From assembly GCA_038063975.1 (NCBI GenBank), contig JBBTTY010000028.1, positions 1 through 33,476 of the forward strand: a DNA stretch of 33,476 nucleotides, given 5' to 3'. Positions 1-33,476 of the stretch are shown in pieces (within the stretch, counting starts at the first letter, position 1; every line of letters starts with the position of its first letter). The translations under genes were made by a program, and so were the position numbers. Source of the stretch: Patescibacteria group bacterium (GTDB taxonomy: Bacteria > Patescibacteriota > Minisyncoccia > Phycocordibacterales > UBA6065). The notes beneath the pieces were generated by a model. The model did not search any database. It saw only the letters and a program-made list of their open reading frames with translations, and was not told where the DNA came from.

Positions 1-61
1 CCTTGAGAGACTCCGAAGTTGTTCCGTAAGAAAGATTTCCTACGTATAGTTTCTTAGCCAT
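1..61 (-). CDS. RRM (RNP-1) RNA-binding protein, N-terminal part, runs off window
   Basis: Reverse strand from ATG at 61 reads MAKKLYVGNLSYGTTSESLK, containing the RNP-2 motif LYVGNL. Not in the ORF track. Confidence 0.85.
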   Translation of the reverse strand, partial: MAKKLYVGNLSYGTTSESLK

Positions 62-146
62 TGTGTATTTTGATACTTATAACTATCGTCCGACCCCTCT
101 TTGGCCAAGAATTGCTCCTTTACCTCCGAGAACTAACGACTTGTCA

Positions 147-176
147 AGTGTAACATTATAGGTTGTATATAGTCAA
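147..176 (-). promoter_or_regulatory. sigma70-type promoter for the RRM gene
   Basis: TTGACT (176-171), 18 nt spacer, TGnTACACT extended -10 (152-147). Confidence 0.5.
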
Positions 177-182
177 ATATTT

Positions 183-965
183 TTACTTTATACCATATTC
201 CCCCACTCTGGTGCGTAGAATCGAAATGGTGATTGCGCCAGTTTTCAAATTTACACCTAAATCTGAAACCAATTGTCTGACATAAAAACCACTACCAGAA
301 GTGACTTTGACTTTATAAATAAGAAATTTTTCTGGTGCATTACTTTCAAAATGTCTATCCCAAAGTTTCAAAATTTCTTTTTGTCTGAAATCTCCTACAA
401 CCGCATTTATTCCTTCTTCTATGTATTTTTTAAAATCTACTGATGATATCTCTCGAGAACTCACAAATTCTATATTTTTCACTTCAACTTCATGTTCTGG
501 CATGACCACAGTATCCAACTTATCTTTACGTGCTAGATCAAATAGAGGTACACCTCCGACGACTTTCGAAGAATATGCTGGATATTTTTGCATGAATTTT
601 CCCTCGTATTTTTTGAGAGCTTTTTTTATTTCTTTTTCACCAAATATCTTTAAGCCCCCTATTTCTTTTGTCTTCGTAATTTTTCCCAAAATATCATAAG
701 TGTCTGTTTCTATTCCTAAAACAAATTCAAATTCATAATCTTTATCGAGTCTTGTGTAGGCTTCGCGTTCTTTGTTTTTCTCACCGGCAAGCACTATCAA
801 AACACCTTCGGCCATAGGATCTAATCTGCCAGCATAAGTCATTTTTACACCTTTGTATTCTGGACGTATAGCCACATAACGCTCTATGGTCTGCAGAGGT
901 GTCTCGCTCTTTTTTTTATAGAGATTGAGCACCTGATCAAATTTGCCTGCGAGTTCTCTGGCCAT
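183..965 (-). CDS. truB: tRNA pseudouridine(55) synthase TruB-like
   Basis: YAGRLDPMAEGVL catalytic Asp motif, TDTYD, GFYVRQL and RTRVG motifs. No C-terminal PUA domain. Confidence 0.85.
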   Translation of the reverse strand: MARELAGKFDQVLNLYKKKSETPLQTIERYVAIRPEYKGVKMTYAGRLDPMAEGVLIVLAGEKNKEREAYTRLDKDYEFEFVLGIETDTYDILGKITKTKEIGGLKIFGEKEIKKALKKYEGKFMQKYPAYSSKVVGGVPLFDLARKDKLDTVVMPEHEVEVKNIEFVSSREISSVDFKKYIEEGINAVVGDFRQKEILKLWDRHFESNAPEKFLIYKVKVTSGSGFYVRQLVSDLGVNLKTGAITISILRTRVGEYGIK

Positions 966-1015
966 AACTCTATGCTACAATGCTTCCATGCTTTTCGAAA
1001 GCTTTGGTAAATAAA

Positions 1016-1591
1016 ATGAAAAAAATCGTCCTCGATGTAGAGACCAGAAATATTTTTCAAGACGTGAGTTCGAATGATCCGCGAGAGCTCGATATATCAG
1101 TCGTCTGCCTATACGACTATGAAACCGATTCGTATCAGAGCTTCCTCCAAGAAGATTTCGGCAAGCTCTGGCCGATACTAGAGAGAGCAGATATACTCAT
1201 CACATACAATGGCGACCATTTTGACATACCTCTGCTCGGCAAATACTATCCTGGCGATCTGGCAAAAATAAAAAGTCTCGATCTCCTAAAAGAAGTGAAA
1301 AAAACTCTCGGCTTTCGTTTGAAACTCGATTCGATTGCTTCTGCAACTCTGGGTTATAACAAGTCAGGTCACGGATTGGAAGCTGTCACCTGGTGGAAAA
1401 ACGGTGAAATAGAAAAAATCATTAAATATTGTAAAGACGACGTCAAGGTAACAAAAGAAATTTACGATTACGCTCTGAAAAACAATCAGCTCAAATATAA
1501 AGACGGTTCGAATGTAAAAGATATAAAACTAGATACAAAAAATTGGGAAAAGAAAAATGACAGTTCTATGACTTTCAGCTTGGGGTTTTAA
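1016..1591 (+). CDS. RNase H-like/DEDD 3'-5' exonuclease domain protein (YprB-like)
   Basis: LDVET, YNGDHFD and YCKDDV Exo I/II/III motifs. Start moved to ATG 1016 (MKKIVLD). Confidence 0.8.
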   Translation: MKKIVLDVETRNIFQDVSSNDPRELDISVVCLYDYETDSYQSFLQEDFGKLWPILERADILITYNGDHFDIPLLGKYYPGDLAKIKSLDLLKEVKKTLGFRLKLDSIASATLGYNKSGHGLEAVTWWKNGEIEKIIKYCKDDVKVTKEIYDYALKNNQLKYKDGSNVKDIKLDTKNWEKKNDSSMTFSLGF

Positions 1592-1717
1592 TATAAAACG
1601 GAGGAAAATAGTATTGAGCGAGGACTTTCGGAGCACGACGGTGCGAGAATGAGATGGCCAGCCAGTAGGCTGGAACATCGTGCCGAGCGAGATGCTATTT
1701 TCCTCCGTTTTATATTA
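1589..1717 (+). repeat. Structured dispersed element, copy 1
   Basis: 26-bp inverted repeat with one T-G pair, enclosing GACTTTCGGA-GCAC(GACG)GTGC-GAGAATGA-GATG..CCAGCC(AGTA)GGCTGG..CATC-GTG. Confidence 0.85.
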
Positions 1718-2195
1718 CTAGTTTCCGCAAATCCGATATGACTTTTTCTGCGTGCCCCAGAGATTTTACGTGCGAATATATCTGCCTGACCTTGCCCTCT
1801 CTGTCAATCAAAAAAGTCGTCCGCTCTATGCCTTCTATTTTCGCACCGAACATACTTTTTTCTCGCCAGACGTCATAGAGACGAGAGACTCCACCCTGAG
1901 AATCTGAAAGCAAAGTGAAATTGAGGCTCTCGGCCTGGCAGAATTTTTTGTGGGATTTGACATCATCGGCAGAGACACCAAGCACCACTATTCCTAGGTC
2001 ATCTAGTTCATACTGATGATCGCGAAACTCTTGAGCTTCCAGAGTACATCCGGCTGTCATGTCTTTCGGATAAAAATATAGAATGACAAAACTACCTCTG
2101 TAATCCGAAAGAGACCTCATTTTTCCGTCCTCATCACGCAGAGTGAACTCCGGCGCCGGATTTCCGAGCATAGACATTTGAATAAGCGATTTCAT
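1710..2195 (-). CDS. bcp: Peroxiredoxin BCP/PrxQ
   Basis: FYPKDMTAGCTLEA peroxidatic motif, LGVSADD, ERTTFLID. Confidence 0.9.
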   Translation of the reverse strand: MKSLIQMSMLGNPAPEFTLRDEDGKMRSLSDYRGSFVILYFYPKDMTAGCTLEAQEFRDHQYELDDLGIVVLGVSADDVKSHKKFCQAESLNFTLLSDSQGGVSRLYDVWREKSMFGAKIEGIERTTFLIDREGKVRQIYSHVKSLGHAEKVISDLRKLVI

Positions 2196-2256
2196 GATAT
2201 AATTTCTTCTGTCTTAAAAAGTAGAATTACCAGATCATTATACTAGATTAATCTTT

Positions 2257-2964
2257 ATGAATGAACCCAATCAATCTTCTTTGCAGTCTATTTCCATACC
2301 GGTCGCCATCATGGTCGCCGGCGCTCTCATAGCGGGGGGTATTTATTTTAGCGGTAGAGGAAATCAGGCAGCAGTAGTAAATAATGCGAATACTGCGACC
2401 GTATTCAACGCCAATAACATAAAGCCTATAAGCACTGCTGACCACGTTTTGGGCAATCCGAAAGCCGATATCGTCATCATAGAATACTCAGACATCGAAT
2501 GTCCTTTCTGCAAGCAATTTCATGCTACTCTTCACCAACTGATGAACGAATACGGCACCCAGGGTAAATTAGCGTGGGTATATCGTCATTTTCCTGTTCA
2601 CACGAATTCAATAAAGGAAGGCGAAGCAGTAGAATGTGCGGCTGAAATCGGCGGCAATGATGCATTCTGGAAATACACTGACAAGATATTCGAAATCACC
2701 ACTTCAAATAATGGGCTGGACTTGGCAGAGCTTCCCGTCATAGCGGAAGAAATCGGACTTGATGTTGTGCGTTTCAACGCCTGCCTGTCGAGCGAGAAAT
2801 ACAAATCAAAAATCGAGAAAGACAGGGCCGATGTCACGGCAGCTGGCGCCCAAGGCACTCCTTATAGCGTCATATTCACCAAAGGCGACAGGATTCCCCT
2901 CAATCAAGGCGCCCTCCCCTACAATGATATGAAAACTATTATTGATACTATATTGAAGAATTAA
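2257..2964 (+). CDS. Membrane-anchored DsbA/thioredoxin-fold oxidoreductase
   Basis: N-terminal TM helix, EYSDIECPFC (CxxC), YRHFP, GTP cis-Pro loop. Confidence 0.88.
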   Translation: MNEPNQSSLQSISIPVAIMVAGALIAGGIYFSGRGNQAAVVNNANTATVFNANNIKPISTADHVLGNPKADIVIIEYSDIECPFCKQFHATLHQLMNEYGTQGKLAWVYRHFPVHTNSIKEGEAVECAAEIGGNDAFWKYTDKIFEITTSNNGLDLAELPVIAEEIGLDVVRFNACLSSEKYKSKIEKDRADVTAAGAQGTPYSVIFTKGDRIPLNQGALPYNDMKTIIDTILKN

Positions 2965-2996
2965 AAGAGGTGGATTTGTATTTATCTGGCATCATA

Positions 2997-4631
2997 CTAT
3001 TTGACTATATCAGAAAGATGTTTCCAAATAGCATACATTGCGTATGTATCAAGCTCGCAATATTCAAGCATTGATTGTTTTAATTCTTCCTTTTTGGCTT
3101 CTACCATATCTTCTGTAACTAATTTATTCCAGGTATTCATAGCCTCTGAGCCGTTACTAATATCAAGCTCTTTATAAGAGAGTTTTGGACATAAAACATT
3201 GAGTATTTTTTTAATTGAAGCCCTTCCGTGAAAATCTGGATGTACATGTAATTGTTTAGAAAATATTTTCATCAAATCAAAAATTCTAGAATTTACACCT
3301 TGAATAAAGTCTGCATATTCTGGTAATCGTATGGCTAGATGTTTATTGATATGCGATTCTTCAAAGGTTCTATTCCACACAATAATACTTCCGGATTTTC
3401 CTATTTTCTTTTTGAGATCAGTCACAAATAGTGGCGAAGGGTCATTCTTTTCAATATAGAAAAAAGGTTCCATATGTTCAGGTTCGGCACCTTTCTCGGC
3501 AGATTCTTTTGTCAACACATGAAGAGAGTATTGAAATGGGATATGTTGATATGGTTTATATCCGTTAAATCTTGGTATTGCCGGATTAAAAGACTCATAA
3601 TCAAGAAAATACAAAGGAAACTGTAATTTTGCAAATTCTTGACGTATTAATTTATGATTTATATCAGCTTTCTCGTCACCGGGTTTTAACCTCAATGAGC
3701 AGTTGTGCACGTCTGCCTGTTTTTGCATTTTTGGACTAAGTTCAAAGTCATCTGGAATATTCTTGATATCATATACCCCCAAATTTATCAATTCATGCAA
3801 TTTATTACTTCTAATACGAATCAGATCATGAACGCTGTATTTTAGAAGCTCATCGTCTTTTAAAATTTTTCTATTATGTTCGGCAAAGGTCGTGCAATGT
3901 TTTGACCTGCCTTCATAAATACAACGACACGGACCAGACGGCTCTTTAGGAGAACTAAGCAAATTGATCATAATTTCTATTCCCTCTTTAACATGCAACG
4001 ATATTTCTTCTACATAAATAGTTACGTCTTCAAAGACAAAAAGTTTCTGAAGATCAACTTCCCCTGCAAGAGTGTAGTTTTTGTTCAGACGAATGAGATA
4101 AGCCTTAACAACTTTATATCCGACTTTGCGGGCTAGATAAACTTGAAATGCAAGATCATAGAGATGGTGGTCTTTGAGTAATTTATTTTTATACTTTTCA
4201 AGTGCTTTTGGATCCTTGAAATCAACTATCCGATCACCATCATCCGATTCATCTTCAGTTTCTTGTTCCAGTTTAGAACTACTGGATGCTTTAACCTCAT
4301 ATAAGGATAACTCACCATTTTTACCTCGTTTTAATATGTCCACTGCCGCAAATAATATGCCATCAGAAAATGATGCCTGAAAAAGCGTCTCTGTATGATC
4401 TTTTAAAAGCTCTTTAGTTTGTTTGAGGGATTCATCACCACGACTCTCAACAAGTACACCACCAGGAAATCGCTCACGTGCTTTCTTTTCAACTGAATTT
4501 CCCGCTTCAACTAGATGTTTTTCAAAATCAGAAAGAGGTAATGCAAAGTATATCTCCGGTTTCCATTTCTTCATCCAGGCGTTATGCGGACATTCTCGCC
4601 ATAATACATAATCGGATTTTGTGATGATCAT
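2997..4631 (-). CDS. DUF2779-type protein (N-terminal PD-(D/E)xK/RecB-like nuclease plus C-terminal RNase H-like domain)
   Basis: ITKSDY..CP, VDIL..YEVKAS, DLAFQ; C-terminal PLYFLDYES, IPFQYSLH, SIKKIL, YCELDT. Confidence 0.8.
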   Translation of the reverse strand: MIITKSDYVLWRECPHNAWMKKWKPEIYFALPLSDFEKHLVEAGNSVEKKARERFPGGVLVESRGDESLKQTKELLKDHTETLFQASFSDGILFAAVDILKRGKNGELSLYEVKASSSSKLEQETEDESDDGDRIVDFKDPKALEKYKNKLLKDHHLYDLAFQVYLARKVGYKVVKAYLIRLNKNYTLAGEVDLQKLFVFEDVTIYVEEISLHVKEGIEIMINLLSSPKEPSGPCRCIYEGRSKHCTTFAEHNRKILKDDELLKYSVHDLIRIRSNKLHELINLGVYDIKNIPDDFELSPKMQKQADVHNCSLRLKPGDEKADINHKLIRQEFAKLQFPLYFLDYESFNPAIPRFNGYKPYQHIPFQYSLHVLTKESAEKGAEPEHMEPFFYIEKNDPSPLFVTDLKKKIGKSGSIIVWNRTFEESHINKHLAIRLPEYADFIQGVNSRIFDLMKIFSKQLHVHPDFHGRASIKKILNVLCPKLSYKELDISNGSEAMNTWNKLVTEDMVEAKKEELKQSMLEYCELDTYAMYAIWKHLSDIVK

Positions 4632-4636
4632 GTATT

Positions 4637-4891
4637 TTAATATAAATTGCTGTGATTATCGATATTCAAAAAACGAATTCCATTCTCTCTCACCTCATAT
4701 ATCGCTCTCAAATCTCCCGTTATATTGATACTCCTGCATCCAAAGTACTTTCCGTGAAGATTATGATTATTTAATTCCGGAGAAAATGAATCGGCTATAA
4801 ATAGCTTTAATTTCTCATTGAATTTATATTGAAGCTTGGTTGGCAATTTTTTGTACTGCTTCTTAAAGTTTTTATGCAAATCAACAAGCAT
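4637..4891 (-). CDS. Type II toxin, RelE/YafQ-family mRNA interferase
   Basis: 84 aa, HKNFKKQYKKL..LNNHNLHG..RSINITGDLRAIY..IDNHSNLY; directly downstream of the antitoxin. Confidence 0.85.
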   Translation of the reverse strand: MLVDLHKNFKKQYKKLPTKLQYKFNEKLKLFIADSFSPELNNHNLHGKYFGCRSINITGDLRAIYEVRENGIRFLNIDNHSNLY

Positions 4892-4903
4892 GATGGCTTT
4901 ATG

Positions 4904-5176
4904 TTATGATCTCAAACTCTTGATCATATCTTCCGCTGTGTAAAAAGGTCCTATAATATTCTTGTTAGCGCGAGAATCAGTCAACAGCTTATTAAGAATT
5001 TTTTGTGTTCTTTTATTGGGCATCGGATGATCAGTAAACGTTACTCTACGCTCGGAAATAAATTCCTTTATATAACTATTTACAATTGCGTTCAAAGACA
5101 CACCCAGAGTATGGGCTGTTTCCTGGGCCTTTCCTTTGAGAGATTTGTCGATTTTGATACTCAACATAGTTTGCAT
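4904..5176 (-). CDS. Type II antitoxin, RelB/DinJ-like (ribbon-helix-helix)
   Basis: 90 aa, LSIKIDKSLKGKAQETAHTLGVSLNAIVN; C-terminal GPFYTAEDMIKSL. Confidence 0.8.
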   Translation of the reverse strand: MQTMLSIKIDKSLKGKAQETAHTLGVSLNAIVNSYIKEFISERRVTFTDHPMPNKRTQKILNKLLTDSRANKNIIGPFYTAEDMIKSLRS

Positions 5177-5198
5177 GACAATGTAATAAAATAATAAT

Positions 5199-5232
5199 AT
5201 CTAAAGTATATATATTAGATTGATTTAGTCAA
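5199..5232 (-). promoter_or_regulatory. TA promoter with palindromic operator
   Basis: TTGACT..TATACT on the minus strand; inverted repeat ATCTAA-N10-TTAGAT (5199-5220) overlaps the -10. Confidence 0.5.
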
Positions 5233-5262
5233 GACTCTCGTAATTTTAACACGAATACCACA

Positions 5263-6306
5263 TCACAATGACGTAACCTCCTTGTTTTGATCATCCAGAA
5301 TTATCAGTTTGTAAATTTCGATAAGGGCGGAAAACAAGGCGATGACTAATGGTCCGAGGAAGAGTCCGATCGGTCCGAAAAATATAATGCCACCGATAAC
5401 GGAAAGCATGACAAAGAGAGGATGGACAGTAAAACCCCTGCCCACAACTATAGGCATGAGGATATTGTCGACTAGACCGACTACAATTATTCCCCAGATA
5501 CCGAGCCCTATAGCCGCTCCGAGTTTATCTATGAGGAAGAGATATAACACTGCTGGAATAATAGTCAGTCCTGCGCCAATACCAGGTAGGAGAGATACGA
5601 CCGACGTGAGCATACCCCACAAGAGAGCGTGCTCGACACCAAAAACATAGAAACCGAGAGTGGCCAAAATTCCTTTTATGAGAGATGTGAGGAGCGAGCC
5701 GCGCACGACCGAGTTGACCGCCCTCTCAATTTTATCAATTATTTGTTGATCATAAGTATCGGCTAGAGGTGAAATATCCATAATTGTTTTCTTCATACGC
5801 TTGCCATCGCGCAGTATATAAAACAAAGTGATAAGAACGATGAACAATCCCAGAGCGATTGACGCTGTACTGGAAAATATCCTGCCGAAATTATTTACGA
5901 GCGAATCCGCCGCCGATTTCACATAACCGCCGATATCGGGATTCCATGTTGGATATATACTTTGAATGGGCTTTATCACATAAGCCACGAGTAGATTAGC
6001 ATCGCCGAGTCCTCGATCACGCACCGCTGTATAAAAGTTAAAAGATTCGACGGCAATCTGTTCTATGAGAATAGAGAGCGGAACGAGAATGACAATCAGA
6101 ACAAAAAGAACCGTCAGCGTGGCCGTAAGCGTTCTTCGGCCTTTTGTTTTGGCCAGAATCCATCTATCAATCGGACGCACTACAATAGCCGTCATAAAGG
6201 CTAGAGCGACGGGAGCGATAAAAGGTTTGAACAATGCCAGAGTGATGAGAAAAACCGCAATGAGCAATGCCATGAAAAAATAAAGTTGAAGTTTTTTAGT
6301 GTCCAT
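5263..6306 (-). CDS. AI-2E family (PerM/YdiK) transporter
   Basis: 347 aa multi-TM protein, LFYILRDG, DNILMP, HPLFVMLSVIGG..FGPIGLFLGP. Confidence 0.9.
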   Translation of the reverse strand: MDTKKLQLYFFMALLIAVFLITLALFKPFIAPVALAFMTAIVVRPIDRWILAKTKGRRTLTATLTVLFVLIVILVPLSILIEQIAVESFNFYTAVRDRGLGDANLLVAYVIKPIQSIYPTWNPDIGGYVKSAADSLVNNFGRIFSSTASIALGLFIVLITLFYILRDGKRMKKTIMDISPLADTYDQQIIDKIERAVNSVVRGSLLTSLIKGILATLGFYVFGVEHALLWGMLTSVVSLLPGIGAGLTIIPAVLYLFLIDKLGAAIGLGIWGIIVVGLVDNILMPIVVGRGFTVHPLFVMLSVIGGIIFFGPIGLFLGPLVIALFSALIEIYKLIILDDQNKEVTSL

Positions 6307-6331
6307 AGATTTAAGTATACTCTTATTTTAT

Positions 6332-6754
6332 TTATCCAAATATACCTATAATAATTGACATTGCAGCCAAAACAGCCAATTCATGCCCGACTGAAATCAG
6401 AAAAAGGATGAAACTATCGTCGCCGAAACAGTAGTCACCCAATTTCATTGGCACAGCAAAACCAATCCAGAGGAGAAATGCGGAGAGTATGATGCTCCAG
6501 AAACTGACAATGACGAGGGAGTTGAAGAGAACAGCCAAAATAAAAGCAGTGACCAGAGTAGAGATTGTCATACCGATCCAGACTGACGCTTTGGGTTTGT
6601 CTTGTTTTTTATCGTGCGAGTTTTCTTCCGTCTTACTCTTTAACCTCAGCCAAAGTTTGCCAAAGGCCCATGGCGCATACCATACAAAACCGACGATCAT
6701 CCCAGCTATGGTAGCGACAATAATGACCCAATAATTTATATTTTGAAAAAACAT
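6332..6754 (-). CDS. DUF1761-like membrane protein
   Basis: INYWVIIVA..GFVWYAPWAFGKLW signature; four TM helices. Confidence 0.75.
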   Translation of the reverse strand: MFFQNINYWVIIVATIAGMIVGFVWYAPWAFGKLWLRLKSKTEENSHDKKQDKPKASVWIGMTISTLVTAFILAVLFNSLVIVSFWSIILSAFLLWIGFAVPMKLGDYCFGDDSFILFLISVGHELAVLAAMSIIIGIFG

Positions 6755-6948
6755 AATCTATGTGTTATTTAATAAGTGTTTATTTTTAGTACTTTTAATA
6801 CTACTGTATTATACGCTAGACCAACTTTTCATAAAAGGGCTAAAAATATAGGCGAATTTTGAGAGATAAAGAAAAGATAAAGTTTAAAATGAGTAATTCT
6901 TGCAAATTTTGACACGGTGTGGGAGGGTGGGGACATTAAAAAACCCAT

Positions 6949-7632
6949 ATGCGTATTCTCGTTGTAGATGATGACAAAGACATACGCGGTTATTTAAAGG
7001 CCAATCTAGAAGCCGAATGTTTTGCGGTCGATACAGCCGGGGACGGCGAAGAGGGTTCATACCTCGGAAAAAACAAAAGTTACGACGCTATAGTTCTCGA
7101 TAACAATATGCCGCGAAAGAGCGGCATTCGTGTTTGTGCCGATTTGCGAAGCGCCGGAAACACAACGCCTATCATCATGCTCTCTGTAGATTCTGACAGT
7201 GAGCATAAAGCCGAATTGCTCGATACTGGCGCAGATGATTATTTGACCAAACCTTTCTTATACAAAGAACTGCGTTCGAGAATTCGTGCCCTCCTGCGCA
7301 GGCCACGTAAAACAGTACCGTCTATACTACAAGTAGACGATCTCGTCTTAGACAGTTCGCGGCAATTCGTCAAACGTGGCAAAAAGAAAATATATCTCAC
7401 CCGCAAAGAATTTTCCCTACTCGAACATCTCATGAGAAATGAAGGAATGATCGTTTCTCGCGCCAGTATCCTAGAGCACGTCTGGGATGCTGAGATCAGT
7501 GTTTTTTCAAATACAATCGAGGCTCATATATTAAATATCCGAAAAAAGGTAGATGAACGGCCAAAGAAAAAGCTCATATACACCATGCCGGGCCGAGGAT
7601 ATCAGATCAATTGCCGTAACCCCAATTATTAA
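6949..7632 (+). CDS. OmpR/PhoB-family response regulator
   Basis: ILVVDDD, phosphoacceptor LDNNMP, GADDYLTKPF, winged-helix LTRKEF..GRGY. Confidence 0.93.
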   Translation: MRILVVDDDKDIRGYLKANLEAECFAVDTAGDGEEGSYLGKNKSYDAIVLDNNMPRKSGIRVCADLRSAGNTTPIIMLSVDSDSEHKAELLDTGADDYLTKPFLYKELRSRIRALLRRPRKTVPSILQVDDLVLDSSRQFVKRGKKKIYLTRKEFSLLEHLMRNEGMIVSRASILEHVWDAEISVFSNTIEAHILNIRKKVDERPKKKLIYTMPGRGYQINCRNPNY

Positions 7633-7640
7633 CTTACAAT

Positions 7641-8414
7641 ATGATCTATTTAGAAAAATTAGGACGGCGCACTCGAGAATTCAGGTCGTCGCTTCGTCGC
7701 CTTTTTGGCGTAAAAGATACTCCGCCCTACATTTCACGCTTTGCAGAATTTGGCAGAGGAGCGAGTGGTGTTATCCATGATCTCTCAAATCCACTCACTG
7801 TCATAAGTCTATCGATGGAACAGCTCAAAAACGACGTCCGCATCCGAGGGAGAGATGCTCAAAAACATATAGAAACTGCTCTACGGGCAAGCAGAAAAAT
7901 GAAATTGTTTTTGTCGACGGCAAAACAGCAATTAGCAGAAAAAGAAATACGAACACGATTTGATGTCATAGAGGAAATTCAGAGCGTCATAAAGCTCCTA
8001 CGTCCGATATCAAAAAAATCAGATATAAAAATTAAATACCGCTCCCACAAAGCGGTATTTATTTTCGGCGATGAAATCAAATTCTTTAGAATCGTTTCAA
8101 ATATTGTTTCAAACGCCATAGATTCATACGTTTTATTTCCCGGTCAGCAAAACAAATTAATAATTATACGAGTGAAAAATGACAAAAAAAATCTCATCAT
8201 ATCCATACGCGATTTCGGTTGTGGTATTCCAAAACACCTCCATAAAGCAATATTTGAGCCTTTTTATACAACCAAACAGAAACACGAAGGGACGGCGGGA
8301 CTCGGACTTTCAATAGTAAAAAACATCGTAGAAAACGATTTTAAATGCAAAATAAAAATAGACAGTACGACAGGCAGGGGTTCGACGTTTAAAATTATTA
8401 TGCTTCTACTTTGA
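7641..8414 (+). CDS. Histidine kinase without sensor domain (HisKA + HATPase_c)
   Basis: H-box HDLSNPL, N-box NIVSNAID, DFGCGI, FEPFYTTK, GLGL. No TM segment. Confidence 0.88.
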   Translation: MIYLEKLGRRTREFRSSLRRLFGVKDTPPYISRFAEFGRGASGVIHDLSNPLTVISLSMEQLKNDVRIRGRDAQKHIETALRASRKMKLFLSTAKQQLAEKEIRTRFDVIEEIQSVIKLLRPISKKSDIKIKYRSHKAVFIFGDEIKFFRIVSNIVSNAIDSYVLFPGQQNKLIIIRVKNDKKNLIISIRDFGCGIPKHLHKAIFEPFYTTKQKHEGTAGLGLSIVKNIVENDFKCKIKIDSTTGRGSTFKIIMLLL

Positions 8415-8669
8415 TTTATATACGAAATTCCAGATGGTTCCGACTATATTGCCTACGATATAGCCCACAAAAGACGTAATCACTATGAGAACAATCGCTT
8501 TACCAAAACTGAAATCCGTTATAACAAAAGAAAAATCAATAAAATGGATCCGATATATAAAGGAAAGAATCGAACCAGCCCAGCCGACACCGACAAAAAA
8601 CACCCAAATGACATGCATGAAACCAGCAAATCCACCCAAAACCAAACCGAGTTTATGTCTGTTGACCAT
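8406..8669 (-). CDS. Small hypothetical membrane protein
   Basis: 87 aa, two to three hydrophobic helices. Confidence 0.7.
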   Translation of the reverse strand: MVNRHKLGLVLGGFAGFMHVIWVFFVGVGWAGSILSFIYRIHFIDFSFVITDFSFGKAIVLIVITSFVGYIVGNIVGTIWNFVYKSK

Positions 8670-8730
8670 ATAAATAATAAAACTAATTTATAATCTTATC
8701 CCATTATTATATCACTATCATCTATTTTTG

Positions 8731-8801
8731 TTGCCGGACTTGGAATCGAACCAAAATTTAGAGCTTCAAAGGCTCCCGTCCTACCATTAGACGATCCGGC
8801 A
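8731..8801 (-). tRNA. tRNA-Gln(TTG)
   Basis: Cloverleaf TGCCGGA/TCCGGCA, anticodon loop CT-TTG-AA, TTCGATT T-loop. CCA not encoded. Confidence 0.93.
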
Positions 8802-8889
8802 ATATATAACCGTATATAACTGACTGTATGCTCATATGACTTGCAAGCATAACTTACAACAAAATCGGACCTTGGACAAATCAAGTAAA

Positions 8890-9906
8890 CTATTTTCCCT
8901 CTTCCACAACATCAAGTACCAAGAGTTCTAAGGGCAACTCGCGTATAGGAGAGAGAGCAATGTAGTCGAACGCACCGAGGAGGGTGTGCAGGAGTTTTGA
9001 GTCTACGGCTGTTTTTTTGTCGGCTATGAATTTTTTGTCTTCATCTGATGTACCCACCGTAGCTCCAAGAACAGACATTTTTTCGAGGAGAGTGAGACGG
9101 ACGAGAGAGAGAGTGAGTTCGAGAAAAAGTTTTGGATCAAAATTTTTTGAGCGAATTTCGGCAATAACTTCAAAAGCTTTTGCGGCGTTTTTTTCTACCA
9201 AAGCCGCAACAAAATTCCTGACCAATTCTGACTTCGGCGAGCCCGTGGCTTCTTCTACATCCTCACGGGTGATCTTTTTGCCTTTTATTCCCGCTATGAC
9301 CCGCTCCAAAATGCCATGTGTGTCTCGAAAAGATCCGTCACCAACCAGAGCAATCAATTCAGCAGCGGCTGGTTCGAGACTGAATCCTTCTTTTTTGGCG
9401 ATTTTTGTAATCGTATCTTTCAAAATTTCCGCTGTCGGTCGTTTGAATTCAAAAACCTGACAGCGTGAAATGATGGTTTCGGGCAATTTGTGGATTTCGG
9501 TCGTAGCCAGAAGAAATACGACATGTTTTGGTGGTTCCTCTAGGGTTTTCAAAAGAGCATTAAAAGCCTCCTTTGTGAGCATGTGCACTTCGTCTATGAT
9601 ATAAACTTTGAATTTCGATTCGAATGGCAATACTGCGACAGCATCACGTAAAGCTCGAACGTCATCTATGCCACGATTTGAAGCGGCATCTATTTCATAT
9701 ATATCATTTGCACTCGTACCAATTTCACGAGCGAAAATTCTGGCTATGGAAGTTTTACCTATACCACGAGAACCGGCAAATAAATATGCGTGAGCAACAG
9801 TTTTATTTTCTATGGCGCCTCGCAAGGATTTGACCACAATATCTTGGTCTACGACTTCTCGAAAATTTTGCGGACGATATTTTCTGTATAAAACTTCGTG
9901 TGACAT
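8890..9906 (-). CDS. dnaX: DNA polymerase III subunit gamma/tau (short form)
   Basis: LYRKYRP, GSRGIGKT Walker A, EIDAASN, IIDEVHML, NALLKTLEEPP, ISRC. Confidence 0.95.
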   Translation of the reverse strand: MSHEVLYRKYRPQNFREVVDQDIVVKSLRGAIENKTVAHAYLFAGSRGIGKTSIARIFAREIGTSANDIYEIDAASNRGIDDVRALRDAVAVLPFESKFKVYIIDEVHMLTKEAFNALLKTLEEPPKHVVFLLATTEIHKLPETIISRCQVFEFKRPTAEILKDTITKIAKKEGFSLEPAAAELIALVGDGSFRDTHGILERVIAGIKGKKITREDVEEATGSPKSELVRNFVAALVEKNAAKAFEVIAEIRSKNFDPKLFLELTLSLVRLTLLEKMSVLGATVGTSDEDKKFIADKKTAVDSKLLHTLLGAFDYIALSPIRELPLELLVLDVVEEGK

Positions 9907-9938
9907 ATTGAGAGTATATCAGAATAGCAGGAGTTTAT

Positions 9939-9971
9939 AAAAAAGACGGGCGAGATTTGCAATCTCGCCCG
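9939..9971 (-). terminator. Intrinsic terminator
   Basis: 11-bp stem CGGGCGAGATT/AATCTCGCCCG followed on the minus strand by TCTTTTTT. Confidence 0.75.
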
Positions 9972-10159
9972 CTTATATTCATGTCAGGCGTAACCAACAT
10001 GAAAATAGTTACAACTACTGTCATGAGAAAATAGGGATCATGAGCTCCCATTCAAAACTGCAAAAGAACAAAATCGGAGAGAGGGGGTGGGGCCAACTAC
10101 ACTTCGTCAGAAAAACCACCCCCTCCCAATTGGATGCGCTTTGCCGACGCATCGTAGTT
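9972..10159 (-). ncRNA. Candidate structured sRNA or leader between dus and dnaX
   Basis: GATGCG/CGCATC hairpin and GAGGGGGTGG/CCACCCCCTC stem; upstream TTGCAA-N16-TAAATT and downstream terminator. Confidence 0.35.
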
Positions 10160-10213
10160 TCAATTTACACCCGCTAGCAATTTTTGCAAGTAAGTTATGC
10201 ACTTATTTTATCT

Positions 10214-11197
10214 TTATTTTGAGCCGTTTTTTAGAAATCGCTTTACGATACCTTCAACTTCCCCACTATTTTTAGCTTCCATGAGCTCTGTACGCAATTC
10301 TTTGGCATTATCAAATCCATGCACATAGGCTTTGAAATGTTTTTTCATGAGAGCAAAGCTTTTCACCGAGCCTAGCAATTCTTCATAGAGTTTGGTGTGC
10401 TCGACAAGAGCTTCCAGTCTTTGCTCAAGACTCGGTGAGACAGATTTTCCGTCTTTTGTATGAAGTGCAGAGAAAAGCCATGGATTGCCGAATATGCCAC
10501 GGCCGAACATTATACCATCGACTCCAAACTCATGAGTTCTTTGTTTTGCGTCTTCCAAATCCTTTATATCTCCATTTCCTATAATCAAAGTTTCTGGAGA
10601 AATTTTGTCTCGTAGAACGACAATCTCACGCATATGCTCCCAATGTGCAGAAACGAGAGACATTTCTTTCCTGGTTCGTAAATGAATAGTGAGAGCAGAC
10701 AGATTTTCGGCGAGTAATTCTGGTATCCACGTCGCTATTTCGTTTTTATTATAACCAATACGAGTTTTCACAGAGATCGGCAGTTTTGGTGCACCCTCTT
10801 TTGCGGCACGAATAACCGCTCTCGCTCTTTTTGGATCTTTTATCATGGCTGCCCCCGCTTCCTGTTTTTCTATTGATCTATCGGGACAACCCATATTTAT
10901 ATCTATACCGTCAAAACCAAGCTTTTGACATAGAGCTGCTGCTTCGCACATTTTTTCTGAATTGGCAGTAAATAACTGGGCAATAATTGGTCTCTCTGCT
11001 TCTGTAAATTCTAGATCATGGAGAAGCACTTTTCGGCCAGGTGAACATAGTCCATCTGCCGAAACAAATTCAGTCCACATGACATCAGGTTTGCCATGTC
11101 GAGCAATAATCCGCCGAAAAGCCGCATCTGTCACATCCGCCATAGGAGCGAGAACAAAAAAAGGCTTCTTCAGTTTTTTCCAGAATCCATGATTCAT
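10214..11197 (-). CDS. dus: tRNA-dihydrouridine synthase
   Basis: LAPMADVTD, DINMGCP, SVKTRIG, IGNGDI, MFGRG..GNPW. Start set at ATG 11197 because the longer ORF starts inside the repeat. Confidence 0.92.
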   Translation of the reverse strand: MNHGFWKKLKKPFFVLAPMADVTDAAFRRIIARHGKPDVMWTEFVSADGLCSPGRKVLLHDLEFTEAERPIIAQLFTANSEKMCEAAALCQKLGFDGIDINMGCPDRSIEKQEAGAAMIKDPKRARAVIRAAKEGAPKLPISVKTRIGYNKNEIATWIPELLAENLSALTIHLRTRKEMSLVSAHWEHMREIVVLRDKISPETLIIGNGDIKDLEDAKQRTHEFGVDGIMFGRGIFGNPWLFSALHTKDGKSVSPSLEQRLEALVEHTKLYEELLGSVKSFALMKKHFKAYVHGFDNAKELRTELMEAKNSGEVEGIVKRFLKNGSK

Positions 11198-11214
11198 AAT
11201 ACGTAAAAAATGGG

Positions 11215-11331
11215 GGGGGTATAAAACATGCATTGATGGAGACTTTCGGAGAAGGCGAAGGCCTTCGAGAATGAGACGGCTCGCCAGTAGGCGAGAACGT
11301 CGTGCTCCAGCAATGCATGTTTTATACCCCC
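11215..11331 (+). repeat. Structured dispersed element, copy 2
   Basis: 21-bp perfect inverted repeat plus TGGAG/CTCCA, enclosing ACTTTCGGA-GAAGGC(GAAG)GCCTTC-GAGAATGA-GACG..CTCGCC(AGTA)GGCGAG..CGTC-GTG. Confidence 0.85.
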
Positions 11332-11340
11332 TACTTTATA

Positions 11341-12156
11341 TTATTTCAGCTTATATACAACTTTATTTCCCGAATCGAGCTTCATATAATCGAGCTTTTG
11401 GAGAAAGCGCGAGAGCGACGGAGCGATAGTTTTATCGTTTATGACAGAAGAAATATTTGAGAGCACAGTGGCTAAATCGTCATTTATGTTCACTATGAGC
11501 GAACCACCGGTAAAGAGAATGATCGTCATATAATGAGGCTCGTCAAAAATTGCCAGAGCGGGAGCGATACCAAAAGAGCCCAGTTCACGGACAAAAAATT
11601 GAATTCTTTTAAATTCTTCTGATGGAAGAAAGCTCTGGCCAATCGGCTGACCAGAAATTAAACCTCTGTATATAAAAGCTGATGAAGTAGCTATGGTATC
11701 AAATATGAGACCATTTTCGTCCATAGAAAAACATGAGCTGATTTCCCGAATACCCCCGGTGCACCATCTAGCCTCTTCTTTTCTTTCTTCCAGAGTTATC
11801 TCAATTTCTTTTAATCCATTTCTATTTATTGAAACCGATTGAATCAGAGGCAAAGCGAGAATTTTTTCTTTTATATTATCGACTGGATAGAGAAAAGCAT
11901 TATTCTTTGAAAAGAAGTAGAAATAATTGCCGGCTATTTCTCGGAGAACTGTCGCTTCTATCGTTTCAATCTTGACACGCTCATTGCCCTTTATTATTAT
12001 CTTCTCAACAGACATGGATTGTGCCTGAGAGAGCATAGATAAACCTGAAAAAATGATACCGAGAACGAGCAGAGTGTAGAGACTCATAAAAAACGCTCGT
12101 CTGCGCCGGCGGGCGACTAGCTTCTTTTGATAGACCATCACCCTAGGCCTTTGCAT
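11341..12156 (-). CDS. FtsQ/DivIB-like POTRA-domain cell division protein
   Basis: Basic N-terminus, one TM helix, POTRA-like IIIKGNERV, C-terminal LDYMKLDSGNKVVYK. Confidence 0.65.
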   Translation of the reverse strand: MQRPRVMVYQKKLVARRRRRAFFMSLYTLLVLGIIFSGLSMLSQAQSMSVEKIIIKGNERVKIETIEATVLREIAGNYFYFFSKNNAFLYPVDNIKEKILALPLIQSVSINRNGLKEIEITLEERKEEARWCTGGIREISSCFSMDENGLIFDTIATSSAFIYRGLISGQPIGQSFLPSEEFKRIQFFVRELGSFGIAPALAIFDEPHYMTIILFTGGSLIVNINDDLATVLSNISSVINDKTIAPSLSRFLQKLDYMKLDSGNKVVYKLK

Positions 12157-12158
12157 AT

Positions 12159-13421
12159 TTATTTTTTAATAGAATCCGAGCCGAAGTACGATTTCAAAAC
12201 TTCGGGAACATGTACAGAACCGTCCGCTTGCTGAAAGTTTTCAACCATGGAAACGAGTATGCGAGGAGTAGGAATAGCGGTGCAGTTGAGAGAGTGAGCA
12301 TATTTTAATTTCCCTTCCATATCTCGATAGCGGATATTGAATCGTCTGCACTGGAAATCGTGAAAGTATGAAGCTGAAGATATTTCGCGATACCTGTCTT
12401 CTTTTGGCACCCATAGATTGATATCGTATTTCTTTACTTGGCCCAAGCCAAGATCTGCACCGCAATTTATAACAGTCTGATAAGGAATACCGAGGGACTC
12501 TATAAATTCTTCTGTATTTCGATTGATTTCCTCGTGGAGATTTACAGAAGTCTCGTGACTGGCTTCGCATAATACAACTTGTTCCATTTTGTAGAATTCG
12601 TGGACGCGAATGAGGCCTTTGACATCTTTTGAATGACTGCCTGCTTCGCGCCTAAAGCACGAAGAAAAACCGAGATATTTCAAGGGAAAATTTTTTGCAT
12701 CCAGAACTTCGCCGGAATGATAAGCCATGAGAGGCACTTCGGCCGTACCAGCCAAAACATCACCGTCCTGGGTTATATAATAATCTTCGACATTGCCTGG
12801 CAGATGAGCGGTACCATAGAGATTTTCTTTGCGGACGATAACTGGCGGAATGATAGGCGAAAATCCGCGCTTGCTGAAAAAATCCATAGCGTAATTCCAA
12901 ATGGCAAAAGTCAGTCGAGCGCCGTCTCCCGTGAGAAAGTATCCTCGAAAGCCGTGAACTTTTACCCCACGCTCAAAATCAACCATACGGAGGGAAGTCA
13001 TTAGTTCGAGATGGTCTCTCGGTTCAAATGTAAAGGCTGATTTTTGTCCCCATGTTCTTACTTCTTTGTTGTCTGCATCATTCTCTCCTTCTGGCACTGA
13101 TATATCAGGAATATTGGGTACGCAGAGCATGAGCGCATGCCAATCTTTCATTACTTTTTTGAGACTTTCTTCTTCCGCTTCACGTTCAACTTTTAATTTT
13201 TTCATGGACTCGAGCAGAGATGCTCTCGAATCAGCGGGAGCGGATGGAAGTTTTAGAGAAACAGCGTTTTGTTCTGCTTTCTTGCCTTCTATGGACGTCT
13301 GGAGCACTCGCCTCTCCTCGTCTAGGACGAGTAGGGCATCGATATCCACATCCACGTGTTTCTTTTTGGCGCCCATTTTAACCAGCTCTTTGTTATCCCT
13401 GATGAATTTGATGTCTAGCAT
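12159..13421 (-). CDS. serS: Serine--tRNA ligase
   Basis: MLDIKFIRDN, GTAEVPL, FRREAGS, RVHEFYKME, EISSAS. Confidence 0.97.
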   Translation of the reverse strand: MLDIKFIRDNKELVKMGAKKKHVDVDIDALLVLDEERRVLQTSIEGKKAEQNAVSLKLPSAPADSRASLLESMKKLKVEREAEEESLKKVMKDWHALMLCVPNIPDISVPEGENDADNKEVRTWGQKSAFTFEPRDHLELMTSLRMVDFERGVKVHGFRGYFLTGDGARLTFAIWNYAMDFFSKRGFSPIIPPVIVRKENLYGTAHLPGNVEDYYITQDGDVLAGTAEVPLMAYHSGEVLDAKNFPLKYLGFSSCFRREAGSHSKDVKGLIRVHEFYKMEQVVLCEASHETSVNLHEEINRNTEEFIESLGIPYQTVINCGADLGLGQVKKYDINLWVPKEDRYREISSASYFHDFQCRRFNIRYRDMEGKLKYAHSLNCTAIPTPRILVSMVENFQQADGSVHVPEVLKSYFGSDSIKK

Positions 13422-13484
13422 TTTATCTTTTCTTTATCTTTTCTTCATATTTTCTTTATCTCGGAATTGTACACTAATGAGGCT

Positions 13485-14342
13485 ATGAATTCCATTAGAA
13501 AACTGACATTGGAAGAGTACCCTGCCCTCATTCGAGAATTGCCTAAACCGCCGGAAGATTTATATATAGTGGGCGAATTACCGCCGGCGAATTATATATA
13601 TCTGACTGTCGTTGGCGCCAGGCGTTATAGCGACTACGGAAAACAAGTGTGTGAAAAGCTGATAGAGGGTTTGCGTGGTTTGCCTGTGGTTATCGTTTCT
13701 GGCTTGGCCTTCGGCATAGACATAATCGCCCACAAAGCGGCTCTTAAAAATAACATAAAGACCATAGCTATACCTGGTTCGGGATTACGTGATGATGTCA
13801 TCACTCCTGCGACCCATATAAATATCGCAAAACGCATTTTAGAGGCGGGAGGCGCATTATTGTCACCTTTTCCACCGGAGACACCTGGTGCAAATTGGAC
13901 ATTCCCTGTGAGAAACGAAATCATGGCTGGCATTTCCCATGCCACTCTGGTCATAGAAGCAGTGAGAAAGTCTGGTACACTCATAACGGCAAAACATGCG
14001 ACTGATTTCAATAGAAATGTTTTGACTGTTCCCGGTTCAATTTTTTCAAATCTGACGGAAGGGCCACATATGCTCATTCGTCTCGGTGCCACACCTATAA
14101 CAAGCGTGAGTGAATTGATAGAGGCTCTGGGTTTTAAAAGCGATATAAAGCGAGAGGAAATAAACTACTCGGATTTAGGAGAAGATGAAATAAAAATTAT
14201 GGAAGCGCTGGCGAGTCCGCTTTCCCGCGACCTGCTTTTGGAAAAGTTAGGAATGGAGACAGGCAAAGTGAATGCGCTCATTTCTCTCCTCGAAATCAAA
14301 GGCATGATAGAAGAAACTATGGGAGAATTACGGAGGGTTTGA
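13485..14342 (+). CDS. dprA: DNA-protecting protein DprA
   Basis: VVGARR, VSGLAFGID, FPVRNEIMAG, SGTLITA. Precedes topA, a conserved order. Confidence 0.93.
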   Translation: MNSIRKLTLEEYPALIRELPKPPEDLYIVGELPPANYIYLTVVGARRYSDYGKQVCEKLIEGLRGLPVVIVSGLAFGIDIIAHKAALKNNIKTIAIPGSGLRDDVITPATHINIAKRILEAGGALLSPFPPETPGANWTFPVRNEIMAGISHATLVIEAVRKSGTLITAKHATDFNRNVLTVPGSIFSNLTEGPHMLIRLGATPITSVSELIEALGFKSDIKREEINYSDLGEDEIKIMEALASPLSRDLLLEKLGMETGKVNALISLLEIKGMIEETMGELRRV

Positions 14343-14418
14343 TTGAATAAAAATTGCCAAATATTTTATATTCGTGTAATACTTGCCAGCACAACAACAG
14401 ACATATCACAAAAGACAT

Positions 14419-16602
14419 ATGACGAAACTTATCATAGTAGAATCTCCGGCCAAAGCCAAAACTATAGGCAAATATCTCGGAAGCGAGTATCAGGTGGTAG
14501 CGTCTGTGGGACATGTGCGCGATTTGCCAAAATCCAATAAAAAAGCAATTGATATGGATCATTTCACGCCTCATTATGAAGTTTCTGCGGGCAAGGAAAA
14601 AATTTTGCATGAAATAGAAAAATTGGCCAAAAAATCTGATGAGATATTACTCGCTACAGACCCCGATCGCGAGGGCGAGGCTATAGCGTGGCATATTGCG
14701 GAAGCTGTGGATTTCGCTAAAAAACCTGTAAAGAGAGTGGTTTTCCATGAAATTACAAAAGAAGCTATTGTGGAAGCTCTAAAGCATCCGCGGGATATAG
14801 ATGAGAATCTGCGCCGCGCCCAGGAGGCGCGGCGCATACTCGACCGCCTTGTCGGCTATGACCTCTCCGGCATCATATGGAAAAAAGTGCGTTACGGCCT
14901 CTCGGCTGGTCGTGTCCAATCCCCCGCTCTGCGCATCATAGTAGAGCGCGAGAGGGAAATAAAAGCTTTTAAGCCCGAACAATATTTCACAATCACCGCC
15001 AATACAAAAACGCCAAAGAAAGCCGAACTTTCTCTCACTTGTTCCGTAGAACCGAGAGAACAAAAAGAGGCCGAGAGAATTGTTACCATAGGTAAAAAAG
15101 AATCTTGGAGTGTCGTGTCAATAGAGGAAAGCGAAGCAAAACGTTCTCCGCGAGCGCCTTTCACCACATCTACTCTTCAGCAAACCGCTTCGACACGTTT
15201 CGGCTTCTCCCCTTCCCGTACTATGCGCACAGCCCAAAAACTCTACGAAGCCGGTTTCATCACATATATGCGCACAGATTCCACGACACTTTCAAAACAA
15301 GCTATAGGCCAAATTGCAGGAACTATAGAAAAATTATGGGGTAAAGAAATGTTGGAAGTCCGTGTCTTTACAAGCAAATCCAAAAACGCTCAAGAAGCTC
15401 ACGAAGCAGTACGACCCACAAACGCCTCTCTGCGCACCGCAGGCCATACACCAGAAGAAAAAAATCTCTATTCACTCATATGGGCGCGCACTGTCGCCAG
15501 TCAGATGAGAGACGCTCGTATGATGCGGACAAAAATACTGGCAAATACAACATCCAAAACTATTCCGGATTTTCAAGCCAATGGTTCACGTACTATTTTT
15601 ATGGGTTGGCTAGAAGCAGACCATGGTGCGCATGGTGAAGATATCGAACTGCCAAAAGTAATGCAGGGCGACAAACTTGAACTAGTCAATATTTCTGCTC
15701 TAGAAAAATTCACAGAACCGCCGTCCCGATATTCGGAAGCAGGCTTGGTTAAAGAACTCGAAAAGCGTGGCATAGGCCGTCCTTCGACATACGCTTCCAT
15801 CATAAAAACCCTCGAGGATCGCGAATATGTCACAAAAGAAAACAGGAATCTGCGCCCTACTGACACAGGCGAAGTGGTGAGCACATTTCTGGAAGATAAT
15901 TTCACAGAGTATATAAGCGACACATTTACAGCCGAAATGGAAGACAAGCTCGACCTCATAGCAGAAGGCAAAATTGGCTATGAAAAAACTCTATCTGATT
16001 TCTATAAACCTTTCGCCAAAGACGTAAAGGCAAAAGAAAAACTGGATAAAGCCACCACCCTTGGTGAAGCTGAGGCAAAACACGTCTGTCCAAAATGCGG
16101 TTCGTCTATGGTGATAAAACTCGGCCGATCTGGAAAATTTCTCTCTTGCTCGCATTATCCCGACTGCGACGGAGCACTTCTCATAGACGGAACAGAAATG
16201 CCGAAAGACAAAATCATAGGCATTCATCCCGATACAGACAAAGAAATCACTTTGAAAAACGGCAAATATGGTCCGTATGTGGAAATGTCGACAAACGAAA
16301 TCGTAAAGAAAAAACCAAAACTGCGACGCGCCAGCGTGCCAAAAGAAATAAAACCTGAAGAAATCACCCTCGATCAAGCAATTCATTTCTTGTCTCTCCC
16401 CCGAGAACTAGGCCAACATCCTGAAACAAATAAAGCGGTTACTGCAAATATCGGCCGTTTCGGCCCCTACATCGTCCATGATGCCGATTTTCGTTCTCTA
16501 AAAAAACCTGATGATGTCTATTCCATTGAACTTCCCCGCGCCCTCGAAATTTTCAAAGAACCAAAGAAAAAAAGAAGCTTCCGAGCAAAGAAAAAAGAAT
16601 AG
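14419..16602 (+). CDS. topA: DNA topoisomerase I
   Basis: LIIVESPAKAKTI, ATDPDREGEAI, SAGRVQS, ITYMRTDS, C-terminal Zn ribbon and repeats. Confidence 0.97.
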   Translation: MTKLIIVESPAKAKTIGKYLGSEYQVVASVGHVRDLPKSNKKAIDMDHFTPHYEVSAGKEKILHEIEKLAKKSDEILLATDPDREGEAIAWHIAEAVDFAKKPVKRVVFHEITKEAIVEALKHPRDIDENLRRAQEARRILDRLVGYDLSGIIWKKVRYGLSAGRVQSPALRIIVEREREIKAFKPEQYFTITANTKTPKKAELSLTCSVEPREQKEAERIVTIGKKESWSVVSIEESEAKRSPRAPFTTSTLQQTASTRFGFSPSRTMRTAQKLYEAGFITYMRTDSTTLSKQAIGQIAGTIEKLWGKEMLEVRVFTSKSKNAQEAHEAVRPTNASLRTAGHTPEEKNLYSLIWARTVASQMRDARMMRTKILANTTSKTIPDFQANGSRTIFMGWLEADHGAHGEDIELPKVMQGDKLELVNISALEKFTEPPSRYSEAGLVKELEKRGIGRPSTYASIIKTLEDREYVTKENRNLRPTDTGEVVSTFLEDNFTEYISDTFTAEMEDKLDLIAEGKIGYEKTLSDFYKPFAKDVKAKEKLDKATTLGEAEAKHVCPKCGSSMVIKLGRSGKFLSCSHYPDCDGALLIDGTEMPKDKIIGIHPDTDKEITLKNGKYGPYVEMSTNEIVKKKPKLRRASVPKEIKPEEITLDQAIHFLSLPRELGQHPETNKAVTANIGRFGPYIVHDADFRSLKKPDDVYSIELPRALEIFKEPKKKRSFRAKKKE

Positions 16603-16641
16603 ACTACAAGGGACAACTATCAACAACTGTTAAATAAACTG

Positions 16642-17589
16642 TCAAATAGAGAAGTTTTTTATGGAATACAAATCCTCGGTATTTTCATCTTCTTTCTTTT
16701 CTTCTTTTGAACGATCGTCCGTGGGAGCGGTGGTCTCTTGTGATGCTGGCTCTATTTGTTTATTCGTTTGAATTATATTGAGAATAGTCCTCAAGTCTTC
16801 GGGCGAGAAGAAATCAATAGTGATTTTGCCTCCCTTTTGCTTTTGCTCTATTGAAACGCGTGTGCCGAATGTCTCGGAGAGTTTCTGCTCCATTTCAATT
16901 ATGCTCGGATCAAAACTGCGCTCTTTTTTGCGCGCTCTCTCCACGGCGATTTTGCGAGCAATCATTTCCGTCTCGCGGACGGTGAGATGCCTGAAAGTAA
17001 TTTCCTTGAAAAGGGTCAATTGTTCCTCTGGTCGATCGGCGAGCATCATCAGAGGCCGAGCATGGCCTTCTGAAATTTTGCCCGCTGACAGAGAATCGAG
17101 AATGTCGGAAGAGAGCATGAGCAGGCGAATACAGTTTGAAACATATTCGCGCGACTTGCCGATTTTCTGGGCAATCTGAATATGCTTCAAACCGAATTCT
17201 TCTACCAGTTGATTGAAAGACCGAGCTCGCTCCACAGGATTAAGATCCTCTCTTTGGAGATTCTCTATGATAGCTAGTTCGAGCTTTACTCTGGCATCAT
17301 CGCTGTTTGCACGGATAATAGCCGGCACATGCTGAAGTCCGAGCAGTTTTGAAGCACGTAAACGACGCTCACCAGAAATCAGTTCGTATTCCACAGCCAA
17401 TCCACCGTCTTCTTTTGAGATTTCAGTGCGTGTCACCGTCAGAGGCTGGAGAAGGCCGTACATGCGAATAGATTCCGCCAAATCGCGCAGAGAAGCTGGG
17501 TCAAACTCGCGACGAGGTTGATACGGATTCGGCCGTATTTTATACGTTTCAATCCAAAAAATTGAATCTCCAAAAAATTGAGATGCCAT
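16642..17589 (-). CDS. parB: ParB/Spo0J partition protein
   Basis: PNPYQPRREF, GERRLRA, IIENLQREDLNPVE, HTH, ISEGHAR. Confidence 0.93.
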   Translation of the reverse strand: MASQFFGDSIFWIETYKIRPNPYQPRREFDPASLRDLAESIRMYGLLQPLTVTRTEISKEDGGLAVEYELISGERRLRASKLLGLQHVPAIIRANSDDARVKLELAIIENLQREDLNPVERARSFNQLVEEFGLKHIQIAQKIGKSREYVSNCIRLLMLSSDILDSLSAGKISEGHARPLMMLADRPEEQLTLFKEITFRHLTVRETEMIARKIAVERARKKERSFDPSIIEMEQKLSETFGTRVSIEQKQKGGKITIDFFSPEDLRTILNIIQTNKQIEPASQETTAPTDDRSKEEKKEDENTEDLYSIKNFSI

Positions 17590-17688
17590 AGATTTGTATG
17601 AGATAATTTTAACACATCAAAAAGAAATCAAACAGAAAATTGAGAAAAGCGGAGTTTTGGTGTAAATTGCTCATGCAGGCGTAAACAT

Positions 17689-17772
17689 GCCGAGGTGGCG
17701 AAATGGCAACCGCAATCGACTCAAAATCGATCGTCGCAAGACTTGAGGGTTCGAGTCCCTCCCTCGGCACCA
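17689..17772 (+). tRNA. tRNA-Leu(CAA)
   Basis: GCCGAGG/CCTCGGC acceptor, CT-CAA-AA loop, long variable arm, CCA encoded. Confidence 0.95.
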
Positions 17773-17777
17773 AAAAA

Positions 17778-18677
17778 ATGAGCAAAAATAAGTTTCCGAA
17801 AATTGTTGTGATTCTCGGGCCTACGGCCACGGGCAAAAGTGATCTCGCTGTCTATATCGCAAAAAAATTCAAAGGCGAAGTGATTTCGGCTGATTCGAGA
17901 CAGGTTTACGAAGGTATGGATATCGGATCTGGAAAAATTACGAAAAAGGAGATGGAAAACATTCCCCACCACCTCCTCGACATAATTGATCCAAAGAAAG
18001 TCTATAACGCCGAGCAGTTCAAGAGAGATGGGACAAAAGCGATACAAGACATTTTGGATCATAAAAAACTGCCTATCATATGTGGCGGTACAGGATTTTA
18101 TATTGATGCTCTAGTTTTTGATGAACAATTTCCCGACGTGCCACCTAATAAAAAGCTTAGAAAAGAACTTGAAAAGAAATCTGTTGAGAGCTTGATGAAA
18201 GAAATAAGGAAGCTTGATCCTGTCCGCGCGAAAGCTCTGGATCCATATAACAAAGTCCGCATCATCCGCGCCATAGAAATCGCTAGAGTTTTGGGCAAAG
18301 TACCAAAAGTAAAACGTACAAAACAATATGAAGCACTTTTTATTGGCCTTACATTGGATCGCAGTAAATTACGAGAAAGAATTCATGCACGCCTCGAGAA
18401 GCGTATGAAAGCCGGCATGATTCGAGAAATTTCAAATCTTCACAAAAATGGTGTGTCTTGGAAACGCCTCTATGATTTCGGTCTAGAATACCGCTACGTT
18501 TCGCTTTATCTACAAAAGAAACTATCAAAAGAAGAAATGCTCACCAAACTCGAGCAAGAAATCTGCCAATTTTCCAAGCGACAGATGCAATGGTTTAAAA
18601 GAAATAAAAACATAAAATGGTTCGCGCCTTTTGCATATATTGCGGTTGAAAAAATTGTAAAGAAATTTCTCAAATAA
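17778..18677 (+). CDS. miaA: tRNA dimethylallyltransferase
   Basis: GPTATGKS, ISADSRQVY, GGTGFYI, SKRQMQWF. Start at ATG 17778, after the tRNA. Confidence 0.95.
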   Translation: MSKNKFPKIVVILGPTATGKSDLAVYIAKKFKGEVISADSRQVYEGMDIGSGKITKKEMENIPHHLLDIIDPKKVYNAEQFKRDGTKAIQDILDHKKLPIICGGTGFYIDALVFDEQFPDVPPNKKLRKELEKKSVESLMKEIRKLDPVRAKALDPYNKVRIIRAIEIARVLGKVPKVKRTKQYEALFIGLTLDRSKLRERIHARLEKRMKAGMIREISNLHKNGVSWKRLYDFGLEYRYVSLYLQKKLSKEEMLTKLEQEICQFSKRQMQWFKRNKNIKWFAPFAYIAVEKIVKKFLK

Positions 18678-18705
18678 AAAGCCCTCCAACGCAAACACGG
18701 AGGGC
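18676..18705 (-). terminator. Intrinsic terminator after the 6S candidate
   Basis: GCCCTCC/GGAGGGC stem followed on the minus strand by TTTTT. Confidence 0.7.
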
Positions 18706-18707
18706 AA

Positions 18708-18891
18708 TAGTAGACGGAGCTGTTTCCGACCAGCCTAGGAGACCGACGCTATTATTACTAGAATCGTTTGATGAAGGAGTTCACAAAGCTAGTTGGCGTA
18801 CCAAACTAGGCTCCGGCATCATCTCTAAAATCAATCAATGCATTGATCAATTTTGTGCCTGCTACGATACCCGGCACCGGCACATCTACTA
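18708..18891 (-). ncRNA. ssrS: Probable 6S RNA
   Basis: 184 nt, closed by TAGTAGA/TCTACTA. Rod-like fold with a central AU-rich bubble, own promoter and terminator, downstream of rarA. Confidence 0.6.
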
Positions 18892-18896
18892 AGAGA

Positions 18897-18925
18897 AGTT
18901 TAGTTCTGTGAACTTTTATTGTCAA
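18897..18925 (-). promoter_or_regulatory. Near-consensus sigma70 promoter inside the rarA 3' end
   Basis: TTGACA (18925-18920), 17 nt spacer, TAAACT (18902-18897). Confidence 0.75.
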
Positions 18926-20066
18926 TCTTTTTTCTCTTCAAATACTTCTTCCCTTTTAGTTTATCAGGCAAGTAACTTTCAGTATCATATTTTTCATAAC
19001 CTTTGCCGTAATTGAGTTCTTTCATCAGTTTTGTCGGTGCGTTACGAATTTTTAGAGGCACGGGTAAGTTCCCCGTTTTTTTCACATCATTCAAGGCTTC
19101 AAAATATCCGTCATGAGCCGAACGATCTTTTGCCGCCAGAGCTAAATAAGCTGTGCCATGAGCTAGATTGATTTGAGCTTCTGGCAAACCTATGACATCA
19201 ATGGCAGCGAATACAGCATTTGCAACAACTAGAGCTGTCGGCTGAGCCAAACCAATATCTTCTGAAGCAAATATGACCATTCTTCGAGCGATAAATTTAG
19301 GATCTTCGCCGCCCTCTATCATGCGCGCGAGGTAATAGAGAGCGGCGTCGGCATCCCCAGCGCGCATACTCTTTATATAGGCAGAAATGGTGTCATAGTG
19401 TTCATCACCTTTTTTATCAAAACGGATAAAAACTTGCTCAAACGCTAATTTCAGATTTTCAAGCGTTATTGTTCCGTATAGATTTTTTGCATTTTCCAAA
19501 GCGGATAGAGCAATACGCGCATCTCCATTTGCCAAACTAGAAAGCCAATCGAGGGCGTTTTTCGGTATCTTTATTTTTGTGCGCTTTAAAATCTTTTTTA
19601 TTTCCTCTTCTGTCAGACTTTTCAAAACAAAAACCCGTGAACGGGAAAGTAGAGCCGATATGATTTCAAAACTTGGATTTTCTGTCGTCGCACCTATGAG
19701 AGTCAGCCTGCCGGATTCCACAGATGGTAATAGAAAATCCTGTTGGGCTTTATTAAATCTATGAATTTCATCTAAGAAAAGAACCTTCGGCCGAGGGTCG
19801 AGCATCGTCGATTCGTCGAGAATCCTTTTTATATCATCCTTGCCCGCAGAGACAGCCGAAAGCTCATAAAATTTGGCATTGAGAGCCTTTGCATATATGC
19901 GCGCAATGGTAGTCTTGCCGACACCTGGTGGTCCCCAGAGAATGAAAGAAAAAAGGTGCTTGTCTTCTATAGCTTTACGCAGAGGTTTTCCGAGGCCAAC
20001 CAATTCTTCTTGGCCCACGAAATCTTTCAAACTTTGCGGTCTAATTTTATTTGCTAGTGGTTCCAT
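18900..20066 (-). CDS. rarA: Replication-associated recombination protein RarA/MgsA
   Basis: PLANKIRP, WGPPGVGKTT, DEIHRFNKAQQD, ATTENPSF, ASEDIGLA. Confidence 0.95.
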   Translation of the reverse strand: MEPLANKIRPQSLKDFVGQEELVGLGKPLRKAIEDKHLFSFILWGPPGVGKTTIARIYAKALNAKFYELSAVSAGKDDIKRILDESTMLDPRPKVLFLDEIHRFNKAQQDFLLPSVESGRLTLIGATTENPSFEIISALLSRSRVFVLKSLTEEEIKKILKRTKIKIPKNALDWLSSLANGDARIALSALENAKNLYGTITLENLKLAFEQVFIRFDKKGDEHYDTISAYIKSMRAGDADAALYYLARMIEGGEDPKFIARRMVIFASEDIGLAQPTALVVANAVFAAIDVIGLPEAQINLAHGTAYLALAAKDRSAHDGYFEALNDVKKTGNLPVPLKIRNAPTKLMKELNYGKGYEKYDTESYLPDKLKGKKYLKRKKIDNKSSQN

Positions 20067-20286
20067 TTTCTTCTATTAAAACAATTTTATGTGGCGAATG
20101 ATGTCCGCTGACTATTCTTATAACTCTCTTTGAATCACCAAAATGCGCGCGCAGTAATTCGAGAGCCCTAGCGTTTGCCAATCCCCTCTCGGCTGGCACC
20201 CTAACCATAACCAGATATTCATCTTTCTTTTCTTCCTTTACCGACTCTTTTTTTGCGCCGGCCGTGACATACACTTTTATGTACAT
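20047..20286 (-). CDS. DUF167/YggU family protein
   Basis: IKVYVTAGAKKE..PAERGLAN..IVSGHHSPHK. Confidence 0.85.
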   Translation of the reverse strand: MYIKVYVTAGAKKESVKEEKKDEYLVMVRVPAERGLANARALELLRAHFGDSKRVIRIVSGHHSPHKIVLIEENGTTSK

Positions 20287-20289
20287 AAA

Positions 20290-20952
20290 TTACTTAATTA
20301 TTCGAAAATACTGTCTAGCGATTTCAAGAAGTTCTCGACCAATCGCAGCATCATGATATCTAACAGTAGCACAACCCTGATATCCCACTCTTTTGTTAAT
20401 TCCGCCCTCTTTTTTTATATAACTTTTAATAAAATTAACCTGTGGTATATCGGTTATATTGGACCAAAAAGTCTTTTGGGTCTTTTCGTCATGATAACTA
20501 TGCAAATGAACACATACCCTAAACCTCGATTCGTCTAGATTGAAACCATCTCTCAGTAAAGATAAAAATATTCGCATAAGTTCAGAACTAGAATTTGTAA
20601 ACGTCATTCCATGTTTTATAGATTTCTCTCCCTCACAATAGTAAATAAGAGCGCACATTAGCTTTTTTTGCTGTTTGGTTGCCGTTGGTATTGCTCTCAG
20701 AGTTTCCTTAGCTTTTTCGCTCGCCTCTACTTCACGAATTATTCTTTTTTTAGACAAAGTTAAACCAGCTCTTTTATTACCTTCAATTTTAAGTCTCTCT
20801 ATTCTATTTTTTGCGTGCAGACTTAGAATAATTCCCCTCAACCAAATGGAAAGTGTACTCTTAGAGATTTTAACTGAATGTGAAATCTCATTTATAGATT
20901 GTCCCGTTTTTCGTAAACTGATCGCCTTGTTTTTAACTTCATTACTGAACAT
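20290..20952 (-). CDS. HTH plus single LAGLIDADG-like domain protein
   Basis: N-terminal HTH (LRKTGQSINEISHSVKISKSTLSIWL); ALIYYCEGEK followed by FTNSS and FWSNIT, resembling a LAGLIDADG helix. Confidence 0.6.
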   Translation of the reverse strand: MFSNEVKNKAISLRKTGQSINEISHSVKISKSTLSIWLRGIILSLHAKNRIERLKIEGNKRAGLTLSKKRIIREVEASEKAKETLRAIPTATKQQKKLMCALIYYCEGEKSIKHGMTFTNSSSELMRIFLSLLRDGFNLDESRFRVCVHLHSYHDEKTQKTFWSNITDIPQVNFIKSYIKKEGGINKRVGYQGCATVRYHDAAIGRELLEIARQYFRIIK

Positions 20953-21028
20953 ATAAGTATAGTTACATTAGTATACATTATACTATCTATTTTCAATGAA
21001 GTATGTAGTATGTTATGCTTTTTTTGTT

Positions 21029-21100
21029 GGGCCTGTAGTTTCAATGGTAAAACATCTCACTCCAAACGAGAGGTTCCCCGTTCGAGTCGGGGCGGGCCCG
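21029..21100 (+). tRNA. tRNA-Trp(CCA)
   Basis: GGGCCTG/CGGGCCC acceptor, CT-CCA-AA loop, TTCGAGT T-loop. Confidence 0.9.
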
Positions 21101-21103
21101 CAT

Positions 21104-21619
21104 ATGACAGACACAGAACAAAAAGTTCTCAAAGCCCTAAAATTAATCATTCCCGCTCTAGAAAAGTATGATTTCAAATGGGTGATCACAGGTGGTTTCG
21201 CTTCGCATGTTTACGGTGTAAATCGTCCAATAACAGATATCGATATAGACATCGATACAAGCAAAGATTCACCGGACTTTAAAAATCTAATCAGAGACCT
21301 CAAAAAATATACTACCCAACCTCTGGAGCACTTTGTCGACCAAAATTATGATAACTACAACTTCGAAATTACTTTGGACGGTATTGTGATAGACATATGT
21401 CCCATGAAAGAAATGTGTATATATGACAAGAAAACTTCAAAGTACACACCCTTCTACCAAATAGGATTTCCTGATTCAAAAGTTATTGGATGGAAAAGTC
21501 TAAACCTTCCCCTATTGTCAAAAGAACTTATTATAAAAAACAAAGAAATGCTGTTTTGGCAAAGAGAGTCAGACTTAAAAGATATCGAGAATTTGAAAAA
21601 ATTGAGCCAGAGAACATAA
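21104..21619 (+). CDS. Pol-beta-superfamily nucleotidyltransferase
   Basis: WVITGGFA..RPITDIDID (GG plus DxD), later IDI. Start at ATG 21104, after the tRNA. Confidence 0.7.
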   Translation: MTDTEQKVLKALKLIIPALEKYDFKWVITGGFASHVYGVNRPITDIDIDIDTSKDSPDFKNLIRDLKKYTTQPLEHFVDQNYDNYNFEITLDGIVIDICPMKEMCIYDKKTSKYTPFYQIGFPDSKVIGWKSLNLPLLSKELIIKNKEMLFWQRESDLKDIENLKKLSQRT

Positions 21620-21710
21620 TCGAGAAGTGGCTTTCGGAAGCCGACGGGCCGAGAACGAGACGCCCGGCCAGCAGGCCGGGACGGCGTACACTTCTCGATT
21701 ATGTTCTCTG
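21608..21710 (+). repeat. Structured dispersed element, copy 3
   Basis: 22-bp perfect inverted repeat enclosing GCTTTCGGA-AGCC(GACG)GGCC-GAGAACGA-GACG-CCCGGCC(AGCA)GGCCGGG-A-CGGC-GTA. Confidence 0.85.
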
Positions 21711-21717
21711 CCGAACT

Positions 21718-21873
21718 TTATTTCTTGCTCTCCTTGAACACCACGCGTTTGCGGAGCTTTTTGGAGTATTTTTTCAGCTCAATTTTGCGTTCTACTTTGC
21801 GCTTATTTTTGCGGGTAAAATAGACTTCGCCGGTCTGTTTATTTTTTAGAATGATGAGTTGGTCTTGGGACAT
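21718..21873 (-). CDS. rpmG: 50S ribosomal protein L33 (Cys-free form)
   Basis: MSQDQLIILKNKQTGEVYFTRKNKRKVERKIELKKYSKKLRKRVVFKESKK; below the ORF-track length cutoff. Confidence 0.92.
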   Translation of the reverse strand: MSQDQLIILKNKQTGEVYFTRKNKRKVERKIELKKYSKKLRKRVVFKESKK

Positions 21874-21900
21874 ATGTTCCGAAAGGTTATCATAAAGCCT

Positions 21901-23046
21901 TTAAAGAGGCAATATTCGCGGTATTTTGGGGTTTATACGGGCCACGATTTCATAATTGATCGTATCGGCCGCCTCGGCCATTTCTTCGGCAGAAATAATT
22001 TCCTTGCCTTGCTTGCCAATGATCACCACTTCATCTCCCTGTTTTACAGAAGGAATATCCGTGACATTGATAATGGTCATATCCATAGAAATTCTGCCGA
22101 CAATGTCCGCTCTCTTGCCGCACACTAGAACTTGACCATTATTAGAAAGGGAGCGTGGCAGACCATGCCAATAACCGACAGGAATAATGGCTAATCTAGA
22201 GTTTTTTGTGAGTTCATGTGTGAGGTCATAACCTATTTTTGATCCTTTTCCTGCAAGTTTTATTTCCGTGATAATTGTTTTCCATGTGAGAGCTGGAAAA
22301 ATTTCCACGCCTTTTGACCAGAGTTTTATTTCTCGCGAAGGCCACAGACCGTAGAGGGCGATGCCGGCCCTAGACATATCAAAATGGAAATTTTTTGAAA
22401 ATAAAATACCTGAACTCGCCGAAGCATGAGTGATAGGCGTAAAACCTCTCTGATTTAGTTTTTCGACGATATTTCTGAAATTATTTGCCTGCATTTTCGA
22501 ATAATCTTCGCGCATCGGATCTTCCATGACGGCAAAATGTGTATAGGCTCCTTCAATTTTTGCTGGAAAATTTTTGGCAGAAATAATTCGAATTATTTGC
22601 TGGACATGAGTTTCTGTTATTCCCTGCCTATGGAGACCTGTATCAAACTTCAAGTGTATGGAAAGTTTTTTGGGAAGTTTTGTTTTTGAGAGGATTGAAA
22701 GAGAATCGAGAGACGAAATTGTCAGGGAAATTTTCTTTTGAGAGGCAATTTTAAAGTATTTTGGCAAAGTATAACCAAAAACCAAAATCGGTACTTTAAA
22801 GCCAGCTCTGCGAAGCTCCAGAGCCTCTGTAATCTCATCTACAGCCAACCAATCTGCGCCACCTGAGAGAACAGCTTTTGCCGACAAAATCATGCCGTGT
22901 CCATAAGCATTTGATTTGACCACAGCCATCATGACTACTTTATTTGAAAGCAGAGATTTGAGTGTTCGAGTGTTTTTTTCTATAGCTTTCGGATCAATTT
23001 CAAGCCATGTCCGGAAAGATTCGGCAATATTTATAAACTGCTTCAT
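21901..23046 (-). CDS. alr: Alanine racemase
   Basis: AVVKSNAYGHG PLP-lysine motif, HLKFDTGLHRQG, GRISMD, TINYEIV. Confidence 0.96.
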   Translation of the reverse strand: MKQFINIAESFRTWLEIDPKAIEKNTRTLKSLLSNKVVMMAVVKSNAYGHGMILSAKAVLSGGADWLAVDEITEALELRRAGFKVPILVFGYTLPKYFKIASQKKISLTISSLDSLSILSKTKLPKKLSIHLKFDTGLHRQGITETHVQQIIRIISAKNFPAKIEGAYTHFAVMEDPMREDYSKMQANNFRNIVEKLNQRGFTPITHASASSGILFSKNFHFDMSRAGIALYGLWPSREIKLWSKGVEIFPALTWKTIITEIKLAGKGSKIGYDLTHELTKNSRLAIIPVGYWHGLPRSLSNNGQVLVCGKRADIVGRISMDMTIINVTDIPSVKQGDEVVIIGKQGKEIISAEEMAEAADTINYEIVARINPKIPRILPL

Positions 23047-23056
23047 AATGTTGATG

Positions 23057-23139
23057 TGCGCCGAGAGGGACTCGAACCCCCGGAGGCCAAAGGCCGCGAC
23101 GTTTACAGCGTCGTGTAATTGCCACTATACGATCGGCGC
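23057..23139 (-). tRNA. tRNA-Tyr(GTA)
   Basis: GCGCCGA/TCGGCGC acceptor, CT-GTA-AA loop, long variable arm. Confidence 0.92.
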
Positions 23140-23232
23140 ATGAGGAACTTCCCTACTTTATCAGATTTTTGCTCTATCACAAGCTTGCGTGATGCAGAGT
23201 CTCATATCTAAAGCTTCGGACGAACCGATTAT

Positions 23233-25962
23233 CTAGCTAGCCACTTTTTCGGATTTTTCTGCTTTCACTAATTCTATTTCATCACCAAACATTTTCACAA
23301 GCACTGGCTTTCTGCCCTTTTTTATATCGAAGGTGAATTCGCTGTTTTTTTGGCCTACAGAAATAGCGCCACCTTTGTTTACTTCTTGGGAAATCATAAA
23401 TCCGGCTATAGGTGTGAGAATTTTTTCTTGTATGAGACGACGGAGAGGTCTGGCACCATATTGAGGATTATAGCCTTCTTTTGCGAGATATTCCAAAACC
23501 GTAGGCTGGATTTCTAATCTGATTTCCTTTTCAGCCAAGCGTTTTATGACCTGTTCAATCTGGATTTTTACAATTTCTTTTATAGCTTCAATAGAAAGTA
23601 CGTCAAAGAGAAGAATCGAATCCAAACGATTGAGAAACTCCGGCCTAAAATAATCTTTTAGACTCTGCATTACTTTGTCTTTGACGTCTTCGTATTTCGC
23701 TTTATCTCCAGCGCCGGAAGCAAAACCGATTTTTTCCATTTTATCTATAAACTGGGCGCCGATGTTTGAGGTGAGAATAATGATAGTATTTTTGAAGTTC
23801 ACCACACGGTTCTTTGTATCAGTCAGACGACCGTTATCTAGAACCTGAAGCAAAATATTGAAAACTTCCGGGTGAGCTTTTTCAATTTCGTCAAAGAGAA
23901 TGACGGAATACGGACGGTGACGAACCATTTCGGTGAGAGACCCGCCTTCTTCATATCCGACATAGCCCGGTGGAGCACCGATCAGTTTCGACGTTGAATG
24001 TTTTTCCATAAACTCTGACATGTCCACGCGAATGAGGGCTCTCTCGTCATTGAACATGAATTCGGCTAGAGCTTTTGTAAGCTCGGTTTTGCCGACACCA
24101 GTCGGCCCGAGAAAGAGAAAAGAACCGATAGGTCTCTGGGGATCGGCGATGCCGGCCCGAGCGCGTCTCACGGTATCGGCGATTTTTTTGACAGCTTCTG
24201 TCTGTCCCACGACGCGTTTGGCTAATCCAGCTTCCATTCTCATCAGTTTGTTGGCTTCTTCTTCGAGCATGCGTGAGACTGGAATACCTGTCCATTTGGA
24301 AACTATATCAGCTATGTCTTGTTCATTGATTTCCTCTTTGAGGATTCGGCGAGATGATTGCAGTTTTTTGAATTTTTTCTGCTTCATATCTAAATCTTTT
24401 TCAAGTACAGGAATTTTTCCATATCTGATTTCAGCGGCTTTTGAAAGTTCGGCCTTTAGTTCTGCGGCTTCTTCTTCTAAACGCATTTTCTCCAGCTCTT
24501 TTTTGAGAGATTTAATATTCGTCAGTAGCTCTTTTTCACTTTTCCATTTTAGTTCGAGCTCTCTCGTTTCTTCTTGGAGATCAGCAATTGCCTTTTCTAT
24601 GGCTTTGATACGTGCCTTTGGAGCTTTTGCTTCATCTTTATTTTCTTTGGCTAATTCGATTTCTCTACGCAGAGCTTCGCGTTCAATTTCCAGGCGCATG
24701 ATTTTCCTGTGAGCGTCTTCTAGTAGAGGTGGCTTTGATTCGAGAGAAATTTTGAGAGCCGATGCCGCTTCATCTACCAAGTCAACGGTTTTGTCTGGCA
24801 AAAATCTCTCCGAAATATAGCGAGAAGAGAGGTTGACAGCCGCAATGATAGCGTCATCCGTAATACGCACGCCATGATAGAGCTCATACTTTTCTTTGAG
24901 ACCGCGCAAGATAGCGATGGCATCTTCTATAGAAGGCTCCGCTACATACACGGGCTGAAAACGACGCGTCAAGGCCGGGTCTTTTTCTATGTATTTTTGA
25001 TATTCCTTGAGCGTGGTAGCACCGATAGCGCGCAGATCGCCACGAGCCAGAGCAGGTTTCAACATATTTGAAGCGTCCATAGATCCTTCAGCCGCACCCG
25101 CACCGACAATAGTGTGGATTTCATCTATAAAGAGAATAATCTTGCCTTCGGAACGTTCGATTTCTTTCATGATGTTTTTTAGACGCTCTTCGAATTCGCC
25201 ACGATATTTCGTGCCAGCAACCAAGAGGCCAAGATCTAGCAAAACGAGTTCTTTGTCTTTGAGTGATTCCGGAACATCACCAGTCATCATGCGCAGAGCC
25301 AATCCTTCGACGATAGCAGTTTTTCCCACACCAGCTTCACCTATGAGAATAGGATTATTTTTCGTTCGGCGGGAGAGAATTTGGATGATGCGTTTGATTT
25401 CCTGATCACGACCGATGACAGGATCAAGTTTGTTTTCAAAAGCCAGTTTAGTGAGACTTTTTGTGTATTTGGCCAAAGTGCGAGGCCGTTTCGGAGCGAT
25501 ATGCTCTATGTTCTTGGTTGCACGCAATTCTTCGAGAACACGCAGAACTGACGCTTTGGTTATACGAAAGCGAGAGAGAATATCCAGAGCCGGACTAGAC
25601 ACTTCGAGGAGAGCGACGAGTAGGTGTTCGGTGGAAATAAATTCGTCTTTTAAACTTGTCGCTACTTTGCCGGAATTTTCCAGAGCTTGTGCCAATTCCG
25701 GCGTGAGATATATCTGATAAGACTGGGACAGGGTGGTTCCCGCCTGCGCGCCTTCGAGCGATTCGGCCAGAGAATCAGATAGGAGAATTATGTCTACTTC
25801 TAATTTTTCCAAAATAGCTGTAACCATACTCTCTTCTTGAAGTATGAGAGAGGAGAGGAGATGGAGTGGATTTACGTGATTTTGAGCGCGCTCAATGGCC
25901 AGCTCGTGCGCTCGTCTGATGGCTTCTTTGGCTTTGGTTGTAAAATGATTAAGGGGTGGCAT
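23233..25962 (-). CDS. clpB: AAA+ chaperone ClpB
   Basis: Two nucleotide-binding domains (GEAGVGKT, GPTGVGKT), KYRGEFEERL, GYVGYEEGG, long coiled-coil middle domain. Confidence 0.92.
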   Translation of the reverse strand: MPPLNHFTTKAKEAIRRAHELAIERAQNHVNPLHLLSSLILQEESMVTAILEKLEVDIILLSDSLAESLEGAQAGTTLSQSYQIYLTPELAQALENSGKVATSLKDEFISTEHLLVALLEVSSPALDILSRFRITKASVLRVLEELRATKNIEHIAPKRPRTLAKYTKSLTKLAFENKLDPVIGRDQEIKRIIQILSRRTKNNPILIGEAGVGKTAIVEGLALRMMTGDVPESLKDKELVLLDLGLLVAGTKYRGEFEERLKNIMKEIERSEGKIILFIDEIHTIVGAGAAEGSMDASNMLKPALARGDLRAIGATTLKEYQKYIEKDPALTRRFQPVYVAEPSIEDAIAILRGLKEKYELYHGVRITDDAIIAAVNLSSRYISERFLPDKTVDLVDEAASALKISLESKPPLLEDAHRKIMRLEIEREALRREIELAKENKDEAKAPKARIKAIEKAIADLQEETRELELKWKSEKELLTNIKSLKKELEKMRLEEEAAELKAELSKAAEIRYGKIPVLEKDLDMKQKKFKKLQSSRRILKEEINEQDIADIVSKWTGIPVSRMLEEEANKLMRMEAGLAKRVVGQTEAVKKIADTVRRARAGIADPQRPIGSFLFLGPTGVGKTELTKALAEFMFNDERALIRVDMSEFMEKHSTSKLIGAPPGYVGYEEGGSLTEMVRHRPYSVILFDEIEKAHPEVFNILLQVLDNGRLTDTKNRVVNFKNTIIILTSNIGAQFIDKMEKIGFASGAGDKAKYEDVKDKVMQSLKDYFRPEFLNRLDSILLFDVLSIEAIKEIVKIQIEQVIKRLAEKEIRLEIQPTVLEYLAKEGYNPQYGARPLRRLIQEKILTPIAGFMISQEVNKGGAISVGQKNSEFTFDIKKGRKPVLVKMFGDEIELVKAEKSEKVAS

Positions 25963-26686
25963 ATGTTTTTATAATATTCGATGGTATAAAGCTGTTTTGA
26001 TTACTTCCGTCATTTACAGCAATGACCTCACCTAAAAGATTAACAAGAATTGCGTGACTGTCAAAGCTTTCTCTCGTGGTATTTACTTTGATTCTCTCTT
26101 TATTTTTTGAAGAAATAATGCCTGTGGCAATAGAGAGTTCTTCCCTGCCTGCAATTAATACAACTGATTGGCCGAGTTTGAGTGTACCAGAATCGGCCAG
26201 TGTTGCTCCCGTATAAACTCTAGCATTTTTTTTATCGAATGCCTGCTCGGCTTGAAAGAGAGAAATACCTGTCAGAGGATCGCGTGATACAAAGGACAGG
26301 GTGACAGTGTTGCCGCCTAGGAGATCAGCCGAGAGATTATTCACATAAACAGTATCGGTCTCGGCTACAATTTTTCCGGAATTAGAGAGAATGATGCCGA
26401 GACCGAGGAAATTGCCACCACTTTTTATTCGAACGATTGATTTTTCAGCTCTGCTTATGGCATTTGTTATGGCTTCATCTTCCTTCACAACAATTATCTC
26501 TTTTGTGGTCGTTGCGCCTGGAGAGACGGTTTGAATAGTTTTCTCCACCACTCGATTTATAGTTTGGGTGACGGCTGGAGAGCTCTGGTCTAGGAGAGAT
26601 ACAGTGACAATACCTGTGGCGATAGACGAAACAAAGGAGACCAGAAGGGCTAGGAGAATAATCTGCTGTTTGGTCAGGTGTTCCAT
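25949..26686 (-). CDS. Membrane-anchored HtrA/trypsin-like domain protein, catalytic motifs degenerate
   Basis: N-terminal TM helix, GLGIILS..G, LKLGQSV, GIIS, LVNLLGEVIAV. TNAHV and GNSGG motifs absent. Confidence 0.7.
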   Translation of the reverse strand: MEHLTKQQIILLALLVSFVSSIATGIVTVSLLDQSSPAVTQTINRVVEKTIQTVSPGATTTKEIIVVKEDEAITNAISRAEKSIVRIKSGGNFLGLGIILSNSGKIVAETDTVYVNNLSADLLGGNTVTLSFVSRDPLTGISLFQAEQAFDKKNARVYTGATLADSGTLKLGQSVVLIAGREELSIATGIISSKNKERIKVNTTRESFDSHAILVNLLGEVIAVNDGSNQNSFIPSNIIKTYATP

Positions 26687-26727
26687 GACTCTATTTTATC
26701 GCATTTTGGAGATTTTGAAAGATGGAA

Positions 26728-26838
26728 GAAACGAAAGGGATGTTCTCGTGGAGCACGGAAGTTTTCTTGCTAGAAAACTTCCTCGGCTTCGTCGCCGTCG
26801 CTCCTCAGGCGTCTCCACTCGAACATCCCTTTCGTTTC
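26728..26838 (-). repeat. Structured dispersed element, copy 4 (divergent, inverted)
   Basis: 18-bp perfect inverted repeat. Minus-strand core GTGGAG-AC..GGA-GC(GACG)GC-GA..CGA-GGAAGTTTTCT(AGCA)AGAAAACTTCC-GTG-CTCCAC. Confidence 0.75.
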
Positions 26839-26995
26839 AAACCCTAGAATACGAAACTCCCTTCCCTGTTTTTCCAACCTGTCGTATTTTCCCCTCTTTT
26901 TCTAAAATTGAAAGGTACCGAGTCGCAGTTGCATCAGAGATGTGGAGAAGTTTTTCTACTTCGTCATTGGTTGTATTTTTTAAATTTCCATAAAC
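26837..26995 (-). pseudogene. C-terminal winged-HTH fragment (DeoR/DUF977-like)
   Basis: Frame reads TTNDEVEKLLHISDATATRYLSILEKEGKIRQVGKTGKGVSY* with no in-frame start codon. Confidence 0.65.
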
Positions 26996-27256
26996 TTATT
27001 TCCTTTTTCTCATTATAAAAAGATATTTAAATCCTCGGAGATAAAAATTATACTGTCTTGCCCGTTCGTGCCAAATTCCTGTATTTGATGTTTGATTATG
27101 ACGAGTAAGACAAATCATATCAACTGTTTCAAAGTATTTTTCTAATCTTTGCCACATTAAAAATCCAACAGGGGTAAATTTCTTTTTGATCCATTGATCG
27201 GCAATAACCCAGCCCATTACTTTACCTGGTTTTAAAATCCTTGTAGTAAATTCCAA
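26996..27256 (-). pseudogene. C-terminal fragment of a DNA (N4/N6-type) methyltransferase
   Basis: RILKPGKV..VIADQW..YLFIMRK resembles an MTase C-terminus; SAM-binding and DPPY motifs are missing. Confidence 0.55.
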
Positions 27257-27289
27257 AAAACAAAGGCTGGCGTTACGCCATTATATTTA

Positions 27290-27460
27290 TTATTTATTAA
27301 ACTGGCTCAAATTTCCTTTTACCTAATCGTAAAAATCAATTTCTAAAAATTTTAGAAATTCCTCAAATTTATTTTCTGAAAATTCTATTTTGTTTTCTTC
27401 GCAAAATTCTTTGAATAATTTTTCAACTTCTAAAGCATTGATGATTGTATTATTTTTTAT
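27290..27460 (-). pseudogene. Small helical protein pseudogene
   Basis: ATA at the expected start position and an internal TAG (27325-27323): KNNTIINALEVEKLFKEFCEENKIEF..EIDFYD*VKGNLSQFNK. Confidence 0.5.
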
Positions 27461-27464
27461 ATTG

Positions 27465-28528
27465 TTATTTTTTAAATATATTTTTATTATGAAACTCTAG
27501 AAATGACTTCTCTGGCAGAAAACGTTGTGGCAAAATAATTTTTTGATTTTGAAAACATAAAAAATAATCCTTGACCGACTGATTATCTAAAAAATTATTT
27601 ATCTTGGGCGAAATATCTATAGTGTAATCTGGCTTTACGGTAATCAAACCTCTATCAAAAGCTCTGTCGTGTAGAGCATTTAAACACAAACCATTGTGTG
27701 GATTTAAACGATTATTAGTATCCGCAGACCAAGGCATAATATGACTTGCATTTAATAACTCTACAAGAGGTAATCCTGTAATGCAGCACTTATTTTGATA
27801 CGATGTTAATACAGCACTTCTAAAAAAGTTTTGGTTGACTCTTGATTTTACAATACTATCACGCTCCTTTCCTTTCGGAAATTCAGTGATGTTTTTAAGT
27901 TTATTTTCAAAGTCAATAATTTTATTTTCACTTTCATATACCGATTTTTCCCAATCATTATTAAAAAATGTCCAAATACTTTTATCCTCTTCTTTAATTT
28001 CCTCTGGTGTGTCTATATTTGTATCTAATTTTGCAAAATTTTTAAATCGTTTTGCAACTTCTTTTGGTGTCCTACTCAATAAATTCGCAAATTGGATAAT
28101 GCCAACATTCTCTGGTTTTATTTCTTTAATTGGTATTTTGCAATATAAATTATATGCTGATATTAATTCTTCTCGCGACCAACTATCTGAAATTTCGGTC
28201 AACAGTAAAACTGCATTTTTAATGTCTTCCGAATTTTCAATTACAAAGCTAATTTGGAAATTTTTACCAAAACCACCTGAAGTTTCTTGCCTTGTTAAAA
28301 ATTTTATTTTTCCAGCATATTTATGTTTTATGTAATCAGTATTTCCTAAACACCATATATCTATTTTAGGTTTTGTTTTTGTTAATAAAATATAAGCGAA
28401 TCTTTTTCCACCTTTTTGGTAAAAGCCACACCACTTATCAGTTTCAGAAACAGATAAGCTAACAATGCTTGTCTTAAGTTGCTCTGCTAATTGATAAAAA
28501 GTTGTTTTGAAATACTTAATTTTTCCAT
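27465..28528 (-). pseudogene. HNH putative restriction endonuclease, frameshifted near the N-terminus
   Basis: C-terminal RVNQNFFR..CCITG..ASHIMPW..NGLCLNALHDRAFD. The frame stays open about 110 codons upstream of TTG 28202, but ATG 28528 is out of frame and stops at 28489. Confidence 0.75.
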
Positions 28529-28552
28529 AATCAAAACCTATTATACCTCATA

Positions 28553-29815
28553 TTAAATATCTCTTAACGCTTTAATTATCTCATCCACCTCTCCCCTCCC
28601 CATTTCTGCCGAAAATGTGAACCGCAAAGTGTTTCTGGAGCGCCATTTTTCGGCATCATCGGACGCTCCATCTTTGCCCACCGAAACAAGCGTTTGGCCG
28701 CCGAGAGTTTCGACAACGTAAGAATTTTCCTCACCTTTGAGACACGAGCTTTTTGTGGAACAGGCTATGCCGGCTTTATCGAGCTGTAAAACTGCCATTT
28801 CGGGATCAGAAATATTTGGCAGAGAAATATTTACGTTGTTTGGCAAACGTTTTTCCATAGAGCCGTTTATGACCGCTTGTGGAATTTCTTTGGCGAGTTG
28901 ATCAAAAAAATATTTTTGAACGGCTGTGGCATTTTTTGATTTACCTTCCCTTTCTTTTTGGGCGAGTTCGAGGGCAGTAGTGAATCCTGTGATAAGTTCC
29001 AGACTTTCGGTTGTCGGTCTCTTGCCCCTTTCTTGTCCGCCACCGACCATCAAAGGTTCAAAGGCAACATTTCTTCGCACAACCAAAACTCCAACTCCCT
29101 TTGGTCCTTGCATTTTATGCGCATCAAGTGTCATGGCGTCGGCGCGCAAGCCTTCGAGTTCGCAAGAAAGCCAAAGTGGTGCCTGCGAAGCATCCACATG
29201 AAATATCGGAAAAGTCGTTTCGCCACTTTGGCCAAGTTTTTCTGACCTGATTTTTCTAATTCCCGCACCAATCTTTGAAACTGGTTGTATCGTACCAATT
29301 TCATTATTGGCATACATACATGTGACGAGAACCGTCGCAGGTGTGATTGCTTCAAGTATTTCATCAGCTCTCACGACACCATCAGGACCCGGCGAAACAT
29401 AAGTCACTTTCACTCCGTGTTTTTCAAACAATTTCAAAGTTTCCAAAACAGAGGAATGCTCTATGGGAGTAGAAACGATATGGACATCTTGCGGTTTTAC
29501 GCCGTTTTCTAATTTTGTCCGCAAAACTCCCTGAATTATAGTCGCATTGGCTTCCGTGCCACCGCTCGTAAAATAAATTTCTTCCGGTTTTACACCGAGC
29601 ACTCGCGCACTTTTTATCCTCATATTTTCAAGCGCTTTTTTTGCTTCCACACCCTCTCTATAAATTGCGCTCGGATTGGCCCATATTTTCTGCACTTTTT
29701 TCATAGCTCTTTTTACCTCTCTGTGGAGAGGTGTCGTTGCCGCCCAGTCTGCATATATGGGCTTTTTCCAAAAATTGCCGAAATTGCCGAAAGAAAATTT
29801 TATCCAATTACTCAT
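28553..29815 (-). CDS. iscS: Cysteine desulfurase (IscS/NifS family)
   Basis: YADWAATTP, FTSGGTEAN, NNEIGTIQP, DAHKMQGPKG, STKSSC. Confidence 0.9.
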   Translation of the reverse strand: MSNWIKFSFGNFGNFWKKPIYADWAATTPLHREVKRAMKKVQKIWANPSAIYREGVEAKKALENMRIKSARVLGVKPEEIYFTSGGTEANATIIQGVLRTKLENGVKPQDVHIVSTPIEHSSVLETLKLFEKHGVKVTYVSPGPDGVVRADEILEAITPATVLVTCMYANNEIGTIQPVSKIGAGIRKIRSEKLGQSGETTFPIFHVDASQAPLWLSCELEGLRADAMTLDAHKMQGPKGVGVLVVRRNVAFEPLMVGGGQERGKRPTTESLELITGFTTALELAQKEREGKSKNATAVQKYFFDQLAKEIPQAVINGSMEKRLPNNVNISLPNISDPEMAVLQLDKAGIACSTKSSCLKGEENSYVVETLGGQTLVSVGKDGASDDAEKWRSRNTLRFTFSAEMGRGEVDEIIKALRDI

Positions 29816-29861
29816 GCCGTTATACTATGCAAAAAAACGTTTTTAAGCTAGTATGTAAGCC

Positions 29862-30332
29862 ATGATTCTCGACTCAAACATTCTCTTGGGTGTTCTGGCA
29901 TTACTCATTCTCATCCTCACGATTGATACTGCTAGTTTGCGCTATAAAATCCGGAAAATGCTCCAAAACGACAAAAATGTGAACTTCGGAGAATCAGTTA
30001 TTTCCCTCGACAAAGATATAAAAGATCTCGGAGCTTTTCGCAAAGAAATGGAATCCTATTTGATAAATCTGGAAAAGAGAGTGCGCCGTAGCACACAGGC
30101 AACGGCTACTATCCGCTTCAACGCTTTTCGCGATGCCGGCGTCGGAGGCAATCAGAGTTTTGCCACGGCCATCGTCAATGAGAATGGCGAGGGTGTCGTC
30201 TTTTCGAGCCTCTATTCTCGTGAACGTCTCTCTGTCTTTTCCAAACAGCTTTCAAAATTTGATTCCGACATAGAACTTTCGCCAGAAGAACGGCGCGCTG
30301 TATTGGGGGCAAAAACAAAGCTTTCCGGATAA
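29862..30332 (+). CDS. DUF4446-like protein
   Basis: N-terminal TM helix, coiled coil, IRFNAF..GGNQSFA..GVVFSSLYSRE..LSPEE. Confidence 0.75.
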   Translation: MILDSNILLGVLALLILILTIDTASLRYKIRKMLQNDKNVNFGESVISLDKDIKDLGAFRKEMESYLINLEKRVRRSTQATATIRFNAFRDAGVGGNQSFATAIVNENGEGVVFSSLYSRERLSVFSKQLSKFDSDIELSPEERRAVLGAKTKLSG

Positions 30333-30340
30333 TAAGTTTA

Positions 30341-30439
30341 GGTGCCTTGCGTAATGAAATTTTTCTACGTTCGGGGGGATCCTCTCCAAGAGTCGATTCA
30401 CCCCCTCTCACGAGATAAAATTTCATTACGCAAGGCACC
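30341..30439. repeat. Long palindromic element upstream of infB
   Basis: Perfect 23-bp inverted repeat GGTGCCTTGCGTAATGAAATTTT (30341-30363 / 30417-30439) with inner GGGGG/CCCCC and CTCT/AGAG stems. Confidence 0.8.
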
Positions 30440-30449
30440 CCACAAAAAC

Positions 30450-32009
30450 ATGGCCAAAAAATCCTCACAACAAAATACGCTCAAACCAATTGTTCCAGCG
30501 AATCGCATAAAACGTCCGCCTGTGGTCGCTGTCATGGGTCATATTGACCATGGCAAATCAACTCTCTTAGATTACATCAGAAAAACCAATATTGTAGAAA
30601 GCGAAGTCGGCGGTATCACCCAATGCATCAGCGCTTATGAAGTGGTGCGAGAAAAAAAAGACTCGCCGAGCGACAAAACGGCGGCCGAACGCATTACATT
30701 CATAGACACCCCAGGACACGAGGCCTTCTCTGGCATGAGAGAACGTGGTGCGGTTACGGCGGATATAGCCATACTAGTAGTATCAGCCGAAGACGGCGTG
30801 AAAAAACAGACTCTCGAAGCATACAGACAGATAAGTGAGGCAAAGATCCCTATGATCGTGGCTATAAACAAAATTGACAAACCTTCAGCTGATTTGGAGC
30901 GCACCAAAATGTCTCTAACCGAAAATGAAATCTATTTGGAAGGATACGGAGGTTCGATTTCTTATGTTCCCATTTCTGCCAAAACAGGAACAGGTATAGA
31001 AGAACTCCTAGACCTTATTATCCTTACGGCAGATGTATCAGAGCTCACTGGTGATTTGTCTAAACCGGCAGAAGGCACAATCATAGAAGCCCATCGCGAT
31101 CCGAAAAAAGGCATATCGGCGACGCTAGTTATAAAAGACGGCTCTCTCTCGGCAGGCATGTTTGTAGCATCAGGAGAAAGCTTTTCCCCTACTCGCATAA
31201 TAGAAGACAGTTTAGGCAAGAAAATCACCTCTGCAAGATTTTCCAGTCCAATTAGAATCATAGGTTGGAATATGGCGCCGAAAGTTGGCAGTCTCTTTGT
31301 GACACTGACTACAAAGAGAGAGCTCGAAAATCATATCGAATCAGTCAAAGAGAAAAAGAAAAATACTGTTGCGCTTCCGCGATTTAGAGCAGAAGTAAAT
31401 GATAAAAAAATTCTGCCAGTCATTATAAAAGCCGATGTCTTGGGATCAGTTGAAGTCATAGAGCATGAAATCAAAAAAATCAAGAGCGATCGTGTGGCTA
31501 TAAAAATTCTCTTTGCTTCGATCGGTGATATAACCGAATCAGATGTAAAGGTTGCTGGTAGTGACAAAGAAACGGTAGTTCTTGGTTTCAATGTAAAAAC
31601 AGACAGTCAGGCGATGGCCATGATCGAAAGACTCGGTTTTGAACATGTCGATTTTGACATTATATACAAACTCATAGAATGGCTATCTGCGAAAGTACTA
31701 GAGCGCACACCGAAAATAGCCACAGAAGAAATACGAGGCAAGGCCAAAATCATGAGATTTTTCAGCCGTACGCGCGACAAACAAATCGTCGGTGGCAAAG
31801 TGACTAATGGCGAGATTCATATAGGAGACAAAGTCAAAATAATTCGTCGTGAGACTATTATAGGTGAAGGTGTCATCCGTGAACTCCAACAAGCAAAAGT
31901 AAAAGTAGCGAACGTAAACGAGGGCTTTGAATTCGGCACCATGATAGAAGCCAAAATAGAAATTGCTCCGGGCGATGTCGTAGAAGATTTTGTAATCGTA
32001 GAAAAATAG
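30450..32009 (+). CDS. infB: Translation initiation factor IF-2 (short, lacking the N-terminal domain)
   Basis: RPPVVAVMGHIDHGKST, DTPGHEAF, NKID, KADVLGS. Start at ATG 30450, after the palindrome. Confidence 0.95.
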   Translation: MAKKSSQQNTLKPIVPANRIKRPPVVAVMGHIDHGKSTLLDYIRKTNIVESEVGGITQCISAYEVVREKKDSPSDKTAAERITFIDTPGHEAFSGMRERGAVTADIAILVVSAEDGVKKQTLEAYRQISEAKIPMIVAINKIDKPSADLERTKMSLTENEIYLEGYGGSISYVPISAKTGTGIEELLDLIILTADVSELTGDLSKPAEGTIIEAHRDPKKGISATLVIKDGSLSAGMFVASGESFSPTRIIEDSLGKKITSARFSSPIRIIGWNMAPKVGSLFVTLTTKRELENHIESVKEKKKNTVALPRFRAEVNDKKILPVIIKADVLGSVEVIEHEIKKIKSDRVAIKILFASIGDITESDVKVAGSDKETVVLGFNVKTDSQAMAMIERLGFEHVDFDIIYKLIEWLSAKVLERTPKIATEEIRGKAKIMRFFSRTRDKQIVGGKVTNGEIHIGDKVKIIRRETIIGEGVIRELQQAKVKVANVNEGFEFGTMIEAKIEIAPGDVVEDFVIVEK

Positions 32010-32030
32010 CTAGAAGAATAATTACAAAAA

Positions 32031-32348
32031 ATGTCATATAAAAAAGACAGATTTGATGAAGTGATACGCGACCACGCCGCGCGATTTTTTTCTATGGAAT
32101 CAAATCGCACATCTATGATTACAATTACCAAAATTACTTCGACCGACAAAGGCGACAGAGTAACTGTCTACTTCACCGTCTATCCGGAAAACCGAGAAGA
32201 AGCGGCTCTGGATTTCGCCCGGAGAAAACGGAGTGATTTCCGCAATTTCGTCAGAGATAATTCACGTCTCTCCATCATTCCCTTTTTTGAATTTGAAATC
32301 GATCGTGGCGAAAAGGCTCGCCAGAAAATTGACGCTATCGCTTTATAA
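32031..32348 (+). CDS. rbfA: Ribosome-binding factor A
   Basis: Follows infB; ITITKI..VYFT..IPFFEFEIDRG. Confidence 0.8.
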   Translation: MSYKKDRFDEVIRDHAARFFSMESNRTSMITITKITSTDKGDRVTVYFTVYPENREEAALDFARRKRSDFRNFVRDNSRLSIIPFFEFEIDRGEKARQKIDAIAL

Positions 32349-32349
32349 T

Positions 32350-32378
32350 TTGCAGTGCACAAGTTTACCACCTATACT
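32350..32378 (+). promoter_or_regulatory. sigma70 promoter for the LAGLIDADG gene and tRNA cluster
   Basis: TTGCAG, 17 nt spacer, TATACT; ATG 32386 lies at the expected +1. Confidence 0.65.
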
Positions 32379-32407
32379 TTAGTGTATGGGAATACGATAC
32401 GCAGTAA

Positions 32408-33145
32408 ATGAAAGTTTTTTTCAACAAGTGGAATCCGAAAATGGCTTATACCCTCGGGTATATTTTTGCCGATGGATGTCTTCAAGATTTACCGAAACTC
32501 AGAGGAAAATATATCAGTGTCATAAGCACAGATAAAGAAACCATCCGGAGATTAAAAAATTGGATGGATTCTGAACACACTATTGTTCCACGAAAATCTA
32601 CTCATCCAAATGGAAAAATGAAATATTTACTTCGGATTGGTAACGCCAATCTATATAAATCTTTAGAAAAAAGAGGATTATACCCAAACAAATCGCTTAC
32701 CATCAGATTTCCAAAAGTTCCTTCACATATGCTTCGATATTTTATCTTAGGCTATTTCGATGGAGATGGATGTATCGCTTTAGAAAAAATTAAGAGAAAA
32801 TCTGGCAAGATTCGAACTAAAAAATTGGGTGCCATTTTTACTTCCGGAAGTCCTCTATTTCTCCAAGATTTATCAGAACAAATTTCGTTTGCGATTGGTA
32901 TAAAAACACAAAAAGTACTAAAAACATGGACTGCTTATCAACTCAGATATTCGACAATAGATAGTGAAACTTTATTCCAATTTATGTATAAAAAATCACA
33001 CAAAAACGAGTTTTTAAAAAGAAAATATGATATATTCAAAGAGTATCTTTCAATGAAAAAAAGACCCAGTGGCGAAGTTGGTCAACGCGACGGTCTGCAA
33101 AACCGTTATGCGCCGGTTCGATCCCGGCCTGGGTCTCTCGGTTAA
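32408..33145 (+). CDS. Free-standing double-motif LAGLIDADG homing endonuclease-like protein (ancestral start probably 32386)
   Basis: AYTLGYIFADGCL and FILGYFDGDGCI motifs, PNKSLT, LKRKY. The reading frame runs through tRNA-Cys. Confidence 0.85.
   Translation: MKVFFNKWNPKMAYTLGYIFADGCLQDLPKLRGKYISVISTDKETIRRLKNWMDSEHTIVPRKSTHPNGKMKYLLRIGNANLYKSLEKRGLYPNKSLTIRFPKVPSHMLRYFILGYFDGDGCIALEKIKRKSGKIRTKKLGAIFTSGSPLFLQDLSEQISFAIGIKTQKVLKTWTAYQLRYSTIDSETLFQFMYKKSHKNEFLKRKYDIFKEYLSMKKRPSGEVGQRDGLQNRYAPVRSRPGSLG
33063..33136 (+). tRNA. tRNA-Cys(GCA)
   Basis: GACCCAG/CTGGGTC acceptor, CT-GCA-AA loop, U73 discriminator. Confidence 0.92.
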
Positions 33146-33146
33146 T

Positions 33147-33228
33147 GCCCGGGTGGCGGAACTGGTATACGCGCACGACTTAAAATCGTGTCTCGAAAGG
33201 GATGTGGGTTCGATGCCCGCCCCGGGCA
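33147..33228 (+). tRNA. tRNA-Leu(TAA)
   Basis: GCCCGGG/CCCGGGC acceptor, CT-TAA-AA loop, long variable arm. Confidence 0.94.
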
Positions 33229-33229
33229 C

Positions 33230-33376
33230 ATGACAATAAAACCGATTTGTGATTTTTGTAAAAAAGAATTAAAGAGCTTCGGCGCTTTGCTTTTCAGTCC
33301 ACCAAACAAAGCGAGTGCTGTAAAAAAATTCCATCTATGCAAAAATTGTTATAAAAAATTAATTGCGGAAAAGTAG
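33230..33376 (+). CDS. 48-aa CxxC..CxxC zinc-binding small protein
   Basis: MTIKPICDFCKKELKSFGALLFSPP..KFHLCKNCYKKL. Confidence 0.7.
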   Translation: MTIKPICDFCKKELKSFGALLFSPPNKASAVKKFHLCKNCYKKLIAEK

Positions 33377-33400
33377 AATTTCTGTTACATTTTTTTCATT

Positions 33401-33473
33401 CCGCCCTTAGCTCAGTTGGTAGAGCAGATCCCTCTTAAGGATAAGGTCGTAGGTTCGATCCCTACAGGGCGGA
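33401..33473 (+). tRNA. tRNA-Lys(CTT)
   Basis: CCGCCCT/AGGGCGG acceptor, AGCTCAGTTGGTAGAGC D-arm, CT-CTT-AA loop. Confidence 0.94.
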
Positions 33474-33476
33474 CAA

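Follow-up and report, generated by a model that had tools for sequence, protein, structure and literature searches.

The four elements dispersed over the 33,476-nt stretch of DNA analysed here (the window) are best read, with a probability that we put at about 55%, as copies of a non-autonomous palindromic (foldback) mobile repeat family of CPR/Patescibacteria-type genomes, whose branched tip would act as a single-strand recognition fold. The family is multi-copy and patchy among relatives, and comparison of orthologous intergenic sites shows gain, loss, replacement and inversion of its members; the helices covary, and only one of the two strands tolerates wobble pairs. This behaviour, in genomes of ultra-small bacteria from groundwater, is more like that of selfish mobile DNA than that of a regulatory RNA.

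Four long hairpins with a three-way-junction tip

All four window copies are perfect or near-perfect hairpins, correctly located by a first-pass annotation of the sequence (Table 1), and for each of them none of 200 shuffles folded as stably. Copies of the family measure 100–145 nt (roughly 110 nt) and comprise a GC-rich core of ~70 nt, in which a three-way junction (P1, P2/P2a and P3) holds fixed loop and junction bases, on a stem of 15–45 bp that is partly family-specific and partly locus-specific. In copy 1 this outer stem runs to 27 bp (1589–1615 paired with 1691–1717) and is capped by the junction core, whose GGA/GA internal loop may alternatively be read as one bulged G with tandem G.A pairs.

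Table 1. Positions, predicted folds and covariance-model matches of the window copies and of the two arms of copy 1
Feature	Positions	Strand	Folding energy (kcal/mol)	z	Model score (bits)	Model match	Predicted structure
Copy 1, subfamily A	1589–1717	+	-67.4	-11.6	87.8	1609–1698	
Copy 1, arm P2/P2a	1627–1649	+					UUC/GAA 3-bp stem, GGA/GA internal loop, hairpin GCAC-GACG-GUGC (fold)
Copy 1, arm P3	1653–1679	+					Stem GAUG/CAUC, G/AA internal loop, hairpin CCAGCC-AGUA-GGCUGG (fold)
Copy 2, subfamily A	11214–11332	+	-72.1	-13.3	98.7	11227–11320	
Copy 3, subfamily A	21608–21710	+	-61.9	-9.2	81.9	21615–21704	
Copy 4, subfamily B	26728–26838	-	-65.1	-10.0	48.0	26738–26827	

The layout that had been proposed for all four holds for copies 1–3, both in their folds and in an 18-copy alignment: outer stem, short stem, GGA/GA internal loop, GACG or GAAG hairpin and UGA junction, followed by a hairpin with an AGUA or AGCA loop, GU and the outer stem again. 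Copy 4 keeps this overall architecture but has GA/GA as its first internal loop. Its P1 is GUGGAG/CUCCAC flanked by CGAG/CGAG, its short hairpin is GC-GACG-GC, and its P3 is A/U-rich, with 11 bp and an AGCA loop.

The neighbourhoods of the copies differ. Copy 1 sits between convergent genes, an RNase H-like exonuclease gene that ends at 1591 and a peroxiredoxin gene whose stop codon (1710–1712) falls inside the 3' arm. Copy 2 has the stop of a gene for an FtsQ-type POTRA protein on one side and the Dus start on the other; because both genes are on the minus strand, the folding strand is antisense to both. Copy 3 is flanked by an extra 161-aa ORF on the plus strand and by a small minus-strand gene that probably encodes ribosomal protein L33, judging by eye from its translation, and a promoter-like match at 21593–21620 overlaps the 5' arm. 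Copy 4 is in sense orientation between two minus-strand genes.

The motif had been described as unlike any known to the annotator, and no Rfam family was found to match it. Rfam 15, which covers hammerhead, twister, pistol, hatchet and HDV-like ribozymes as well as bacterial repeat RNAs, returned only seven tRNAs at gathering score across the whole window, nothing in the copy 1 region (1500–1800) at E up to 10, and two chance-level lncRNA matches (E above 7) in the copy 4 region (26600–26950). Fifteen other subfamily-A copies gave only sub-threshold matches to models of plant miRNA precursors, at 30.6 bits where the gathering score is 70 and at 22 where it is 211. The junction strands (1, 3 and 0 nt), compared by eye, bear no resemblance to the cores of the hammerhead and other known ribozymes. 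A literature search, with supplementary files outside its scope, yielded no description of such elements in Patescibacteria or Parcubacteria. The family is apparently undescribed.

Covarying helices and a strand-specific fold

In the 18-copy alignment 92.8% of cells are paired, compared with 27–41% when partners are slid as a control, and 23 of 34 pairs are changed on both sides. A second alignment of 54 further copies gave 31 of 34 pairs changed on both sides and 93% of cells paired (slid controls, 31–46%). For example, pair 20–46 of the 18-copy alignment, in the P2 arm of copy 1, covaries from U-A to C-G; both sides are changed in five of the six P2a pairs of that alignment, and in P3 (helix 4) in 6/10 pairs of the first set and 10/10 of the second. 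The compensatory changes claimed by the first-pass annotation are thus real, as are the stem pairs that it had quoted (GCAC/GTGC, GAAGGC/GCCTTC, CCAGCC/GGCTGG, CTCGCC/GGCGAG and GGAAGTTTTCT/AGAAAACTTCC). Junction and loop bases are invariant in the alignment, and the pair at the P1/junction boundary is conserved as G.U (34/54) or A-U (20/54).

Three observations separate the two strands. First, cells with G.U outnumber those with A.C by 22 to 8 in one count and by 114 to 16 in another; the latter excess argues that the single-stranded fold of one strand is selected. Second, the ratio is 51:3 in the non-conserved pairs of the outer stem. Lastly, the model strand is the more stable one in 24 of 27 copies. 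The strand assignment itself rests on the core sequence, which on the opposite strand scores 25.6 bits (against 98.7) for copy 2, 17.8 (against 81.9) for copy 3 and 10.7 (against 48.0) for copy 4.

The same annotation had reasoned that differing stems reflect selection on structure and exclude recent copying. Covariation bears out the former, but not the exclusion. Whereas the outermost stem is locus-specific and the hairpin ends vary from copy to copy, an inner-stem sequence such as GCGAAAGGAAGTCTG is common to many copies of subfamily A, and copy 4 has many full-length subfamily-B matches at 82–92% identity in the relatives G007, G010 and G020. Copying and structural constraint therefore both act.

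Family size and distribution

The supposed family of four is a real family but a considerable undercount. A covariance-model search, which had been proposed as a check, found 27 copies in the 611-kb genome (G000; a 50-contig assembly, 97.5% complete), and BLAST clustering of long hairpins added six more, all of subfamily B. An nhmmer profile found 18 copies and missed subfamily B, including copy 4, so that the covariance model was needed; even there copy 4 reaches 48 bits against 82–99 bits for copies 1–3. The copies are scattered singly among housekeeping genes at about one per 20 kb, with conserved interiors, and all 33 A and B copies are intergenic by crude ORF calls (longest ORFs of at least 80 aa). 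Together, several long-hairpin families with structured tips occupy ~1% of the genome and turn over faster than the adjacent genes.

Outside G000, 15 of the genus's 21 other genomes carry the element (0–19 matches each) and the remaining six gave no match; it occurs in 0/3 other genera of the family, in 3/16 other families of the order, and in two of 150 genomes sampled across the phylum. Phages, plasmids and IMG/VR held no match. A sequence-pattern scan of 185,579 species genomes returned 61 loci, of which we judged 23 to be chance as they lacked a model match; these came from records titled Planctomycetes, Lachnospiraceae, Dehalococcoidia and others, plus one Patescibacteria record.

Turnover at orthologous sites

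Nine occupied sites of G000 were aligned with relatives at the nucleotide level. The element is missing from at least one relative at five of them, sometimes with almost no spacer remaining, and at four another tip family is present, twice within the same stems. For example, the copy 1 segment is precisely absent from the orthologous site of G020. Copy 2 is absent from its site in G010, where G020 has a plain hairpin with a 13-bp stem, and in a contig of run X4 positions 11200 and 11351 are separated by just nine other nucleotides. The inter-gene site of copy 3 holds a subfamily-B element in G007 and a third tip family in G010 and G020. At two of the nine sites (C35:19611 and C29:18819) the stems are unchanged and the core appears inverted, in short-read MAG assemblies of inverted repeats; the core at C35:19611 matches at 51/59 positions when reverse-complemented versus 28/59 in the same orientation. 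One site retains a degenerate remnant, and at three further sites relatives are occupied and G000 is empty.

Other features of these sites weigh against a mobile repeat. Copies and conserved stems are shared across species at some sites where the flanking genes are only 70–81% identical, and one core is identical at 59/59 positions between G007 and G010; conserved same-site stems and an identical core fit host purifying selection as well as they fit conversion or re-insertion. Filled and empty sites compared for copy 1, copy 2 and C17:1067 showed no clear target-site duplication, the junctions being blurred because the relatives are 70–80% identical. At C17:1067 TGAAGAA in the pre-existing 5' flank has its mirror counterpart, TTCTTGA, at the 3' end; the relation is inverted rather than direct.

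Gene context, orientation and a possible host role

Where flanking genes are co-directional, the folding strand in G000 is antisense in 12 cases and sense in four (n = 16), and at other named MAG loci antisense in 12 and sense in two (n = 14), giving 24 against 6 overall (binomial p = 0.0014). The spacers occupied in G000 are co-directional in 16 cases, convergent in seven and divergent in four, as in the background of all intergenic spacers (chi-square p = 0.29); of these 27 classifiable copies, 23 lie after the end of one gene or more.

This context bears on the alternative that the elements are host cis-elements, either intrinsic terminators of an elaborate and largely bidirectional kind or stabilisers of 3' ends in a streamlined, AT-rich genome, with a GC-rich tip that nucleates folding or binds a host protein and tip families that serve as interchangeable modules. 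We consider it unlikely, while granting it several points. Many copies begin 0–30 nt from a stop codon, and many, not all, are bracketed by an A-run and a T-run, like bidirectional terminators, which also tells against a mobile repeat. Simple terminators are scarce in the window: a scan returned 23 against 15.1 ± 4.2 expected and 17 against 15.2 ± 4.2, being blind to loops longer than 8 nt and hence to these hairpins, and the single convincing simple terminator is at 9946–9972. Moreover, across the four genomes compared a long hairpin of one family or another is invariably found at the corresponding inter-gene sites, and the stems conserved between species at some sites would suit a host function.

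A terminator is harder to reconcile with the four copies between divergent gene starts, three of them Pfam-verified (nusA; tsaE/PilB-like ATPase; gap/MerR), with context frequencies at background, or with the relatives that lack the element at five of nine sites and in six of 21 genomes of the genus. The strand that tolerates wobbles is usually the one left out of the upstream gene's transcript, which would put A.C mismatches into the mRNA; and the fixed loop and junction bases are unexplained by stability alone.

Structured RNA or host DNA site

The first-pass annotation had left open a structured RNA or a REP/MITE-like element; a single-strand element of the latter kind fits better, and a cis-acting or regulatory RNA worse. 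We regard as quite improbable a functional RNA made from the model strand, be it a multi-copy small RNA, a protein-binding decoy or a self-cleaving ribozyme, in which the antisense bias would arise because sense copies would damage host mRNAs. Such an RNA would account for the strand-specific fold with its conserved G.U at the P1/junction pair, for the invariant junction and loop bases, for the architecture that subfamilies A and B keep despite their sequence divergence, and for several tandem G.A motifs (alignment read by eye) typical of RNA–protein sites. Its transcription would, however, lack a conserved upstream promoter, since the flanks are unrelated between copies; several antisense copies have an upstream-side gap to the neighbouring gene (-6 to 62 nt) often too short for one, and promoter-like matches stay at shuffle level (48 against 39.2 ± 7.0; 39 against 35.7 ± 5.9). 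No known ribozyme or RNA family was matched at E up to 1–10, and high turnover with inversion at orthologous sites is not what a conserved RNA gene would show.

In DNA, too, G.T wobbles and tandem G.A pairs are stable. The elements might be host sites at which a cruciform or folded single strand serves recombination, replication or DNA uptake, much as the bottom strands of integron attC sites or the folded sites that depend on Xer do, and replication direction would set their orientation; selection on one strand's fold, an orientation bias against gene direction (a proxy for replication direction) and the single Xer-like recombinase in each genome would agree, but the lack of cassette arrays and of any integron-type integrase besides that one Xer-like gene (equally present in element-free genomes), together with a patchiness within one genus unlike an essential host site, makes this reading just as doubtful, and any tie of copies to replication landmarks in the 50-contig assembly would be hypothetical.

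Search for a mobilising enzyme and a proposed mechanism

The enzyme families searched were Y1_Tnp, TnpB, IS110, tyrosine recombinase and RVT_1, and that no mobilising enzyme was found among them in G000 also counts against a mobile repeat. The earlier observation that the window holds no transposase extends to the whole genome for the three families tested: Y1 TnpA, TnpB (Zn-ribbon) and IS110 gave no match. A HUH/RAYT partner, as had been suggested, was not found: PF01797 (Y1_Tnp) is absent from G002, G007, G009, G010, G016, G018, G020 and G021, which carry 5–19 copies each, and present in several genomes without the element. A Phage_integrase-family gene (Xer-like tyrosine recombinase) occurs once per genome in 39 of 41, whether the element is present or not. 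No autonomous partner element was seen among the Y1, TnpB, IS110 and tyrosine recombinase families.

A reverse transcriptase, likewise suggested, is present in G000 (four RVT_1 genes) but only weakly associated with the element, occurring in 11/19 element-positive versus 7/22 negative genomes (Fisher p = 0.12). Three copies lie ~2 kb from an RT gene (G000 C13, G020 C45 and G007 C11). At the one complete DGR locus inspected (G000 C13), the subfamily-A copy follows rpoD, 5' of the target gene and away from both variable repeats, and we rejected an accessory hairpin of the DGR.

Returning to the mobile repeat, we postulate that the element spreads via a single-stranded intermediate of the model strand; ssDNA is favoured over RNA because in most cases the mRNA corresponds to the opposite strand. 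A putative trans-acting factor would recognise the three-way junction. After landing, the long inverted arms could let the core flip or swap between copies by recombination or template switching, and the hairpin would be tolerated in intergenic DNA, where it may incidentally serve as a terminator-like hairpin.

A bolder version, which we hold to be speculative and rather unlikely, makes the three-way junction the fold by which a new kind of single-strand mobile cassette is recognised, one that can do without every known small-element transposase. Such a cassette would enter the tips of long chromosomal hairpins by copying, pass from one tip to another by exchange and flip there, through rolling-hairpin-like (flip/flop) resolution or through a putative structure-specific nuclease or recombinase of CPR bacteria, and the antisense bias would reflect the strand exposed at the replication fork.

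Implications

Ultra-small CPR genomes are commonly regarded as stripped of mobile DNA, yet here ~1% of 611 kb consists of long hairpins. The most conserved part of the present repeat is a covarying, strand-specific three-way junction, which points to recognition machinery outside the usual enzymes; if found, that machinery would represent a new activity that handles DNA or RNA by its structure. As markers of sites at which insertions, replacements and inversions are frequent, the elements are useful for typing strains and for studying how transcription units are ended or insulated. They also carry a warning for RNA-motif discovery, namely that a selfish repeat, and not a host regulatory RNA, can lie behind strong covariation.

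Comparison with known systems

REP, BIME and REPIN sequences are multi-copy intergenic palindromes near gene ends, non-autonomous, with compensatory stem changes and mobilisation by RAYT (Y1 HUH), and are thought to act as strand-specific folded single strands. The elements here are alike in those features except for the RAYT. They differ in being 100–145 nt long with a branched three-way-junction tip, whereas REPs are simple stem-loops of 20–40 nt, and in lacking the terminal tetranucleotide common to REP copies (GTAG/CGTC type); nor is there a Y1 transposase in G000 or in its highest-copy relatives (G007, G009, G010, G018 and G020).

Correia elements (CREE/NEMIS, Neisseria), ERIC and RUP/BOX/SPRITE are foldback intergenic repeats of ~100–150 bp, variable at orthologous sites and able to supply terminator-like hairpins. 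The elements here match these MITE-like repeats in size class, foldback shape, location and variable presence. Correia-type repeats conserve the terminal inverted repeat while the interior varies; here it is the tip that is conserved, on a variable outer stem. Target duplication, of TA or of other sequence, is not clearly seen, and the core covaries with a one-strand wobble asymmetry.

The Rickettsia palindromic elements (RPE) are palindromic repeats without an identified transposase, and they share with the elements here a length of ~100–150 nt and very small host genomes. Unlike RPE, all 33 A and B copies lie between ORFs by crude calls, and no conserved three-way-junction tip is known from RPE. 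We rejected TIGR stem-loop arrays: as published, these are hairpin units in tandem beside a tas gene, each with two variable spacers that lie between box C/D motifs, which sets them apart from the single, dispersed copies with conserved interiors found here (PMC12045711).

The elements here share with integron attC sites one folding strand, antisense to the upstream gene, and a structure conserved over stem sequence. They have no cassette arrays, no integron integrase and one Xer-like recombinase per genome; and attC conserves the base of the stem, whereas here the tip sequence is conserved. Some attC sites have branched variable terminal structures.

The ITR of the parvovirus AAV is T-shaped, has flip and flop forms, and lies at the ends of linear ssDNA genomes, where it is resolved by the Rep HUH nickase at a defined site. 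The elements here are internal chromosomal repeats without a viral match. They nevertheless appear to resemble the ITR in a long palindromic stem capped by two small hairpins in a T- or Y-shaped three-way junction, and in a tip that is found either way round within one and the same stem.

A family of long hairpins with a branched tip

Each of the four places singled out in the first-pass annotation holds an element, as confirmed by its hairpin and by folding (see table), and of 200 shuffles not one reaches the fold stability of copies 1–4. The layout described there holds for copies 1–3 in folds and alignments, while copy 4 keeps the architecture with a diverged sequence. Read from the folds and alignments, the family has an outer stem of 15–45 bp, often with an A-run at its start and a T-run at its end, capped by a core of three helices around a three-way junction. 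P1 has a bulged G as well as tandem G.A steps, one or two in number, of the symmetric CGAG/CGAG type; a single unpaired U precedes P2, a 3-bp stem (UUC/GAA) that a GGA/GA internal loop separates from the P2a hairpin (4–6 bp; loop GACG, GAAG, GUAG or GUGA). A UGA junction follows P2a and leads to P3, in which a G/AA internal loop joins a 4-bp stem to a 6–7-bp stem with an AGCA or AGUA loop, and GU leads back into P1 to close the core. Subfamily B, to which copy 4 belongs, shares the plan of subfamily A (copies 1–3) but has an 11-bp A/U-rich P3 and a GA/GA internal loop. Cores are 55–61% G+C, against 40.6% for the genome.

Hairpin elements and neighbouring features of the window (energies and z-scores of copies 1–4 from RNA folds)
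Feature	Position	Strand	Energy (kcal/mol)	z	Description	Context
Copy 1	1589–1717	+	−67.4	−11.6	Near-perfect long hairpin, branched tip	Convergent-gene spacer
Copy 2	11214–11332	+	−72.1	−13.3	Near-perfect long hairpin, branched tip	Antisense; FtsQ-type gene and dus on either side
Copy 3	21608–21710	+	−61.9	−9.2	Near-perfect long hairpin, branched tip	Convergent-gene spacer
Copy 4	26728–26838	−	−65.1	−10.0	Near-perfect long hairpin, branched tip	Sense orientation
Fifth long hairpin	30341–30439		−55.9		99 nt, 23-bp perfect outer stem	Between two plus-strand ORFs
161-aa ORF	21134–21619				No Pfam match	tRNA-Trp on one side, copy 3 on the other
Intrinsic terminator	9946–9972				Sole textbook-looking bidirectional terminator: 12-bp G+C-rich stem, 3-nt loop, T-runs; illustrates the plain terminator of this genome	

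In the genome that contains the window (G000; 611 kb, 50 contigs), 18 copies were recovered by motif scanning and an nhmmer profile. These were aligned over 96 columns (alignment A2), with the structure drawn from the folds and visible compensatory changes, and served as the basis of a covariance model, R1, which matches 27 copies in the genome: 18 of subfamily A at 78–103 bits, copies 1–3 among them, and nine of subfamily B at 48–61 bits, including copy 4. On the window with filters off, R1 gives exactly four strong matches (98.7, 87.8, 81.9 and 48.0 bits). Scores on the opposite strand are far lower (25.6, 17.8 and 10.7 bits at copies 2, 3 and 4, where listed), and the core therefore defines a strand, the model strand. 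Long inverted repeats were also catalogued genome-wide, yielding 115 whose outer stem runs for at least 12 bp without interruption; BLAST clustering of these added six B copies, taking the family further beyond the four elements first noticed.

The same clustering revealed at least four other tip families on similar hairpins, namely C (n = 4), D (n = 6), E (n = 4) and B2 (n = 2). All are of the A-run/stem/tip/stem/T-run type (for example G000 C24:3001–3120, C5:5217–5335, C41:20083–20189 and C22:9723–9847), and the CGAG...CGAG step at the tip base is common to families A, B and D. The fifth long hairpin of the window has a G/C-rich tip of another family, which resembles an insert at an unrelated site in the same-genus genome G020 (contig C39), and scores just 11–13 bits with R1 on both strands. 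In a B copy of another relative (L055, G007:C35:2600–2860), the P2a hairpin is exchanged for a structured insertion of ~75 nt, giving a core of 134 nt versus 59 nt, which suggests nesting of elements within elements.

Covariation and the strand under selection

Compensatory stem changes, claimed in the first-pass annotation, are borne out in A2, where 92.8% of cells hold standard pairs and 23 of 34 pairs have changed on both sides; controls with partners slid by 1–3 columns gave 27–41% and 3–8 pairs, respectively, and none of 500 shuffles attains the observed score. A second alignment (A3) comprises 54 further copies from named MAG records; it was fitted to R1 and its copies are related, so that the covariation figures are counts and not probabilities, and the signal is large even so, with 93.3% of cells paired (31–46% when slid) and both sides changed in 31 of 34 pairs.

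The imperfect pairs are distributed asymmetrically. G.U or U.G cells outnumber A.C or C.A cells by 22 to 8 in A2 and by 114 to 16 in A3, and in the seven outermost stem pairs, which lack conserved sequence, the corresponding figures are 51 and 3. At one junction-closing pair, 34 of 54 copies have G.U and the other 20 A-U. The model strand is also the more stable in 24 of the 27 genomic copies (mean difference 7.3 kcal/mol). Neither symmetric mutation, such as palindrome-perfecting template switching, nor selection on duplex DNA would yield such wobble asymmetry; what is selected is the fold that one strand adopts when single-stranded, including its stem.

Turnover at orthologous sites

Nine occupied sites of G000 were aligned at base level with the same-genus genomes G007, G010 and G020 (G003, G009 and G018 were searched as well), genes being 64–85% identical in DNA. 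At copy 1, the whole 118-nt hairpin including the outer stem is gone in G020, where the convergent genes abut. Copy 2 is absent in G010, and a plain 13-bp-stem hairpin occupies its site in G020; a metagenome contig from another study (run X4), probably from a related organism, joins position 11200 to 11351 via nine other letters, an empty allele like that of G010. The copies at C29:18819 and C35:18056 are absent in G010 and that at C17:1067 in G007 and G020, and three more sites are filled in a relative and empty in G000. The A copy at C22:11590 appears, by coordinates only, to keep its place and orientation in G020.

Elsewhere a different family occupies the place. Where G000 has copy 3, G007 has a B element and G010 and G020 each have a C-type hairpin; at C29:21240 the hairpin is C-type in G007 and G020 and D-type in G010, in a similar AAAAAAG...CTTTTTT frame. 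The 161-aa ORF beside copy 3 is not at that place in any of these three genomes; a matching segment lies on another G020 contig. Stems are the same and cores differ at C35:18056 (A in G000, B2-like in G007) and at C22:18359 (A in G000, B in G007, with the 5' arm alone left in G020). As far as short-read MAG assemblies of inverted repeats give core orientation, the 59-nt G000 core at C35:19611 is inverted within the same stems, matching G010 and G007 at 51/59 positions when reverse-complemented and 28/59 otherwise with collinear arms, and the G007 copy at C29:18819 is inverted too, with a nested ~75-nt insertion in P2a. Between G010 and G007 the C35:19611 core agrees at 59/59 positions, with differing arms and flanking genes ~70–80% identical to G000, which reflects either strong constraint or recent conversion.

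Filled/empty pairs show no clear target duplication, and their junctions are blurred. Compared with G007 and G020, the insertion at C17:1055–1168 mirrors the older 5' flank TGAAGAA with TTCTTGA at its 3' end, as copy 1 does with TAAT/ATTA. Insertion may create or need flanks related over a short stretch in inverted rather than direct fashion; the resemblance may also be chance.

Gene context and orientation

ORFs were called crudely, by taking the longest of 80 aa or more and discarding those nested in others; on this basis 27 of the 33 A/B copies could be classified, 16 lying in co-directional, 7 in convergent and 4 in divergent spacers, a distribution similar to that of all spacers (426, 93 and 91; chi-square p 0.29). 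Neighbours were verified by Pfam for three of the divergent-spacer copies: nusA and a 421-aa ORF, tsaE and a PilB-like ATPase, and GAPDH and a MerR-type regulator. Gene ends are therefore not the only location of the elements. The A/T-run brackets, and the fact that certain sites retain a hairpin of one kind or another, would fit a role of the whole hairpin as terminator or insulator for the host, but copies in divergent spacers, free loss of the element in relatives and a wobble asymmetry on the wrong strand make such a role unlikely.

In co-directional contexts of G000 the model strand is antisense in 12 cases and sense in 4. The 54 copies at named MAG loci divide into 12 antisense, 2 sense, 12 convergent, 2 divergent and 26 unclassified. 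Together this gives 24 antisense versus 6 sense (binomial p 0.0014, an upper bound on significance as some sites are perhaps orthologous), a ratio nearer 2 to 1 after by-eye reading of unclassified cases with looser distance limits. The folding strand is usually not the mRNA strand. One MAG has frequent (−,+) doublets ~50 nt apart, each copy antisense to the nearer gene. Doublets occur in L071, L092, L096, L103, L111 and L117, loci of one MAG record set titled Candidatus Saccharibacteria, often in convergent spacers; L118 holds a single reverse (+,−) doublet.

Distribution and search for a mobilising enzyme

Further copies do exist in other Patescibacteria. R1 has matches in 15 of 21 other same-genus genomes (0–19 per genome). 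Outside the genus, the family's 3 other genera gave none, and 3 of the order's 16 other families gave matches, 14 in one of them; among 150 genomes sampled evenly across the phylum, two gave a single weak match each under stricter filters. A scan of 185,579 species genomes with an exact A-core pattern gave 61 loci, of which 38 contain R1-confirmed copies, 54 in total; every one of the 38 belongs to a record titled Parcubacteria, Paceibacterota, Patescibacteria group, Candidatus Saccharibacteria or "bacterium" (submitters' labels). The other 23, including one Patescibacteria-group record (L090), gave no R1 match and were taken as chance. IMG/VR, phage and plasmid collections yielded no match to the family.

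The HUH/RAYT partner proposed earlier did not materialise: Y1 TnpA (RAYT/IS200 type), the TnpB Zn-ribbon and IS110 transposase had no match in G000 (97.5% complete) or high-copy relatives. An Xer-like tyrosine recombinase is found once per genome, element present or not. Reverse transcriptases, another of the partners suggested, are present (four RVT_1 genes in the 611 kb of G000, three at contig ends) but show a weak association with the element, occurring in 11/19 element-positive versus 7/22 element-negative genomes (Fisher p 0.12). A complete diversity-generating retroelement lies at L127:1200–4700 (G000 C13:5300–8800); it encodes an RVT_1 protein of 343 aa and has a 133-nt template repeat (L127:3503–3635) and two variable repeats, 86% and 89% identical, that lie at the 3' ends of two ORFs without Pfam match. 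The element copy in this locus does not adjoin a variable repeat.

Interpretation and comparison with known repeats

We postulate, with a probability of roughly 55%, that the family is a non-autonomous palindromic repeat, because it combines high copy number, lineage-specific expansions and insertion/absence polymorphism with several tip families in competition and an indifference both to the type of spacer and to which genes lie nearby. Such a repeat would pass through an intermediate consisting of the model strand in single-stranded form, probably as DNA rather than RNA, whose three-way junction would be recognised by a putative factor, and arm-to-arm recombination or template switching could flip and swap the tips. 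That the elements are free-standing functional RNAs or ribozymes, or host sites acting at the DNA level, we consider improbable in either case.

We rate the family as small palindromic mobile repeats, a known kind, with unusual structural and strand properties. Full-text search of the literature returned, in the passages retrieved, no account of elements of this sort from Patescibacteria or Parcubacteria. TIGR stem-loop arrays also occur in Parcubacteria and, by the retrieved text of their report, differ in organisation from the present elements (PMC12045711). In comparison with REP, Correia, RPE and similar repeats, what is conserved here is a covarying branched tip, the fold of one strand alone is protected and lies mostly antisense to transcription, and the tip is exchanged and flipped inside its stems.

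Follow-up and report, generated by a model that had tools for sequence, protein, structure and literature searches.

A probable free-standing LAGLIDADG homing cassette docked on tRNA-Cys in a patescibacterial genome

Most of the known homing endonucleases come from introns, inteins or the genomes of phages. What, then, is a LAGLIDADG gene doing on a bacterial chromosome between a promoter-like site and a tRNA-Cys gene, with a reading frame that runs on through the tRNA? The locus lies in the window, that is, the whole stretch of 33,476 nucleotides that was analyzed (contig JBBTTY010000028.1 of assembly GCA_038063975.1). Its host is a groundwater bacterium with a tiny genome, belonging to the Patescibacteria. 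The first-pass annotation had proposed an intron-less selfish element sheltering in the disposable leader of a pre-tRNA, whose maturation would destroy the endonuclease mRNA and limit the nuclease dose. The surrounding genes are arranged as follows.

32031–32348, plus strand: rbfA, the upstream host gene (Pfam RBFA, E 3e-9)
32349–33137, plus strand: putative mobile cassette of promoter, endonuclease gene and foreign tRNA-Cys allele (alignment of genomes G000, G010 and G007; tRNA-Cys identities)
33063–33137, plus strand: tRNA-Cys(gca), cassette-type allele and sole tRNA-Cys gene in the genome (ARAGORN, Rfam)
33147–33229, plus strand: tRNA-Leu(taa), following gene in the same operon (ARAGORN, Rfam)
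33401–33474, plus strand: tRNA-Lys(ctt), third of the operon's tRNA genes (ARAGORN, Rfam)

The endonuclease frame sits in neither an intron nor an intein: it is bounded by the rbfA stop codon and by tRNA-Cys, and a search of the window with Rfam at gathering thresholds returned 7 tRNAs and no intron family. The reading frames and their landmarks are the following.

32386–32535, plus strand: frame of the family's true start codon (MGIRYAVNESFF...), closed after 49 codons (ORF list, family alignment, DNA alignment)
32408–33145, plus strand: main LAGLIDADG frame, 245 codons plus TAA (ORF list, Pfam LAGLIDADG_3)
32415–32421, plus strand: run of seven T with one extra T, a +1 frameshift relative to the orthologues at loci L002 and L003 (DNA alignment)
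32453–32479, plus strand: LAGLIDADG motif 1, with Asp22 at 32471–32473
32747–32773, plus strand: LAGLIDADG motif 2, with Asp120 at 32765–32767
33062–33142, plus strand: 27 codons (219–245) supplied by tRNA-Cys and the spacer (ORF against tRNA coordinates)
33143–33145, plus strand: TAA stop of the frame, inside the Cys-Leu spacer, one base (33146) short of tRNA-Leu

The identification as a two-motif LAGLIDADG gene between a promoter-like box and tRNA-Cys holds up. The main frame matches Pfam LAGLIDADG_3 in two stretches (E 1.7e-10; 41.5 bits against a cut-off of 22.5), and the aspartates at the two catalytic positions, D22 and D120, are invariant in 30/30 aligned sequences. An AlphaFold2 model (pLDDT 87.7, pTM 0.84) predicts two alpha-beta-beta-alpha-beta-beta-alpha domains in one chain, each motif bearing an acidic residue, as in the monomeric two-motif type. 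Foldseek ranked I-Tsp061I (2dch) first with this model (E 1e-9), followed by I-AniI, I-SmaMI, I-SceI and intein endonucleases, with 139 PDB matches at E <= 0.001 altogether; a profile search likewise returned 2dch, at E 3.1e-8. NCBIfam gave nothing useful, either for this protein or for the tRNA-Trp neighbor discussed below. Sequence and model together support a free-standing, intron-less LAGLIDADG homing-endonuclease gene in front of tRNA-Cys.

The limits of the gene needed revision. The ATG at 32386, taken as the start of the endonuclease frame, is in a different frame from the motifs, and the end given at 33228 is that of tRNA-Leu. The description of the 3' part was accurate: there is no in-frame stop before tRNA position +1 (33063), the first being the TAA at 33143–33145, so that about 27 terminal codons come from tRNA-Cys and spacer. 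At the 5' end, the conserved N-terminus of the family (MGIKY.VNE.FF.KW) is split by the extra T between the 32386 frame and the 32408 frame, and the former closes after its 49 codons because of this frameshift. The extra base belongs to the DNA itself and did not arise as an error in a single assembly, since Logan contigs from 4 runs in 2 studies span at least 32340–32469 and show 0 differences and 0 gaps there. Judged from its sequence, the window copy is decaying, the +1 frameshift having cut off the conserved N-terminus, and a full-length enzyme may never be made from it.

The other end of the frame is equally peculiar to this allele. Family homology stops near residue 218; the tRNA-encoded tail finds no counterpart in other members, and its residues 222–245 are predicted to be disordered (AlphaFold2 pLDDT below 50). 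The closest protein, P0002, terminates 7 codons into the tRNA-encoded stretch, apparently at the D-loop TAA, as judged from the G010 allele rather than from its own DNA. In the window the codon that follows, at which the P0002 frame ends, is CAA, and the frame consequently runs through the entire tRNA to the spacer TAA. Reading through the whole tRNA had been taken as part of the element's design; among 78 related loci from the best 80 of 400 matches it is seen in 6 only, and it is an accident of the window allele, not a feature of the family.

How the gene is expressed is suggested by two promoter-like sites.

32349–32378, plus strand: promoter-like site P1, TTGCAG (32350–32355), 17-nt spacer, TATACT (32373–32378) (promoter scan, conservation)
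33028–33036, plus strand: extended -10-like sequence TGATATATT within the last ORF codons, candidate separate promoter of the tRNA operon (unproven)

P1 can also be read with TTTGCA at 32349 as the -35 element and an 18-nt spacer before the same TATACT ending at 32378. The number of promoter-like sites in the region is not significant by itself (3 vs 3.8 +/- 2.2 in shuffled sequences), and the case for P1 therefore rests on its conservation across loci. Among the relatives, a -10-like hexamer lies 4–10 nt ahead of the start in 56/71 loci, and TGCA[GA] occurs upstream in 54/71, against 9/71 and 3/71 in control windows; an SD-like motif is found in 5/71. Because P1 ends 7 nt before the ATG at 32386, the endonuclease mRNA is probably leaderless. 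The first-pass annotation had treated the frame as part of the tRNA operon leader. A candidate box for a separate tRNA promoter does lie inside the frame, at 33028–33036, and would, if active, count against that view; TGnTATATT is kept in 4/4 cassette alleles of the genus, the G010 remnant included, and -10-like hexamers are enriched about 2-fold at -27 to -12 before tRNA-Cys (78 loci, from the best 80 of 400).

The association with tRNA-Cys is a property of the family. Eighty related loci were compared, the best 80 of 400 confirmed matches as picked by likeness to the query, and in 78 of them tRNA-Cys(gca) follows the ORF directly on the same strand; the other 2 lack DNA at that point. The overlap with the tRNA that was to be sought in homologues is likewise common, since 48 of these 78 loci have their stop within the tRNA, 24 have it 0–24 nt ahead of the tRNA and 6 past the tRNA 3' end (all from the best 80 of 400). 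Within the tRNA the last base of the stop falls at position 7, 10, 13, 18, 21, 22 or 23, and the codon phase relative to tRNA position 1 is shared by 50/78 loci from this same best-80 set. On these sequences the family normally relies on the D-loop of the tRNA for its stop codon. The wider neighborhood is less constant. Same-strand tRNA-Leu follows tRNA-Cys in 65/78 loci (best 80 of 400); the upstream gene varies, with infB detected there on the same strand in 55/80 and rbfA in 41/80 of the best 80 of 400. In two further loci infB/rbfA lie downstream on the other strand.

Two further ideas were discarded. A phage vector was considered: viral contigs contain relatives at 40% identity or less, none above 40%, and 1/80 of these distant relatives, which serve as a control, is tRNA-adjacent. 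It was also asked whether the endonuclease forces an unusual tRNA-Cys, with A18 in the D-loop paired with T-loop G55, in order to obtain a TAG stop. The A18/G55 form is common among the linked tRNAs. A pattern search, however, found G55-type tRNA-Cys in 43/301 genomes of the phylum, 2 of them endonuclease-adjacent, and the GG form also yields a stop, TAA, one codon later in the same phase. The idea was rejected because the G55 type is mostly endonuclease-free and the GG form provides a stop as well.

Evidence for mobility comes from the genus itself, in which close orthologues occur in 4/22 genomes. Genomes G018 and G001 carry intact copies (225–228 codons), the window carries the frameshifted copy and G010 a truncated remnant, while 13 genomes of the same genus have an empty infB-rbfA-tRNA-Cys junction, so that the empty junctions anticipated by the first-pass annotation do exist. 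The result is a presence/absence polymorphism at one site, in which 3 copies are full-length, the frameshifted one included, 1 is truncated and 13 junctions are empty, and the genomes without the endonuclease include high-quality ones (4–8 contigs, 98–100% completeness). An infB tree unites G000, which has the frameshifted copy, with the remnant-bearing G010 and the empty G007 (100/100), and it groups the occupied G018 with five empty genomes (94/90).

Three-way alignment of G000, G010 and the sister genome G007, whose allele is empty, places the left limit of homology at the rbfA stop codon (TAA, 32346–32348), and homology returns at the 3' end of tRNA-Cys. The cassette thus stands in place of about 17 nt plus the native tRNA-Cys of G007. 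The window tRNA-Cys is 63–76% identical to the 13 native alleles of the genus, which are 82% or more identical among themselves (median 92%), and it is 80–91% identical to 15/78 endonuclease-linked tRNA-Cys genes from the best 80 of 400, some of them in distant hosts. The tRNA-Cys allele, a flanking marker, therefore co-varies with the endonuclease gene. A remnant of the native tRNA-Cys inside the cassette and a target-site duplication were ruled out: the former gave 0 matches at up to 3 mismatches, and the edges at 32349 and 33137 show no direct or inverted repeats such as a transposon or insertion sequence would have. Given the foreign tRNA-Cys and the conserved promoter of the occupied alleles, the mobile unit would comprise promoter, endonuclease gene and tRNA-Cys. 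The earlier picture of a selfish element in a disposable leader is retained in part: the element is intron-less and docked on a tRNA, but it is not a mere insertion into a leader, since a promoter and a tRNA-Cys allele of its own come with it.

Comparison with host genes extends this beyond the genus. Across 53 loci, the mean pairwise identity of the endonuclease is 49.8% vs 40.5% for IF2, with a Spearman correlation of 0.24 between the two, and the extreme pair stands at 84% against 48%. That the endonuclease has diverged less than IF2 in these genomes points to horizontal spread. Its distribution is patchy, with 16/301 genomes of the phylum matching at E <= 1e-30. Close pairs have a dN/dS of 0.05–0.15, and such strong purifying selection, together with conservation above that of IF2, could also mean a host function.

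Taken together, we consider it about 75% probable that 32349–33137 is a free-standing LAGLIDADG homing cassette consisting of a conserved promoter, a probably leaderless gene and its own tRNA-Cys(GCA) allele. In a genome without the element, the enzyme would cut the resident promoter-leader/tRNA-Cys region, and repair would copy the entire cassette into the cut genome, so that the only tRNA-Cys gene of the host would become element-borne. Tight packing of the gene on the tRNA would bring the stop codon inside the D-loop, and every full-length mRNA would then have to run into the pre-tRNA. Cleavage activity, target site, co-transcription and an effect of RNase P and tmRNA are all matters that we only infer here; the target site may lie in the native leader or within the 5' half of tRNA-Cys.

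A more ambitious version of the homing reading is tentative. It would see in the locus a drive for tRNA-gene replacement, in which the resident tRNA-Cys is cut and a cut-resistant one installed together with promoter and endonuclease gene, while the pre-tRNA nature of the mRNA, with RNase P and tmRNA, keeps the dose low. With the sole tRNA-Cys borne by the element, the cassette could not be removed by simple deletion. Sister families at Leu, Ser, Asp, Pro and Trp tRNAs would do the same, and together they might form a hidden engine of tRNA-gene turnover across the Patescibacteria. 

Apart from this version, endonuclease paralogues do adjoin other tRNAs, and for this reason the tRNA-flank system suggested by the first-pass annotation is real. 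The gene beside tRNA-Trp, which it had included, is the following.

20290–20952, minus strand: second tRNA-linked family, with an HTH at the N-terminus and a possible single LAGLIDADG-like domain, in divergent orientation to tRNA-Trp (21029–21101)

This protein has no Pfam LAGLIDADG match, and Foldseek returned no LAGLIDADG chain for it. A profile match to I-DmoI was obtained at E 0.024, and hhalign gave a probability of 0.3% against the endonuclease profile. In the wide search of VIA-align, its residues 89–219 scored Z 6.8 with I-DmoI, 6.7 with E-DreI, 6.3 with an intein endonuclease and 6.0–6.2 with WhiA, all below the tool's caution line of 8. On these middling structural scores, it may be of LAGLIDADG nature.

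Whether the overlap with the tRNA is itself a regulatory device is a separate and rather doubtful proposition, which adds to the mobile-element reading and opposes the view of the overlap as a by-product of tight packing. The endonuclease mRNA would double as the leader of the pre-tRNA, RNase P would remove the stop codon by cutting at +1, tmRNA/SmpB would tag the product for destruction, and tRNA maturation would thereby limit the nuclease dose. The stop lies at or beyond +1 in 54/78 related loci (from the best 80 of 400) and in the window, so that a transcript cut at +1 would be stop-less; the shared codon phase and the lack of any terminator-like site within 32200–33476 agree with this, and the genome encodes the machinery (RNase P RNA, RF00010, 116 bits against a cut-off of 100; tmRNA, RF00023, 87 bits against 47; SmpB, 162 bits). 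However, 24/78 relatives from the best 80 of 400 stop ahead of the tRNA, and the overlap is thus not required by the family. Moreover, the stop position varies from tRNA position 7 to 23, and ordinary D-loop sequence already supplies TAG or TAA.

An unlikely alternative to present mobility is that the genus holds a fossil, left by one invasion of its ancestor and since then decayed or replaced. Within the genus, the endonuclease is 64% identical to G018 and 59% to G001, a divergence resembling that of IF2 (68% and 62–65%), and a C-terminal segment of about 20 residues is missing from all genus copies. These data are fitted as well by a single old acquisition with later allele replacement as by recent homing. 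The frameshift in the window and the truncation in G010 also speak for a fossil. Against a fossil stand the intact frames in G018 and G001 and, elsewhere in the phylum, an endonuclease identity well above that of IF2. In addition, all 13 empty alleles have a uniform native tRNA-Cys, so that each "loss" would require recombinational replacement, not deletion.

It is improbable that the protein is a domesticated, vertically inherited host factor, either a regulator of the tRNA-Cys operon or a processing factor in the manner of WhiA or the maturases. The constant position at tRNA-Cys (78/80 of the best 80 of 400), the low dN/dS and a mean identity above that of IF2 would suit such a role. Domesticated LAGLIDADG forms, WhiA and maturases among them, typically lose the catalytic acidic residues, whereas the cassette family shares their fold and retains both. 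A lineage-wide presence is not observed, given the 4/22 and 16/301 genomes and the absence from genomes that are 98–100% complete; frameshifted and truncated copies are tolerated, and endonuclease identity correlates only weakly with host identity. Finally, an assembly artifact, whether from chimeric joining at repeated tRNA sequence or from a homopolymer of wrong length, is next to impossible: metagenome contigs often break in tRNA genes, and the Logan contigs here end at 33112, but those of two runs span 32340–33112 with 0 differences, those of two runs of the second study match the 5' part with 0 differences, and the arrangement recurs in 78 independent loci.

Among known systems, several share part of this arrangement. 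In mitochondrial tRNA punctuation, ORFs abut tRNAs whose processing makes the mRNA end, and polyadenylation completes the stop codon. Here too the ORF reaches into a tRNA, and tRNA-processing enzymes would set the 3' end of the mRNA; unlike in mitochondria, a putative cut at +1 would leave a sequence that ends in A's and gives no stop. The best matches in sequence and structure, I-Tsp061I (2dch) and I-DmoI, share the two-domain fold and likewise carry an acidic residue in each motif, but they are archaeal, encoded in rRNA introns and home into rRNA genes, whereas the cassette gene lies in no intron. [quoted passage not shown] They resemble the cassette in host phylum, enzyme superfamily and choice of a conserved RNA gene as target; the insertions described there lie inside rRNA genes, while the cassette abuts a tRNA gene. 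In the literature covered, the tRNA-Cys-docked arrangement was not found described, LAGLIDADG genes of the phylum being reported only in rRNA genes, and the word "tRNA" has 0 occurrences in the main text of PMC11270868.

The closest known system is SegB of phage T4, which, according to its abstract, is a GIY-YIG homing endonuclease whose free-standing gene lies among the clustered tRNA genes of T4, with a recognition site that includes a conserved tRNA motif; it drives the inheritance of its own gene and of neighboring tRNA genes, replacing the markers of the recipient (PMC2330249). The likeness lies in a free-standing endonuclease gene among tRNA genes, here with a tRNA-Cys allele that travels with the gene. 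The enzyme is of the LAGLIDADG type and on a bacterial chromosome, in contrast to the GIY-YIG phage enzyme as described in that abstract. As a further difference from the cassette family, the same abstract describes no overlap of ORF and tRNA, nor a stop codon taken from a tRNA, nor a promoter carried by the element (PMC2330249). Cleavage by SegB, as reported there, has been demonstrated, whereas the cassette enzyme is known from sequence and a model.

If the homing reading is correct, tiny bacterial chromosomes carry free-standing LAGLIDADG elements that use tRNA genes, rather than introns, for harmless insertion, and that swap the tRNA allele and promoter of the host when they move. The finding also bears on annotation, given that these ORFs extend into tRNA genes and find their stops there. 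Natural nucleases with long targets, aimed at conserved tRNA sequences, might be supplied by such elements. The tRNA-Cys alleles would be marks of past invasions, which bears on horizontal exchange in the Patescibacteria.

The sole tRNA-Cys gene of this genome (611 kb, 97.5% complete; relatives labelled Patescibacteria/CPR), of which the window is one entire contig, forms the end of a LAGLIDADG ORF. The last 27 codons (33062–33142) are the tRNA-Cys gene plus spacer, and the TAA falls one base ahead of tRNA-Leu. In its core, the first-pass annotation, which had described such an ORF running through the tRNA, is borne out by the ORF map, the Pfam match and the tRNA calls. The features concerned are the following:

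20290–20952, reverse strand: gene with HTH and probable LAGLIDADG-like domain, neighbour of tRNA-Trp (21029–21101)
30342–32009, forward strand: infB, upstream of the endonuclease ORF
32031–32348, forward strand: rbfA, upstream of the endonuclease ORF
32350–32355 and 32373–32378, forward strand: promoter-like box (TTGCAG and TATACT), 7 nt ahead of ATG 32386
32408–33145, forward strand: LAGLIDADG ORF of 245 codons, between rbfA and tRNA-Cys (Pfam LAGLIDADG_3, E 1.7e-10)
33063–33137, forward strand: tRNA-Cys(gca), ARAGORN and Rfam agreeing
33147–33229, forward strand: tRNA-Leu(taa), ARAGORN and Rfam agreeing
33401–33474, forward strand: tRNA-Lys(ctt), ARAGORN and Rfam agreeing

Between the last two tRNAs lies a small CxxC...CxxC (zinc-ribbon-like) ORF (33188–33376, forward strand), whose listed start overlaps tRNA-Leu and which likely begins at an ATG close to 33230; at the equivalent place genome G012 has a stretch of 68% identity.

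The association with tRNA-Cys holds across the family. The scan, which took a single genome from each species, gave 460 pattern matches and confirmed 400 of them; among the best 80 of these 400, tRNA-Cys(gca) lies immediately 3′ of the ORF on the same strand in 78, and the DNA ends first in the other two. The next gene is tRNA-Leu(taa) in 65 of the 78 loci. The upstream neighbour varies more: infB is detected ahead of the ORF on its own strand in 55 of the 80 loci and rbfA in 41, and in two further loci they lie downstream, on the opposite strand. As a control, distant relatives in viral contigs are tRNA-adjacent in only 1 of 80. The overlap first seen in a single gene is likewise widespread among homologues: 48 loci have their stop codon within the tRNA (last stop base at tRNA position 18 in 26 and position 21 in nine), and of the others 24 have it 0–24 nt ahead of the tRNA and six past the tRNA's 3′ end.

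Many Patescibacteria, including many of the related loci L010–L078, have a tRNA-Cys with a TGCRA T-loop (G55 for U) and a D-loop AG for the universal GG, a pattern resembling co-variation of the tertiary pair 18:55. Of 301 phylum genomes, 43 have this G55 type, and most of these lack the endonuclease gene (reversed-pattern control, 0 matches). Genome G280 has two strong endonuclease-profile matches on separate contigs (E 3.5e-95 and 5.1e-66), with a tRNA-Cys pattern match beside the first only.

Within the genus the locus is polymorphic. Close orthologues occur in four of 22 genomes: the window's own, G018, G001 and, as a remnant (residues 127–207 only), G010. In 13 further genomes infB and rbfA are followed by a short spacer containing a -10-like box, tRNA-Cys, tRNA-Leu and tRNA-Lys, with the endonuclease gene absent, so that the empty rbfA–tRNA-Cys junctions anticipated by the first-pass annotation do exist in relatives; the locus was not recovered in the remaining five. 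A tree of the IF2 C-terminus, which represents one gene and leaves 11 of 15 inner branches unresolved, unites the window's genome, G010 and the empty G007 (100/100), places G018 with five empty genomes (94/90) and G001 elsewhere. Across the wider phylum, matches at E ≤ 1e-30 were found in 16 of 301 evenly drawn genomes.

When the window, G010 and G007 are aligned, they are identical through the rbfA stop codon and then diverge, with likeness returning at the 3′ end of tRNA-Cys. The window's tRNA-Cys is a foreign allele: the 13 empty alleles share a single type (mutual identity at least 82%, median 92%), to which it is only 63–76% identical, whereas it shares 80–91% identity with 15 of the tRNA-Cys genes linked to an endonuclease (78 in all), some of them in hosts where about half of the IF2 residues are the same. 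The relatives also have a common box upstream of the start, most frequently TTGCAG, 17 nt, TATAAT, about 6 nt and the start codon. Among the 71 loci whose start is recognised, 56 carry a -10-like hexamer 4–10 nt ahead of it and five an SD-like motif, while TGCA[GA] is found upstream in 54, versus 9 and 3 of the 71 for control windows. In the window, the 7 nt between box and ATG 32386 suggest that the endonuclease mRNA may be leaderless. Judging from these comparisons, the mobile unit takes in the promoter and the tRNA as well as the gene. A search for a native tRNA-Cys remnant and edge repeats at the window's cassette (32349–33137, forward strand) gave neither. In G010 (loci L095 and L085) the endonuclease is truncated by a deletion that starts in the promoter spacer, just past TTTACCAC, and reaches about codon 126; the cassette-type tRNA-Cys is retained.

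A signal of horizontal transfer comes from 53 loci with both the endonuclease and IF2 (last 405 residues). Pairwise identity averages 49.8% among the endonucleases and 40.5% among the IF2 sequences, the two are weakly correlated (Spearman 0.24), and some pairs reach 84% for the endonuclease versus 48% for IF2. For the five close pairs whose dS is finite and below 2.5, dN/dS is 0.05–0.15. Within the genus, the endonuclease (64% and 59% identity) is about as diverged as IF2 (68% and 62–65%), and about 20 C-terminal residues are lost in all copies, both of which count against recent mobility there.

The window's copy is a real but decaying member of the endonuclease family. In an alignment with 29 of the 120 homologues listed (292 matches overall), D22 and D120, the acidic residues closing both motifs, are invariant, and family homology ends near residue 218. 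The AlphaFold2 model (pLDDT 87.7, pTM 0.84) is confident up to about residue 221, with the tRNA-encoded tail disordered (pLDDT <50). Foldseek matches are monomeric LAGLIDADG endonucleases, led by I-Tsp061I (2dch, E 1e-9) and followed by I-AniI, intein endonucleases, I-SmaMI and I-SceI; when PDB sequences were searched with a profile, 2dch again ranked first (E 3.1e-8). The family N-terminus, MGIKY.VNE.FF.KW, is encoded from ATG 32386 in a frame that closes after 49 codons, as a T7 run (32415–32421) has one T more than in the intact orthologues L002 and L003. Logan contigs from four runs in two studies agree at this site (0 differences, 0 gaps), and the frameshift is therefore real. The LAGLIDADG frame reported in the first-pass annotation is present, but its start at 32386 belongs to another frame, the main one running from 32408. 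Full-length enzyme could be made only via U-run slippage or internal initiation at 32408 or 32441.

The lack of a stop codon within the tRNA is likewise allele-specific. P0002, which at 74% identity is the nearest protein, stops seven codons inside the part encoded by the tRNA; one codon further on, in the D-loop, the G010 allele has TAA and the window CAA, and judging from G010, P0002 presumably ends at such a TAA. That the gene has no stop of its own is hence true of this ORF as an allelic trait.

A candidate for a separate tRNA promoter within the ORF is the extended -10-like TGATATATT at 33028–33036, in its last codons. TGnTATATT is retained in all four cassette alleles of the genus, including that of G010, whose upstream -10 box is lost, and -10-like hexamers at -27 to -12 before tRNA-Cys are about twofold enriched over 78 loci (77 observed, ~37 expected). 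Its promoter role cannot be judged from sequence because the same bases encode conserved residues. It is also possible that tRNA maturation limits the nuclease dose, as originally proposed; RNase P RNA, tmRNA and SmpB are all in the genome and the region has no terminator-like site, although 24 of 78 relatives place a stop ahead of the tRNA.

Other LAGLIDADG-type genes are linked to tRNAs as well. In the genus, Pfam LAGLIDADG_3 has matches at 17 places, spread over 10 of the 22 genomes; 13 of these ORFs end -130 to +60 nt from the point where a tRNA on their own strand begins (Cys 3, Ser-gga 4, Ser-cga 1, Leu-gag 2, Leu-cag 1, Asp 1, Pro 1), three lie directly 3′ of tRNA-Leu(caa) and one match is inside a 1083-codon frame. 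A tRNA-flanking system is to this extent upheld, but the tRNA-Trp neighbour counted towards it is of a separate family, whose C-terminal domain is probably LAGLIDADG-like by middling scores only. That family is patchy and multi-copy (up to four per genome), occurs in 22 of 41 relatives and adjoins a tRNA in 15 of 15 loci (Trp, Arg, Ile, Gln, Met, Tyr and others), with tRNA-Trp in the five closest. Its orientation to tRNA-Trp is divergent in the window and G030 and convergent in G016, G009 and G015. The ORF listed at 20996–21619 (forward strand) overlaps tRNA-Trp, likely starts at ATG 21104 and has a weak nucleotidyltransferase-like match under the cut-off (Aminoglyc_resit, E 0.0017). Elsewhere in the window, tRNA-Leu(caa) (17689–17772) is followed after 5 nt by miaA (17778–18677), and G001, G010, G012 and G009 have a LAGLIDADG_3 gene directly 3′ of this tRNA; the window's junction looks like the empty site of yet another family.

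In the main texts of the papers searched, LAGLIDADG genes of Patescibacteria are described within rRNA genes only, and a tRNA-docked family of free-standing elements is apparently undescribed so far. Its homing may resemble that of phage T4 SegB, whose site, according to one report, contains a conserved tRNA motif and which brings neighbouring tRNA genes along (PMC2330249). The endonuclease would cut element-free genomes either in the native leader or in the 5′ half of their tRNA-Cys, and repair would copy in promoter, gene and resistant tRNA allele, as in the intronless homing of SegB. Insertion would be harmless to the host because the tRNA gene stays intact, presumably freed by RNase P.
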